From the NCBI GenBank assembly GCA_042215855.1, contig JBDGUM010000049.1, positions 1-52,305 of the forward strand: 52,305 nucleotides of DNA, given 5' to 3'. A program made the position numbers and the translations under genes. How positions within the stretch are numbered: position 1 is the first letter of the stretch; every line of letters starts with the position of its first letter. Source of the DNA: Halobellus sp. GTDB lineage: Archaea > Halobacteriota > Halobacteria > Halobacteriales > Haloferacaceae. This document shows positions 1-52,305 of the stretch, one piece after another. The notes beneath the pieces are model-generated. The model did no database searches. It had not been told where the DNA came from and worked only from the letters and a program-made list of their open reading frames with translations.

Positions 1-789
1 CTCGCCCCCCTTCCTGGTCCCGGTGGCGACGAAGTCGACGTCGTCGAAGTCGCGGGCGACGCGGTCGAGGGCGGCCTCCCAGGCGTCGAGCACCTGGTCC
101 TTCTCGACGCCGGCGACGGTGCCGGTGCCGAGGACGACGCCCGCCTCGGCGTTCCGCTTGAGGACCGTCACGTCGTCGTCGACCAGCACGGCGCGCGGGC
201 CGTCGAGGCGAGCCACGGGCCCGAGCTCGTCGTTCAGGACGGCCAGATTCGTCGCGACCGTTGAGTCGCCGTTGACGACGTGGGCGTCGAGCGCCTTCGC
301 CCTGCTCTCGACGCCCTGCTCGCCCGCGGCCTCGCTCGCGGTCGTCATCGCGGGCACGGCCCCGAGCTGCGAGAGGTCGTGGGCGACCTGATTGGCGCCG
401 TGGTGGCCGCCGGTGATCGGGATCGCCCACGTGAGTTCCTCGTCGACGACGACGATCGCGGGGTCGTCCCACTTGTCGTCCAGTAAGGGAGCCGTCTTCC
501 GCATCGCGATGCCCGACGCCATCAGGCCGACGAAGCAGTCGTACTCGCCCCAGTGCTCGGCGAAGACGTCGCCGTGGTACTCGATGACGTCGACCCTGTC
601 GTACTCGTCGCCGATGCCGTCGACGATCTCGTGGGCCGTGTCGAGTTTCCGCTCGAAGCTGATTATCGCGATCTCCTCGGCGACCTCGCCGTCGGAGTCC
701 GGCGTCGAGCAGTGCCCGCCCGAGTCGCTCTCGTCTGTCGTGCTGTTCGCCTCGCTCGTCTCGTTCGCGTCGTTCGTGTCAGTGCTCAT
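1..789 (-). CDS. cbiG: cobalt-precorrin-5A hydrolase CbiG (3' end outside window)
   Basis: Not in the ORF track. Manual translation from ATG at 789 gives MSTDTNDA...FVGLMASGIAMRKTAPLLDDKWDDPAIVVVD...PITGGHHGANQVA, the CbiG N-terminal motif. Follows cbiF. Confidence 0.9.
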   Translation of the reverse strand, partial: MSTDTNDANETSEANSTTDESDSGGHCSTPDSDGEVAEEIAIISFERKLDTAHEIVDGIGDEYDRVDVIEYHGDVFAEHWGEYDCFVGLMASGIAMRKTAPLLDDKWDDPAIVVVDEELTWAIPITGGHHGANQVAHDLSQLGAVPAMTTASEAAGEQGVESRAKALDAHVVNGDSTVATNLAVLNDELGPVARLDGPRAVLVDDDVTVLKRNAEAGVVLGTGTVAGVEKDQVLDAWEAALDRVARDFDDVDFVATGTRKGGE

Positions 790-802
790 TCTCTCACCGT
801 CG

Positions 803-1693
803 TCAGTCGTCGGCCTCGCCGTCGGCCGTTTCGCTCCCGCGGCCGCTCGCCCAGTCGCCGTACAGGTACGAGCGATCGTAGCCCTCCTTCCGCGCGGCGT
901 CGCCGATCACGACGAGCGCGGACGCGCGGTAGCCCGCCGCCTCGACGCGCTCGCCGATCGTCCCGATCGTCCCCTCGATGACGTCCTCGTCGGGCCAGGA
1001 GGCGTGGTAGACGACCGTCACGGGGGTGTCGGGGTCGCGGCCGGCGTCGAGGAGGCGGTCCATCGTCTCCGCGACGGCGTGGGTGCCGAGGTAGACGCAG
1101 GTCGTCACGTCGCCCATCCCGACGAACTCGGCGATGTGGTCGTTCTCGGGATCCAGCGTCTTCCCCTGCGGTCGGGTGAAGGCGACGTGGTTGGCGACGC
1201 CGTTCAGCGTCAGTTGGGTGCGGAGCGTCGCCGCGGCCGCGAACGAGGAGGTCACGCCGGGGACGATGTAGGTCGGCACGCCCTCGTGTTCCAGCGCGTC
1301 CATCTGCTCGACGGCCGCGCCGTAGATCGCCGGATCGCCGCTGTGGAGGCGGACGACGTCCCTCCCGGCTTCGTAGGCGTCCCGCATCAGCGGGACCAGT
1401 TCCTCCAGATCCTTGCCGATGCTCGACACCGTCTCGGCGTCGGCGCAGAACTCGTCGAGGAGGTCGCTGTTGACGAGTGAGCCCGCGTGGACGACGAGGT
1501 CGGCGTCCTCGACCAGTTCCCGCCCGGTGACGGTCAGCAGGCCGGGGTCGCCCGGTCCGGCGCCGATGAAGGGGATCCCCTCGCCGACGTCGCCGGCGTT
1601 CCGCGCCTCGATCCGGGGGTCGCGCTCCCGCGCGCCCGCGGTGGTCTCGGCGTCGATCGCGGCCTGCGGGTCGGTCGCGTCGGCGTCGGTCAT
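803..1693 (-). CDS. cbiF: cobalt-precorrin-4 C11-methyltransferase
   Basis: GAGPGDPGLLT, RLHSGDPAIYGA and VPGVTS tetrapyrrole methylase motifs; cbi operon context. Confidence 0.92.
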   Translation of the reverse strand: MTDADATDPQAAIDAETTAGARERDPRIEARNAGDVGEGIPFIGAGPGDPGLLTVTGRELVEDADLVVHAGSLVNSDLLDEFCADAETVSSIGKDLEELVPLMRDAYEAGRDVVRLHSGDPAIYGAAVEQMDALEHEGVPTYIVPGVTSSFAAAATLRTQLTLNGVANHVAFTRPQGKTLDPENDHIAEFVGMGDVTTCVYLGTHAVAETMDRLLDAGRDPDTPVTVVYHASWPDEDVIEGTIGTIGERVEAAGYRASALVVIGDAARKEGYDRSYLYGDWASGRGSETADGEADD

Positions 1694-2526
1694 CGTCGAA
1701 CCCCCTCCGGCGGACCGTCGCCGCTCGCCGCGCCTTCGGCGCGCTCGGTCCTGGCGATCCCGCCTTCGCCCTCGGCCGTCGATCCGCCGTCGGTCTTGGC
1801 GGTCGGCTCCGACTCGGTCGTACCCGTGTCGCCAGCGTCCCCGACCTCGAAGGCGGCAGTCGCAGGCGTCGATTCCGCGCCCCGCTTCTCGGCGTACGCG
1901 AGGGTGTAGTAGTCGCGCTCGTCGAGCTCGCTCGGATCGTCGGTCACGACCGTCTCGCCCGGCTCCATAAACAGCCGTCGGCCGTAGGTGACCTCGTAGC
2001 CGCCGTCGACGAGCCCCTCGTGGGTCGCGGGCGCGTCGGTGACCTTGAACAGGATCATCCGGTCCGGCCCGACCGGCGCAGCGCCCCGAGCCGCCTCCCG
2101 GAGCGCGAGCGACTGGCCGGCGGCGACCTCGACGCCGAGGGCGGTCGCGAACGCGGTCACGGCGCTCACCCCGGGGACGACTTCGAGGTCGACCTCGGGG
2201 TGGAACGCCGCGAGCGTCCGCCGCAGGTGGCCGAACGTCGAGTAGACGTTCGGATCGCCGAGCGTGACGAACGCGACGTCGCCGTCGCGGGCGCGGGGCG
2301 CGATCTCCGCCGCGGCGGCTTTCCAGGCGCGCCGGAGCTCGTCCTCGTCCCGGGTCATCGGAAAGTCGAGGTCGCCGATGCGTTCCTCGGGGACGTGCTC
2401 TGTCGCGACCCCCCTGGAGAGCCGTCCGGGCGAGTAGACGACGTCGGCGTTCTCCAGCGCGCGCTTGCCGCGCACCGTCACGAGGTCGGCGTCGCCGGGA
2501 CCGAGACCGACGCCGTAGAGCGTCAT
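1690..2526 (-). CDS. cbiL: cobalt-factor II C20-methyltransferase
   Basis: LYGVGLGPGDADLVT, FPMT and TLGDPNVYSTF motifs; 4-bp overlaps with neighbours. Confidence 0.9.
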   Translation of the reverse strand: MTLYGVGLGPGDADLVTVRGKRALENADVVYSPGRLSRGVATEHVPEERIGDLDFPMTRDEDELRRAWKAAAAEIAPRARDGDVAFVTLGDPNVYSTFGHLRRTLAAFHPEVDLEVVPGVSAVTAFATALGVEVAAGQSLALREAARGAAPVGPDRMILFKVTDAPATHEGLVDGGYEVTYGRRLFMEPGETVVTDDPSELDERDYYTLAYAEKRGAESTPATAAFEVGDAGDTGTTESEPTAKTDGGSTAEGEGGIARTERAEGAASGDGPPEGVRR

Positions 2527-3164
2527 CGGCGGCCTCCGTCGGCCGCGACGTCGGTGTCCGCCGTGCAGGCGTCCGAAGCCCCCGCCCCGCCGACGAGCAT
2601 ATACACCGGGTTGTCGGAGTCGAAGCTGGTCGCGCCCGCGAGCTCGTACCCGTGACTCACCTGGAACTGGACGACTTCGTCCAGGAGGTCGCGGTCGCGG
2701 AAGGCCTCGGTCGCGGCGCCGGCGACCTCGAGCCGCGAGACGTTCATCACGACCCGGTCGACGCCGGTCTCGACGGCGTGAGCGAGCACCGCCTCGTAGT
2801 TCCGGCTACCGCCGAGGAACAGCGCGTCGGCGTCGTCCGGGAGGCCCTCCGGTGCCTCGGTCGCGCGGAGCGTCACGTCTGCGTGGTCCGTGTCGGCGAC
2901 GTCCGTGTCGTCGCCGCCCGCGTCGACGTCGATTCCGTTCGCCGCGAGGTTCCTGCGGGTCGTTTCGAGCCGGTCCGGCTCGCGTTCGAGCGCCGTCACC
3001 CGACCGGCCCGCTGCGCCGCTTCGGCGGTCACGGCGCCGGTGCAGGAGCCGACCTCCGCGAAGTGGTCGGTCGAGTCGAGGTCGAGTTTCGAGAGCAGCA
3101 CGGCCCTGACCTCCGGTTTCGTCGGGCCGGCCTTCGCGTCGTGGGGGAGCGATACCTGCGCCAT
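2523..3164 (-). CDS. cbiT: cobalt-precorrin-6B C15-methyltransferase (decarboxylating)
   Basis: GPTKPEVRAVLLSKL, EVGSCTGAVT SAM-binding motif, FLGGS, NPVY. Confidence 0.88.
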   Translation of the reverse strand: MAQVSLPHDAKAGPTKPEVRAVLLSKLDLDSTDHFAEVGSCTGAVTAEAAQRAGRVTALEREPDRLETTRRNLAANGIDVDAGGDDTDVADTDHADVTLRATEAPEGLPDDADALFLGGSRNYEAVLAHAVETGVDRVVMNVSRLEVAGAATEAFRDRDLLDEVVQFQVSHGYELAGATSFDSDNPVYMLVGGAGASDACTADTDVAADGGRR

Positions 3165-3187
3165 CGAGAAAGACAACTGGTGTGAGG

Positions 3188-3213
3188 CCTAAAACAATTT
3201 TGGTTGTTTTAGG
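3188..3213. promoter_or_regulatory. perfect inverted repeat CCTAAAACAA-N6-TTGTTTTAGG; candidate operator of the cbi operon
   Basis: 10-bp arms at 3188-3197 and 3204-3213 in an AT-rich divergent intergenic region, 24 bp upstream of the cbiT ATG. Confidence 0.65.
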
Positions 3214-3312
3214 GAAATTTAGATTGTTCAAAACGCGACGAACCGGGGCGTGAGCGCAATCGAACCGGGACTAGGGCAAAAGTACTTGAGTTCGCGGCCG
3301 TGAGAGCGAACG

Positions 3313-4128
3313 ATGGCCGAGAACGCGGACGACGCGGAGGAGTTCGGCGTTCTGCGGAGCAAGCGGAACGCGACCAGATACCAGATCCTTGTCCAGATCG
3401 CCGAACGCCAGCCCGCGGTCAATCAGCAGGAGATCGCCGACGCCATCGGCATCACGGCCCAGGCCGTCAGCGACTACCTCCAGGACCTCGTCGAGCAGGA
3501 CTACGTCAACAAGCACGGGCGGGGCCGCTACGAGGTGACGAAGGAGGGCGTCGACTGGCTGATCTCCCAGACCGACGACCTCCGGCGCTTCGTCGAGCAC
3601 GTCTCCGAGGACGTGATCGGACAGGTCGAGATCGAGACCGCGATCGCGACGACCGAGATCAGCGAGGGCGAGACGGTCTCGCTGACGATGCGGGACGGCG
3701 TACTCCGCGCGATGGCGGGCGACACGGGCTCGGCGACGGCGGTGGCGGTCACCGACGCCGAACCCGGCCGGGACGTCGGCATCACGAACGTCCAGGGCGT
3801 CGTCGACTACGATCTCGGCACCGTCACCGTCGTCGCGGTGCCGCAGGTCCAGAACGGCGGCAGCGGATCCGTCCCGACCGAGCGGATCCGCTCCCTGGCC
3901 GAGGAGCACGACCTCCTCGCGGTGGCGGAAGCGGAGGCGGTCGCGGCCGCCGCCGCCGCCGACCTCGACCCCGACGTCCGGTTCGGGAGCGCCGCCGCCG
4001 TTCAGGAGGCCGCCGCGAAGGGCCTGGACGTGCTGCTGTTGGCGGCGACGGACGTCCTCTCGCGTCACACGGACAAACTCCGCGAGCAGAACGTCAGCTA
4101 CGAGGTCGTCGACATCGTCGAGGAGTGA
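3313..4128 (+). CDS. MarR-like winged-helix transcriptional regulator with C-terminal domain
   Basis: QQEIADAIGITAQAVSDYLQDLVEQDYV...GRGRYEVT HTH and wing. Confidence 0.8.
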   Translation: MAENADDAEEFGVLRSKRNATRYQILVQIAERQPAVNQQEIADAIGITAQAVSDYLQDLVEQDYVNKHGRGRYEVTKEGVDWLISQTDDLRRFVEHVSEDVIGQVEIETAIATTEISEGETVSLTMRDGVLRAMAGDTGSATAVAVTDAEPGRDVGITNVQGVVDYDLGTVTVVAVPQVQNGGSGSVPTERIRSLAEEHDLLAVAEAEAVAAAAAADLDPDVRFGSAAAVQEAAAKGLDVLLLAATDVLSRHTDKLREQNVSYEVVDIVEE

Positions 4129-4197
4129 CCGCGGGCCCGAGGCGCGGCCGCTGCCGCGTGCACGCGCTTTATGCCCGTCTGCGCCCTTCGATGCGGT

Positions 4198-4944
4198 ATG
4201 CCGACCGACGAAGCCCAGGGGGACCGATCGGTCCTCGCCGGCGAGAGCGTCCAGCACGGAACGGGCGTGACCTCCACCCGCGCGTTCCCGACGAGCCGCT
4301 ATCCCGAACATCTCGATCCGTTCGTGCTCTTCGAGCGCTTCTACATCGAGCCCGACGAGGGGTTCCCGATGCACCCCCACGAGGGGTTCGAGATCGTCTC
4401 GTACCTCATCGAGGGCGGGATGGCCCACGAGGACTCGCTCGGCGTCTCCCACACCGCCGACGCGGGCGACGCGATGCGGATCACGACCGGGGGCGGCATC
4501 CGCCACTCGGAGTTCCCCGCCGACGGCGCCGCCTGCAACGGCCTCCAGCTGTGGGTAAACCTCCCACGCGAGGACAAGGAGATCGACGCCGACTACGAGG
4601 ACGCCGGCGCCGACGGCCTCCCCACCCGCGAGGTCGAGGGCGCGACGGTCACGACCGTCGTGGGCGAGGGCTCGCCGATCGACCTCCGCACCGAGATGGA
4701 GTACCTGGACGTCGCCGTCGACGACGGGTGGACGTGGTCGGTCCCCGAGGGCTGGACGGGCTTCCTCTACGGCGTCGCCGGCGACGGTGCCGTCGCTGGC
4801 GAGCCGTTCGGCGAGGGCGACGTCTTCACGATCACCGGGGGAGGGGACGTCGCGGTCGCGACCGACTCGTCCCTCCGGGTCGTCGCCGTCGCGGGGCGCC
4901 CGCACGGGGAGCCGATCCAGCAGCGCGGGCCGTTCGTCCTGTAG
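4198..4944 (+). CDS. pirin family protein
   Basis: DPFVLF, GFPMHPHEGFEIVSY, GIRHSE, LQLWVNLP, GPFV. Confidence 0.93.
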   Translation: MPTDEAQGDRSVLAGESVQHGTGVTSTRAFPTSRYPEHLDPFVLFERFYIEPDEGFPMHPHEGFEIVSYLIEGGMAHEDSLGVSHTADAGDAMRITTGGGIRHSEFPADGAACNGLQLWVNLPREDKEIDADYEDAGADGLPTREVEGATVTTVVGEGSPIDLRTEMEYLDVAVDDGWTWSVPEGWTGFLYGVAGDGAVAGEPFGEGDVFTITGGGDVAVATDSSLRVVAVAGRPHGEPIQQRGPFVL

Positions 4945-4990
4945 CGACCGGAGGACCGGTCTTGAAATCCCCCGCGGCCGAACGGCGGGT

Positions 4991-5662
4991 ATGGCGACGG
5001 AACTGACCGAGGGCGTGTGGCGGTTCAAGCTGCGGGGCGTCAACGCCTACCTGGTCTTCGACGACGTGCCGACGCTCGTCGACGCCGGGACGCCGCTGGA
5101 CGAGTCGCGGATCCGCGCGGAGCTCGGCGAGATCGGGATGGCTCCCGAGGACATCGGGCGCGTGCTTCTCACCCACTACGACCTCGATCACGTCGGGACG
5201 CTCGGCGCGCTCGCGCCGGAACTGGAGGCGACGGTCCACGCCGGTCGCTACGACGCCGAGATCCTGACCGGGGCGCGCTCGCCGCCGATCACCAACCACA
5301 AGGGCGCGTTCCAGCGCCTCGTCGGGCTCTTCACCTCGCCGCCGGCGCTCGACGTCGAACCGATCGACGACGGCGAGACCGTCGGGTCGTTCACGGCCTA
5401 CCACACGCCCGGTCACACCCCCGGCCACGTCGCGTACGTGAGCGCCGACCTCGACGTGGCGCTGTTGGGCGACCTCGTCGCGGGCGCCGACGGGGCGCTC
5501 GACCCCTCGGGGTGGGCGATGAGCTACGACACCGATCGGGTGCGGGAGAGCATCGACGACCTGGCCGAACGGGCGCCGGCGTTCGCGGTGGCGTGTATGG
5601 GCCACGGGACCCCGCTCACGAGCGGCGGCTCGGACGCGCTCGCCGCGCTCGCGCGCCGATGA
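4991..5662 (+). CDS. metallo-beta-lactamase fold hydrolase
   Basis: LVDAG, THYDLDHVG, TPGHTPGH, GD, MGHG. Confidence 0.9.
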   Translation: MATELTEGVWRFKLRGVNAYLVFDDVPTLVDAGTPLDESRIRAELGEIGMAPEDIGRVLLTHYDLDHVGTLGALAPELEATVHAGRYDAEILTGARSPPITNHKGAFQRLVGLFTSPPALDVEPIDDGETVGSFTAYHTPGHTPGHVAYVSADLDVALLGDLVAGADGALDPSGWAMSYDTDRVRESIDDLAERAPAFAVACMGHGTPLTSGGSDALAALARR

Positions 5663-5684
5663 CGCGCGGCGATGCGCGCGATGA

Positions 5685-6344
5685 TCAGATCGTCAGGACG
5701 TCGAGGACGACGACCGAGAGGTACAGTTGACCGACGCCGGCGACGACGAGCAGGGCTCCCGCGGCCCGCTTCATCCGTCCCGCGTAGCGCCCCGCGTCCC
5801 GCCAGGCCGTCACTCCGACGTCCGCGAGGAGCGTCACGCCCACGAGCGGCACCGCGACGGCGGCCGCGTAGCCGACGAGGACGAGGGCGCCCTGACCCGG
5901 CGGGAGCGCCGCCGCCTGCGCGACGACGCCCAGGAACAGCGGGACGACACAGCCCGCGGCGGCGACGGCGTAGACCGCGCCGAACGCACCGAAGCCCGTC
6001 ACGGACTCCGGCCGCGCCGGGAGCGGGAGCGTCGGCGCCGTCCACCCCGAGAGGACCAGCAGACCGAACCCGACGAGCGCGAGACCGATCACCGGCTCGA
6101 CGACCGGCAGCAGCGACGTGAGCCGCTGTCCCACTGCCAGCGCGAGTCCCGCGACGACGCCCAGGGTGACGACTGCGCCGGCGCCGGCGACGACGCCCGA
6201 AGCGAGCCCCGAGGCGCCCTCGTTGCGCTGGAGGTAGTAGCCGACGTAGCCCGGGAGCAGCGGGAACGCACACGGCGCGAAGAAGGTCGCGACGCCGGCG
6301 CCGACGGCGAAGGCCGCGGTGCCGAGGAACGCCGCGGAAGTCAC
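5685..6344 (-). CDS. ccdA: cytochrome c biogenesis CcdA/DsbD-like membrane protein
   Basis: FFAPCAFPLLPGY and AAGCVVP Cys pair in a multi-TM protein; GTG start overlaps the tlpA-like stop. Confidence 0.85.
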   Translation of the reverse strand: MTSAAFLGTAAFAVGAGVATFFAPCAFPLLPGYVGYYLQRNEGASGLASGVVAGAGAVVTLGVVAGLALAVGQRLTSLLPVVEPVIGLALVGFGLLVLSGWTAPTLPLPARPESVTGFGAFGAVYAVAAAGCVVPLFLGVVAQAAALPPGQGALVLVGYAAAVAVPLVGVTLLADVGVTAWRDAGRYAGRMKRAAGALLVVAGVGQLYLSVVVLDVLTI

Positions 6345-6904
6345 GATCGAACCGTCCCCGACGTCGCCCCCGACTCGGGAAGCACGCGCCCGATCTCCCG
6401 CCGGAGCGTCGCCGTCGACGCCACGCCGGCGTGCGTCCACCTGATCTCGCCTCGGGCGTCGAAGACGGCCAGAAACGGGAGCCCCGAGGCCCCCAGCGCC
6501 GCCATCAGATCCGACTGGGGATCGAGGCCGACCGTCCAGGCGCCGTCGTGCCTGCGCCACCACGCCCGGACGTCCTCGCGCGAGAGCGTGCCGCCGATCC
6601 GCTCGTTCGTCACCGAGACGAACGCGACGCGGTCGCCGTACGCCTCGTGCACGGTCGAGAGCGCGTCCATCTGTTCCTTGCAGGGCGCACACCAGGTCGC
6701 GAACAGATCGACGACAGTCGGCGCGTCGGCCGCCGGAATGCGCGCTTCGCCCGCCGTCGAGCCGCGGGCGTCGATGGTCTCGACGCGGAGCGGTAGTTCC
6801 GAACCCGATCCGCCGGGTCCGGGGAATCGCCCGGTGACGGCGAGCGCGCTGGCGCCCGTGAGTCCGAGGCCCGCGAGCGCGGTCAGGACCTGTCGGCGCT
6901 TCAT
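6341..6904 (-). CDS. TlpA-family thiol-disulfide oxidoreductase (Tat signal)
   Basis: MKRRQVL signal; FATWCAPC motif. Confidence 0.88.
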   Translation of the reverse strand: MKRRQVLTALAGLGLTGASALAVTGRFPGPGGSGSELPLRVETIDARGSTAGEARIPAADAPTVVDLFATWCAPCKEQMDALSTVHEAYGDRVAFVSVTNERIGGTLSREDVRAWWRRHDGAWTVGLDPQSDLMAALGASGLPFLAVFDARGEIRWTHAGVASTATLRREIGRVLPESGATSGTVRS

Positions 6905-7566
6905 CGGTCCCGAACGGTGGCGAGGTCGTCGATGATCGTTTCGGCCTTCGGCTGCTGAGTCCGGTAGGCCCGCTCGACGTAGCCGTCGGCGTTGACGAGG
7001 AACGTCAGCGCCGCGTGGGTGAACATATACCCCTCCATCTCTTCGGGGTGTGTCCGCTCGAAGAACACGCCGAACTCGTCCTCGACGATCGCCTCGGCCC
7101 GCGACACTGATCCGGGCCGGAGGAAGTGCCAGTTGCCCGCGTCCAACGCGACGTTCATCTGCTCGCCGTACGTCCGGAGCCGCTCGGCGTCGTCGCGCTC
7201 GGGGTCGAACGTCGTCGGCAGGAACGCCACCTCGTCGGCGTACCCCTCCTCGATCGCGTGGGTCTGGACGCTCCGCATCGTCTGGACGAGAACCGGACAG
7301 ACCGTGTTACAGTGGCTGTAGAAGAACGTGAGGAGCGACGGCGTGTCCACGTCGCGGGTCGAAACCTCGATTCCGTCGATCGGCGCCGGGACGGTCACGT
7401 CGGGGACGCGCTGGCCCCACGCGGGGTACGGGAGTTCGTCGCTCGCGTACTCGCGGTCGGGTTCCGGGAGCGCCACGTCGGGGTTGGCGTCGCCGAGCCC
7501 CAGACAGCCCGCCGTGCCGAGCGCACCGGCGGCGGCCCCCCGGCGGAGGTAGGTCCGTCGTCGCAT
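6901..7566 (-). CDS. SCO family copper chaperone (Tat lipoprotein)
   Basis: RRRTYL...AGC lipobox; FFYSHCNTVCP (CxxxC), DPERD, conserved His (FTH). Confidence 0.9.
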   Translation of the reverse strand: MRRRTYLRRGAAAGALGTAGCLGLGDANPDVALPEPDREYASDELPYPAWGQRVPDVTVPAPIDGIEVSTRDVDTPSLLTFFYSHCNTVCPVLVQTMRSVQTHAIEEGYADEVAFLPTTFDPERDDAERLRTYGEQMNVALDAGNWHFLRPGSVSRAEAIVEDEFGVFFERTHPEEMEGYMFTHAALTFLVNADGYVERAYRTQQPKAETIIDDLATVRDR

Positions 7567-7638
7567 TCTGATCACCCGAGGTAACTCCCAGGCGATCATA
7601 AGAAGTCGGATCGGTTCTCGGAATCTGGGATCGCGCTT

Positions 7639-8241
7639 TCATCGCCCGGCGAGCGCCACGAACGCGAACACCGCCAGCCCGCCCGCGAAGAAGAGGAGCC
7701 CGGGCTCGGCCAGCAGGAGCACGCCGCGGAAGAGCGGGTGCTCCGGCGCCGCGCCGAGGCTCGCCGGCTCGAAGAGCGACGCCGCCGTCCCGCCGAGGAA
7801 GCGCTCGGCGCCGACCTGGACCGCGAGGCTGGTCAGCGCGAGGACCGCGACTCCCGTCGCCCAGTCCGCGAGCGAGCGGCGGAGCGTCCCGCGCTCGGTC
7901 GAGGTGGCGTCGCCGACGAACACGATGGGGTCCGCCGCGGGGCCGTAGACCGTCATCTCGTTGCCCTTCTCCGAGAGGCGGTTGCCGACCGACTCGACCA
8001 CGCCCGCCGACTGGAGGTTCGAGAGGTGGTAGTGGACGTTCTGGACCGACGTGTCGAGTTCGCGGGCCAACTCGGAGGGCGGAGCGGGATCGCGGTGCAA
8101 CGCGCTGAACAGCTCGCGGGCCGTCTCGGAACTCAGCGCGTCGACCAGCTCGCCGGCGTCGTCGTCCGCGACGTCGACGACCGCCGGGGAGGCGTCCGGC
8201 GTCCGCGTTCGGTCGCCCAGACTGGCGATCGGCGATGACAT
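7639..8241 (-). CDS. ArsR-like HTH regulator with two C-terminal TM helices
   Basis: LSSETAR...PSELARELDTSVQNVHYHLSNL...SEKGNEM; hydrophobic C-terminus. Confidence 0.82.
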   Translation of the reverse strand: MSSPIASLGDRTRTPDASPAVVDVADDDAGELVDALSSETARELFSALHRDPAPPSELARELDTSVQNVHYHLSNLQSAGVVESVGNRLSEKGNEMTVYGPAADPIVFVGDATSTERGTLRRSLADWATGVAVLALTSLAVQVGAERFLGGTAASLFEPASLGAAPEHPLFRGVLLLAEPGLLFFAGGLAVFAFVALAGR

Positions 8242-8283
8242 ATGCGGACCTACGGCGACCGGCCACATCAAGGTGGGCGTAGC

Positions 8284-8299
8284 TCAAACGCGCGTTTGA
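8284..8299. promoter_or_regulatory. perfect 16-bp palindrome TCAAACGCGCGTTTGA; candidate operator
   Basis: Self-complementary sequence about 45 bp upstream of the membrane HTH regulator start. Confidence 0.5.
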
Positions 8300-8333
8300 A
8301 CGGTCGCCGACGTCCCTTCGACCGGTGTTCACG

Positions 8334-9719
8334 TCACCGGGACCGGACGCGCTGGACCGCTGCGACGCCGTCGACGCGACCCCAGCCCGACGCGAGGTCG
8401 ACGCCCGTCCGGCCGACGTCGCCTGCGGAGGCACGGAGCGCCGCGATGGTCTCAGCGGGAGTCATCGACTGGTCCGCTGCCCGGAGAAGCGCGACGATCC
8501 CGGCCACGCGAGCGGCCGCGGCCGAGGTGCCGGGCGAGCTGGCCGCGGTCCACGGCCGCGGGGGGGCGACCACGTCGACGCCGGGGTCACCCCGCGGCGT
8601 CGGGCCACGCCCGCTGTAGGGAGCGACCGCGCCGTCCTCGGTCGCGGTGCTGTCGCTCCCGTTCGGACCCCCGTCGGTGACGCCGACGCCGACGACCCCG
8701 GGCACGCTCGCGGGGACGGCGACGCTCCCGAGCGGCCGGGACGGCGAGAGCGCGTGCGTCGGCGTCGTGATCTCCACGCGCCCCCGGCGCGCGTCGCTTC
8801 CGGCCGTCGGCCGAGTGTCGTCGGCCGGGCGGACGACGAGCGCGTAGGTCCCGTCCTCGAGATCGGCAACGAGGCGCTGCCCCGCTCGCGACGTCGAATC
8901 CCGGGAGACGGCGATGAGGTTCCAGCGCTCCCCGTCGTCGACGGCGCGCAGCAGCGAGAGCGTGAGGTCTGTCGCTCCCTCGCCGTCGGCGACGAGCCAC
9001 GCCACGAACCGACCGGCGACCGAGCCGTCGCCGGGGCCGTCGCTGGAGAGCGGGCGGACGCGCAGGCGCGTCGGATCGGCGTCGCCGTCGGCGACGAGCG
9101 CGTCGAGGGGGCCGCGCCAGTGCCCCAGCGCCGCGTTCCCGGTGGGCGCGACCACCGAACAGCCCGCCCCGACGGCTCGCCGGACGGCGCGGTAGACGTC
9201 CGAGCGCGGCGTCGAGACGGCGCCGTGGGCCGCGACCGGGACCAGGAGCACGTCCGTCCCGCGGTCGCGACACCACTCGACGGCCTCGACGAACGCCGAC
9301 TGCTCGCGGAACGACGCGAGCGAGAGGGACGCGTCGGGAGCGATCCGCGAGACGGCGGCCGCCGCCGCAGTGCCGTGGGTCGTGCGGTCGACGACGGCCG
9401 GCTCGGGGCCGAACTGCCGGATGTCCGCGACCCCGCCCGCCAGCGCGTCGTGGGTGGGGTCGAACCCCGTCGGGTCGAGGACCGCGACAGCGACGCCCTC
9501 GCCCGCGATTCCGATCTCGTGGACGCGCGCGATCGACTCGTCGCCGTCGGCCTCGGTCGCGCCGACCCCGTCGGTGTCGTCGCCGGAATCCCGGTCGCCC
9601 CACACGACGAAGCGGGGGAGTTGCTGCGCGCTCGCGAGGCTGAGGGCCGCGGCGCCCCCGATCGCCAGGGCGCGTCGCCGGGAGATGGTGAACCCCGCTC
9701 GGTCCGTTTCGTCCGTCAC
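8334..9719 (-). CDS. S8 subtilase-family serine peptidase (Tat exported)
   Basis: SRRRAL signal; VAVLD, THGTAAA, GNA and GTSAAA catalytic motifs; GWGRVD end. Confidence 0.8.
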   Translation of the reverse strand: MTDETDRAGFTISRRRALAIGGAAALSLASAQQLPRFVVWGDRDSGDDTDGVGATEADGDESIARVHEIGIAGEGVAVAVLDPTGFDPTHDALAGGVADIRQFGPEPAVVDRTTHGTAAAAAVSRIAPDASLSLASFREQSAFVEAVEWCRDRGTDVLLVPVAAHGAVSTPRSDVYRAVRRAVGAGCSVVAPTGNAALGHWRGPLDALVADGDADPTRLRVRPLSSDGPGDGSVAGRFVAWLVADGEGATDLTLSLLRAVDDGERWNLIAVSRDSTSRAGQRLVADLEDGTYALVVRPADDTRPTAGSDARRGRVEITTPTHALSPSRPLGSVAVPASVPGVVGVGVTDGGPNGSDSTATEDGAVAPYSGRGPTPRGDPGVDVVAPPRPWTAASSPGTSAAAARVAGIVALLRAADQSMTPAETIAALRASAGDVGRTGVDLASGWGRVDGVAAVQRVRSR

Positions 9720-9926
9720 GTCGCCCGTTTTTCGTCCCTGCGCCGCTTGAATCCCTCGGACGGGGCGGTAGCGTAAATCGCTCTCGAAGCATTCGGGCGT
9801 TCTTAAGCCCCGGCGTCCGTCCGTCGACCTGTATGCCCTCCACGGAACTGCAGTCCGATGCGACCCACGCGACGGAAGTGACGACCGCGACGACCCGCCG
9901 AACGGTTCCCCGACGGGAGGTGCCGG

Positions 9927-10931
9927 ATGCGTAGCCGACTCGCCCGCCTGCTCGCGAGCGCCATCGTTCTGACGAGCGTCCTCGCACCTGCGGTCCTCGC
10001 GGGTCCCGCGGCCGCCGATCCGGGCCTCACGGTCGAGTACGAGGGCGACCGGGTGACGGTCGCCAACGGGCCCTCGCAGGTCGTTCGCGGGACGGCCGAC
10101 GCGCCGACCGGCACGGAGGTGCTCGTCCGGGTCCGCTCGACCGGCAACACCTCGCCCGCGTTCATCAAGACCGAGCGGGCGGTCGTGACCGATGACGGCA
10201 CCTGGGCCGTGGCGTTCAACTTCTCCGACATCGAGGCTGGCGGATCCTTCTCGCTGAACGCACGCTTCGAGAACGGCTCCGCCGAAACTGAAGTCGAGGG
10301 CGAGATCGTCGCCTGCGAGGGCGAGTGCACCGACGATCCGCCCGAAGACACCCCGACCCCGATCCCCGAACAGACCGCCACGCCGACCCGGACCGACGGC
10401 GATGACTCCCCGGTCGCCTTCGGGGAGAACGTCTTTCTCGTGAACCGCGGCGGCGTGGCGGCGATCCCCCTCTCCTTTACCGGCGACGCCAACGCGGCCG
10501 TGGTCGTCGTCGGGAACGAGAGCGAGGTCAACTACGAACTCGAGGCCGTCGTCCGCGACGAGGACGGCGACGGCGAGGCGGTGCTCTACGTCGACACCTC
10601 GCTGGCGGGCCGCGGCGGCGAGACGGTCAGCGTCTCCGGCGGCGACACCGTGGGCGTGCGATCGGAGACCGAACTCGACGCGCTGCTCGACCCCGCGAGC
10701 TACGACGTCTCGCTGTACGCCGGACCCGACCGCGGCGGCGACCCGGTCGACGTGGGCAGCCTCGTCGTGCAGGAGCAGTCCCCGTCGACGCCGACCGACA
10801 CGGCGGCCGCCGTCGACGACTCCCCGACGGACGCCCGTAGCGGACTGGGGCCGCTCGCGCTCGGCGGCCTCGTCAGCGGCGCCTTCCTCGTCGGCGGCGC
10901 AGCGCTCGCGGCGGTGCTGATCCGCGGCTGA
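9927..10931 (+). CDS. secreted, C-terminally anchored surface protein
   Basis: Signal peptide, two beta-rich domains separated by a TP-rich linker, C-terminal TM helix. Confidence 0.7.
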   Translation: MRSRLARLLASAIVLTSVLAPAVLAGPAAADPGLTVEYEGDRVTVANGPSQVVRGTADAPTGTEVLVRVRSTGNTSPAFIKTERAVVTDDGTWAVAFNFSDIEAGGSFSLNARFENGSAETEVEGEIVACEGECTDDPPEDTPTPIPEQTATPTRTDGDDSPVAFGENVFLVNRGGVAAIPLSFTGDANAAVVVVGNESEVNYELEAVVRDEDGDGEAVLYVDTSLAGRGGETVSVSGGDTVGVRSETELDALLDPASYDVSLYAGPDRGGDPVDVGSLVVQEQSPSTPTDTAAAVDDSPTDARSGLGPLALGGLVSGAFLVGGAALAAVLIRG

Positions 10932-11091
10932 TACTGATTACTCTCGTCCCGTACCGCCGAGCGCCGTCGACGGGGCTGGCGGTCGGCGGTACACAGTGAG
11001 AGTAGTCGTGATGAGGGCTCGGTAGCGACACCGACCGCTCAGCTGCGACTTCACCGACGAGGACGTCGTCGACGTGAACCTGGACATAGAG

Positions 11092-11278
11092 ACCTCGATC
11101 CGGGCGTCGAGCTCCGTGCGCGGGTCGGTGTCGGGCTCGACCTCGACGCTGCCCTCGTACTGTTCGATGACGTGCTCCAGGAACGACGAGAGGAGGTCGT
11201 GCTTGCCGTCGTAGTGGTAGTGATCACCTGGCGCGAGAGGTCCATCTCGGCCCCGATGTCCCGGATCCGGAGGTCCTC
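11092..11278 (-). pseudogene. TetR/AcrR regulator remnant (frameshifted, truncated at both ends; limits approximate)
   Basis: DLRIRDIGAEMDLSRQVI in one frame continues as (H)YHYDGKHDLLSSFLEHVIEQY in another; one base is missing near 11221 (ATC AC TAC instead of ATC CAC TAC); no start codon. Confidence 0.8.
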
Positions 11279-11298
11279 TCCCGATCGGGTCGAGAGAC

Positions 11299-13443
11299 TC
11301 ACTCCGCGAACTCGACGCCAGTGATCTCGAAACGCGCGCCGCCACGCTCGCCCTCCGTCACCTCGATCGTCCAGTCGTGGGCCTCGACCACCTGCGCGAC
11401 GATGCTCAGCCCGAAGCCGACGCCCTCCGAGGCGGTGGAAAAGCCCGTCTCGAACACCTTCTCGCGACGGTCCGCCGGGATCCCGGGGCCGTCGTCTTCG
11501 ACGTAGAAGCCGTCCTCGAGGTCGCCGACGGTCACGGTGACGTCCTCGCCGCCGTGTTCGACCGCGTTGCGGATCAGGTTCTCCAGGAGTTGCTGGAGCC
11601 GTGACCGGTCCGCGCGGACGACGCGGTCGGTGCGCGCATCGAGGGCGGCCGCGTCGGTCCGGACGTTCCGCCAGCTCCGATCGAGGGCCGCCGCGAGATC
11701 GACCGACGAGCGGTCCGTGACCGGTTGGTTGCTCCGCGCCATCGACAGCAGGTCCTCGATCAGCGTCTGCATCCGGTCGTGGGCGTCGGCGACCCGCTCG
11801 AGGTGGTCGCTGTCGCACTCTCCTATCGCGAGTTCGAGCCGCCCCTCCGCGACGTTGAGGGGATTTCGGAGGTCGTGGCTGACCACGCTCGCGAACTCCT
11901 CGAGCTGCCGCTCCCGCCGCTTCCGGTCCGAGATGTCGCGGCTGACGCTGAGGATCGCGGTCTCGCCCTCGTAGGTGATCAGGCTCGAACTGATCTCGAC
12001 GGGGATCGTCTCGCCGTCCCTGGTCTCCCGGACGGTCTCGAACACCTGGACCCCGTCTTCCGGCATCGTCTCGATGAGCCGAGTGATCTCCTGGGGGTCG
12101 GTCCCCGCGTCGATGTCGTGGGGGCGCATCGAGAGCAACTCCTCGCGGGAGTATCCGGTGCGTTCGACGGCGGCGTCGTTGACCGCGAGGAAGTTCGCGT
12201 CCGTGTCGATGACCCACGCGGCGTCGTTCATCCCGTTGAACAGCTCCTCGTACTCCGCGCGGGCCTGTTCCAGTTCGCGCTCCCGGCGTCGGTACTCCGT
12301 GACGTCGTGGACGGCGCCGCGAACCGTCGAGACCGTGCCGTCGACGGTCTTCGGCTCGCCGTGGATCTGGAGCCAGCGCCGGCCGTCGTCGCTCGCGGTC
12401 CGGGTCTCGACGTCGAAGGGCTCTCCCGACTCGAGCGCCCGCTCGATGGCCCGCTCGACCTCCGGGCGGTCCTCCGCGTGGAGCGCGTCGAGGACCTCCG
12501 ACAGCGACGGGTTCCCGTCGGGACCGATGTCGAGGAGCTCCGAGAGGTGGTCGGTCCAGGACAGCCGCTTCGTCTCGGCGTCGAGCTCCCAGCCGCCGAC
12601 CTCGGCGATGCGTTCGGTCTCGTCCAGCAGGTCCCGGACCCGAACGAGCTCCTGCTCGCGCTCGCGGTGCTCGGTGACGTCGCGCGCGACGGCGACGACG
12701 CCCTCGACCGTGCCGTCGATCGACAGCGGCGTCAGCCGGTACTCCACGATGGCGCGGCCGTGTTCGGGAAAGTCCGCCTCCACCTCTCCCCGGAGCTCGT
12801 CGCGTTCGCCGTCGAGCAGTTCCTGATAGGGATCCCCCTCGGAGTTCGATCGGATGTACGGGACGAGCTCGCTCAGCTCTCCCCTGAGGGCCTCGCGGTT
12901 GGTCCCGTACCAGTCGGCCAGGTACTGATTCACCATCCGAAACCGGCCCTCCTCGTCGTAGATGCACGCGGCCTCGTGCATCGTGTTGATCATCCGCTCG
13001 TAGCTGCGAAGCTCCCGGTTCTGCTCGGTCAGCGCGGCCCGCGAGCGGGAGTCTTCGACCGCGTTCGCGATCCGATTCGCGAGAATTTCGTACTGGTCGT
13101 TCCCCCCTTCCTTCCTGATGTAGTCCGTCACGCCGGCCGAGATGGCCTCGCTCGCGATCGCTTCGGAGCCCTCCCCGGTGAAGAGGACGAACGGCAGGCC
13201 CGGGCGACGCTCGCGCACCGACCTGGGGAGGTCGATCCCGCTTCCCTCCGGCAGGTCGTGCTCGGAGACGACACAGTCGACGGCGTCGGAATCGTCGGCG
13301 AGGGCGTCGAGAGCCGCTCCGGGGGTCCCGACCGGGCGGACGGACAGCCGGTCGTCCGCCCGTTCCAGACGCGTCACCGCAAGGTCAGCGGAATCCCGGT
13401 CGTCGACGTACAGCACCCGGATTTCGTCGGTCCCGGCACCCAT
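11299..13443 (-). CDS. REC-PAS(x3) sensor histidine kinase
   Basis: N-terminal receiver; SHDLRNPL H-box, NLIRNA, DDGPGI and GFGL boxes. Confidence 0.92.
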   Translation of the reverse strand: MGAGTDEIRVLYVDDRDSADLAVTRLERADDRLSVRPVGTPGAALDALADDSDAVDCVVSEHDLPEGSGIDLPRSVRERRPGLPFVLFTGEGSEAIASEAISAGVTDYIRKEGGNDQYEILANRIANAVEDSRSRAALTEQNRELRSYERMINTMHEAACIYDEEGRFRMVNQYLADWYGTNREALRGELSELVPYIRSNSEGDPYQELLDGERDELRGEVEADFPEHGRAIVEYRLTPLSIDGTVEGVVAVARDVTEHREREQELVRVRDLLDETERIAEVGGWELDAETKRLSWTDHLSELLDIGPDGNPSLSEVLDALHAEDRPEVERAIERALESGEPFDVETRTASDDGRRWLQIHGEPKTVDGTVSTVRGAVHDVTEYRRRERELEQARAEYEELFNGMNDAAWVIDTDANFLAVNDAAVERTGYSREELLSMRPHDIDAGTDPQEITRLIETMPEDGVQVFETVRETRDGETIPVEISSSLITYEGETAILSVSRDISDRKRRERQLEEFASVVSHDLRNPLNVAEGRLELAIGECDSDHLERVADAHDRMQTLIEDLLSMARSNQPVTDRSSVDLAAALDRSWRNVRTDAAALDARTDRVVRADRSRLQQLLENLIRNAVEHGGEDVTVTVGDLEDGFYVEDDGPGIPADRREKVFETGFSTASEGVGFGLSIVAQVVEAHDWTIEVTEGERGGARFEITGVEFAE

Positions 13444-13530
13444 CGTGTATCACGGTAGGACGTCGAGCGGACCGGCAATAAAACGTCCGGGCGCCCGGGT
13501 GCGCGGCCCGTAGTCAGTACGGGACCGGTG

Positions 13531-14352
13531 TCATCCGCCCGTACGGTGGTAGCTCAGGCGGTTGCGGAGGCGGCGCAGGCTGAAGTCGAGCACGTAGCCG
13601 ATCGTGCCGATGATCAGTATCGCCGCGACGACCTGTGCGTACGCGAAGCGATCCCGGGCGTCGAGCAGGAAGTATCCGAGGCCGGCGCTCACCCCGATCA
13701 TTTCGGCGGGCACCAGGATGATCCACGCGATACCCAGCGCGAGTCGGACGCCGGTGAGAACGTCCGGAATCACGGCCGGAAGAAGGACGCGGGTGAGGAG
13801 TGCCCGCCGATCGCCGCCGAGGGTACGACCCACCTTCAGCCAGTCGTCGTTCATCGTCTCGACCCCGTAGGCGGTATTGAACACCACCGGCCAGACTCCG
13901 GCCATCGTGATCACGAAGATCGCGGGCGGCGAACCCGTCCCGAGGAAGGCGATCGCGATCGGGAACCAGGCGATCGGAGACGTAACGCGCAGGAACTGGA
14001 AGACGATCGTGGTCAGTCTCTCCGCCGGATCGAGAGCGCCTATCGCGAGTCCTATGGGGAGTCCGAGGCCGACACAGAGGCTGATGGCGACGCCGAAGCG
14101 GTAGAGACTGGTCGCAACGTGCTGCGTGTAGAACCGGGGACGCGTCAGTAGTTCCACGAGCGCTGCCGCCACCCTCGATGGCGCCATCATCCGGATGATC
14201 GTCCCGCCCGTGAAGTTCGTGAGGAGGAACCACAGGGAGACAGCCAGTACGACTCCCGCGACCGGGAGCGTTCGGTCCACTATCGATTCTCTGACGGCCG
14301 TGTCCGTGACGGTTGCTCGGGGATCAAATATCGATTCGTTCTTCTCGCTCAT
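13531..14352 (-). CDS. ABC transporter permease (nitrate/sulfonate/NitT-TauT family)
   Basis: SPIAWFP, EAA-like loop, LVPAEMIG...GLGY. Confidence 0.9.
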   Translation of the reverse strand: MSEKNESIFDPRATVTDTAVRESIVDRTLPVAGVVLAVSLWFLLTNFTGGTIIRMMAPSRVAAALVELLTRPRFYTQHVATSLYRFGVAISLCVGLGLPIGLAIGALDPAERLTTIVFQFLRVTSPIAWFPIAIAFLGTGSPPAIFVITMAGVWPVVFNTAYGVETMNDDWLKVGRTLGGDRRALLTRVLLPAVIPDVLTGVRLALGIAWIILVPAEMIGVSAGLGYFLLDARDRFAYAQVVAAILIIGTIGYVLDFSLRRLRNRLSYHRTGG

Positions 14353-15514
14353 AGGCACGTGATTGCGGGATGTCGAACGCCGAGGGGCCGCCGAACGCTC
14401 CGATGGCGTCCCTGACGAACCGGGGATCGACGACCTCCTCCGCGACGGTCTGGGGCGATACCTCATCGAGGAAGTCGGTCTTCCCGACGAGTTTCGTCTG
14501 CTGAGTCTGTTCGTATAGCGCCTTCGTGTACGACGGGTAGGGGTAGCCGTAGAAGCCGACGCGTTCGGCGTTCCAGTCGGGGTGTTTGATCGCATCCGGA
14601 TACGCGTCGGGATCGTAGAGGTTCAGCGACCGGTCGATAACGCTCCGGCTGTACGGGAGCAGCCCCGATCCCTCCTTCGAGAGCACCTGTGCGGCTTCGG
14701 CACGGTGGTCGCCGATCCATCGCTGGGCCCGCACGACGGCACGCGTGAGCGAGCGCGTCCAGTCCGGTCTGTTCCGCACCGCCGGCTCTGCGACCGTCAG
14801 GACGCAGTCGCCGTGTCGGAACCAGATGTCCGCGGTGAACCGGTGGATCTTGGCGTCGGTCTTGATCTCGGCGAGCGCGTTGAACGGCTCCGCGACGATG
14901 TATCCCTTGATCTCGCCGCGACTGAGCGCGGGCGGCATCGACGGCGGGGCCAGGTCTATCAGCGCCACCTGATCGTCCGACACCGCCTCCCTATGGAGCA
15001 CCGGTTCGAGCCCCTTCTGACGCAGCACCATCTGCAGGATGACGTTGTGCGTCGAGTACCAGTACGGCACGGCCATCCGGGCGCCACGGAGGTCGTCCCA
15101 ACTGTCGACGTCGCTGGCGACCGTGATGGCCGATCCGTTGGTGTGGTCCCACCCGAGCACCGTTGCCGGATAGCCGAGACCGTAACGCATCCAGTACGTC
15201 ATCGGAAAGAGGAAGTGCCCGGCGTTGACGTCACCGGACTGGAAGGCCGAGGCGAGTGTGGACCAGCCGCGGTAGAGCGTTGGTTCCTCCGTCGTCAGTC
15301 CCTCCTCCTCGAAGAACCCCTTCGCGGAGGCGACGAGAAGCGGGGCCGCATCCGTGATCGGGATGTAGCCGATCTTCAGCGGCTTGCTACGCCCGCCGCC
15401 GAGGCAGCCGGCTGCCGTGCCGAGAGCGATGGTCCCGCTCGCACGGAGGAAGTCACGTCGGTCGACGCGCTGGGATCGGTCCGCGGAGGCGTCCGGTTCA
15501 GACTCACGTTCCAT
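14324..15514 (-). CDS. ABC substrate-binding lipoprotein (NrtA/CmpA-like)
   Basis: RRDFL...AGC Tat lipobox; IGYIPITDAAPL, NGSA, STHN, VAEPF. Confidence 0.88.
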   Translation of the reverse strand: MERESEPDASADRSQRVDRRDFLRASGTIALGTAAGCLGGGRSKPLKIGYIPITDAAPLLVASAKGFFEEEGLTTEEPTLYRGWSTLASAFQSGDVNAGHFLFPMTYWMRYGLGYPATVLGWDHTNGSAITVASDVDSWDDLRGARMAVPYWYSTHNVILQMVLRQKGLEPVLHREAVSDDQVALIDLAPPSMPPALSRGEIKGYIVAEPFNALAEIKTDAKIHRFTADIWFRHGDCVLTVAEPAVRNRPDWTRSLTRAVVRAQRWIGDHRAEAAQVLSKEGSGLLPYSRSVIDRSLNLYDPDAYPDAIKHPDWNAERVGFYGYPYPSYTKALYEQTQQTKLVGKTDFLDEVSPQTVAEEVVDPRFVRDAIGAFGGPSAFDIPQSRAYEREERIDI

Positions 15515-16307
15515 CGGTGGGATCGGATTCGAGTAGATCGAGCACGGTCGCGCGTTTCTCGACGAACCGGTCGTTCGCACGATCGCGGTCGTCGAGATCG
15601 ATACGTTCGATGCCCTTGATTCGAGTCGGGCGATCGCTCAGGACGGCGACGCGGTCACCCAGGTAGACGGCTTCCTCGATGTCGTGAGTGACGTATATCG
15701 CCGTGAGATCCAGCTCGTCGACGATCCGGCCGAGTTCGTCCTGCAGCTCGCGCTTCGTGATGGCGTCGAGCGCCGCGGTCGGTTCGTCGAGCAGCAACAG
15801 GTCCGGGTCGTTCGCGAGCGTTCGCGCGAGCGAGACGCGCTGTTTCATTCCCCCGGACAATTCGTCGGGATAGCTGTCCTCGAAGCCGTCGAGACCGATC
15901 AGGTCGATCAGCCGTTCCGTTCGATCGGGGCTGATCGCCGTATCGCGGAGTTCGGGACCGAGTTCGATGTTCTCCCGAACGGTGCGCCAGGGGAACAAAA
16001 GCGGCTCCTGGAAGACGACGCCCCGGCGGTAGTCCGCACCGGTCACGGGCTCGCCGTCGAAGAGCACGCTCCCGTCGTCGGGCTCTTCGAGCCCGGCGAG
16101 CAGGTGGAGGAGCGTCGTCTTCCCGCACCCGCTCGGTCCCACGATACAGAACACTTCCCCGGGCTGGACGTCGAAATCGAGCCCCTGGAAGACCGCGGTC
16201 TCGTCGTAGGACTTCCGGAGGTTCTGGACCCGTACCCGCGGGTCACCGGACCCGTCGTCCGTCTCGCCGGGCGGGTGTTCGAGCGACGCCGTCGTCTCGG
16301 GAGTCAT
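15504..16307 (-). CDS. ABC transporter ATP-binding protein
   Basis: GPSGCGKTT, LSGGMKQR, LLLDEP, VTHD; ATG at 16307 overlaps the upstream TAA. Confidence 0.93.
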   Translation of the reverse strand: MTPETTASLEHPPGETDDGSGDPRVRVQNLRKSYDETAVFQGLDFDVQPGEVFCIVGPSGCGKTTLLHLLAGLEEPDDGSVLFDGEPVTGADYRRGVVFQEPLLFPWRTVRENIELGPELRDTAISPDRTERLIDLIGLDGFEDSYPDELSGGMKQRVSLARTLANDPDLLLLDEPTAALDAITKRELQDELGRIVDELDLTAIYVTHDIEEAVYLGDRVAVLSDRPTRIKGIERIDLDDRDRANDRFVEKRATVLDLLESDPTDGT

Positions 16308-17221
16308 TAGTCGTCGGTCTCCGAGGCGGCCTCCACGACGTCGTCGGTGGTTTCGATCTCGGCGCCGTCCTCGACGAACCCGCGCTCGCGCATCCACTCG
16401 GCGGTGTTTTCGATGCGCTTGGAGTCGGGTCCGCGGACGGGGAGGAAGTTCCGGAGCTCGAAGTCCTCCCGCAGGCGGTCGAAGTCGACGTCCGCGAACG
16501 CCTCGGGGTTCTCTTCGGCGGCCGCCTCGAGCTTGTCGACGTAGCGGTCGCGGTACTTCTCGAGGTCCTCGTTGATGTCCTCGACGGCCCAGTTCAGCGC
16601 CTGTCGGAAGCGCGCCGCGGTCTCGGGGTCGACGTCCTCGCCGGTGGTGATCGCCGCGCGGCAGGGCCCGACGTAGACCTCCTGGAGCTCCTCGTCGTAG
16701 CGACCGAGCGTGACGTACGGTTCGAGGACGCCGATGGCGTCGACCTCGCCCTGCTTGACGGCGTCGAAGCGCTCCTCGGCGGAGCCGACGTGTTCGAGCT
16801 CGATCTCGTCGTCGTCGAAGCCCTCGTTCTCGAGGATCTCGGGCAGCGAGTAGAACGAGGTCGCGTACTTGTTGATCCCGATCGGGCGGCCCCGCAGGTC
16901 GTCGATGGTCTCGATGTCCGAGTCCGCCGCGGCGAAGATGACGCGATCCCACTCGCTGTAGGACCCGATGATCTCGCGGTCGGTCTCGGCGGCCTCGTCG
17001 ATCGCGTTCCACTCGCAGACGCCGTGGGTCTGGCCCTGTTCGTCGAGGTCCTCCCACCAGTCGGTCTCGAACGCGTTCTCGCCGTCGAAGTCCTGCGTCC
17101 CCGGCGCGAAGTACGAGAGGTCCGGGTCGACGCCGGCCTCCTCGAAGTAGCCGTTCTCCTCTGCGACGTCCTGGACGAGCTCCCAGGTGAAGTACTCGTG
17201 AGCGACGTTGAGGTCGGCCAT
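16307..17221 (-). CDS. SsuA/THI5-like binding-protein fold, no signal peptide
   Basis: ENGYFEEAGVD, IETIDDLRGRPIG, GEVDAIGVLEPY; no RR motif or hydrophobic N-terminus. Confidence 0.7.
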   Translation of the reverse strand: MADLNVAHEYFTWELVQDVAEENGYFEEAGVDPDLSYFAPGTQDFDGENAFETDWWEDLDEQGQTHGVCEWNAIDEAAETDREIIGSYSEWDRVIFAAADSDIETIDDLRGRPIGINKYATSFYSLPEILENEGFDDDEIELEHVGSAEERFDAVKQGEVDAIGVLEPYVTLGRYDEELQEVYVGPCRAAITTGEDVDPETAARFRQALNWAVEDINEDLEKYRDRYVDKLEAAAEENPEAFADVDFDRLREDFELRNFLPVRGPDSKRIENTAEWMRERGFVEDGAEIETTDDVVEAASETDD

Positions 17222-18010
17222 TGCATGTTCAGGTATGTCGCAACCGGAATAAGCCGCCCTGAAATCACAAGCATCACAGGGATCTGAGACCGCCGGCGCA
17301 ACGAACGCGGTGCTCGAAGAGTGAGAATTTTTATCGTCTCGCGATACTTCCCAAATCCGTTAGCTGTTCCAGGAGTAATACACACGCGTTTGGTCTGTAC
17401 CGGCGAAACACCAAACACCGGGGCGAGGTGACCCGGATCCGATCTACGTGCAACACTTGCAGATTTCTACGACAGCGACCGTGATCGCCGTCGCCGTTCG
17501 CGGTGATTCCCGAGTGGCGACGGGAGTGATGACTATACCTGGGGGTCGGTCCGGCCTCGCTCGCCGGGGATCGTCCCGTGATGGTCCCGTCCGAGAAAGG
17601 CGTCGTCGCGGCGGTCAGATTCCATCGAGACCGAGTTATATTTTATCTGAGTACAATTGATTAATTATATTATTTTTATTATTTATTTGCTGTCGTTCGT
17701 ATAGAGCGTAATTTAACGTATACTTTCTCTTGTAGTTCTATCGAATACAAGGATATCATATATGTATACGGCGGCACCTCCTGTCGACGTGTTCGGACGT
17801 CACGCTGATACTGTCGGACAGAACGATGTGAGTCTCATCGGTACCACGGGGTGCCGAGATGGTTCACGGACGTCTGTCCGACAGTATGACGAGAGACAGT
17901 ATGAGGTGGCGATATCGAAGTTGGTCCCGCCAGCGACGGAGAATCCCGGCGATACGGACTCTGTCAAGCTTTCTCAAGTTATAAGATAGATGAACGCGAC
18001 AGTTTCGGAT

Positions 18011-19594
18011 ATGCACCACAGTTCGACGGTCGAGGTGCCGGCAGTGAAGGATCTCTCCCGGATCGCCGCCGAGAACAACCCCGACAAGGTCGCGTTCGGC
18101 AACGGCGTCGACGGTGAGACGATGACGTGGCGGGAGTTCGACGAGCGGAGCAATCAGGCCGCGAACGCGTTCAAGCAGTACGTCGGCCAGGGAGACCGCG
18201 TCGCGCTGCTCTGTGAGAACTCGATGGAGCACACCGTGCTCTGGAACGGCGGGCTGAAGGCGGGCTGTACGGTCTCGAACCTTCACATTCGGGCGTCGGC
18301 GAACACCCTCCAGCACTGCATCGACTCCCTGCGGCCGAAGGTCCTCGTGGTCGACGAGGAGACATCCGAGATGTACGAGGAGCGCCTGAAGGACAAGATC
18401 ACCACGGACGTCGACGTCGTCGTCAACACCGGATCGGCGATGACGGACTACGAGGTGGGGATGGATCCGTTCCTCGACGGGCATTCGAGGGCCGAACCGG
18501 ACGTGCGCGTACGCGAGGAGGACACGGCGGTCGTGATGTGGACCTCTGGCACCACGGGCGAGCCCAAGGGCTGGTGTCACACGAACCGCGGGCTCTACTT
18601 CCGCGCCAACGCCCTGGTCAGCGTCTACGAACTCAACCGTCCCGCGCGGCAGCCGCACGTCTTCACGCCCTCGTTCGCGGCCTGGTACTCGGTGGTGTTG
18701 CCGGCGCTCGTCTCGGGTGCGACCACCTACTTCCTCCGGTCGTGGGACCCCGAGGACTACCTGGAGATGATCCAGGAGCACGACCTCACCTCCGCGCTGC
18801 TGGTGCCGACGATGTGGCGAGAGATCCTCAACCTCGAGAACTTCGACGACTACGACCTGAGTTCCCTCACCGCCATTATGTCCGCCGGCGAGGTCCTGGA
18901 CGCGACGACGCTCCGCCGGCTCCGGGAGAACATCTGCGACGTCGTCAAGAACTCCTACGCCGCGACCGAGGCGTACGCGACCGTGATGGAGAACGCCGAG
19001 CTCACCGAGGAGCGCGTCGAGAGCGTCGGCAAGCCCGTCCCCGGCGTCGAGATCCGGATCGTCGACGAGGACGGCACCTACAGGGACGTGAAGCCGACCG
19101 GCGAGGTCGGCGAGATCGTCGTTCGCGCGCCCGACTGCCCCGTCTGGGCGTGGGAACGCACCGACAAGACCGAGGACGTCTTCGAGGACGGCTGGTGGTA
19201 CTCCGGCGACCTCGGCTACCGCGACGAGGACGGATTCATCTACCTGGAGGGCCGCACCGACCTCATGATCATGTCCAAGGGGATCAAGGTGTACCCCTCG
19301 CCGATCGAAGAGCGACTCAACGCCCATCCCGGCGTCAACGAGTCCGCCGTCGTGGGCGTCGAAGACGAGGAATACGGTGAAAAGGTGACCGCCTACGTCT
19401 ACCGGGACGATCCCGACCTGACGGCCGAGGAACTCGACGAGTGGTGCCTGGAGAGCGACGACCTCGCACGGATGGAGCGCCCCCGCGAGTACCACTTCGT
19501 GGACGAGTCGCTGCCGCGGACCTCCACGGGGAAGCTCGATCGGCTGAGCGCCAAGAACGAGAACCTCGACGTGACGACCGAGGACGTCGAATAG
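18011..19594 (+). CDS. AMP-forming acyl/aryl-CoA ligase
   Basis: WTSGTTGEPKG, SGDLG, GRTD, PRTSTGK. Confidence 0.9.
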   Translation: MHHSSTVEVPAVKDLSRIAAENNPDKVAFGNGVDGETMTWREFDERSNQAANAFKQYVGQGDRVALLCENSMEHTVLWNGGLKAGCTVSNLHIRASANTLQHCIDSLRPKVLVVDEETSEMYEERLKDKITTDVDVVVNTGSAMTDYEVGMDPFLDGHSRAEPDVRVREEDTAVVMWTSGTTGEPKGWCHTNRGLYFRANALVSVYELNRPARQPHVFTPSFAAWYSVVLPALVSGATTYFLRSWDPEDYLEMIQEHDLTSALLVPTMWREILNLENFDDYDLSSLTAIMSAGEVLDATTLRRLRENICDVVKNSYAATEAYATVMENAELTEERVESVGKPVPGVEIRIVDEDGTYRDVKPTGEVGEIVVRAPDCPVWAWERTDKTEDVFEDGWWYSGDLGYRDEDGFIYLEGRTDLMIMSKGIKVYPSPIEERLNAHPGVNESAVVGVEDEEYGEKVTAYVYRDDPDLTAEELDEWCLESDDLARMERPREYHFVDESLPRTSTGKLDRLSAKNENLDVTTEDVE

Positions 19595-19798
19595 GTCGCC
19601 CCGCCGCCCACATTCGGTTTCCGTTTCGTCCGTTCGCCGGAACGCCGGTCGGTTCTCGAAACCGTGTGTATCGTTCGCGTTACTCTTGCAGACACGTCAG
19701 GGACAAATTTATATAATATACCAGAAATTTGAATTCAGTCGGGCATACTACCTAAATCTTAAGTAGGATACGTTACTCCACTAAGGTGGAATACCACA

Positions 19799-21151
19799 AT
19801 GAGCGAAAGAGCGTGGTCCTTCAGCGACAGTATGGCGGAGGCCGTCGACAAGGCCGGCAGTCCGGTCGAACTCACCCGAGACCTCGGCGTCGGACAGTTC
19901 ACCGAGGTCCCGGACGAGATCACGAACTGGATCGAGGAGCAGCGGTCCTGGCGCGAGAGCGTCGCCTTCGCCGACCAGTCGTATCACATGACCGACCACT
20001 ACGTAGAGGGTCCCGACGCGCTGGACCTCTACAAGGACTTCGCGGTCAACAGCTTCGCGAACACCGAGCCCGGCAAGGCGAAGCAGCTCGTCGTCGCCAA
20101 CCCCAACGGGAACTACATCGGCGACGCGATCTGGTTCCACCTCGAAGAGGACAAGTTCCTGAGCGTCGGCAGCCGCCCCGCCCACAACTGGCTCCAGTAC
20201 CAGATCGAGACGGGCGACTACGACGTCGACGGACACATCCAGGGACGCCCGGTCCAGACCGGCGACGACCCGAACAACTTCCGCTTCCAGGTCCAGGGGC
20301 CGGAGGCGATCAAAGTGATGGAGGAGGCCGTCGACGGCGACCTCCCCGACCTCGGCTTCTTCAACTTCGCGGAGATCTCGATCGACGGTCACGACGCCTA
20401 CCTCCTGCGCCACGGGATGGCCGGCGAGCCCGGCTTCGAGTTCTGGGGCGACTACGAGAACGGCGAGGAAGTCAAGGAGGCCGTGATGGAGGCCGGCGAG
20501 GAGCACGACATCAAACATCTCGGCGCCGAGGCCTACCAGACGCCGAACGCGATCCTCGGCTGGATCCCGCTCGTCGTCCCCGCGATCTTCGAGGAGGGAA
20601 TGGAGGACTACCTCGAGTGGCTCGACGTCGGCGACGGCCTGCTGTCGATCGGCGGGAGCTTCGACTCCGACGACATCTCCGACTACTACTTCACCCCGGT
20701 CGAACTCGGTTACGGTCACATCATCAACTTCGACCACGACTTCGTGGGCGCCGACGCCCTGAAGGACGAGGTCGACGACCCCGACCGCAAGAAGGTCACC
20801 CTCGTCTGGGACGACGACGACGTCGTCGACATCTTCGCGTCGCTCTTCCGGGAGGGCGAGACCTACCAGTACATGGACTTCCCGCACCCGCGGACGGCCG
20901 CCTGCCCGTACGACGAGGTCCTCGTCGACGGCGAGCACGTCGGCGTCTCGACGGACAAGTCCTACATCTACAACGAGCGCGAGTTCCTCTCGCTCGCGGT
21001 CATCGACACCGAGTACGCCGAGCCCGGCACCGAGGTCACCCTCGTCTGGGGCGACCCCGAGGACAACGACAACAAGCGCGTCGAGCGCCACACCCAGAAG
21101 GAAGTCACCGCGACGGTCGCGAACGCGCCCTACAGCGAAGACAAGCGGTAA
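19799..21151 (+). CDS. GcvT-family THF-dependent aryl O-demethylase (LigM/DesA-like) 1
   Basis: NWIEEQRSWR, DQSYHM, AKQ, IGDAI, RFQVQGP, LRHGMAGEPG, IGGSF, FDHDFVG, KKVTL, YNE. Confidence 0.85.
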   Translation: MSERAWSFSDSMAEAVDKAGSPVELTRDLGVGQFTEVPDEITNWIEEQRSWRESVAFADQSYHMTDHYVEGPDALDLYKDFAVNSFANTEPGKAKQLVVANPNGNYIGDAIWFHLEEDKFLSVGSRPAHNWLQYQIETGDYDVDGHIQGRPVQTGDDPNNFRFQVQGPEAIKVMEEAVDGDLPDLGFFNFAEISIDGHDAYLLRHGMAGEPGFEFWGDYENGEEVKEAVMEAGEEHDIKHLGAEAYQTPNAILGWIPLVVPAIFEEGMEDYLEWLDVGDGLLSIGGSFDSDDISDYYFTPVELGYGHIINFDHDFVGADALKDEVDDPDRKKVTLVWDDDDVVDIFASLFREGETYQYMDFPHPRTAACPYDEVLVDGEHVGVSTDKSYIYNEREFLSLAVIDTEYAEPGTEVTLVWGDPEDNDNKRVERHTQKEVTATVANAPYSEDKR

Positions 21152-21361
21152 GCAGTTCAGACTGACCAGCCACGTCCGAACCTGACGTCCCTCCCACCCG
21201 GTTCGGCTTCGCTGACGTTTCCGGTCTCCCCTTCGACGATATCGACGACGGTGAGTCTCGACGCCGGTCGTTCGGCGGCCCACAGCCACCGCCGACACCC
21301 CCGACGCCACCCGCGACGGGATCGAGAAACTGCAAAGTACCCCGGGCGTCTCCGAGCGGGT

Positions 21362-22333
21362 ATGACGCGAGCCATCGTCGACCAGGACATCACGCCCACC
21401 GACCGACTCCTCGACCACCTCGACGACGACTGGGAGGTCACGGTCGGCATCGACGCCGACGAGGCGTCGGTCGAGGCCGAACTGGCGGAGTACGACGTCG
21501 CCTTCGTCACCTCGCGGGTACCGCTCACGAAGGCGGTCCTCGACAGCGCCGAGCGGCTCTCGCTGATCGGGAAACTGGGAACGGGGATCGACTCGATCGA
21601 CCTGGAAGCGGCCCGGGCGAACGGGGTCACCGTCACCCACACGCCCGGCCACAACGCCCTCTCGGTGGCCGAACACGCGCTCGGGCTGACGCTCGCGACC
21701 GCCCGACGGTTGCCCGTGGCGAGGGAGATCGTCGCCGAGGGCCGGTGGCGCGACGAGTACCCGCTCGGCACGCGGATCTCCGGCTCGACCGTCGGCATCG
21801 TCGGCTTCGGGAACGTCGGCAAGCGCGTGGGGATGCTCCTTTCCGGGTTCGACGTCGACGTCCTCGTCTCGGATCCGTACGTCCCGAGCATCGACGCCGA
21901 GTTAGCCCACGGCGAGCAGACCGATCTGGAGACGCTCCTCGGGGCGAGTGACGTGGTGATCCTCACCCCCGAACTCACAGCGGAGACCCGCGGCCTGATC
22001 GGCGAGGCCGAACTCGACTCGATGAAGTCGTCGGGGCTCCTGGTGAACGTCTCGCGCGGGCCCGTCGTCGTGGAGGCGGCGCTGATCGACGCGCTCCGGA
22101 ACGGCGCGATCGCCGGTGCCGGCCTGGACGTGTTCGAGTCCGAGCCCGTGCCGGCGGACTCGCCGCTCCAGGAACTGGACAACGCCGTCCTCACGCCCCA
22201 CATCGCGGCGATGACCGCCGAGTGCCGCGCGGGGAACATCGATCAGCTCGCGGCGAACGTCACGCGGCTGTTCGCCGGCGAGGAGGTCTTAGATCGGTAC
22301 GTTCCGGTGGACGCCGCCGACCTCGGGGAGTAG
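21362..22333 (+). CDS. D-isomer-specific 2-hydroxyacid dehydrogenase
   Basis: GTGIDSID, VAEH, GIVGFGNVG, NVSRG, LDVFESEP, TPHIA. Confidence 0.9.
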   Translation: MTRAIVDQDITPTDRLLDHLDDDWEVTVGIDADEASVEAELAEYDVAFVTSRVPLTKAVLDSAERLSLIGKLGTGIDSIDLEAARANGVTVTHTPGHNALSVAEHALGLTLATARRLPVAREIVAEGRWRDEYPLGTRISGSTVGIVGFGNVGKRVGMLLSGFDVDVLVSDPYVPSIDAELAHGEQTDLETLLGASDVVILTPELTAETRGLIGEAELDSMKSSGLLVNVSRGPVVVEAALIDALRNGAIAGAGLDVFESEPVPADSPLQELDNAVLTPHIAAMTAECRAGNIDQLAANVTRLFAGEEVLDRYVPVDAADLGE

Positions 22334-23153
22334 CCCTCGGCCGCCGAGATCGGTCCGATACGTTCGGATAGTGCTCCGCTACGATCGGCGGATTCTCAGT
22401 ATGCGGTTCGCAGGTCGGTGAGGCTTCGAGACAGAGATCGTAGACCTCGAAGGACAGGGGGCGCCGAGATTCGAAGGACCGCGGCGGGCCCACGGTTCCC
22501 CCATCCGTCGAAGCGGCAGGCGGTGGAATCGGGGATATCACGGTTGGGTCGTCTCGACCGGGGCGAACGTGTCCTAAATAGTATCAATCCGATCTTGTCG
22601 GTTAGCGGCCGTTACGGACGAGGGACGAGACCGTAAATCACGGTTCAGATCCGACAAATAACGCTCGTACACACATTACGGTCATAGGGTCGACAGGTAC
22701 TGCGGTGAAAATAACAGTAGTACGAGTGTTATTTCGATTCGTGTTCGTAGATCCCCTCGAAATTCCGTTCATCGTAGACGAATAGCGATCCGATATGAGC
22801 GGTGTTTCTGGAACGAGGGCAGTAACTGTCGCGTACGCGGAGGATTACGCGGATGCGACAGTCACCCACCGGCCGACGTGTTGCGACGGATCGCACTCTC
22901 CCGGCTATGACTCTCCGATCACGTCGGTGACCTCGACTGGTGAGATAGTCGATCTGATACGTCCTGAATTATTAATGGTGGATTTCGACCGGGGAGTTCC
23001 GCACCCTCAGTCCAGCGCGAACCGGCGCGGGGACCGATCGATCGGCCGCCGTCGAGACCGACTATCCGGCGTTCTCGGCCCCTCGAATCGTTCTTTTCAC
23101 GCGGTCTCCGAACAAATCGGAAGGTTCACAACGGTCGAAGCCGTTTTCGGGGT

Positions 23154-23915
23154 ATGCCCACGGACCGGACGTCACTCACGACCGTCACGCGCGCGTTCGA
23201 GGTCCTGGATCTGCTCTGGGAACTCGACGGGGCGGGGCCGTCGGAGTTGGCGACGCGGATGGACCTCCCGGACAGCACCGTCTACGATTACCTCCGGTCG
23301 CTGAGCGAGACGCGATACGTCACCCGCGAGGACGGCGAGTACCGGCTGAGTTCGTACTTCCTCACCATCGGCGGGAAGATGAAACACCGGAACAGGCTGT
23401 TCCAGGTGGCGAAACCCGAGATGAAGCGCGTGGTCTCCGAGACCGACGAACTGGTCGGTCTGACGATCGAGAACGACGGCCGAGCGGTCGTCTACCACCA
23501 GGAAGAGGGCCGCCAGGCGCTGAGCCTGGGGACATACACCGGCGCGGCCACGCCGATGCACACCGTCGCGACGGGGAAGGCGATCCTCGCGTACCTCCCC
23601 GAGGAACGCGTCGACGAGATCATCGCCGAACGCGGGCTCGAACAGCGCACCGAACACTCGATCACCGACCCCGACGAATTGAAGGCGGAACTGGCGCAGA
23701 TCCGCGAAGACGGCCACGCGGTCGACTGGAACGAACAGGTGGTCGGGATGGGGATGGCCGCGGTCCCGATCCTCGTCGAGGACGGCGTGCTGGGCTCGTT
23801 CGGGATCGTCGTCCCGACCGGACGGATCCGCGACGAGTCCTATCAGGAAGAGCTCCTCCAGAAGCTCCGCGAGATGGCGAACACCGTCACGATCAATTAC
23901 CAGTACGGGAACTGA
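23154..23915 (+). CDS. IclR family regulator
   Basis: HTH STVYDYLRSL; HTVATGKAILA; IREDGHAVD. Confidence 0.92.
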   Translation: MPTDRTSLTTVTRAFEVLDLLWELDGAGPSELATRMDLPDSTVYDYLRSLSETRYVTREDGEYRLSSYFLTIGGKMKHRNRLFQVAKPEMKRVVSETDELVGLTIENDGRAVVYHQEEGRQALSLGTYTGAATPMHTVATGKAILAYLPEERVDEIIAERGLEQRTEHSITDPDELKAELAQIREDGHAVDWNEQVVGMGMAAVPILVEDGVLGSFGIVVPTGRIRDESYQEELLQKLREMANTVTINYQYGN

Positions 23916-24046
23916 TCGCGACGCAGCCCGAGTCCGTCCCGCGGGGAAGTGTCGCCGATCCGGTGACGACGACACGAGCGGCTGCGGAAGTACGTGCGGT
24001 CGAACGACGGCGACGGTACAATCCTCGGGGTACGGCGCGCCGCGGA

Positions 24047-24457
24047 TTACTCGGCGATCGACTCCAGCGCCTCGCGGACCTCGTCGGGGAGCGGCACCGG
24101 CTCGTTGTCCGCCTTGGAGACGCAGACGTGCTGTTCGCGGGCGCTGAACCGCGTGTTGCCGTCCGCGTCGGTGGCGGTGAACTCGAGACCGAGGCTCTTG
24201 TTGCCGACGTCGGGCTCGACAGCGATGGTGAGGACGTCGCCCACTTCGACCGGCCGCTCGAAGTCGGTGTCCATCGAGACGATCGGGAGGTGCACCCCGT
24301 ACTCCTCGGGGATGTCCCAGTAGGCCACGTCGAGATCTTCCATCAACTCCTCGCCGGCGCGGTGCATCGCGTCGATCAGATTCGGATAGTACGCGATACC
24401 GTGGGGATCGGCATCTCCCCACGCGCACTTCCACTCGAACTCGAACATCACCCCCAC
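24047..24457 (-). CDS. hotdog-fold acyl-CoA thioesterase (4-hydroxybenzoyl-CoA thioesterase/YbgC-like)
   Basis: WGDADPHGIAYYPN motif; FERPVEVGD. Confidence 0.85.
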   Translation of the reverse strand: MGVMFEFEWKCAWGDADPHGIAYYPNLIDAMHRAGEELMEDLDVAYWDIPEEYGVHLPIVSMDTDFERPVEVGDVLTIAVEPDVGNKSLGLEFTATDADGNTRFSAREQHVCVSKADNEPVPLPDEVREALESIAE

Positions 24458-24556
24458 ATTCTTCTCTCATCATAAGTAGCTTTGCTCGCCGGCAGCAAAT
24501 TCGATCCTCGGAGACACAAACTACTAATACAATTATTGGGAATACTCGGAAACTGG

Positions 24557-25906
24557 ATGAGCGCCCGAAGTCTCGAAGACCTACTCGACGCCGTCGACTC
24601 GCCCCTCGAGATGCTGCGGTCGCAGGGGCGCGGCGCCTTCGGTTTCCCCAACGTCCCCGACGAGCACACCTCCTGGATCGAAGAGCAGCGCGCGTGGCGC
24701 GAGACGTGTTCGTTCGCCGATCAGTCCCACCATATGGTGGACCTCTGGGTCGAGGGCCCCGACGCGCTGGCGCTGTTTTCGGACCTCGCGGTGAACGGCT
24801 TCGACGGCTACGAGCCCGGAACGGCCAAGCAGTTGGTGCTCGCCAATCCCGACGGGTACTTCATCGGCGACGGGATCCTCTTCTACTTCGCCGAGGACGA
24901 CTTCGCGCTCGTGGGTCCGCCGCAGGCGACCAACTGGGTGCAGTACCACGCCGAGACCGGCGATTACGACGTCGCGACCGAGCGCGACGAGACCTCCGGC
25001 GTGCGCGACGGCCCGCCGACGAACTACCGCTACCAGATCCAGGGGCCGAAGGCGCTCGACGTGATGGAGTCGGTCGTCGACGGGCCGCTCCCGGAACTGG
25101 GCTTCTTCAACTTCGCCGAGATCACGATCGACGGTAACGGGGTCTCGCTTCTACGACACGGGATGTCCGGCGAGGCCGGTTTCGAGTTCTGGGGCCCCTG
25201 GGAGCACGCCCAGAAGATTCAGCGGCTCGTCCTCGAGGCGGGCGAGGCGTACGGCATCCGCCGACTGGGCGGGATGAGCTACGGTAGTTCCGCGGTCGTC
25301 TCGGGGTGGCTCGGGATGCCGCTGCCCGCCGTGTACGACGGCGAGTCGATGCGGGCGTACCGCGAGTGGCTCGATGCGCGGAGCATCGAGGGCCACTACT
25401 CCGTCGCGGGCAGTCTGGACTCCGACGACCTCACCGACTACTACGTCACGCCCGTCGAGATCGGCTACGGCCGGCTGATCGACCTCGATCACGACTTCGT
25501 CGGGGAGGAAGCCATCCGAGCGGAATTGGCTGACCCCGACCGGACGCTCGTCACTCTGGAGTGGGACGACGAGGACGTGATCGACGTGTTCGCGTCGCTG
25601 TTGCGTGAGGGCGAGACCAACCGCTTTCCCGAACTGCCGATCCCCTGGCGCTCGACCTCCCACCACGACCGCGTCGAGAAGGCGGGCGAGCCCGTCGGCA
25701 CTTCGCGGATGAGCGCCTACACGTACAACGAGCGGACGATGCTGTCGCTCGCCGTCCTCGACGTCGACCTGACAGAGCCCGGCACCGAGGTCACGGTCGT
25801 CTGGGGGGAGCCGGACGGGTCGGCGAACCCCGCGGTCGAGCGTCACGAGCGGACGGAGGTCCGGGCGACGGTCGCCCCGGTCCCGTACACGGCGGACAAT
25901 CGGTAG
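24557..25906 (+). CDS. GcvT-family THF-dependent aryl O-demethylase (LigM/DesA-like) 2
   Basis: DQSHHMVDL, IGDGILF, YRYQIQGP, LRHGM, PLPAVY, DHDFVG. Confidence 0.85.
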   Translation: MSARSLEDLLDAVDSPLEMLRSQGRGAFGFPNVPDEHTSWIEEQRAWRETCSFADQSHHMVDLWVEGPDALALFSDLAVNGFDGYEPGTAKQLVLANPDGYFIGDGILFYFAEDDFALVGPPQATNWVQYHAETGDYDVATERDETSGVRDGPPTNYRYQIQGPKALDVMESVVDGPLPELGFFNFAEITIDGNGVSLLRHGMSGEAGFEFWGPWEHAQKIQRLVLEAGEAYGIRRLGGMSYGSSAVVSGWLGMPLPAVYDGESMRAYREWLDARSIEGHYSVAGSLDSDDLTDYYVTPVEIGYGRLIDLDHDFVGEEAIRAELADPDRTLVTLEWDDEDVIDVFASLLREGETNRFPELPIPWRSTSHHDRVEKAGEPVGTSRMSAYTYNERTMLSLAVLDVDLTEPGTEVTVVWGEPDGSANPAVERHERTEVRATVAPVPYTADNR

Positions 25907-26060
25907 TGGCGACGAGCCGACGTTCGACGGCACGGGCGCGAGGGGAGAGCAAATTTTATCACCGCCGTGCTGCAAGTACGTGTAGATGAACGTATTCACA
26001 CCGCATCGTTCCCTCGGACGGCCGGCGACGGCGGCCGAGCACCTCCCCTAACCACCACAG

Positions 26061-26915
26061 ATGGCTTCCCAAGGACTCTCCGCGTCTTCGACGCGCACGA
26101 CCGCCGAATCGCTTCTCGAGAACCCCCGCTTCGAGCTGATGCCGTTCGACAGCTTCGACGACGAGATCGAACACCTGCCCGACGGCGCGACCATCACGAT
26201 CACGGCGTCTCCGCAACTGGAACTGGAGGCGACCATCGAGGCCGCCGAACGTGCCGCCCGGGAGGGCTACGAGGTCGTCCCGCACGTCTCCGCGCGCTAC
26301 GTCCGCGGCCCCGACCACCTCGCGGAGATCTGCGAGCGCCTCAAGGCCGTCGGCATCGAGGACATCTTCGTGCCGGGCGGCGACCGCGAGGAGCCGATCG
26401 GCGAGTTCGAGTCCGCCTACGATATGCTGGTGGCGCTCGACGACCTCGAGTACGAGTTCGAGGAGATCGGCATCACGGGGTATCCCGAAGGCCACGACTT
26501 CCTCTCGGAAGCGACGCTGGCCGAGGCGATGGAGAAGAAGGCCCCCTACGCGACGTACATCGCCACACAGCTGTGTTACGATCCGAACGCGGTGCTCGAA
26601 TGGATCGAGGAGGTCCGCGACCGCGGCATCGATCTCCCGATCGAGGTCGGCATCCCGGGCGTGATGAAGTACGAGAAGCTCCTGAGCATCTCCCAGAAGG
26701 TCGGCGTCGGCGACTCGGTGAAGTTCCTGAAGAAGACGACCGGCATATTCGGGTTCATCAAGCAGTTCATCGGTTCGCGCGGCCGGTACAAGCCGGACGA
26801 GCTCGTCGAGGGGCTCGCCCCGCACGCCGACGAGTACGGGATCCGCGGCCTCCACATCTACACGTTCAATCAGGTCCCCGACACGGAGGAGTGGCGGCGG
26901 AGCCGTCTCGACTGA
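26061..26915 (+). CDS. metF: methylenetetrahydrofolate reductase (MetF-like)
   Basis: PHVSAR, GGD, GYPEGH, TQLCYD, GIPG, LHIYTFNQ; directly after the ligM-like gene. Confidence 0.85.
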   Translation: MASQGLSASSTRTTAESLLENPRFELMPFDSFDDEIEHLPDGATITITASPQLELEATIEAAERAAREGYEVVPHVSARYVRGPDHLAEICERLKAVGIEDIFVPGGDREEPIGEFESAYDMLVALDDLEYEFEEIGITGYPEGHDFLSEATLAEAMEKKAPYATYIATQLCYDPNAVLEWIEEVRDRGIDLPIEVGIPGVMKYEKLLSISQKVGVGDSVKFLKKTTGIFGFIKQFIGSRGRYKPDELVEGLAPHADEYGIRGLHIYTFNQVPDTEEWRRSRLD

Positions 26916-26995
26916 GCGCGGCGTCGAAGTTCGTTCCGCCGCTGTTTCATTCCACTGTCATTTGTCGGGCTCAGCGCCCCACGCGGCGACGGCGC

Positions 26996-28081
26996 CCCGA
27001 CATCCGGATCCGCGAGGACGACGTCGCCTCGATCCAGTGGACCTCGGGGACGACCGGCCGTCCCAAGGGCTGGTGTCACACCCACCGCGGGCTCGGTCAC
27101 AAGGCGATCCAGCTCCAGCAGCTGCTGGCGCTCGATCGGACCGCGAGCCAGGCGCACGTCTTCACGCCCTCGTTCGCGGCGTGGTACTCGCTGTTCCTCC
27201 CGGCGCTGTACTCAAACGCGGCGACCTACTACCTCTCGGAGTGGGACGCGGAGGCCTACGTCCGCCTCATCGACGAGAAGGGGATCACGACCGCGGACCT
27301 GGTGCCCACGATGTGGCAGGAGGTCCTCCAGCTCGAGTCCCTCTCGGAGTACGACCTCAGTTCGCTGAACCGCGCGATCACCAGCGGCGAGTACCTCAAC
27401 GAGGAGACCTTCCACGCGCTCCGGGAGGAGGTCTGCGAGGAGGTGTACAACAGCTACGCCGCGACCGAGGTGCTCGGCACGGGCGTCAGCGCCGAGGAGA
27501 TCGCCGACGGCCGCATCGGGACCGTCGGGAAGCCGATCTCGGCGACGCGGATCCGCGTCGTCGAGGAGGGCGGCCCGCCGGACGCGACCAAGGAGCCCGG
27601 CGAGGTCGGCGAGATCATCGTCAACGGCCCCGACTGCGCCGTGTGGGCCTGGAAGGACACCGACCGGACCGAACGCGCCTTCGAGGACGGCTGGTGGTAC
27701 TCCGGCGATCTCGGCTACAAGGACGAGGACGGCTACCTGTACGTCGAAGGGCGGACGGACTTTATGATCAAATCGAAGGGGATCAAGGTCGCGCCCACGC
27801 CGATCGAGGAGCGGCTCCAGGCCCACCCCGGCGTCGAGCAGGCGGTCGTCGTCGGCGTCCCCGACGAGGAGTTCGGGGAGAGGGTCACCGCGGTCGTGCG
27901 CCGTTCGGACCCCGACGTCGGACCCGACGACCTGGAGTCGTGGTGCCTGGAGAGCGACGAGGTCGCGCGGTTCGAGCGGCCGCGGGCGTACCACTTCGTC
28001 GAGGAGGCGTTCCCGCGGACCGCCACCGACAAACTGGATCGCGCGGCGCTGATCGAGCGGCTGGTGTCGGACGAGGCCTGA
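26996..28081 (+). pseudogene. N-terminally truncated AMP-forming CoA ligase (paralog of 18011-19594)
   Basis: Similarity to the paralog begins at PDIRIREDD...WTSGTTGRPKGWCHT; about 160 N-terminal residues and a start codon are absent. Confidence 0.75.
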
Positions 28082-28237
28082 TTCGCGGGTCCACCTCCGC
28101 TCAGAGTCGATTTCGGAGGTCTGGGCCCCCCACACGACGATCACCGCCTCCGCTGTTCTCCCGCTCCATCGTCGCGAGTCGCGTTCGTCGCGTCCGATAT
28201 CGGAATGCTTACCAGGGTTCCGCGGCCTCTCCCGCAT

Positions 28238-28603
28238 ATGATCGGTGAAATCGACCACATCGAGATCGAAGCGAGCGACGCAGAGGAGATGGCGGACTTC
28301 CTGAAGAAGCTCGGCTACGAGGAGCTCCGCACCACCGAGCACCACGGCGAGTCCTACGAACTCGTGCCCGGCGAGGAAGAGGGTCCGCTCTTCGAGATCC
28401 ACACCGTCGAGGGCGAGGAGGTCCCCGGCATCAACCACATCGCCTTCGCGGTCGACAACATCGACGAGATCACCGAGGAGCTCGAGGCCCAGGACGTCGA
28501 CTCCATCGTCGGCCCCTACGACGTCGAGGAGACCGGCCGCACGATCACGAACTTCCGCGACCCCGACGGCCGCCGCTTCCAGATCGTCGACGACAGCGAG
28601 TAG
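28238..28603 (+). CDS. VOC/glyoxalase family protein
   Basis: IDHIEI, INHIAFAVD, FRDPDG. Confidence 0.88.
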   Translation: MIGEIDHIEIEASDAEEMADFLKKLGYEELRTTEHHGESYELVPGEEEGPLFEIHTVEGEEVPGINHIAFAVDNIDEITEELEAQDVDSIVGPYDVEETGRTITNFRDPDGRRFQIVDDSE

Positions 28604-28720
28604 GTCGACTCCCAGCTCTCCGTTCTTTCACCCTCTCCGGCAACGGCCTCGTCGACCGCGCCGAGGCGTCGAGACTCGGCATCGGAATGTATAACCCGGC
28701 CGCTGTCCCATCAGTCGCGT

Positions 28721-29506
28721 ATGGATCAACACAACAGTTTCAGACACGCGATCGAGAACGACGAGGTGATCTTCGGCGCCCGCTCGTCGACGTTCTCCCC
28801 GACAGTGATCGAGATCTACGGCGAACTCGGCATCGACTTCGTCTGGCTGGACTTCGAGCACATGGGGCCGAGCCCCTGGGACAGCACGGTCTTCGAGGAC
28901 CTGACGCGCGCGGCCGACGTCGGCGGGACGGAACTGTTCGTCCGCCTGCCGACCGGCGAGCCCTCTCTCATCAGAAAAGTGCTCGACGCCGGCGTCCGCA
29001 ACGTCTTCGTCCCGCGAGTCGACACCGCCGAGGAGGTCCGCGAGGCCGTGAAGGCGACGCGCTTCGACTACGGCGGCGAGCCCGGCGAGCGCGGGATGGC
29101 CAGCGGCCGCTCGCGCACCTGGGGCCTCGCCGGCGACGACTACATCGAGACCGAAGACGAGGAGGTCTGCATCGGCGTGATGATCGAGAAGACCACCGCC
29201 GTCGACGAACTCGACGAGATCCTCTCGGTCCCCGAACTCGGCTTCGTCTTCATCGGGCCCTCGGACCTCTCGGTCCAGATGGGTCACCCCGGCGACAAGA
29301 CCCACCCCGACGTCGCCAGCCAGATCACCGAGATCCGCGAGGCCGCCCACGACGCCGGCGTCCCGACGGGCGTGATCGCCAACGACCCCGAGGCCATCGA
29401 GGAGGCTGTCGAGAAGGGTCACCAGATCATCCGGATGGGCGGTGACCTCGCCTCGGTCAAGTCCGTCCTCTCCGAGCGTCTCGACGCGGTCGAGCACCTG
29501 CGGTAG
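28721..29506 (+). CDS. HpcH/HpaI class II aldolase
   Basis: DFVWLDFEH, KVLDAG, MIE, FIGPSDLS. Confidence 0.9.
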   Translation: MDQHNSFRHAIENDEVIFGARSSTFSPTVIEIYGELGIDFVWLDFEHMGPSPWDSTVFEDLTRAADVGGTELFVRLPTGEPSLIRKVLDAGVRNVFVPRVDTAEEVREAVKATRFDYGGEPGERGMASGRSRTWGLAGDDYIETEDEEVCIGVMIEKTTAVDELDEILSVPELGFVFIGPSDLSVQMGHPGDKTHPDVASQITEIREAAHDAGVPTGVIANDPEAIEEAVEKGHQIIRMGGDLASVKSVLSERLDAVEHLR

Positions 29507-29599
29507 ACCGAGAGCCCGGCGCTCACCGGCGCTCCGGCGCGTTCCGGACGCGTGGGCTGTCGAATGAATTATTACGCGGGGGGCGAGACTCCATACCGT

Positions 29600-30532
29600 A
29601 TGTCGCCGGAGCTTGCCCGTCTCAGTCACGTAGCGCTCGAAACCCCGGATCTGGAGGGATCGCTGGAATTCTTCGTCGACGCCGTCGGCTTCGAGGAGGT
29701 CGAACGCGAGGGCGATACCTCCTACCTCCGCGCGGTCGACGAGTTCAATCACCACTCGATCGTCCTCTCGGAGGCCGAGGAGGCCGGCGTCGACCACGTC
29801 GGCTGGCAGACGCGAAAGCCCGAGTACCTCGCCGAGTTCGAGGCGGTCCTCGACGAGGAGGGCATCGACGTGACCTGGATCGACGCCGGCGAGGAGCTCG
29901 GCCAGGGCGAGGCGTTCCGCTTCACCACGCCGACCGGCCACGAGTTCGAGTTCTACTACGAGATGGAGAAGCCCGATCCGCCGGCCGAGCGGCGCTCGAA
30001 GCTCAAGAACAAGACCTACTCGCGCACCACCACGAACCCGATCGCGCCGCGGCGGATCGACCACGTCCAGCTGTGGGACCCCGAGGCCAACGACTTCCGC
30101 GCGTGGCTGCAGGAGGCGCTGAACTTCCGCGTCCAGGAGCGCTATAATAGAAAAGACGGCTCCCGCTGGGGGACGTTCCTCAGCGCCAACGGCAACAAGA
30201 TCGAGGCCGCCGTGATCGAAGACGAAGAGGTGGCGAACGACCCCGCGCTCCACCACATCGCCTACAAGGTGGACACCGCCGACGACCTCTTCGACGCCCA
30301 CGACGCGATGAACGAACACGGCATCCCCACCGACGGGATCGGCCAGCACTCGATCTCCCGGGGGAAGTTCCTCTACGTGCGCGACCCCGTCAGCGGCCAC
30401 CGCATCGAGTTCAACGCCGGCGGCTACCTCGTCTTCGATCCCACCTGGGAGACGGTCGAGTGGGAGGAGGGCGACCTCGAAGACCGACAGTGGATCGGCC
30501 AGATCGAGTCGAAGGCGCGCGTCGAGTACTGA
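29600..30532 (+). CDS. type I extradiol (catechol 2,3-type) dioxygenase
   Basis: Two VOC domains; YLRA, RRIDHV, LHHIAY, H-x-I-S...LYVRDP-x-x-GHRIE giving the His-His-Glu metal triad. Confidence 0.88.
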   Translation: MSPELARLSHVALETPDLEGSLEFFVDAVGFEEVEREGDTSYLRAVDEFNHHSIVLSEAEEAGVDHVGWQTRKPEYLAEFEAVLDEEGIDVTWIDAGEELGQGEAFRFTTPTGHEFEFYYEMEKPDPPAERRSKLKNKTYSRTTTNPIAPRRIDHVQLWDPEANDFRAWLQEALNFRVQERYNRKDGSRWGTFLSANGNKIEAAVIEDEEVANDPALHHIAYKVDTADDLFDAHDAMNEHGIPTDGIGQHSISRGKFLYVRDPVSGHRIEFNAGGYLVFDPTWETVEWEEGDLEDRQWIGQIESKARVEY

Positions 30533-30614
30533 CGGGCGCGTCCGTCGAAACGGCGTTCTCAGCGCCCGGTTTCGGGACGAGCTCTACGACGAGTCGAAAA
30601 AAACGTAACTCCGG

Positions 30615-31580
30615 TCAGTAGTCGAGGACGTCCTCGATCCCCGCGGCGATCCGCGGCGGGTGCGGGATGTAGTAGTCCTCCATCGACAGGAGCGGCACCG
30701 GGATGTCGTAGCCGGTGATCCGCTCGACCGGCGCCTCGAGGTACATCAGCACCTCGTCGTTGATCGTGGCGACGATCTCGCTCGCCCAGCCGCCGCTGTA
30801 GGGCGCCTCGTGGACGACCGCACAGCGACCGGTCTTCCGCACCGACTCGACGACGGTCTCGCGGTCCATCGGCGAGATCGTCCGGAGGTCGATCACCTCG
30901 ACGTCGGCGTCGATGCGGTCGACCGCTTCGAGGGTCTTCTGCATCATCGCGCCCCAGGAGATCACCGTGACGTCCTCGCCTTCCCGGCGCACGGCGGCCT
31001 CGCCGATCGGGACCTCGTAGTCCTCGTCGGGGACGTCCTCGCGGATGGAGCGGTAGATGTGCTTGGGCTCCATGAACAGCACCGGATCGGGGCTCCGGAT
31101 CGCGGACTTGAGCAGCCCCTTCGTGTCGTAGGGCGTGCTCGGGATCACGACCTGGAGGCCCGGCACGTGGGCGTAGGCGCCCTCCAGGCTCTCGGAGTGG
31201 TGCTCGAGCGCGCGGATGCCGGCCCCGTACGGCGTCCGGACGACCATCGACGCGGTCCACTGCCCGCGGGTGCGCCAGCGCATCCGGCTGGCGTGGGTCA
31301 CGAGCTGGTCGAACGCCGGCGGGAGGAACCCCGAGAACTGGATCTCCGCGACCGGGCGGAGGCCGAAGACGGCGAGGCCGACCGCGCCGCCGGTGATCGC
31401 GATCTCCGACAGCGGCGTGTCGACGACGCGGTCGCCGCCGAACTGCTCCTTCAGTCCCTCCGTGGCCCTGAAGACCCCGCCGGTCTCGGCGACGTCCTCG
31501 CCGAAGACGACGACGCGGTCGTCGCGCTCCATCTCCTCTCGCAGCGCCATATTGACGGCGTTGATGATAGTTTCAGCCAT
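30615..31580 (-). CDS. 2-oxoacid dehydrogenase E1 beta subunit
   Basis: GEDV..GGVFRAT, DTPLSE, EIQF, EHHSES, FMEPK, DLRTI. Confidence 0.93.
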   Translation of the reverse strand: MAETIINAVNMALREEMERDDRVVVFGEDVAETGGVFRATEGLKEQFGGDRVVDTPLSEIAITGGAVGLAVFGLRPVAEIQFSGFLPPAFDQLVTHASRMRWRTRGQWTASMVVRTPYGAGIRALEHHSESLEGAYAHVPGLQVVIPSTPYDTKGLLKSAIRSPDPVLFMEPKHIYRSIREDVPDEDYEVPIGEAAVRREGEDVTVISWGAMMQKTLEAVDRIDADVEVIDLRTISPMDRETVVESVRKTGRCAVVHEAPYSGGWASEIVATINDEVLMYLEAPVERITGYDIPVPLLSMEDYYIPHPPRIAAGIEDVLDY

Positions 31581-31583
31581 TGG

Positions 31584-32660
31584 TCACCCCTTGGGTCGCC
31601 GTTCGATGTACTCCTCGAGGTCGTCCAGCTCCTCGAGGTCGCGTTTCATCTCGTCTAGCTGTTCCTGCAGGATCGGCGGGAGGTCGTCGTAGACGTACTC
31701 GAACAGCTCGTCGACGTCGCGCGGGCCGAACTCGTCGGCGGCCTCGACGGCCGCGGAGAACTCCTCGTCGACCTCGGCGACGAGCGACTCCTTGTCGACC
31801 TCGTCCCAGAGCCCCTCGGACTTGAGGAACGACTCGTAGCGCTCGATCGGGTCGCGTTCGAGCCACTCCTCGACCTCCTCGCGGCCCCGGTACTCGGTGG
31901 GGTCGTCGCTGGTGGAGTGGCCCTCGGTCCGGTAGGTGAGCGCCTCGAAGAGGACCGGATGGCCCGCGCGGGCGAGCTTCCGCGCCTCCCGCATCGCGTC
32001 GTACACCGCGAGGACGTCGTTGCCGTCGGCGCGGATGCCGTGGACGCCGTAGCCGAGCCCCCGCTGGGCGATGGTGTTGGCGTTGGTCTGCTTCTCGAAG
32101 GGCGTCGAGATGGCCCACTGGTTGTTCTGACAGTAGAAGATCGCGGGGGCGTCGAGGACGCCCGCGAAGTTGACCGCCTCGTGGAACGCGCCGGTGGACG
32201 TCGCGCCGTCGCCGAAGTGCGCGGTGACGACCGCGTCGGTGTCGGTGAGGTTCATCCCCCAGCCGATTCCGGTGGTCATCGGGAGGTAGCCGCCGACGGA
32301 GATGCCGATCATACAGTTCCGCTCGGTGAGGAAGCGCTGGGCGTCCTCGACGCCGCGCCAGAAGAGGATGATGTCCCGCAGCGAGACGCCGCGCTGGAGC
32401 ATCGCGCTCGTCTCGCGGCCCATCCCGAGGAGCCAGTCGCCGTCCCGGAGGGCGTAGCCGCTCCCGACGATGCTCGCCTCGTGGCCGCGGCTGGAGCCGA
32501 CCGTGCCCATCTGGCCCCGCCGCTGGAGTTTGATCATCCGCTCGGCGTAGCGCTTCTCGACGAGCATCCACCGGTAGAGGTCGAGGAACTCCTCCTCCTC
32601 GAGGTCCGGGACGTCGTCGGGGTCGGCCGCGTCGACGGAGCCGATGGAACGACAGAACAA
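31584..32660 (-). CDS. 2-oxoacid dehydrogenase E1 alpha subunit (start uncertain, possibly truncated)
   Basis: GDGATSTG...NNQWAIS TPP motif and YRTEGHSTSDDP; only a TTG start is available upstream of VPDL. Confidence 0.8.
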   Translation of the reverse strand: MFCRSIGSVDAADPDDVPDLEEEEFLDLYRWMLVEKRYAERMIKLQRRGQMGTVGSSRGHEASIVGSGYALRDGDWLLGMGRETSAMLQRGVSLRDIILFWRGVEDAQRFLTERNCMIGISVGGYLPMTTGIGWGMNLTDTDAVVTAHFGDGATSTGAFHEAVNFAGVLDAPAIFYCQNNQWAISTPFEKQTNANTIAQRGLGYGVHGIRADGNDVLAVYDAMREARKLARAGHPVLFEALTYRTEGHSTSDDPTEYRGREEVEEWLERDPIERYESFLKSEGLWDEVDKESLVAEVDEEFSAAVEAADEFGPRDVDELFEYVYDDLPPILQEQLDEMKRDLEELDDLEEYIERRPKG

Positions 32661-33498
32661 AAATCGAGAACGGGGGACCGATCGGACGGTGGACGATCAG
32701 TTCTCCGTCTCGACGGGGTCGTGGGCCTACCAGTGGATCGTCAACGGACCGGTGCGAGACGAGCTGAACATCGAGAGCGGGTCGGGCGCGTTCGGTCCGA
32801 ACTACCACGCGAACCAGACCATCGCCCGCGCCCTGGGGATGGCCTACCGCAACACGGCCAAGATCTACCCCGGCGAGAAGGACATGGGCGTGATGGGCAA
32901 CCCCGCGAAGTTCTCGCTCCTGGCTGGGGAGAACGAGGAGGCGAGCCCCTGGGAGCCCTACCACGTCACCCACGGCTACGACGCAGACGACAGCACCGTC
33001 ACGCTGTCGGGGCCGAACGGGTGGACCCAGTGGATCCCCGGCGAGAACAGCGCCGAACAGATTCTCCGGGATATGATCAACAACACCCCGCGATCGATGC
33101 GGGCGAGTTCGGGGGAGGACCTCAACGCGACGATCACTCACGCGATCAACCCCTACAACGCCGAGGAACTGGAGAAGGCGGACCTCAGCAAGGACGAGAT
33201 CAAACGGTACCTCGTCGGCAACTCCGACGTCCGATCGGACGGCCATCCGGAGTTGCTGTCGGACGCCGAAACGTTCGGCGACACCGATATATCAGTAAGA
33301 CAGATATCACAGTACGAAGATATAGATGCGGTCAAGATCGTCACGGTCGGCGGGTCGGGGCGGTTCAACGCCATCATCGGAATGTCGATCGGGGGGCCGG
33401 TCACGAAGGTGATCCGATTCCCCGACGGCTGGGACGAACTCGTCGAGGAGTACGAATTCGACCGGAACTGGTTCCCGGAAGGCGGGTTCTACGAGTGA
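32644..33498 (+). pseudogene. probable 5'-truncated conserved hypothetical protein of the family accompanying UGSC-type (seleno)proteins
   Basis: IVNGP, ANQTIARA and ENEEASPWEPYHV...STVT motifs; the N-terminal DGLPxxPPT segment I recall for this family is absent. Confidence 0.55.
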
Positions 33499-33685
33499 GA
33501 ACCGTCTTTTCGTGAACTCCGCCATAGGCTGTCGGGTGGGGTTTGATACGGAAGCTGACTTCCGACTGGAAGAAAAATTTTATCTTTCTGATTTATTATG
33601 GTATTAAACAGCTTAGTTATAATATCGTTCTCCACCGGCTGCGACCCTGGGTGACCGTCTCTCCGCGACCGGTCCAGTCACCCCC

Positions 33686-35149
33686 TCATTCGGCCCGCGG
33701 CAGTTCGATGACGAAGACCGCGCCCGGGCCCTCCTCCGCCTCGAGGTCGTCGCGGTCTTCGACCCAGACGTCGCCGCCGTAGCCGTCGACGAGCGTCCGA
33801 ACGAGGTAGAGTCCGATCCCGGTGCCCGCGCTGTCGAGGTCCGCCTCGCCCTTGCCGAAGATCGTCTTCTTCTGCGCGTCGGGGACGCCGGGGCCGTTGT
33901 CGGCGACGCGCACGCGGATCGTGTCGTCTCGCGGCTCGACCGAGACCGACACCTCCGGGACGTCCTTGTCGTTGTGCTGGACGGCGTTCTTGAGGACGTT
34001 CCGGAAGACCGACGCGAGCAGGTCGTCGGCGACGATCTCGACGGCCGGAATCGACTCGCACTGGACGACTGCCTCCGGATGCGCGGATCGGATCTCGTCC
34101 ACTTCGGACTCGAGCACCGGACGGAGCCGCCGGCTGGACGGCTCCTGATCCGAGAGCAGCACGTCGGCCATATCGCGGGCCGTCGTCGTGAGTTCGACCG
34201 CGTGCTCCGCGTGTTCGCTGATCGTGTCGATGTACTCCCGGATTTCGTCGTCCTCGCACTCCTCGGCCAACAGGTCCGCGTAGGCCGTCACGAGCTGGAG
34301 GTCGTTCCGGATGTCGTGTCTGAGGACCTGGTTCAGGAGTTCGAGGTCGTCGCGCTGGGACTCCAGGCGCTCTTCGTACCGCTTGCGGTCGGTGATGTCG
34401 GTGATGAACCCCTCCAGCAGCGCGGCCTCGTCCCCGCGCTCGTCGACGTGCTGTCCCCGCTCCCACACCCACCGCTCGTCGCCGTCGGCGGTCCGGATGC
34501 GGTAGGTGACCTCGAAGGCGGTCTCGTCCTCGATCGCGGCCTGCACCTCGCGGTCCACCCGCTCTCGATCCTCGGGGTCGATGACGTCCAGCCCCCAGCT
34601 CACGTCGCCGGACTCGATCGCCTCGGCCTCGTAGCCGGTGAGGTCCTCGCAGCGTCCCCCGACGAACTCCATCGGCCAGCCGGTGTCGGTCCGGCAGCGG
34701 TAGACGATGCCCGGGAGGTTCTCGATGAGCCGCTCGAAGCGCCGCTCGGCCGCTTTGCGGTCCTCGATGTCGCGGACCACCGCGAGCACCCGTGGGCCGT
34801 CCGCGGTGTCGATCCGGGTGAGCGTCACCGACACCCAAAAGAGGGCGCCGTCGCTGTCGCGGGCGCGCCACTCGAACTCCCGGCGCTCGCCCGACTCCGC
34901 GGTCCGCGCGATCCGCCGGGCGGCCTCCTCCCGGGTGTAGGGTCCCTCGCCGGCGCTGAGCGTCTCGACGTCGTCGTTCCGGAGAAATTCGCGGGGGTAG
35001 CCGTACAGATCCACGGCCGCGGCGTTGACGTCGACGATGGTCCCGTCGGTCCGGTGGACGAACACGGCCTCCGACACCGCGTCGAACGCGCCGCGTAGTT
35101 CCTCGTACGTCAGCGGAGCGTCGTCGTCCGCGGTGCGCGAGGTGGTCAT
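33686..35149 (-). CDS. PAS-PAS sensor histidine kinase
   Basis: RHDIRNDL, NVLKNA, DNGPGV, GIGL; true start MTTSRT. Confidence 0.9.
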   Translation of the reverse strand: MTTSRTADDDAPLTYEELRGAFDAVSEAVFVHRTDGTIVDVNAAAVDLYGYPREFLRNDDVETLSAGEGPYTREEAARRIARTAESGERREFEWRARDSDGALFWVSVTLTRIDTADGPRVLAVVRDIEDRKAAERRFERLIENLPGIVYRCRTDTGWPMEFVGGRCEDLTGYEAEAIESGDVSWGLDVIDPEDRERVDREVQAAIEDETAFEVTYRIRTADGDERWVWERGQHVDERGDEAALLEGFITDITDRKRYEERLESQRDDLELLNQVLRHDIRNDLQLVTAYADLLAEECEDDEIREYIDTISEHAEHAVELTTTARDMADVLLSDQEPSSRRLRPVLESEVDEIRSAHPEAVVQCESIPAVEIVADDLLASVFRNVLKNAVQHNDKDVPEVSVSVEPRDDTIRVRVADNGPGVPDAQKKTIFGKGEADLDSAGTGIGLYLVRTLVDGYGGDVWVEDRDDLEAEEGPGAVFVIELPRAE

Positions 35150-35251
35150 CGTCGGGAATTGTGCGCTGTGGAACATAAATGACACTGCCGCCGCGCCGGC
35201 GGCCGCTTCGGCGAGCGCTACTATAATACGCCACCCGGGCGAACCGGAGGT

Positions 35252-36118
35252 ATGGTAAATTACCGGTACGCCGGCGACGCCCACGAGCGGCTGTTCGCCT
35301 CGTATCAGGAGGACTCCGACCCGTTCCCGACGAACGTGACGGCGTGCTTCCCGGACCGCGAGCACCGCCGCGAGGAGATCGCCCTCCTGCAGGAGCTGCT
35401 GTTCCCCACCTGCTGGAACGCCCCCGAACTGGTCCGCGACGAACTGGCGATCCTCGACCAGCTCGACGACCTGGGGACGCTGATCAAGGCCGGGATCTGC
35501 CCGTACACCGACGGCCGGCCCGACGAGACGGTCTCGACGCTCATCGACAGCCTGCCGCGGCTCCGCGACGTCCTCAAGCGGGACGTCGAGGCCGCCTACA
35601 AGGGCGACCCGGCGGCGAAGACGTACATGGAGATCATCCGGTCGTATCCCGGATTCCTCGCGATCGCGGTCCAGCGGGTCGCCCACGTCCTCTACGACAT
35701 CGGCGCGCCCGAGTACGCGCGCGAGCTGACCGAGTACGCGAAGACCCAGACCGGGATCGACATCCACCCGGGCGCCGAGATCGGCGAGCACTTCTTCATC
35801 GACCACGGCACGGGCGTCGTCATCGGCGAGACCGCGACGGTGGGCGAGTGGGTCCGGCTCTATCAGGACGTGACTCTCGGGGCGCTCCACTTCGAGGAGG
35901 AAGAGGGCCAGGAGCACGCGCTCAAGAAGGGATACAAGCGCCACCCCGACATCGGCGACCACGTGGTCATCGGCGCCGGGACGAAGGTGCTCGGCGACAT
36001 CACCGTCGGCGACCACGTGAGCATCGGCGCGAACTCCTGGATCACCGAGGACATCCCCGATCGGACGAAAGTCTACATCAAGGACCACCCGACCCAGGAG
36101 CGCAAGCGGTACGACTGA
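35252..36118 (+). CDS. cysE: serine O-acetyltransferase (EpsC/CysE type)
   Basis: GDPAA, YPG, TGIDIHPGA, IDHGTGVVIGET, KRHP. Confidence 0.93.
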   Translation: MVNYRYAGDAHERLFASYQEDSDPFPTNVTACFPDREHRREEIALLQELLFPTCWNAPELVRDELAILDQLDDLGTLIKAGICPYTDGRPDETVSTLIDSLPRLRDVLKRDVEAAYKGDPAAKTYMEIIRSYPGFLAIAVQRVAHVLYDIGAPEYARELTEYAKTQTGIDIHPGAEIGEHFFIDHGTGVVIGETATVGEWVRLYQDVTLGALHFEEEEGQEHALKKGYKRHPDIGDHVVIGAGTKVLGDITVGDHVSIGANSWITEDIPDRTKVYIKDHPTQERKRYD

Positions 36119-36124
36119 TCGAGC

Positions 36125-36355
36125 TTACTCGTCTTCGAACTCGATCGACGCGATGGGGTGGCGGGGCTGTTCGTCGTCGTCGTTTTCGTACTTGTAGTCG
36201 ACGCCCTCTTCCTCGTCGACCGTGGCGTTGTGCGACCCGTCGCAGAACGGCTTGTCGTCCGAGAGCCCGCACCGGCAGACGTAGATGTCGCCGTCGTGCT
36301 CGTCGGGGTCGATGACGTCGGGACCGTTCGCGTCGTGTGTGACTTCGCGTGACAT
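36125..36355 (-). CDS. CDGSH iron-sulfur domain protein
   Basis: CRCGLSDDKPFCDGSH. Confidence 0.92.
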   Translation of the reverse strand: MSREVTHDANGPDVIDPDEHDGDIYVCRCGLSDDKPFCDGSHNATVDEEEGVDYKYENDDDEQPRHPIASIEFEDE

Positions 36356-36447
36356 CACCTACCACACTGAGCGCCACGCAGTTATAGCTCGTGGGCGACC
36401 GCACGCGTGACGAAAAACCGAAGCCCCTCGGTCGCGTCTGATCGCCT

Positions 36448-36819
36448 ATGTCGAACGACCAGACGCTCGTCAGGGACGTGATGTCGACGCGGCTCGTGAC
36501 GATCAGCCCCGACGCGACGCTCGTGGAGGCGGCGAAGCGGATGCGCGACCACGAGATCAACGCGCTGTTGGTGCCGTCGACGGAGATCGCGATCGTGACG
36601 AGCACGGACGTACTGGACGCCGTCGCCCGCGACCGCGACCCTGCCGAGGTCAGCGTCGGCGACGTGATGACGGGGGCCGTCGAGACCGTCACGCCCGACC
36701 TCCGGCTCACCGAGGCCGCGGCGATGATGGAGAACTTCGGCTTCAGCCACCTGCCGGTCGTCGACGACGACCTCGTCGGGATGGTCTCCTCGACGGACAT
36801 CACCGCACAGCTCTCCTGA
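36448..36819 (+). CDS. CBS domain protein
   Basis: VRDVMS and VGDVMT...HLPVVD...VGMVS tandem CBS. Confidence 0.9.
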   Translation: MSNDQTLVRDVMSTRLVTISPDATLVEAAKRMRDHEINALLVPSTEIAIVTSTDVLDAVARDRDPAEVSVGDVMTGAVETVTPDLRLTEAAAMMENFGFSHLPVVDDDLVGMVSSTDITAQLS

Positions 36820-36820
36820 G

Positions 36821-37552
36821 ATGGACGTCGTCACCGCACTCCGCGCACGGGAAGGCGTCACCTGTATGGTCGGCGCCGGGGGCAAGAAGACCACGATGCA
36901 GACGCTCGCGGGGGACCTGGAGGGCGCGGTCGTCACCGCCACGGTCCGGATCCCGATCTTCGACGACTGGGTCGGCCGCGTCGTCGTCACCGACGACCCC
37001 GTCGCGGCCGTCGACGAGGCCGAGGGCGACCCGGAGGCGTGGCCGCTCGGCGTCGTCCCCGAGCGCGAGCGCGAGGATCGCTACTTCGGCTACGAGCTCG
37101 ACGTCCTCGACGAGCTCGCCGCGCTCGACGTCCCGGTGCTCGCGAAGGCCGACGGCGCGCGGATGCGGCGGCTCAAGGCGCCGAGCGAGAACGAGCCCCG
37201 AATTCCCGGGAGCGCCGACACCGTGGTCCCGATCGCGAGCGCGCACGTCGTCGGCGAGCCGCTCTCGGACGCCCTCGTCCACCGCGTCGACGAGGTCGCG
37301 GCGCTCACGGGTCTCGATCCCGGCGACGAGATCCGCCCCGCGGACGTCGCGGCCGTGCTCGCGAGCGAGGAGGGCGGGCTGAAGGGCGTGCCCGACGACG
37401 CGACGCCGATCCCGCTCCTGAACATGGTCGACGACGACGAACTCGAAGCGAGCGCCCGCGAGGTCGCCGCGGAGATCCACGAGCGGGCCGACGTGCCGCG
37501 GGTCGTCCTCGCGGAGATGCGCGCCGACGACCCGATCGTCGACGTGGTTTGA
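36821..37552 (+). CDS. yqeC: selenium-dependent molybdenum hydroxylase accessory protein YqeC
   Basis: VGAGGKKT and ADGARMRRLKAP..NEPRIP motifs. Confidence 0.8.
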   Translation: MDVVTALRAREGVTCMVGAGGKKTTMQTLAGDLEGAVVTATVRIPIFDDWVGRVVVTDDPVAAVDEAEGDPEAWPLGVVPEREREDRYFGYELDVLDELAALDVPVLAKADGARMRRLKAPSENEPRIPGSADTVVPIASAHVVGEPLSDALVHRVDEVAALTGLDPGDEIRPADVAAVLASEEGGLKGVPDDATPIPLLNMVDDDELEASAREVAAEIHERADVPRVVLAEMRADDPIVDVV

Positions 37553-37564
37553 GCGGACGCGGTA

Positions 37565-38182
37565 TTACCCCTCCCCGGAGAGCCGCTCGACCGCGCGCTC
37601 GAACTCCTCGTGGGTGTTGAGGTTCTCGAACGTCCCCATCGACGAGACCCGCTCGATCTCGTCGCGGTCGAGGACGACCGTGTCGAGGTCCTCGAGCGGG
37701 GCGACGATCCGGCTGTCGTCGCGTTCGAGCGCGCGGCGGCAGGCCGCGAGCATCGGCTCGGTCCGGTAGACCGCCTGGGTCGTCTGGAACCACTCGTCGG
37801 GACGCGGGACGGCGGCGTCGTGGTCTTCCGCGCGTTCGAAGAGGTGCTCGACGAACGCGGGATCGACGAACGGCATATCGCAGGCGACGACGAACGCGTA
37901 CTCGGCGTCGACCTCCTCCAGTCCGCGGGCGATGCCGGCCATCGGCCCCGCGTCGGGCTCGCGATCGATCGCGAGCGTCGGGTCGACGTCGGCGTCGGCG
38001 AACGCGGCGCGGATGGCGTCCTCCTGGTCGGATCGACAGTTGAGCACGACCTCGTCCACGATGCCGACGACGCGGTCGACCACCCGGCGGATCATCGGCG
38101 TCCCGGCGAGGTCGGCGACGGCCTTGTCGCGGTCGCCGAAGCGGGTCGAGCGACCGCCGGCGAGGACCAGTACGGCGCGCAT
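37565..38182 (-). CDS. mobA: molybdenum cofactor guanylyltransferase
   Basis: LAGGRSTRFG..DKA, GPMAGI, ACDMPF, NLNT. Confidence 0.9.
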   Translation of the reverse strand: MRAVLVLAGGRSTRFGDRDKAVADLAGTPMIRRVVDRVVGIVDEVVLNCRSDQEDAIRAAFADADVDPTLAIDREPDAGPMAGIARGLEEVDAEYAFVVACDMPFVDPAFVEHLFERAEDHDAAVPRPDEWFQTTQAVYRTEPMLAACRRALERDDSRIVAPLEDLDTVVLDRDEIERVSSMGTFENLNTHEEFERAVERLSGEG

Positions 38183-38295
38183 AGGGGCGCTTCCCGATCC
38201 GGGGCAAAGAAGCTGACGAGCCCCGCGGCGGCGACAGCGGAGCGCATTTACCCGCCGGGCGAGTGCGTCCGAACGATGCGGGAGGACGACCGGTG

Positions 38296-38904
38296 ATGCG
38301 GGAAGACGAGCTCGCGACGGCCGTGGTCGAGCACTTCGAGGCCGCCTTCGACGGCGCGGAGATCGGCCTCGAAGAGCCCTACGACCACTACGGCAACCGC
38401 GGGTCGGTGGACGTGTACGTCCGCACGGCCCCGCCCGAGCGGGTGTCGTACCTGGTCGAACTGAAGGCCGACCCTGCGGTTCGGATGGCCTCGGGCGCGA
38501 ACGAGATCCTCCGCCAGTACCGGCGGATGGAGCGGTACTTCTTCGCCGACGACGCCCACGACCTCCGGACGCGGCTCGCCCGCGACGGCCCCGGCGTCCA
38601 CCTGCTCCTGCTCTTCGCGCCGACCACCGCGTGCGTGGAGCACGTCTTCGAGCACCGGCGGCTCTACGGCTCGGTCGACCCGGACCTGGCGATCGAGGGC
38701 GTCGAGGCCGAGCGCAAAGTCGCCTTTCTTGTGAACCTCGACGCGGCCCCCTCCGGCGGGCTCGCCTTCCTCTCGGTCAACGGCGAGGTCGGCGTCGACT
38801 CGCCCGGCTTTCTCGACGCAGTACCGGAGGGATCGCGGCTGGCCACGGCGATCCGGGAGGCCGACGTCGACCTCGACGACGGGTCGGCGAACGACGGTTC
38901 CTGA
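38296..38904 (+). CDS. hypothetical protein with PD-(D/E)XK nuclease-like motif
   Basis: GSVDVY...LVELKAD...ILRQY. Confidence 0.55.
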   Translation: MREDELATAVVEHFEAAFDGAEIGLEEPYDHYGNRGSVDVYVRTAPPERVSYLVELKADPAVRMASGANEILRQYRRMERYFFADDAHDLRTRLARDGPGVHLLLLFAPTTACVEHVFEHRRLYGSVDPDLAIEGVEAERKVAFLVNLDAAPSGGLAFLSVNGEVGVDSPGFLDAVPEGSRLATAIREADVDLDDGSANDGS

Positions 38905-38915
38905 CCCGGCCCCCG

Positions 38916-40157
38916 CTACCAGGCGCGCTCCAGGATGGCGACGATCTCGGCGGGACTGGGGTCGACGCCCTCGGGGGCGACATCGAGCAGCGAGTCGTCG
39001 TGGATCGCGGCCGCGACGTCCGGGAAGTCAGACTGGTCGACGCCGTCGACGTCGCGGAGGCGGTTCGGGAGCCCCAGATCGTTCCGGACGCCCGCGACGG
39101 CCTGGATGACCGCGCCGGCGGTGGCCTCCGGGCCGCCGGTCGCGTCGACGCCGAGCGCCTCCGCGAGGAGGTCCCGGCGGCCGTCCACCTCGCCGAGCAG
39201 GTAGCGGAGGACGTGCGGCGCCACGACGGCGTGGATCGTACCCTGGTGGACGTCGTAGCCGTGGGAGAAGCCGTGCCCGAAGGCGTGGATGAGCGACGCG
39301 CGGTAGCCCTCGCGGCCCGCGAGGCCGTACTGGACGGCGACGATCCCCGAGAGCACCTCCAGCAGTCGGTCCTCGTCCATCGGCTCCTCGCGGAGCGTTC
39401 CCAGCCCCGACTTGAGGAGGCGGAGGCCACGGGCGGCGGTCCCGTCGGTGATCGGCGTCGCGAGCGGCGAGTAGAGCGCCTCGATCCCCTTGTCGAAGCC
39501 GTTCATCGCGGAGGCGGTGAGCACCGAGGTGGGCGTCGTCCGGTAGAGGTCGGCGTCGTAGAACAGCGCCTCGGGCATCAGTCGCGGGTCGGAGACCCCG
39601 CCGCTCGGCGGACCGTCGTCGCCGGACTCGGCGTCGCCGTCCAGATCGGTTCCGGGATCGAGCGTGAGTGTAACGCCCGCGAGGTCCGAGAGGTCCGCGC
39701 CAGCGAGCGTGGTCGGGACGGCGACGACCGGGAGCGGACGGCCGTCGCCCGCCACGGGGAGCTCCCCGGTCTCGACCGCGCGCTCGGCCACCGCGCGGGA
39801 ATCGTGGCCGTGCGACGAGAGCGCGCCCAGGACCTTCGCGACGTCGAGGGTGCTCCCGCCCCCGACCGCGACGACGACGTCGGCGTCGCGGTCGAGGGCC
39901 GTCTCCAGGCCGGCGAGCGCCGTGCCCAGCGTCTTCTCGGGCGTCGTCTCGGGGAACTCCGCGACCAGGCGGTCCCCCAGGCCGTCGCGGATCGGCTCGA
40001 CGACGGCGGCCGTCCGGCCGACGGTCGTCCCGCTCACGAGCATCGCGCGGTCGTGGCCGAGGCGGTCGAGTTCGTCGCCGAGGCGCGCGACGCAGCCCGA
40101 TCCCACGTGGACCGCGCCGGGCCTGAAGTCGAAGGTGAAGCCCTCGGTGGGAGACAT
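38916..40157 (-). CDS. iron-containing alcohol dehydrogenase family protein
   Basis: GGGSTLDVAK, VPTTLAG, HAFGH. Confidence 0.88.
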   Translation of the reverse strand: MSPTEGFTFDFRPGAVHVGSGCVARLGDELDRLGHDRAMLVSGTTVGRTAAVVEPIRDGLGDRLVAEFPETTPEKTLGTALAGLETALDRDADVVVAVGGGSTLDVAKVLGALSSHGHDSRAVAERAVETGELPVAGDGRPLPVVAVPTTLAGADLSDLAGVTLTLDPGTDLDGDAESGDDGPPSGGVSDPRLMPEALFYDADLYRTTPTSVLTASAMNGFDKGIEALYSPLATPITDGTAARGLRLLKSGLGTLREEPMDEDRLLEVLSGIVAVQYGLAGREGYRASLIHAFGHGFSHGYDVHQGTIHAVVAPHVLRYLLGEVDGRRDLLAEALGVDATGGPEATAGAVIQAVAGVRNDLGLPNRLRDVDGVDQSDFPDVAAAIHDDSLLDVAPEGVDPSPAEIVAILERAW

Positions 40158-40359
40158 GGCCCCTCCTACGCGTGGATCCCTCAAAGACCTACTCCCGCCG
40201 GCATTGATCGGAAATCGGATGCGAGCGTTTATCTACGAGATCGAGGCCAGGACGCGTGTGCGCTGACGATCGCCCCACGTCGTTCGCGGTTGTCCGGCAC
40301 GGCGACGCGGGACCGGGTTCGGGTGTCGGCTGTCCGCCTTCAACGATTGCCAATCGGTG

Positions 40360-41109
40360 TCACTCCGCCGCTTCGAGCGCCTCGATCGCGTCGTCGAAGG
40401 CCTCTCGCTCGACGTCGTCCGCGTTCTCGCCCGGATGCGCCGCTCGGACTGCCTCCAGCGCCCCGGAGTCGCCGAGCTTCCCGAGCACGTCCGCCGCCCA
40501 CGCCGGGTAGCCGTTGCCGCGACCCCGATCGAGCAATTCGCACAGCTCCTCGCGCAGCCACTCGCGGGGGACCTGTCCGGGCGAATCGGCCTCGACGAGG
40601 CCGACGACGAAGAGCAGGTACCGGGACGTGTTTCGATCGCTGCGGAGGCGCTCGACCATCGCCTCGAGATGCGGAGTGAAAAGCGACGGTTCTCGCTGTG
40701 CGACGCGAGCCAGGGCGTCCGTCGCGTAGACGGTCGCCCTGACGTGCGGCGAGCCCAGCCACACGGCCGGCGCGGGGATCCCGTCGACGTCGTCCGGGTA
40801 CGCCGCGGCCGCCGCGAGCAGGTCGTCGAGGTAGGGAGCGAAGAGCGACGGCCGATCGTAGAGGTGCTGGAGCGCCTTCGCGGCCGTCGATCGCGCCTCG
40901 CCGTCGTCTACCGAGAGCAGCGCGACGATGCGCGCCATCTCCTCGCGGGTGAAATCGTCGGGGGTACCTTCGGCGGTCTCAAGGAGGTCGCTCGCCGTCG
41001 ATCGCTGTTCCTCGACGCCGTCCGGAATCGGCACCGACGCCGGCGGGGGAGCGCTCTCGACGTCGCGAGTGGCATCGCCGTCCGGATCCGAGCCTCGGTC
41101 TCCCGTCAT
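40360..41109 (-). CDS. hypothetical helical (HEAT-like) repeat protein
   Basis: Acidic, codon-plausible ORF; EARSTAAKALQHL and WAADVLGKLGD HEAT-like units. Confidence 0.6.
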   Translation of the reverse strand: MTGDRGSDPDGDATRDVESAPPPASVPIPDGVEEQRSTASDLLETAEGTPDDFTREEMARIVALLSVDDGEARSTAAKALQHLYDRPSLFAPYLDDLLAAAAAYPDDVDGIPAPAVWLGSPHVRATVYATDALARVAQREPSLFTPHLEAMVERLRSDRNTSRYLLFVVGLVEADSPGQVPREWLREELCELLDRGRGNGYPAWAADVLGKLGDSGALEAVRAAHPGENADDVEREAFDDAIEALEAAE

Positions 41110-41582
41110 CGTCCGAGATCCAACTCCAGGTCCCCGGCGTCCAGGATCTCGCGGTAGACCGCGCGCTTGTCCATCCCGGTCTCGGCGCAGAGGCGGTCGA
41201 TCTCTCTCGGCGTGAACTCGGGGCCGACCTCGCGCAGGACCCGACGAAACGACGCCGAGTATCGGGGGCGCCGCTCGTCCGTCCGAGCGATCAGCCCCGC
41301 GTCGACGAGGTCGTCGAGGACCATCTCGAAGTCGGGTTCGGTCGCCGGCGCGTCCGAGCGCACGCCGTAGTCGTCGTGATCCTCGAACTGGTAGAAGTGG
41401 TCGGCCGCCGAGCGAAGCGGCTCGTCGCCCTCGCCTAAGAACTCGTACACCTGGACCTGGGTGTCGTGGAGCGCCGACGGGTCCGGGACCGGGAGGTCCG
41501 CTCCGTAGCGCCACAGCAGCCCCTCGATCAGCTCGGGCGCGAGGTCGTGTTCGTCGATTAGTTCCCGTGTGCGATCGGTCAC
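41106..41582 (-). CDS. hypothetical protein (possible winged helix)
   Basis: GTG start near an AT-rich element; VLDDLVDAGLIART..RY; ATGA overlap with the next gene. Confidence 0.6.
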   Translation of the reverse strand: MTDRTRELIDEHDLAPELIEGLLWRYGADLPVPDPSALHDTQVQVYEFLGEGDEPLRSAADHFYQFEDHDDYGVRSDAPATEPDFEMVLDDLVDAGLIARTDERRPRYSASFRRVLREVGPEFTPREIDRLCAETGMDKRAVYREILDAGDLELDLGR

Positions 41583-41682
41583 ACACGGACCTCGGACGGC
41601 GTCACAATAAAAATACGGAGCGAGTCCGTCGGTGCCGTGCGAGATCGAACCGCGTAAGTCGCCGACCCGTCTCCGGGGCGGT

Positions 41683-42591
41683 ATGGAGGTTCTCGGTCGG
41701 CTGCTCGGGCTGCTCGTCCTCCTGGCCGCTGGGACGGGGCTCCGCCTCGGCGGCGTGCTCGACGAGGTGTGGACCCGGCGGCTCAACGCCATCGCCTACT
41801 ACGTCGCGCTGCCGGCGCTCGTCTTCGTCTCTACCTACGATCGGGGGATCGGGGACCTGCTGACGCCGGCCCTCGTGGGCGGTCCCGTCGCGGTTCTCCT
41901 CGGGACCGCGGCCCTCGCGTGGCTGCTCCACCGGAACCGCGCCGATCGGGAGCGCCGGGGGGTCGCGATCGTCCAGTCGTACCACTCGAACATCGGCTAT
42001 CTGGGCCTACCGCTCCTCGCCGCGACGTTCGGAGACGACGTCACCGCCGTCGCGAGCGTCGTGCTCGGCGTCGTCTCGCTGACCCAGGTCCCGCTGACGA
42101 TCACCGTGCTGACCGGGATCGACGGCACCGACGGCTCGGTCGCCACCGAACTGGTGGAGTTGGCCAAGAACCCGGTGCTCCTGATCCTCGTCCTGGGGCT
42201 GACCGTCGGCTCGCTCGGGATCGGCGTTCCGGGGGCGGTGACGGCCGGCCTCGACGTCCTCGGATCGCTGGCGCTCCCGCTCGCGTTGCTGTGTGTTGGC
42301 GCGTCGCTGCGGTTCGATATCCCCGACGGCGACCTGGGGACGAGCGCGGCGGTCGTCGCGCTGAAGGTCGCGTGGATGCCGGCGCTGGCGTGGGCCGTGT
42401 TCTCCCTGCTCGGGGTCGGCGCCGCCGCGTTCACCGCTGCGGTCGTGATGCTCGGGACCCCGACCGCGGTCTCGACGTACGTGTTCGCGAGCGAGCTCGG
42501 CGGCGATCCGGAGTTCGCCTCGCTGAACGTGTTCCTGACGACAGTCGTCTCCGTCGGGACGCTCTTCGTGCTCATTCGGGTAGTCGGGTGA
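41683..42591 (+). CDS. AEC (auxin efflux carrier) family transporter
   Basis: YVALPALVF, SNIGYLGLP, NPVL, PTAVS; about 10 TM helices. Confidence 0.9.
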   Translation: MEVLGRLLGLLVLLAAGTGLRLGGVLDEVWTRRLNAIAYYVALPALVFVSTYDRGIGDLLTPALVGGPVAVLLGTAALAWLLHRNRADRERRGVAIVQSYHSNIGYLGLPLLAATFGDDVTAVASVVLGVVSLTQVPLTITVLTGIDGTDGSVATELVELAKNPVLLILVLGLTVGSLGIGVPGAVTAGLDVLGSLALPLALLCVGASLRFDIPDGDLGTSAAVVALKVAWMPALAWAVFSLLGVGAAAFTAAVVMLGTPTAVSTYVFASELGGDPEFASLNVFLTTVVSVGTLFVLIRVVG

Positions 42592-42691
42592 GATCACACG
42601 CTTACCGGTCGCTCACCTGGGATCGTAGACAAAGTCGCCAAGCGGCGTTGATCGTCGTCCTGGCCGCCCGTATCGGCGCGAGTGAGGGCGA

Positions 42692-42976
42692 TTACTCGAT
42701 GTGGCCTTCCTGCCGCAGCTGATCCGCGTCCTGCTCGGAGTAGCGCCACTCGATGTTGGCCTTCTCGTCCTGCCAGTCCCACGGTTCGACGAGGACGACG
42801 TCGCCCTCGTTGATCCAGGTCCGGTACTTCATTCGGCCGGGGATCCGGCCCATCCGGTTTTTGCCGTCGGCACAGCGAACGCGTACGTGGTTGCCACCGT
42901 TGTGTTCCGTGACAGTGGCGAACAGCTCGTCTTCGTTGGGCATTCGAAGGTTTCGACGCCCTGTTTCTTCAGTCAC
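42692..42976 (-). CDS. eif1a: archaeal translation initiation factor aIF-1A
   Basis: [12 protein letters not shown]...[26 protein letters not shown]. Confidence 0.96.
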
Positions 42977-43743
42977 AGTGGTAGTACGTCGGGAGGACGG
43001 ATAAAGATCCGGTTCCGCGTGCTAACTGGGAGACTGGTCGGTGGTAACGGCTCTCATTATTGTCGTGAACCGCCTCGGCCTGCTCCGCCTGTAGAAACGG
43101 AACTCGAACCTGTTCACACGACTTTATGATTCAAAATAGTAAGATATATTTGATATATATTTTTTCTATAATTTCAATTTAGAAGGCCGAAATGAGCTCT
43201 CAATTGTCGCTAAAGACCAGTTCCAGCGTTATATTTATAGCCACTTTTCTTATCTGATCCTGTGCAGTAAATTATATGATGTATTTCTTGGAGCCGCCTC
43301 CCGTTGTCCGGTAATGACGGACGCATTTGTCCGATGGAATGACACGGCAGCAGTTTTCGCGAAGTGAATCCCGATAGCGGGAGTCATTCCTAGAATCGAA
43401 TCGAGAGTGGTTGTAACTGGCGAGAACCCTGATAGGCGAAGGAACGTATGACTCGATGAACGAAACGTATCGTAACAAACGTACTTCTGTTACTCCGGTC
43501 GGTGGGGTCGAGCGTGCTCCCAGCGTCAGGCAGTGACCGGAGCTCGCTGTAGTGCGATTTCTCCCGGTTTGGTGTCATTCCCGACCCCCGGAATTTCGTC
43601 CGGAATTAGCGGACGAACCGTTCGAGGGAACCGAAGACAGCGGCTGCGAGGCGGCGTCGTCGCAAGCGTGAGGCGCACGACGTGGGGTGCGCGAGTCGTC
43701 GTCGATAACGGTCCCCGAACCGCGTCGCCGACACGAGGGACGG

Positions 43744-45276
43744 TTACTCGTGGTCGCGGTTCTCGAGTTTGTATCGTTCGATCTTCCCGCTCGGGTTGCG
43801 CGGGAGTTCGTCGAGGAACCGGTACTCCCGCGGCCGCTTGTAGTCCGCCAGGTCGTCGCTGTCGCGGCACCACTCGTCCAACTCCCCCTCGGTCACGTCG
43901 CCGTTCCGTTCGACGAAGGCGACGACGATCTCGCCCCACTCCTCGTCGGGGTGACCGACGACGCCAGCGTCCGAGACCTCGGGGTGTGTGAGTAGGACGT
44001 CCTCGACTTCCGTCGGGTGGATGTTCTCGCCGCCGCTGATGATCATATCGTCGACGCGGCCGGTGATGACGATCCGGTTCTCCTCGGTCCGGCGGGCGGC
44101 GTCGCCGGTGTAGAACCACCCCTCGTGGATCGCTTCCTCGGTGGCCTCGGGCTTGTTCCAGTAGCCGTCGAAGGCGACCGGCGAGTCCGTGTTGACGATG
44201 AGTTCCCCCTGGGTGCCCGGTTCGACCGTGTCCTGGGGATCGTCGCTGTCGACGGCGACGACGCGCGTTTCGAGGCCGACGTTCGCGGGCCCGGTCACGG
44301 TCGGGTCGCGGATGTCCTGGAGGTCGATGTACGCGAGGGTGCCGTAGACCTCGGTGGTCCCGTAGAGGTTCGCGATGTGGTCGGGGTCGAACGTCTCGAT
44401 CGTCCGCTCGAAGACGGCCTGGCTCATCGGCGCGCCGGAGTAGCCGATCGTGTCGACCGACGAGATGTCGACCTCGTCGATCGCGTCGGTGTCGAGCATA
44501 TTCGCGAAGATGGTCGGCGCCTCGTGCAACGCCGTGACCCCGTAGTCCTCGATGGCCCGGACGGCGGTTTCGGGGTCGAACTCGGACATACACAGGTAGG
44601 TACCGCTCATCGAGAGCAGGCCGCAGAGGATGCCGTGAAGGCCGACGGTGTGGTACAGCGGCATAACCCCGATCATCGTCTCGTCGAGGTAGTAGTGCTG
44701 GCCGAGGGAGTTGATGATCCACCGGGAGGAGGTCGAATCGTGGTCCAGCGGGATCCCCTTCGGGTCGCCGGTGGTCCCGGAGCTGTACAGCATCACGCTC
44801 GGATCGTCGTAGCCGACGTCGACGTCGGGTTTCCCGGCCGGGGCGTCGGCGAAGTCCTCGAAGGGTTCCGCGAAGTCGGGCGCGTCGTCGCCGACGTAGA
44901 CCGCCGGCACCTCGATGTCGTCTTCGACCGACGCGACCGCCTCGCGGGAGATCTCGTCGAAGAGGAACAGCTCGGGATCGGAGTCCGCGATGTGGTAGCG
45001 GACGCCGCTGGCGGCCAGCCGGAAGTTGAACGGGACGGCGACGACGCCGGCCAGCTGGGTGGCGACGAACGTCACGACGTGTTCTGGGCGGTTCGCCATA
45101 CAGATCGCCACCCGGTCGCCGGGTTCGATCCCCCGATCCCGGAGCGCGGTGGCGACGCGGTACGCCCGGGTCCGGAGCTCCGAGTAGGTCAGCTCGGCCC
45201 CGTCGTTCAGGTGGGCGATCGCGGTCCGGTCGGGTGTTCGAGCGACCGATTGCTCGAACGTGGAAGGGAACAACAT
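43744..45276 (-). CDS. AMP-forming acyl/aryl-CoA ligase
   Basis: YSSGTTGDPKG, PLYHTVG, YGTTE, TGD, ISGGENI, PRNPSGK. Confidence 0.92.
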   Translation of the reverse strand: MLFPSTFEQSVARTPDRTAIAHLNDGAELTYSELRTRAYRVATALRDRGIEPGDRVAICMANRPEHVVTFVATQLAGVVAVPFNFRLAASGVRYHIADSDPELFLFDEISREAVASVEDDIEVPAVYVGDDAPDFAEPFEDFADAPAGKPDVDVGYDDPSVMLYSSGTTGDPKGIPLDHDSTSSRWIINSLGQHYYLDETMIGVMPLYHTVGLHGILCGLLSMSGTYLCMSEFDPETAVRAIEDYGVTALHEAPTIFANMLDTDAIDEVDISSVDTIGYSGAPMSQAVFERTIETFDPDHIANLYGTTEVYGTLAYIDLQDIRDPTVTGPANVGLETRVVAVDSDDPQDTVEPGTQGELIVNTDSPVAFDGYWNKPEATEEAIHEGWFYTGDAARRTEENRIVITGRVDDMIISGGENIHPTEVEDVLLTHPEVSDAGVVGHPDEEWGEIVVAFVERNGDVTEGELDEWCRDSDDLADYKRPREYRFLDELPRNPSGKIERYKLENRDHE

Positions 45277-45393
45277 ACGCTACGGTCTATTCGAAGGGAG
45301 TGTAATAATTTTTCCTCTCGGTTGGTCGCATCCGACGCCGGCGCCGATCGATTCGGGAGCGTCGGCGTCTGACGGGCCGGGTCGTCCTCAGTA

Positions 45394-46149
45394 TCAGTAG
45401 TATCGGTAGTTGACAGCGATCTCCTCGGCGGCCGCGCGGACGTTCTGGATCAGGTCGTTCCGATAGTCGTCCTGTTCGAGCCGCCCGGTCGGGCAGGCGA
45501 CCGAGACGCTCCCGAGGAGGTCGCCGTCCTCGATGACCGGGCAGGCGACGAAACCGATTCCGACGACCTGCTCCTCGCGGTCGATCGCGTAGCCGTTCTC
45601 GCGGATGCCTTCGAGCTCCGAGCGGAGCTCGTCGGGATCGGTGACCGTCTGCTCGGTCACCGCCTCGAGTTCGTCGACGTCGAGCAGTTCGTCGATGCGC
45701 TCGTCCGGCAGGTGCGCGAGCAGGACCTTACCGGCGGCGTGGGAGTGGATCGGCGTCCGGAAGCCGGGGTAGGTCCCCGTCTGGACGGAGGTGAGATCGC
45801 CCGCCTCGTGGAGCATCACCCACTCGCCGTCCTCCTCCTGGCCGAGCTGGGCGAGCTCGTCGGACTGCTCGGAGAGCTTCTCGAGGACGACGTCCGAGGA
45901 GCGGAAGAACCGGCTGCGGTACTTGAGCAGGCTGCCGCGCTCGAGGAAGCGGTAGCTGATCCGGTACGTGCCGGCCTCCCTGACGACGAAGCCCGTCGCC
46001 TCCAGCGAGACGAGGTAGTCGTGGGCGGTGCTCCGGTTGACGCCCATCAGACCTGCGATCTCCGCGGGGCCGGCTTCCCCCTCGCGTTCCAGCAGGTCGA
46101 GGACCTCGAACGCCCGGGCGACCGTCTGGAGTGGGACGTCTGAACTCAC
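45394..46149 (-). CDS. IclR family regulator
   Basis: RSTAHDYL HTH; HSHAAGKVLLA; GYAIDREE. Confidence 0.92.
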   Translation of the reverse strand: MSSDVPLQTVARAFEVLDLLEREGEAGPAEIAGLMGVNRSTAHDYLVSLEATGFVVREAGTYRISYRFLERGSLLKYRSRFFRSSDVVLEKLSEQSDELAQLGQEEDGEWVMLHEAGDLTSVQTGTYPGFRTPIHSHAAGKVLLAHLPDERIDELLDVDELEAVTEQTVTDPDELRSELEGIRENGYAIDREEQVVGIGFVACPVIEDGDLLGSVSVACPTGRLEQDDYRNDLIQNVRAAAEEIAVNYRYY

Positions 46150-46295
46150 AGTCCTACGTCCGGCCCCGAAAGTATGAAACACTATCGCTCGGTGCGGTCG
46201 CCCGGAGCGAGCGAGCGGAGTGTGACTTCGGACGTTGACCGAAAGCCAAGAAAAATTTAAATATTATTATACGGAAGATAGCCGCAGGCAGCACT

Positions 46296-47681
46296 ATGAC
46301 AGAGAGCCTCGAAGACGCGCTTCAGCGAGCCGACAGTCCAGTCGATTTCGTCCGATCACCCGCCCGAGGGGCGGACACCGGCCACCTCCGCCTGTTCACC
46401 GATCTCCCCGACGAGGTGACGAACTGGCGAGAGGAGCAGTCCGCGTGGGCCGACAGCGTCGCGCTGGCGGACCTCTCGCACCATATGACTGACCTCCACG
46501 TCGAGGGCCCCGACGCGCTCGACCTCTTTTCGGACCTCGGCATCAACGACTTCTCCTCGTTCGAGCCGGGACAGGCGAAGCAGTTCGCCGCGACCAGCCC
46601 CGACGGCTACCTCATCGGCGACGGCATCCTCTTCCATCTCGGCGAGGACGAGTTCAACCTCGTCGGCTACGGCCCGATCAACTGGGTCGAGTTCCACGCC
46701 GAGACCCGCGACTACGACGTCGAGACCGAACGCGACGAGCACGGCGGGCTTCGGGAGGGCCCGCCGAAGACGTTCCGCTACCAGGTCCAGGGCCCCGACG
46801 CGCTCGACCTGATCACGGAGGTCGTCGACGGCGACCTCCCCGAGGTGCCGTTCTTCAACTTCCGCGAGGTCTCGATCGCCGGCCACGAGGTCAACGCTCT
46901 CCGCCACGGGATGCTGAACGAGCCCGGATTCGAGTTCTTCGGCCCCTGGGAGCACGCCGAGGACGTCCGCACTGCGATTATGGAGACGGGCCGGGACTAC
47001 GACATCCGCCGGATCGGTGCGAAGGCCTACCCGACGAACGTGATCACGGCGGCGTGGATGTCGATCCCGCTGCCGGCGATCTACCACGACGACGACCTCC
47101 TGGCGGAGTACCGCGAGTGGCTCGACGTGGATAGCTTCGAGGGCGCGCTCGCCATCGGCGGCAGCCTCGACTCCGAGGACATCACCGACCACTACCTGAC
47201 GCCGGTCGAGGCGGGCCACGGTCGCTTCGTCGATCTCGACCACGACTTCGTCGGGAGGGACGCGGTGGCCGAACAGCTCGAGAACGAGGACCGCACCCGG
47301 GTCACGCTCGTGTGGGATCAGGAGGCCACGACGGAGCTGTACGGCGGGGCGCTCTTCGACGACGACGCCACCTACCGGTACACCGATCTGCCCGTCGCCG
47401 ACTGGGCGCTGACCCAGAACGACAGGGTCCTGAAGGACGGCGACGTCGTCGGCGTCGCCAACAACACCCGCTACCTCTACTTCGAGCGGCGGATGTTCTC
47501 GCTGTGCGCGATCGACTCCGAACTCGCCGAGCCCGGCACCGAGGTCTCGATCCTCTGGGGCGAGCCCGACTCCGGGAACCCGCGCGTCGAGGACCACGAA
47601 CAGACGGAGGTCACGGCGACCGTCGCGCCGGCGCCGTACTTCGAGGACAAGCGCAAGACTGCGGACTACAACGCGAACTGA
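46296..47681 (+). CDS. GcvT-family THF-dependent aryl O-demethylase (LigM/DesA-like) 3
   Basis: NWREEQ, DLSHHM, IGDGILF, RYQVQGP, GAKAYPTN, PLPAIY, AIGGS. Confidence 0.87.
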   Translation: MTESLEDALQRADSPVDFVRSPARGADTGHLRLFTDLPDEVTNWREEQSAWADSVALADLSHHMTDLHVEGPDALDLFSDLGINDFSSFEPGQAKQFAATSPDGYLIGDGILFHLGEDEFNLVGYGPINWVEFHAETRDYDVETERDEHGGLREGPPKTFRYQVQGPDALDLITEVVDGDLPEVPFFNFREVSIAGHEVNALRHGMLNEPGFEFFGPWEHAEDVRTAIMETGRDYDIRRIGAKAYPTNVITAAWMSIPLPAIYHDDDLLAEYREWLDVDSFEGALAIGGSLDSEDITDHYLTPVEAGHGRFVDLDHDFVGRDAVAEQLENEDRTRVTLVWDQEATTELYGGALFDDDATYRYTDLPVADWALTQNDRVLKDGDVVGVANNTRYLYFERRMFSLCAIDSELAEPGTEVSILWGEPDSGNPRVEDHEQTEVTATVAPAPYFEDKRKTADYNAN

Positions 47682-47821
47682 CGGCCGCGTCGGCGCGGGG
47701 AACCGAAATCGCGTCGGGCGGGCGCGCCCCGTCACAGTCGTTTCTGAGGGCGCGCTGACGTACTTCGATTCGATTCACGGAAAGATTTATAACCTTCTTT
47801 TGCAAAGGAGTCTCCGTGCCG

Positions 47822-49132
47822 ATGAGTAACAGACGACGATTTATCACAGCCGCGGGAACGGGCGCCGTCGCGCTCGTCACGGGGTGTCTCGGATCGGGCG
47901 GGGACGGCGACAGCACAACCACGTCCGCCGCTGACGGCGGAACGGGCGGGAGCACGGCCACGACGGGATCGAGCGGGAGCGACGATCCGATCACGATCGC
48001 CGCGACGGTCTCCCGAAGCGGGTCGTTCTCCGGCGCGGGGGCGGACGTCGAGACCGCGTACAAACTCGGGACGCAGGTGATAAACGAGAACGGCGGCATC
48101 CTCGGCCGCGACGTGGAACTCATCATCCGTGACGACGAGAGCACCCCGAAGGGCGTCCGCGAGGGGCTCCAGGCGATCATCTCGAACAACGACGTGGACC
48201 TCATCTGGGGCACGTTCGGCAGCCTGCTCGTGGCCGCCGCCGCCTCGATCGCCGAACGCGAGGAGCTACCGATGCTGAGCGCGAACTTCGCGTACATGCA
48301 GCCCCACCTGAACAACAACTACAACTGGACGTTCGCCCCGTTCCCGAAGAGCCGCGACATGGCGAACGGCGCGGTGAAACTGGCGAAGCTCGCGCCCGAA
48401 GACAATCAGCCGGTGAACGTGGGCATCTGGCAGACGAACACCGGCTGGGGTGCCGAGCTCGGCCGCGTCTGGTCCGAAGCGCTCGAAGCCAACGGCCACG
48501 AGGTCGTCGTCAACGAGAAGTTCCAGATCGGTACCTCGGACTTCTCGACGCTCATCTCGCAGGCCAAGAGCGCGAACGTGGAGTACCTGCTCACGAACCC
48601 CGCGCCGGGCGGCGGGATCACGATGGTGAAACAGATGCAGGAGAACAGTTTCAACCCGAAGATCGCCACGATAGAGCGCGCGGCGACGATCACGACCTGG
48701 CTGAAGGCGACCGGCGTCGCGGGGCTGTACACCAACTCAACGCCGGGGTGGGTCCCCGGGCTGACCGGCGGCGGGAACCGGCAGATGCTCGAGGCCTACC
48801 GGGCCCAGGAGGGCGTCGCGTCCGACGCCTACCCCGCGCCGACCGTCGGCGGGACGTACAACGTCACGCAGACGACGAAGCAGGCGGTCGAGGCCGCCGG
48901 CTCCGTCGAGCCCGACGCGGTCCAGCAGGCGCTCCTCGACAACGAGTTCCGGACGGTCCTCGGCTCGTTCCGGTTCGACGAGAACGGGATGCCCGTCGAG
49001 GGCGACCTGGCGCCACCGATGGGGCAGTGGCAGGACGGTCTGCTCCGACTGGTCATCCCCTCGGACGTCGACAGCCCGGCGTCGACCGACTTCGTGTATC
49101 CGGCGCCGCCGTACGGCGAGCGCTCGATGTAA
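47822..49132 (+). CDS. LivJ-type (type 1 PBP) ABC substrate-binding Tat lipoprotein
   Basis: RRRFI...TGC lipobox; INENGGILGRDVELIIRDDES; DFSTLI. Confidence 0.88.
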   Translation: MSNRRRFITAAGTGAVALVTGCLGSGGDGDSTTTSAADGGTGGSTATTGSSGSDDPITIAATVSRSGSFSGAGADVETAYKLGTQVINENGGILGRDVELIIRDDESTPKGVREGLQAIISNNDVDLIWGTFGSLLVAAAASIAEREELPMLSANFAYMQPHLNNNYNWTFAPFPKSRDMANGAVKLAKLAPEDNQPVNVGIWQTNTGWGAELGRVWSEALEANGHEVVVNEKFQIGTSDFSTLISQAKSANVEYLLTNPAPGGGITMVKQMQENSFNPKIATIERAATITTWLKATGVAGLYTNSTPGWVPGLTGGGNRQMLEAYRAQEGVASDAYPAPTVGGTYNVTQTTKQAVEAAGSVEPDAVQQALLDNEFRTVLGSFRFDENGMPVEGDLAPPMGQWQDGLLRLVIPSDVDSPASTDFVYPAPPYGERSM

Positions 49133-49166
49133 CCGCCCCGGAGACACGGACACAGATTCACATTCG

Positions 49167-50711
49167 ATGCTGGACTTCCGCGCATTCAGACGGGTAGTGG
49201 ACCGATACGGGGACCGGACGGCCCTCGTAGATACGAACGGGACGGCTCGGACGTATCGCGAACTAGGAGGGCGGACCGACGCCCTGGCGAACGCGCTCGA
49301 CGACCGCCTCGGCGACGCCCGGACCGCGTCGCTCCTCCGCAACGGCCCGGCGGCAATCGAGATGATGCTCGCCGCACAGAAGCGCGGCCGGGCGAACGCG
49401 CAGTTGAGCTTCCGCGGCGCCGCGGGCGAGCTCCGGCGGATGATCGAGGCCGCCGAGGCGGAGGCGCTCGTCTACGACGCGGCGAACGCCGAGATGGCCG
49501 AGCGGGTCCTCGACGAGATGGATCTCGACGTCGCGCTGTTCGTCGGCGACGACGGGCCCGCCCGACCCGAGGTGGAACCCTACGAAGGGGCCGTAGCGTC
49601 GGCCCATACGGACTACGCCGCCGTCGAGGATCCCGACGCGGAGACCGGGATCCTCTACACCAGCGGGTCGACGAGCGAGCCGAAGGCCATCCTGGAGGAC
49701 CAGCGGCGCGTCTGGCGGGCGAGCACCCAGGCCGTGATGGAGATGAGTCTCGAACCGGACGACGTGGCCCTGGTGACGACGCCGTGGTACCACGACGTCA
49801 CGACGGTAGCGTGGATCTACCCCTACCTCCAGGTCGGGGCGACGCTCGTGCTCCAGCCGGAGTTCGTCCCGCCCGAGACGATGCGCCTCCTCGACGAGCA
49901 CGACGTGACGGGGCTGCTCGCGGTGCCGGCGCAGCTCGAGGCGCTGCTGGAGGCCGACGAGAAGGGTTCGTACGACCTCTCGTCGCTGTCGTGTATCCGG
50001 ACGGGCGGCGCCGTCGTCTCGCCCTCGCTCGTCGAGCGGGTCCGCGAGCGGATGACCGAGGGCGTCCACAACACCTACGGCCTGACCGAGGGCATCTCGA
50101 ACCTCACGCACGCGTATCCCGACGAGCAGGTGGAGAGCCCCGGTACCGTCGGGAACGCGTCGTTCAACTGGGACCTCCGGGTCGTCGAGGCCGCAGCGCC
50201 CGACGAGGAGCCGGACCCGTCGGCGACCGTCGACCGCGGCGAGACCGGCGAACTCATCGGTCGCGGCCCGTTCGCCGACGGCTACCTGAACAGCCCCGAG
50301 GAGGAAGCGCGGCTGTTCGTCGACGGCGAGTGGCTCCGGACGATGGACGTCGCCCACGTCGACGACCACGGCCGGTTGCACATCGTCGACCGCGTGGACA
50401 ATATGCTCGTCAGCGGCGGCGAGAACATCTATCCCCAGGAGGTCGAACTCGCACTCGATAGCCACCCGGACGTCCGGGAGGTCGCAGTCGTCGGCGTCCC
50501 CGACGAGGAATGGGGCGAGCGCGTCGCGGCCGTGGTCGTCGGCGACGCGGATCCGGACGAGCTCGACGAGTATTGCAGGGATCACGACGATCTAGCCGAC
50601 TTCAAGCGACCGCGATCGTACGTCGTAATCGACGAACCGCTTCCGCGGTCCGACACCGGAACGCTGCTCCGAGAGGAGATCAGTCGTAAGTACTTCGAAA
50701 ACGATAGTTGA
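49167..50711 (+). CDS. AMP-binding enzyme (CoA ligase family, atypical motifs)
   Basis: YTSGSTSEPK, YGLTE, SGGENIYP. Confidence 0.88.
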   Translation: MLDFRAFRRVVDRYGDRTALVDTNGTARTYRELGGRTDALANALDDRLGDARTASLLRNGPAAIEMMLAAQKRGRANAQLSFRGAAGELRRMIEAAEAEALVYDAANAEMAERVLDEMDLDVALFVGDDGPARPEVEPYEGAVASAHTDYAAVEDPDAETGILYTSGSTSEPKAILEDQRRVWRASTQAVMEMSLEPDDVALVTTPWYHDVTTVAWIYPYLQVGATLVLQPEFVPPETMRLLDEHDVTGLLAVPAQLEALLEADEKGSYDLSSLSCIRTGGAVVSPSLVERVRERMTEGVHNTYGLTEGISNLTHAYPDEQVESPGTVGNASFNWDLRVVEAAAPDEEPDPSATVDRGETGELIGRGPFADGYLNSPEEEARLFVDGEWLRTMDVAHVDDHGRLHIVDRVDNMLVSGGENIYPQEVELALDSHPDVREVAVVGVPDEEWGERVAAVVVGDADPDELDEYCRDHDDLADFKRPRSYVVIDEPLPRSDTGTLLREEISRKYFENDS

Positions 50712-51173
50712 CTAAAAATATACTATCTTTGTTATTAATATATCTGATACTATCGGGTCGGTTTGAGTACGAAACATTGGTATAAGGTGCATTTACTGGT
50801 ACTTTCCTCAATTATTAAATATATTAACTCAAATGTTATTTTGGAATATACTAATATTTACTTTAATGTAAATTGGAAATGACGTATCGTCGAAGTGCGC
50901 GTGCGGCCGTCTTCGCCACAGTGTCGCCCGCCCGACTGATAGCGGATGCTCATACTGTCGGATACAAGTCTGTGAAGAATTTCGCCGCCCGGGGCGGCGA
51001 ATATCTTGAAACAGTTGTGTCCGACAGGATCAGTCGAGTGAATAAAATACTCACGTACACTGCCGCGACGCCGTCGCCGGCAATACGCGTGGGGAGTTTC
51101 CGTAAAGAATAGATCGCTTTCCGAACGACAAAACATCCTTTCGCCTCTGGTATTTTTACTGCGCCCACGATAA

Positions 51174-52305
<1,132 letters not shown>

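Follow-up and report, generated by a model that had tools for sequence, protein, structure and literature searches.

Genes of a Halobellus sp. contig (JBDGUM010000049.1), analysed here over a stretch of 52,305 nucleotides (the window), probably encode a system for aryl O-demethylation with ring opening. In the route proposed for it, whose chances of being right as written are evenly balanced, methoxy-aromatics would be activated as CoA thioesters, demethylated to THF by LigM-family enzymes, and opened between two hydroxylated carbons. The haloarchaeal enzymes lack two residues that their bacterial models carry in the active site, and the route is therefore probably a different one.

Organization of the locus

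The features of the locus are collected in Table 1. An earlier note on this DNA had described positions 18011-50711 as a single cluster, which no longer holds: the LigM-like genes and their neighbors form two units, separated by about 10 kb of unrelated genes with a GC content of 0.699 (versus 0.658 and 0.671 in the two aromatic units), and in G014 the unit of the third LigM-like gene lies about 400 kb away from the main unit. The Fe-ADH encoded between the units was considered as a member of the system and rejected, because it travels with the housekeeping genes and most relatives lack it in their main unit. No tRNA gene was found in the window.

The gene inventory of that note is partly confirmed, with three full-length LigM-like ORFs, a metF directly 3' of the second one, a 4HBT-type thioesterase, a single-domain VOC protein, an HpcH aldolase, a two-domain VOC dioxygenase, and two IclR regulators. 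Three of its four CoA ligases are whole, but the fourth is 5'-truncated, covering residues 169-518 of the 523 of its intact orthologue with no earlier in-frame start codon. The acidic composition claimed throughout is found in 15 of the 16 proteins measured (D+E fraction 0.165-0.30), the exception being the LivK-type binding protein (0.11). This protein is also what stands of the claimed uptake functions, since the window has no LivGFHMK transporter, which relatives encode 3' of metF, and none was found in the source genome (69% complete). The D-2-hydroxyacid dehydrogenase and the 2-oxoacid dehydrogenase E1 alpha/beta pair, both in the conserved unit, had been overlooked.

Judged by comparison of its sequence with relatives, the main unit is a copy of a conserved module that two deletions have eroded. 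The first took the first ~168 codons of CoA ligase 2, LivGFHMK, and an amidohydrolase, for which searches of the PDB and the Atlas returned no function. The second removed about 25 kb relative to G020, with E1 alpha at its left edge and the 32698..33498 fragment at its right edge; in relatives, a paralogue of the protein to which this fragment belongs adjoins a UGSC-family gene. An assembly artefact was considered as the origin of the truncated genes and rejected, since the first junction is bridged by public contigs from two studies and the second is spanned by one long contig (X2, 31996-32895), possibly from the source sample.

Table 1. Features of the two aromatic units and of the block between them.
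Feature	Position	Strand	Basis
CoA ligase 1 (ANL family), intact	17990..19594	+	Pfam AMP-binding
LigM-family demethylase 1 (core member); Ser at 122, Arg one position on	19799..21151	+	PDB LigM, E 2e-104
D-2-hydroxyacid dehydrogenase, core member	21362..22333	+	Pfam; main unit of relatives
IclR regulator 1	23154..23915	+	Pfam
4HBT-type acyl-CoA thioesterase; usual, not universal module member	24047..24448	-	Profile searches, relatives' units
LigM-family demethylase 2; Pro at 122	24557..25906	+	PDB LigM, E 5e-122
MetF, nearest to SYK-6 type-4 MTHFR	26061..26915	+	PDB 7xg9
CoA ligase 2, 5'-truncated	26996..28081	+	Comparison with intact orthologue
Single-domain VOC protein, core member	28238..28603	+	Pfam
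HpcH/HpaI-type class II pyruvate aldolase	28721..29506	+	Pfam; GarL/HpaI models below cut-off
Two-domain VOC ring-cleavage dioxygenase	29600..30532	+	Profile, alignment
2-oxoacid (pyruvate-type) dehydrogenase E1 beta	30615..31580	-	Profile searches
E1 alpha, first 43 residues of intact orthologue missing	31584..32603	-	Comparison with orthologue
3' fragment (residues 100-365) of unannotated protein	32698..33498	+	Comparison with relatives
Genes outside the system: PAS kinase, serine acetyltransferase, CBS, YqeC, MobA, Fe-ADH, transporter, eIF-1A	33686..42976		
CoA ligase 3, intact, second unit	43744..45276	-	Pfam, relatives
IclR regulator 2, second unit	45394..46149	-	Pfam
LigM-family demethylase 3, second unit; Asn250 kept, Tyr at 122	46296..47681	+	PDB LigM, E 3e-113
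LivK-type solute-binding protein, second unit	47822..49132	+	Pfam
CoA ligase 4, intact, second unit	49167..50711	+	Pfam, relatives

LigM-family demethylases

As had been claimed, the three demethylases cluster with LigM and DesA and not with GcvT or DmdA, two identities rejected on PDB and profile scores and on the tree. LigM is the best PDB match of all three, with GcvT at E 1e-18 to 1e-19 and the DmdA-type 3tfh at 1e-4 to 1e-6 or unlisted, and the DmdA and TMAO-demethylase profile models score just 40-64 bits. In the tree, the LigM family is separated at 100/100 from an outgroup of three distant GCV_T-family proteins of the source genome, DmdA itself not being among the rows. Trees were built with FastTree and, on 53 rows, with IQ-TREE. 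Before alignment, seven LigM-like rows that were partial had been removed, and of the unnamed (P) rows included in the tree, 23 do not enter the residue counts. A representative search gave 297 clusters with E values of 1e-30 or lower.

On these sequence criteria the three proteins are LigM-family members in a broad sense, and not LigM or DesA equivalogs. Their best NCBIfam models are indeed DesA and LigM, but they score 467-514 bits against DesA (NF047633, cut-off 800) and 413-466 bits against LigM (NF047885, cut-off 580), and none of the 301 Halobacteria reaches the DesA cut-off. The demethylases share 40-46% identity with the proxies for the two equivalogs. The LigM+DesA clade, with six rows and a support of 97/88, contains no haloarchaeal row; bacterial rows nest among haloarchaeal rows, in a tree whose sampling is query-biased and whose outgroup is long.

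All three demethylases keep His60 and Tyr247, which we take to be the aryl-ether catalytic pair, together with Gln93, Asp110, Gln165, Phe189, and Glu215, presumably the folate site; Gln57 is replaced by Leu in LigM3. The pair is present in 82 of 89 haloarchaeal LigM-like sequences and Glu215 in all 89. The title of one reference mentions a 'catalytic tyrosine'. Arg122, assumed here to be the carboxylate anchor of LigM, occurs in none of those 82 sequences, in 18 of 30 bacterial ones, and in all six sequences above the LigM or DesA cut-off.

The earlier note had proposed that free vanillate and syringate are demethylated as by LigM and DesA, and the products opened by classical extradiol meta-cleavage. 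This reading, which agrees with the LigM structural match, the top NCBIfam models, and a ligM-metF gene order matching that of SYK-6, is unlikely. Given the cut-offs, the clade, and the missing Arg122, the proteins are not equivalogs and free vanillate or syringate substrates are therefore not implied; the reading would also leave the CoA ligase without explanation. The loss of Arg122 need not mean a thioester substrate either, since 12 of the 30 bacterial homologues lack it, one of them (L117) within a cluster of the gallate type that has no ligase in 21 kb. Several paralogues without Arg122 are solitary and have no ligases nearby.

MetF and the fate of the methyl group

The claim of a THF-linked C1 recycling is supported. 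MetF is closest to the methyl-THF-oxidising SYK-6 enzyme (7xg9, S6MTHFR, E 2.7e-37; next best PDB match 3e-11) and linked to a THF-dependent demethylase, and homologous units adjoin FolD, PurU, FolP, and PabAB. Compared with the type-4 MTHFR motifs Leu48-Pro49/Arg78, Phe215/Cys219, and Pro268-Phe269 (PMC11868366), it keeps Pro49, Arg78, and Phe269 and has Ser48, Ile215, Val219, and Thr268 instead of Leu48, Phe215, Cys219, and Pro268, so that the full set is not present; several bacterial LigM-linked MetFs deviate as well. A plasmid-borne unit of Halosolutus also holds E2, E3, FolD, PabAB, FolP, and PurU, and the source genome has Fhs, FolD, PabAB, and a formate-dehydrogenase-type subunit adjoining a second dioxygenase of the Ile type described below.

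The methyl donor could in principle be another salt-lake solute, such as a compound methylated on nitrogen or sulfur or the enol methyl ether found in the sunscreens gadusol and mycosporine. The same MetF family is found in 63 of 300 Halobacteria, with one member near a dimethylglycine-oxidase-type gene in the source genome, and genomes of the genus carry up to 14 LigM-family paralogues, some of them in transporter-only contexts. However, the retention of His60/Tyr247, the low DmdA and TMAO-demethylase scores, and the ring-cleavage dioxygenase in the main unit of the relatives examined make this very improbable.

CoA ligases and thioesterase

CoA ligase 1 belongs to a haloarchaeal subfamily that co-occurs with the demethylases, its seven carriers among 300 Halobacteria being all LigM-positive. 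It passes no NCBIfam cut-off among the best 25 models, and its closest characterised structure is a weak match (best PDB match 165 bits).

A different role for CoA follows if the demethylases act on free non-benzoates, that is, methoxyphenols (syringol, guaiacol) or aryl-acetates, -lactates, or -propionates, with the CoA genes serving the side chain or the fission products. The missing Arg122 fits an absent or displaced carboxylate just as well, and the 2-hydroxyacid dehydrogenase together with E1/E2/E3 could convert an aryl-lactate to arylacetyl-CoA. The top-scoring models for the dioxygenase and the aldolase include HpaD and HpaI, which belong to the homoprotocatechuate route, and an Agrobacterium plasmid combines LigM and MetF with a dioxygenase of the intradiol family and with a hydratase and an aldolase resembling HpaH and HpaI, respectively. 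In G004 and G009, the reduced units share the LigM1 motif, with Arg one place past position 122, and neither a thioesterase nor E1 was found in these units as fetched; the first absence favors free non-benzoates, and the second argues against them. Against them also speak a conserved core without enoyl-CoA hydratase or thiolase, unlike the ferulate route of Agrobacterium fabrum, and the unit of a paralogue with Lys122, which retains the lower pathway (VOC and HpcH in three of three loci, the dioxygenase in two) with no ligase or thioesterase within 18-21 kb. On balance, free non-benzoates are rather unlikely substrates, and activation as aroyl-CoA is preferred.

Ring cleavage and lower pathway

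In the dioxygenase, the iron ligands His155, His219, and Glu270 are invariant among 14 aligned sequences, and the second-sphere residues His250 and Tyr259, equivalent to HPCD His248 and Tyr257, are kept. The position of HPCD His200, which we take to be the second-sphere base of extradiol cleavage, is occupied by Ile201. This position is Ile in all 15 members of the clade, His in all eight ordinary relatives, and Tyr in five LigM-linked bacterial copies, two of which adjoin an OMA tautomerase and a CHA aldolase above cut-off. The best PDB match, 9wgj, an entry titled catechol 1,2-dioxygenase, also has Tyr there. The best tree does not unite Ile-type and Tyr-type enzymes (AU p 0.05 for one clade), and the gallate analogy may therefore be convergence. 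The open literature searched yielded no relevant report on a VOC-family gallate dioxygenase, on H200F, or on Arg122/Tyr247.

Catechol 2,3-dioxygenase is the best profile model, in line with the classical meta-cleavage of the earlier note. This is nevertheless doubtful, because the His200 equivalent is missing and the core shared by the units compared contains no semialdehyde dehydrogenase or hydrolase, nor an FAA-family hydratase. Semialdehyde-pathway genes are located on another contig of the source genome (C32), where dioxygenases that keep the His are accompanied by a lower pathway of the classical meta type. Aldehyde dehydrogenases do occur near some copies of the module.

The small VOC protein has His/Glu motifs conserved across 19 sequences; an Atlas search returned no function, and its gene position alone predicts a tautomerase or hydratase. 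A GalD-type OMA tautomerase was found in none of six genomes of module carriers, and a LigK (CHA aldolase) above cut-off in none of five. HpcH enzymes usually release aldehydes rather than oxaloacetate. In G293, a PEP carboxykinase is encoded between the dioxygenase and the aldolase. The D-2-hydroxyacid dehydrogenase likely disposes of the oxo-acid or aldehyde product.

Distribution and conserved core

LigM-like genes are present in 10 of 300 Halobacteria, to which the ligase-1 family (7/300) and close dioxygenases (at least 60%; 6/300) are confined; two of these 10 genomes belong to other haloarchaeal families. The conserved core, found in Halobellus relatives and other families, includes the ligase, LigM1, the 2-hydroxyacid dehydrogenase, MetF, the VOC protein, the aldolase, and the dioxygenase. 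Conservation of the neighborhood, suggested earlier as a check, is thus seen, with gene order preserved in relatives and rearranged in other families. Since the intact module occurs in cultured, named strains (Halobellus limi, H. clavatus, H. rarus, H. captivus, H. rufus, and Halosolutus gelatinilyticus), it is testable now.

Proposed pathway

The substrate would be imported by the Liv-type ABC transporter, whose genes are seen in relatives and lost in this copy, and converted by CoA ligase 1 to an aroyl-CoA. LigM1, with LigM2 as second demethylase, would then methylate THF through His60/Tyr247, the family and residues being seen and the substrate presumed, and the thioesterase would release a gallate- or pyrogallol-type acid. 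By analogy, the His200-less dioxygenase may open this acid to a dicarboxylic 2-hydroxymuconate-type product, for which no semialdehyde enzyme would be required. The small VOC protein would tautomerise or hydrate it, and HpcH would release pyruvate and an oxo-acid or aldehyde, to be taken by E1 and the 2-hydroxyacid dehydrogenase. MetF, FolD, Fhs or PurU, and formate dehydrogenase, whose genes are seen, would in the presumed direction oxidise the methyl group and regenerate THF. The LigM3 unit may be a separate feeder for another methoxylated acid.

More tentative, and on the doubtful side, is the full proposal of an aerobic archaeal pathway for lignin-type methoxy-aromatics, run by Halobellus and a few other haloarchaea, that combines LigM-family aroyl-CoA demethylases with a His200-less gallate/pyrogallol dioxygenase, and VOC and HpcH proteins replacing GalDBC. 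Neither aroyl-CoA demethylation by the LigM family nor gallate/pyrogallol cleavage by a His200-less VOC enzyme was found in the literature searched. If true, a common saltern genus would be a specialist on methoxylated aromatics, tying methoxy carbon of plant or other origin to folate-based C1 metabolism under high-salt conditions, and its paralogues with varied pockets would be a source of salt-tolerant demethylases.

Comparison with known systems

The Mto system of Methermicoccus is another archaeal use of aryl methyl ethers, but it is anaerobic and corrinoid-dependent and leaves the ring intact. Haloarcula D1 reportedly has a CoA-dependent aromatic route through gentisate. In the source genome, a cupin dioxygenase-like gene adjoins a thioesterase 35% identical to that of the module. 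Gentisate catabolism in Haloferax D1227 is likewise an aerobic ring cleavage (PMC9113102), although with no demethylation and with another dioxygenase. Aerobic O-demethylation of aromatics in haloarchaea had no report in the open literature, a search outside which most subscription journals fall.

The ferulate route of A. fabrum (SpG8-1b, Atu1415-1421) also unites a CoA ligase, a THF-dependent demethylase, and an MTHFR in one region (PMC7797058); there, CoA is used in beta-oxidation of the side chain and the demethylation is that of free vanillate, whereas the haloarchaeal core contains neither a hydratase nor a thiolase. With the ligM-metF-ligH system of Sphingobium SYK-6 (LigM/DesA), the module shares the fold family, His60/Tyr247, the folate residues, an adjacent metF of the same branch, and THF recycling. 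It differs in the divergence of its demethylases described above (identity, cut-offs, clade, and Arg122), in the link to CoA ligases and a thioesterase, and in having a VOC dioxygenase and HpcH where SYK-6 has DesB/LigAB, LigU, LigJ, and LigK.

In the gallate lower pathway of SYK-6 and Pseudomonas NGC7, a dicarboxylic ring product is converted by a tautomerase, a hydratase, and an aldolase (GalD, GalB, GalC) to pyruvate and oxaloacetate (PMC12314914). The predicted logic is alike, but the haloarchaeal VOC and HpcH proteins would have to replace GalD and LigK. The dioxygenase shares with type I extradiol enzymes (catechol 2,3- and homoprotocatechuate 2,3-) the two-domain VOC fold, the His-His-Glu ligands, and the equivalents of His248 and Tyr257, and differs from them in carrying Ile where they have His200. 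The dioxygenases without His200, from archaea and bacteria alike, may form an unrecognised class of gallate-type ring-cleavage enzymes.

Organization of the gene set

Judged from sequence, the aromatic genes of the window, which is the entire contig C1 of the Halobellus genome G000 (1.87 Mb assembled, 69% complete), are a real and conserved haloarchaeal variant of a predicted THF-dependent aryl demethylation and ring-opening system. An earlier note had described them as a single cluster (18011..50711) with four CoA ligases. The aromatic genes stand, but family scans place them in two units split by 10 kb of unrelated genes; ligases 1, 3 and 4 are likewise confirmed, while the fourth (ligase 2) is only a fragment. 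Both units (GC 0.658 and 0.671) lie below the genome's 0.695.

Compared with the relative G020 (80-93% nucleotide identity to the window) and seven others, unit 1 carries two deletions. The first begins where metF ends and reaches into ligase 2, with loss of LivGFHMK, an amidohydrolase and some 168 codons at the start of the ligase; through the second (~25 kb in G020), E1 alpha is fused at its 5' end with an unannotated gene, midway along the latter. Junction 1 is crossed, with 0-2 differences, by contigs of the sequencing runs X2, X3 and X7 (two studies), and junction 2 is spanned by one X2 contig. One X3 contig, with a depth of 15 (vs 81), continues upstream of junction 1 with other sequence resembling an intact ligase, and represents either a minor allele or sequence from a relative. 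The core genes are intact in the window, and the lost parts are dispensable, because G020 has also lost ligase 2 and the amidohydrolase, and genomes G004 and G009 retain a smaller unit.

Features of the window and of homologous loci (L numbers)
Feature	Location	Content
Unit 1	17990-33498	ligase 1, LigM1, D-2-hydroxyacid dehydrogenase, IclR, thioesterase (reverse), LigM2, MetF, ligase fragment, VOC, HpcH, dioxygenase, E1 beta + alpha (reverse)
Unit 2	43744-50711	ligase 3, IclR, LigM3, LivK, ligase 4
Transport genes just upstream of unit 1	13531-17221	two NMT1/SsuA-type binding proteins, ABC ATPase, permease; missing here in G020
Cobalamin biosynthesis-like ORFs	1-3176	cbiG, cbiF, cbiL, cbiT-like, judged from translation only
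Catalase-peroxidase-like gene	51210-52305	judged from translation, cut at contig end; near unit 2 in four relatives
Dioxygenase-adjoining amidohydrolase of relatives	L022:5838-7300 (G020); also L027, L034, L036, L153	lost in the window; best PDB matches 8sm6-8sm9 and 6m1w/8ful, presumably dinuclear oxygenases; Rieske ferredoxin with the G020 copy
Divergent LigM-like clade	L123:8459-9820, L138:3182-4648, L139:8220-9566, L135:13395-14711, L130:8102-9436, L091, L071	
CBASS system (annotated)	L119:12167-16514	adjoins LigM cluster, Agrobacterium fabrum plasmid
Amidohydro_2 family	L028:5207-6286, L174:10697-11770, L180:6917-8008, L181:1528-2619	without PDB match
MetF-family neighbours	L160, L161, L163-L166, L145:8454-9305	ORFs resembling serine hydroxymethyltransferase, a DMG-oxidase-type gene, or a Rieske oxygenase + GcvT-like gene
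Tyr-type dioxygenase loci	L069:3714-7281, L073:5457-8885, L049:4200-8122	dioxygenase annotated catechol 2,3-dioxygenase
Other aromatic genes of G000	L141 (contig C32), L144 (contig C76), C6:8835-12561	classical meta-cleavage lower pathway, cupin dioxygenase-like gene with thioesterase + ligases, apparent ring-hydroxylating dioxygenase

Demethylases

LigM1, LigM2 and LigM3 match LigM over their full length (E 2e-104, 5e-122 and 3e-113) and GcvT much more weakly (E 1e-18 to 1e-19), which bears out their proposed grouping with the LigM/DesA family; in a 53-row IQ-TREE phylogeny, the split between the LigM family and three outgroups is supported at 100/100. In the strict sense, however, a LigM or DesA identity does not hold: the three proteins score below both family-model cut-offs, fall outside the LigM+DesA clade of the same tree (97/88), which has no haloarchaeal members, and lack Arg122. 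Their identity to five of the six plasmid reference proteins, all above the DesA/LigM cut-offs, is 40-46%. In LigM numbering, taken from the 5X1I alignment, 82 of the 89 distinct sequences from haloarchaea keep both His60 and Tyr247. Arg122, which we take to bind the benzoate carboxylate in LigM, occurs in none of these 82 and in 18 of 30 bacterial sequences. The divergent clade (7/89), without His60 and Tyr247 and with Glu215 kept, likely has a different chemistry. Among named homologues, that of Halobellus rubicundus is closest to LigM2 (88%), and several Halobellus species are represented among the close named loci, so that an assignment of G000 to Halobellus is very likely. G000 holds six LigM-like genes; elsewhere in the genus, such genes number 1-14 per genome in 17 of 24 further genomes. 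LigM-type enzymes are known to act on vanillate, 3-O-methylgallate, syringate and dicamba (PMC9404685, PMC8091115, PMC6021390).

Possible role of CoA

Demethylation at the level of CoA thioesters would fit this arrangement, since ligase 1 is the tightest partner of LigM1 and a paralogous unit with Lys at position 122 shares the lower genes but lacks a ligase (3/3 loci, all of one genus). Against this reading, a Rhodococcus homologue lacks both Arg122 and a nearby ligase, the thioesterase is absent in G004 and G009, and LigM1 itself has an Arg one position further. The names among the best 120 homologues of ligase 1 are all haloarchaeal, and no close relative was found among solved structures. 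In A. fabrum, CoA is used for side-chain oxidation (PMC7797058); the haloarchaeal core, in contrast, has neither hydratase nor thiolase. Besides these genes, Amidohydro_2 copies adjoin or lie within ~5 kb of a ligase-1/2-type CoA ligase at every locus with both sides seen, one of them near a GMC oxidoreductase, an HpcH-fold lyase and a class V aminotransferase.

One-carbon metabolism

The closest relative of the window MetF is the SYK-6 enzyme, which oxidises methyl-THF (PMC11868366). Because four motif residues differ, the direction of the window enzyme is suggested by context only. Of 300 Halobacteria, 63 have a member of this MetF family, and G000 as well as the comparison genomes G012, G014 and G020 have a second copy; the family's other neighbours make a role in a wider methylamine C1-oxidation module possible. 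The C1 carrier of haloarchaea is THF, a Mer-like protein being proposed as the ordinary reductase (PMC8305020). Contig C31 of G000 encodes Fhs, FolD, PabAB, a folate-synthesis gene, a formate-dehydrogenase-type subunit and a second dioxygenase of the window dioxygenase's clade.

Distribution

LigM-like genes occur in 10 of 300 Halobacteria genomes sampled evenly in a single draw (completeness at least 90%): 7/8 in the genus and 3/292 outside. Kin among these carriers are not independent, but two of the carriers come from other families. The ligase-1 family (7/300, one copy with a stop) and dioxygenases of at least 60% identity (6/300) are found exclusively among these 10. Within the genus, 12 of 25 genomes carry an orthologue of the dioxygenase (at least 88%). 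One rearranged copy, on a plasmid of Halosolutus gelatinilyticus, lies with E1, E2, E3, FolD, PabAB, FolP, MetF and PurU, and others occur in records of Halarchaeum sp., YIM A00010 and Haloferacaceae archaeon 50, and in the genomes G097 and G293. Common to the copies are ligase 1, LigM1, the 2-hydroxyacid dehydrogenase, IclR, MetF, VOC, HpcH and the dioxygenase; the thioesterase is usual.

Predicted ring cleavage

The window dioxygenase can be aligned with catechol and homoprotocatechuate 2,3-dioxygenases (HPCD) and keeps the metal ligands, but Ile201 replaces HPCD His200, which makes the classical meta-cleavage first proposed doubtful. Among 28 distinct homologues from the study loci, this position is Ile in 15 (the window clade), His in 8 and Tyr in 5. 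The Tyr-type enzymes come from bacteria and are linked to LigM; those of Mesobaculum and Chelativorans adjoin an OMA tautomerase and a CHA aldolase, both above cut-off, and that of Enteractinococcus adjoins ORFs judged to be the same from their translations, while GalA was not seen in these three loci. The tautomerase and the aldolase belong to the gallate lower pathway (PMC12314914), and the Tyr-type enzyme is a candidate VOC-fold gallate dioxygenase. The best PDB match of the window dioxygenase, 9wgj (titled catechol 1,2-dioxygenase), has Tyr at the His200 position, and His-keeping dioxygenases on C32 sit with a hydratase, an acylating acetaldehyde dehydrogenase and a DmpG aldolase. We infer that loss of His200 accompanies opening of a trihydroxy ring at a bond that joins two hydroxylated carbons. 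Counter to this, the Ile-type enzymes do not group with the Tyr-type ones in the best tree (AU p 0.0502), and GalD and LigK equivalogs were not found in the module carriers (0/6 and 0/5 genomes). As to the products, G293 has a PEP carboxykinase placed between the dioxygenase and the aldolase, a hint of oxaloacetate, whereas the aldehyde dehydrogenase and beta-hydroxyacid dehydrogenase of the paralogous unit would suit an aldehyde. G000, which we describe as an aromatic specialist, has five two-domain VOC dioxygenases.

Comparison with known systems

The haloarchaeal aromatic substrates in the portion consulted of a review (PMC9113102) are benzoate, hydroxybenzoate, cinnamate, phenol and PAHs, none methoxylated, and a literature search by listing found no paper on a haloarchaeal THF-dependent aryl demethylation pathway. 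The variant has apparently not been described before. It is predicted to work like LigM-MetF, yet it is not a LigM/DesA equivalog system.

What the first reader, a model, noticed from the sequence alone, without database searches (positions are those of the whole stretch)
19799..47681. Three LigM paralogs keep the catalytic His/Tyr but each alters the carboxylate-binding Arg position
Compared with SYK-6 LigM as I recall it (DQTHHM His60, VGRAP Arg122, GSRAYPSN Tyr247), all three keep the His (DQSYHM, DQSHHM, DLSHHM) and the Tyr (GAEAYQT, GGMSYGS, GAKAYPT). The Arg segment reads VGSRP, VGPPQ and VGYGP. Every paralog also lies within one or two genes of a CoA ligase. Inference: the paralogs have diverged specificities and may demethylate aryl-CoA thioesters or non-benzoate substrates, which would be new chemistry for this family.
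Basis: partly seen in the sequence, partly recalled or inferred. Interest (0 to 1): 0.75.

Follow-up and report, generated by a model that had tools for sequence, protein, structure and literature searches.

The report
Haloarchaeal demethylase expansion with rebuilt pockets
These three genes belong to a much-expanded family of LigM-like enzymes in one genus of salt-loving archaea, likely folate-dependent demethylases of different plant-type aromatic compounds; the missing arginine is shared by all their haloarchaeal relatives examined and by a known enzyme that works on a free acid, so it does not show action on CoA esters.

Summary
The motifs are real. All three proteins keep LigM His60 and Tyr247 and have Ser, Pro or Tyr at Arg122. 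The CoA inference is weak. Arg122 is absent from 98 of 98 haloarchaeal homologs, which form one clade, and only 21 of 98 have an intact ligase within 3 kb. This genome's other three paralogs also lack it and have no ligase nearby. Dmt06, a characterised enzyme acting on free dicamba, has Gly there. The ligase beside paralog 2 is a 5'-truncated remnant of a ~7 kb deletion. What holds up: this is a genus-level expansion (1-14 copies in 18 of 25 genomes), each ortholog group with its own conserved pocket, so diverged specificity is likely. Paralog 1 is tightly linked to one ligase (11 of 11 genomes). It sits in a conserved island with a thioesterase, MetF, an extradiol dioxygenase and an aldolase, but no hydratase or thiolase. 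Best reading: free-acid O-demethylases downstream of CoA-dependent side-chain processing (0.55). Aryl-CoA demethylation by paralog 1 or 3 stays open (0.25).

The parts
17990..19594 (+). Intact acyl/aryl-CoA ligase (lig1, 534 aa); substrate not assignable
   Evidence: Pfam AMP-binding; ortholog >=84% in exactly the 11 of 25 genus genomes that carry a P1 ortholog
19799..21151 (+). LigM-like paralog P1 (450 aa): His60 and Tyr247 kept, Ser at Arg122
   Evidence: AlphaFold pLDDT 93.8, TM 0.92 to LigM-vanillate 5X1J
21251..22333 (+). D-2-hydroxyacid dehydrogenase family gene, conserved beside P1 (true start probably downstream of the GTG)
23154..23915 (+). IclR-family regulator
24047..24448 (-). 4HBT-type acyl-CoA thioesterase, divergent from P2
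   Evidence: ortholog >=74% in exactly the 9 genus genomes with P2
24557..25906 (+). LigM-like paralog P2 (449 aa): His60 and Tyr247 kept, Pro at Arg122
26061..26915 (+). MetF/MTHFR, closest to the methyl-THF-oxidising SYK-6 enzyme, but Leu48, Cys219 and Pro268 are not kept
   Evidence: 7XG9 132 bits vs <=47 for other MTHFRs; motifs from PMC11868366
26957..28081 (+). 5'-truncated CoA-ligase remnant (no start codon), left by loss of about 7 kb (ABC transporter, amidohydrolase, ligase N-terminus)
28205..28603 (+). Small VOC-family protein
28721..29506 (+). HpcH/HpaI-type aldolase
29552..30532 (+). Extradiol (catechol 2,3-type) ring-cleavage dioxygenase
   Evidence: TIGR03211 250 bits, HpaD 210 bits, both below cut-off
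30615..32660 (-). 2-oxoacid (pyruvate) dehydrogenase E1 beta and alpha
43744..45276 (-). Intact CoA ligase (lig3, 510 aa); closest solved structure 4-chlorobenzoate-CoA ligase
   Evidence: 261 bits vs 236 for the next family
45394..46182 (-). IclR-family regulator, divergent from P3
46296..47681 (+). LigM-like paralog P3 (461 aa): His60 and Tyr247 kept, Tyr at Arg122, Leu at Gln57
47816..49132 (+). Branched-chain-type ABC solute-binding protein
49167..50711 (+). Intact CoA ligase (lig4, 514 aa)

Best explanation
The three proteins are members of a haloarchaeal clade of LigM-fold enzymes that likely move a methyl group from different methoxylated aromatic acids onto tetrahydrofolate, most likely acting on the free acids rather than on CoA esters. 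Shown: the fold, the His60 and Tyr247 positions, clade-wide absence of Arg122, group-specific pocket sequences and the conserved gene island. Inferred for P1 and P2: a methoxylated aromatic acid is imported, its side chain is processed as a CoA ester (ligase, with the thioesterase releasing the acid), and P1 and P2 remove methyl groups from two substrates or in sequence, as DesA and LigM do. The resulting catechol would be opened by the extradiol dioxygenase, the VOC protein and aldolase would give pyruvate for the E1 genes, and MetF (with FolD and PurU in relatives) would recycle methyl-THF. The carboxylate is plausibly held by a relocated basic residue (P1 Arg365/Lys387, P2 Arg366, P3 Arg388); this is a post hoc sequence pattern, not a modelled contact. 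The exact substrates are not identified.
For: Fold and catalytic positions; His60 in 89 and Tyr247 in 90 of 98 haloarchaeal homologs. Folate coupling: metF follows P2 and is closest to the CH3-THF-oxidising type; P1 orthologs in other families sit with folD, metF, purU and mptA or pabAB. Arg122 loss independent of CoA: 0 of 98 have Arg and 21 of 98 have a ligase within 3 kb; the other three G000 paralogs sit by housekeeping genes, an ABC/HAD pair and suf genes; one clade, SH support 1.0; only 4 of 27 scorable 50%-identity family representatives have Arg122. Free-acid precedents: Dmt06 has Gly122 and demethylates free dicamba but not vanillate or syringate; A. fabrum Atu1420 is clustered with a feruloyl-CoA synthetase yet acts on vanillic acid; an R. 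opacus homolog with His122 lies in a metF-purU-folD-extradiol dioxygenase cluster with no ligase among the 20 annotated features. Basic residue in LigM segments 369-374 or 392-395: 85 of 86 haloarchaeal rows vs 1 of 74 bacterial Arg122 sequences. The best bacterial plasmid hit of lig1 (36%) lies beside a p-hydroxycinnamoyl-CoA hydratase/lyase.
Against: No enoyl-CoA hydratase, thiolase or acyl-CoA dehydrogenase was found in the island in the window or in relatives, so the step between ligase and thioesterase is unexplained. lig1 is adjacent to P1 in 13 of 14 loci. The 'compensating' basic residues were picked after looking and are confounded by ancestry; 15 of 23 non-Arg family representatives lack them, including the Dmt06-cluster representative P0014. 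No coordinates were available to place them in the pocket. No activity was measured.
Confidence: 0.55

Rival explanations
1. P1, and perhaps P3, demethylate an aryl-CoA thioester: the ligase activates the acid, the demethylase acts on the activated ring and the thioesterase releases the catechol acid. This is the ligase-modifier-thioesterase logic recalled for 4-chlorobenzoate dehalogenation and 4-hydroxybenzoate NIH-shift pathways.
For: The lig1 ortholog occurs in exactly the 11 of 25 genus genomes that have P1. It is 101-450 bp upstream in 13 of 14 loci and about 7 kb away in the last, and the order recurs in Halosolutus as thioesterase-ligase-P1-P2-dehydrogenase. No beta-oxidation gene is in the island. 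The VOC-aldolase-dioxygenase module also occurs with a ligase-free paralog group, so it does not need CoA. P1 orthologs have Gly, Ala or Ser at 122. P3 has an intact ligase within 1.1 kb in 6 of 7 loci, and lig3 is closest to 4-chlorobenzoate-CoA ligase.
Against: Arg122 loss carries no information about CoA. Two P1 genomes (G304, G305) lack the thioesterase ortholog. G304 has a 79% lig3 ortholog beside an extradiol dioxygenase with no LigM-like gene in 19 kb. P1's sister group (64-68% identical, same pocket signatures) has a ligase within 3 kb in 0 of 11 loci. P3 has a bulky Tyr at 122, and no thioesterase was found within 7 kb of it. P2 has an intact ligase within 3 kb in 0 of 9 loci.
Confidence: 0.25
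2. The substrates lack a ring carboxylate altogether (guaiacol-type phenols, aldehydes, glycosides, methylenedioxy or N-methyl compounds), as for SesA and BrdA.
For: The wider family includes enzymes for berberine and sesamin. Other haloarchaeal paralog groups sit with sugar- or polyamine-type ABC transporters, a HAD phosphatase, or an aldehyde dehydrogenase and ThDP enzyme, which suggests varied substrates.
Against: For the three window paralogs the neighbours are acid-activating ligases and branched-chain-type transporters, which point to carboxylic acids. They keep the His60/Tyr247 pair and are 42-48% identical to LigM-type proteins, whereas BrdA is 26.7% identical to LigM.
Confidence: 0.15
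3. The substitutions reflect decay or drift of redundant copies.
For: One neighbouring ligase here is a remnant, and G036 carries broken P1 and P3 loci.
Against: All three ORFs are intact. Orthologs are 68-95% identical with invariant group-specific pocket motifs across up to 14 genomes and several families.
Confidence: 0.03

Closest known systems
LigM and DesA of Sphingobium SYK-6 (PDB 5X1I-5X1N, 5TL4; NF047885, NF047633)
   Same: Fold (TM 0.92, 42% identity for P1); His60, Tyr247, Glu215, Trp256 and Gln93 positions; linkage to metF
   Different: Arg122 absent; the Tyr29/Tyr31 loop, the 248-253 helix and the Phe393 segment differ; scores below both curated cut-offs; archaeal host with up to 14 copies
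Dmt06 dicamba demethylase (UUJ74874.1; PMC9404685)
   Same: LigM-fold, THF-dependent, His60 and Tyr247 kept, no Arg122 (Gly), narrow specificity excluding vanillate and syringate
   Different: Separate bacterial clade (40% identity to P1); acts on a free ortho-methoxybenzoate
A. fabrum SpG8-1b ferulate cluster (Atu1415-1421; PMC7797058)
   Same: CoA ligase, LigM-type demethylase and MetF in one cluster
   Different: That cluster has a hydratase, a dehydrogenase and a ketothiolase; none was found here. The ring is opened by pca genes there and likely by an extradiol dioxygenase here
SesA and BrdA demethylenases (PMC5547118)
   Same: GcvT-family THF-dependent enzymes on non-benzoate aromatics
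   Different: Only about 27% identical to LigM; remove a methylene, not a methyl
Ligase-modifier-thioesterase pathways (4-chlorobenzoate Fcb; recalled)
   Same: Ligase plus thioesterase without beta-oxidation genes; lig3 is closest to 4-chlorobenzoate-CoA ligase
   Different: The modifying enzyme there is not a GcvT-family protein; no THF-dependent demethylase of a CoA ester turned up

Membership tests
GcvT-family LigM-like methyltransferases | GCV_T folate-binding domain and LigM fold | tested here: met
   Pfam PF01571 126-138 bits in all three; P1 model TM 0.92 to 5X1J; P2 and P3 not modelled
GcvT-family LigM-like methyltransferases | His60 and Tyr247 positions | tested here: met
   catalytic role of these residues recalled (a methyl-transferring tyrosine is mentioned in PMC9296663)
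GcvT-family LigM-like methyltransferases | Methyl transfer from an aryl methyl ether to THF | not testable with these tools
   needs an assay; the metF, folD and purU context supports it
LigM vanillate/3-O-methylgallate O-demethylase (NF047885) | Score above the curated cut-off of 580 | tested here: not met
   413, 466 and 422 bits
LigM vanillate/3-O-methylgallate O-demethylase (NF047885) | Arg122 | tested here: not met
   Ser, Pro, Tyr
DesA syringate O-demethylase (NF047633) | Score above the curated cut-off of 800 | tested here: not met
   467, 514 and 475 bits; 0 of 301 class genomes reach it
Aryl-CoA demethylase (proposed) | Arg122 loss tracks a CoA-ligase neighbour | tested here: not met
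   0 of 98 with Arg, 21 of 98 with an intact ligase within 3 kb; bacteria 5 of 74 with Arg vs 1 of 8 without
Aryl-CoA demethylase (proposed) | Conserved linkage to an intact ligase and a thioesterase | tested here: inconclusive
   P1: ligase in 11 of 11 genus genomes, thioesterase in 9 of 11; P3: ligase in 6 of 7 loci, no thioesterase within 7 kb; P2: no intact ligase within 3 kb
Aryl-CoA demethylase (proposed) | Pocket open to a pantetheine arm, no compensating cation | not testable with these tools
   model coordinates are not returned; sequence shows group-conserved Arg/Lys candidates
Type 4 (CH3-THF-oxidising) MTHFR, for the linked metF | Leu48-Pro49, Cys219, Pro268-Phe269, Arg78 | tested here: inconclusive
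   closest structure is 7XG9; Pro49, Arg78 and Phe269 kept, Leu48, Cys219 and Pro268 not

The most novel reading that the evidence does not exclude
P1 (and possibly P3) is a tetrahydrofolate-dependent O-demethylase of aryl-CoA thioesters. It would work between its invariant partner ligase and a thioesterase in an undescribed archaeal route for methoxylated aromatics, as part of a genus-level radiation of up to 14 LigM-like enzymes with different pockets.
Probability: 0.25. Interest if true: 0.72.

Novelty: new variant of a known kind. Interest (0 to 1): 0.45.

Why it matters
No paper on haloarchaeal LigM-type enzymes came up in the searches run. One search listed 25 of 63 hits, and only one of them, an encapsulin review, mentions haloarchaea. 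A genus carrying 1-14 copies, each with its own conserved pocket and gene neighbourhood, suggests an undescribed archaeal niche in demethylating plant-type aromatics in brines. It is also a natural library of oxygen-independent, salt-tolerant demethylases for lignin work, where O-demethylation is called a key bottleneck (PMC6021390, abstract). If P1 proves to act on CoA esters, that would be a new substrate class for the family. The Arg122 change by itself is ordinary and should not be read as a CoA signature.

Tried and rejected
1. Shifted Arg of P1 (VGSRP) as the compensating residue: rejected; only 5 of 14 orthologs have it. 2. P2's downstream ligase as a functional neighbour: rejected; it is a truncated remnant. 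Whether the gap is a true deletion or a mis-assembly was not checked with reads; either way the intact gene lies about 7 genes away. 3. First AlphaFold run with 6 sequences: pLDDT 50, discarded. The 126-sequence model was good, but no coordinates are returned, so no docking or pocket mapping was possible. 4. The two LigM structure papers could not be read, and searches for Arg122, Tyr247 or His60 with LigM returned nothing; roles of Arg122, Tyr31 and Phe393 are recalled. 5. Substrate assignment of lig1, the VOC protein and the amidohydrolase from PDB, NCBIfam and the ESM Atlas gave only generic families. 6. A VceA/VceB analogy was considered (bioRxiv 2022.04.28.489975, passages). It shows that SYK-6 hydrolyses vanilloyl-CoA to the free acid, but the window's VOC protein could not be tied to VceA. 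7. A gentisate/4-hydroxybenzoyl-CoA link for P3: a partial gentisate dioxygenase match, a thioesterase and a lig4-like ligase lie on contig C76, not near P3. 8. Earlier scan findings: none. 9. No complex prediction, read mapping or word-indexed homolog search was run.
Full report
Setting. The window is contig C1 of a 1.87 Mb haloarchaeal assembly that is 69% complete. Named Halobellus records carry close orthologs (lig1 87%), so the genus is probably Halobellus; this is an inference from similarity.

Observation. The nine motifs lie in three intact ORFs: P1 19799-21151, P2 24557-25906 (ATG start) and P3 46296-47681. They are 49-53% identical to each other. They score 413-466 bits on the LigM model (cut-off 580) and 467-514 on the DesA model (cut-off 800), so they are LigM-like but neither equivalog. 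The LigM chain 5X1I has DQTHHM, VGRAP and GSRAYPSN at a constant offset of 3 from His60, Arg122 and Tyr247, and aligns without gaps over the Arg segment. Position 122 is Ser, Pro and Tyr in P1, P2 and P3. A 126-sequence AlphaFold model of P1 (pLDDT 93.8) matches LigM-vanillate 5X1J at TM 0.92. That Arg122 binds the carboxylate is recalled; the structure papers were not held.

The ligase neighbours. P1 follows an intact ligase (lig1). P3 lies between two intact ligases (lig3 across a divergent IclR, lig4 after a binding protein). The ligase after P2-metF is a 369-aa match with no start codon. In 7 of the 8 P2-bearing relatives read downstream, a 74-86% identical full-length ligase lies behind livGFHM, a binding protein and an amidohydrolase; the eighth has no ligase there. 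The window has lost about 7 kb, and the adjacency to P2 is a by-product of that loss.

Does Arg122 loss mean CoA? No. The genome has three more paralogs, on C25, C3 and C2, with Ala, Thr and Glu at 122. None has a ligase among the neighbours scanned. In the genus, 18 of 25 genomes carry 1-14 matches; across the class, 11 of 301 genomes in 4 of 80 genera do (at most 5 candidates scored per genome). I fetched flanks for nearly all genus matches and five from other genera. Among 98 distinct haloarchaeal sequences of at least 300 aa (four shorter pieces dropped), none has Arg122; 8 have Lys and 1 is a gap. Only 21 have an intact ligase within 3 kb: 13 of 14 in the P1 group, 6 of 7 in the P3 group, 0 of 9 in the P2 group and 2 others. 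In 82 bacterial homologs (from the best 80 of more than 607 pattern matches, so a biased set), 74 have Arg122; a ligase lies within 3 kb for 5 of those 74 and 1 of the other 8. A FastTree of 176 sequences (every second bacterial Arg row and rows under 380 aa left out; midpoint root, not tested) puts all haloarchaeal proteins in one clade with SH support 1.0, with Arg122 confined to bacterial branches. Of 71 full-length 50%-identity representatives, 37 lack His60 or Tyr247 and 7 could not be scored; 4 of the remaining 27 have Arg122. Arg122 is therefore a trait of the LigM/DesA branch, and its absence here is inherited, not three separate adaptations. Kin are not independent, so these counts are descriptive.

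A direct counter-example. P0159 is named 'THF-dependent dicamba demethylase' and Actinomadura parvosata protein in the collection. It is 473 aa and starts with the residues encoded by the Dmt06 cloning primer, so it is Dmt06. It keeps His60 and Tyr247 and has Gly at 122. Purified Dmt06 demethylates free dicamba with THF and does not act on vanillate or syringate (PMC9404685, passages and section 18). Loss of Arg122 thus goes with changed specificity on a free acid. In A. fabrum the LigM homolog Atu1420 shares a cluster with feruloyl-CoA synthetase and converts vanillic acid (PMC7797058, passages). Non-benzoate substrates are known in the wider family: BrdA on berberine and SesA on sesamin (PMC5547118, parts 1-2 of 4).

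What has changed. The whole pocket region differs between groups and is fixed within them: the Tyr29/Tyr31 loop, the 147 loop, residues 248-253 and the 369-374 and 392-395 segments. P1's shifted Arg is in only 5 of 14 orthologs, but the group keeps the Arg147 equivalent, Arg365 and (in at least 85%) Lys387; P2 keeps Arg366 and P3 Arg388. A basic residue in the last two segments occurs in 85 of 86 haloarchaeal rows and 1 of 74 bacterial Arg122 sequences, and in 4 of 7 bacterial non-Arg ones. This fits a relocated carboxylate anchor. Against it: the segments were chosen after looking, ancestry confounds the count, 15 of 23 non-Arg family representatives lack such a residue, and I could not place these residues in the pocket.

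The island. The conserved order in the genus is lig1, P1, 2-hydroxyacid dehydrogenase, IclR, thioesterase (divergent), P2, metF, ABC transporter, amidohydrolase, ligase 2, VOC, HpcH aldolase, extradiol dioxygenase, with E1 alpha/beta nearby. P1 orthologs in other families sit with folD, metF, purU, mptA or pabAB. The window's MetF is closest to the methyl-THF-oxidising SYK-6 enzyme (132 bits vs 47 or less) but keeps only some of its motifs (PMC11868366, passages). This supports THF-dependent demethylation feeding extradiol cleavage and pyruvate formation (inferred).

What keeps the CoA idea alive. lig1 orthologs (at least 84%) occur in exactly the 11 of 25 genus genomes with P1. A Halosolutus plasmid repeats thioesterase-ligase-P1-P2 (not added to the counts). 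No hydratase or thiolase was found in the island, and G000 has a single enoyl-CoA hydratase match elsewhere. The VOC-aldolase-dioxygenase module also accompanies a ligase-free group. So some enzyme must use the CoA ester, and P1 is a candidate; lig3's closest structure is 4-chlorobenzoate-CoA ligase. Against this: two P1 genomes lack the thioesterase ortholog; P1's sister group has no ligase in 11 of 11 loci; a lig3 ortholog occurs beside a dioxygenase without any LigM in G304; and the amidohydrolase beside ligase 2 could be a ketoacyl-CoA hydrolase of the CouO type (recalled, untested). A search for THF-dependent demethylation of aryl-CoA esters listed 30 of 42 hits, and none by title or abstract start describes it. 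The library lacks most subscription papers, and no supplements were read.

Verdict. The sequence observation is right except for P2's ligase. Diverged specificity is likely. The step from Arg122 to CoA does not follow. The more solid finding is an undescribed haloarchaeal radiation of LigM-like enzymes and a conserved aromatic-catabolic island. Free-acid demethylation 0.55, aryl-CoA for P1 or P3 0.25, non-carboxylate substrates 0.15, decay 0.03. Interest 0.45.

Noticed in passing
genus-wide: LigM-like genes are expanded to as many as 14 per genome in this genus but found in only 4 of 80 genera of the class; there are at least 10 ortholog groups with distinct pocket motifs and neighbourhoods.
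   Followed up: partly
L002:7512-8870 and 12 orthologs (L140-L156, L178): The most widespread group (Thr at 122, Met61 to Gln) sits between a PotA/D-like or sugar-type ABC transporter and a HAD phosphatase, with no aromatic genes; it may act on a non-aromatic or phosphorylated methylated compound.
   Followed up: partly
L162-L164, L169-L171, L173, L174: An 8-member group has Lys at 122 and sits with VOC, aldolase, extradiol dioxygenase, IclR and a sugar-type ABC transporter, without a ligase; a candidate for a methoxylated glycoside or a free acid.
   Followed up: partly
L001:6414-7748 and 10 orthologs: P1's sister group (64-68% identity) sits at a fixed place among housekeeping genes with no catabolic neighbours.
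   Followed up: partly
L151, L175, L180, L181, L183-L185, L192: Eight more distant homologs lack both His60 and Tyr247; they may be demethylenase-like (SesA/BrdA type; not tested).
   Followed up: no
window 13531-17221 (-): An SsuA/NMT1-type ABC transporter with two binding proteins lies divergent from lig1 in a lower-GC stretch; it was not found at this place in the 10 related loci.
   Followed up: no
G000:C76 (L206): A partial gentisate 1,2-dioxygenase match, a thioesterase (35% to the window's), an ADP-forming CoA-ligase piece and a lig4-like ligase (49%) suggest a second aryl-CoA cluster.
   Followed up: partly
The lig1 ligase family is itself expanded (up to 8 matches per genome) in much the same genomes as the demethylases.
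   Followed up: no
L214:9756-14498 and L129 (G036): In one relative both the P1 island and the P3 locus are decaying, with frameshifted ligase, P1, P3, dehydrogenase and thioesterase.
   Followed up: no
L210:8995-10350 (R. opacus plasmid): A bacterial LigM group without Arg122 carries a K-[AS]-R-Y motif at 369-372 and here lies in a full folate-recycling plus extradiol cleavage operon.
   Followed up: partly
window 36821-38182: yqeC (selenium cofactor) and a MobA-like nucleotidyltransferase lie next to an iron alcohol dehydrogenase; cobalamin methyltransferase genes are at 803-3176.
   Followed up: no
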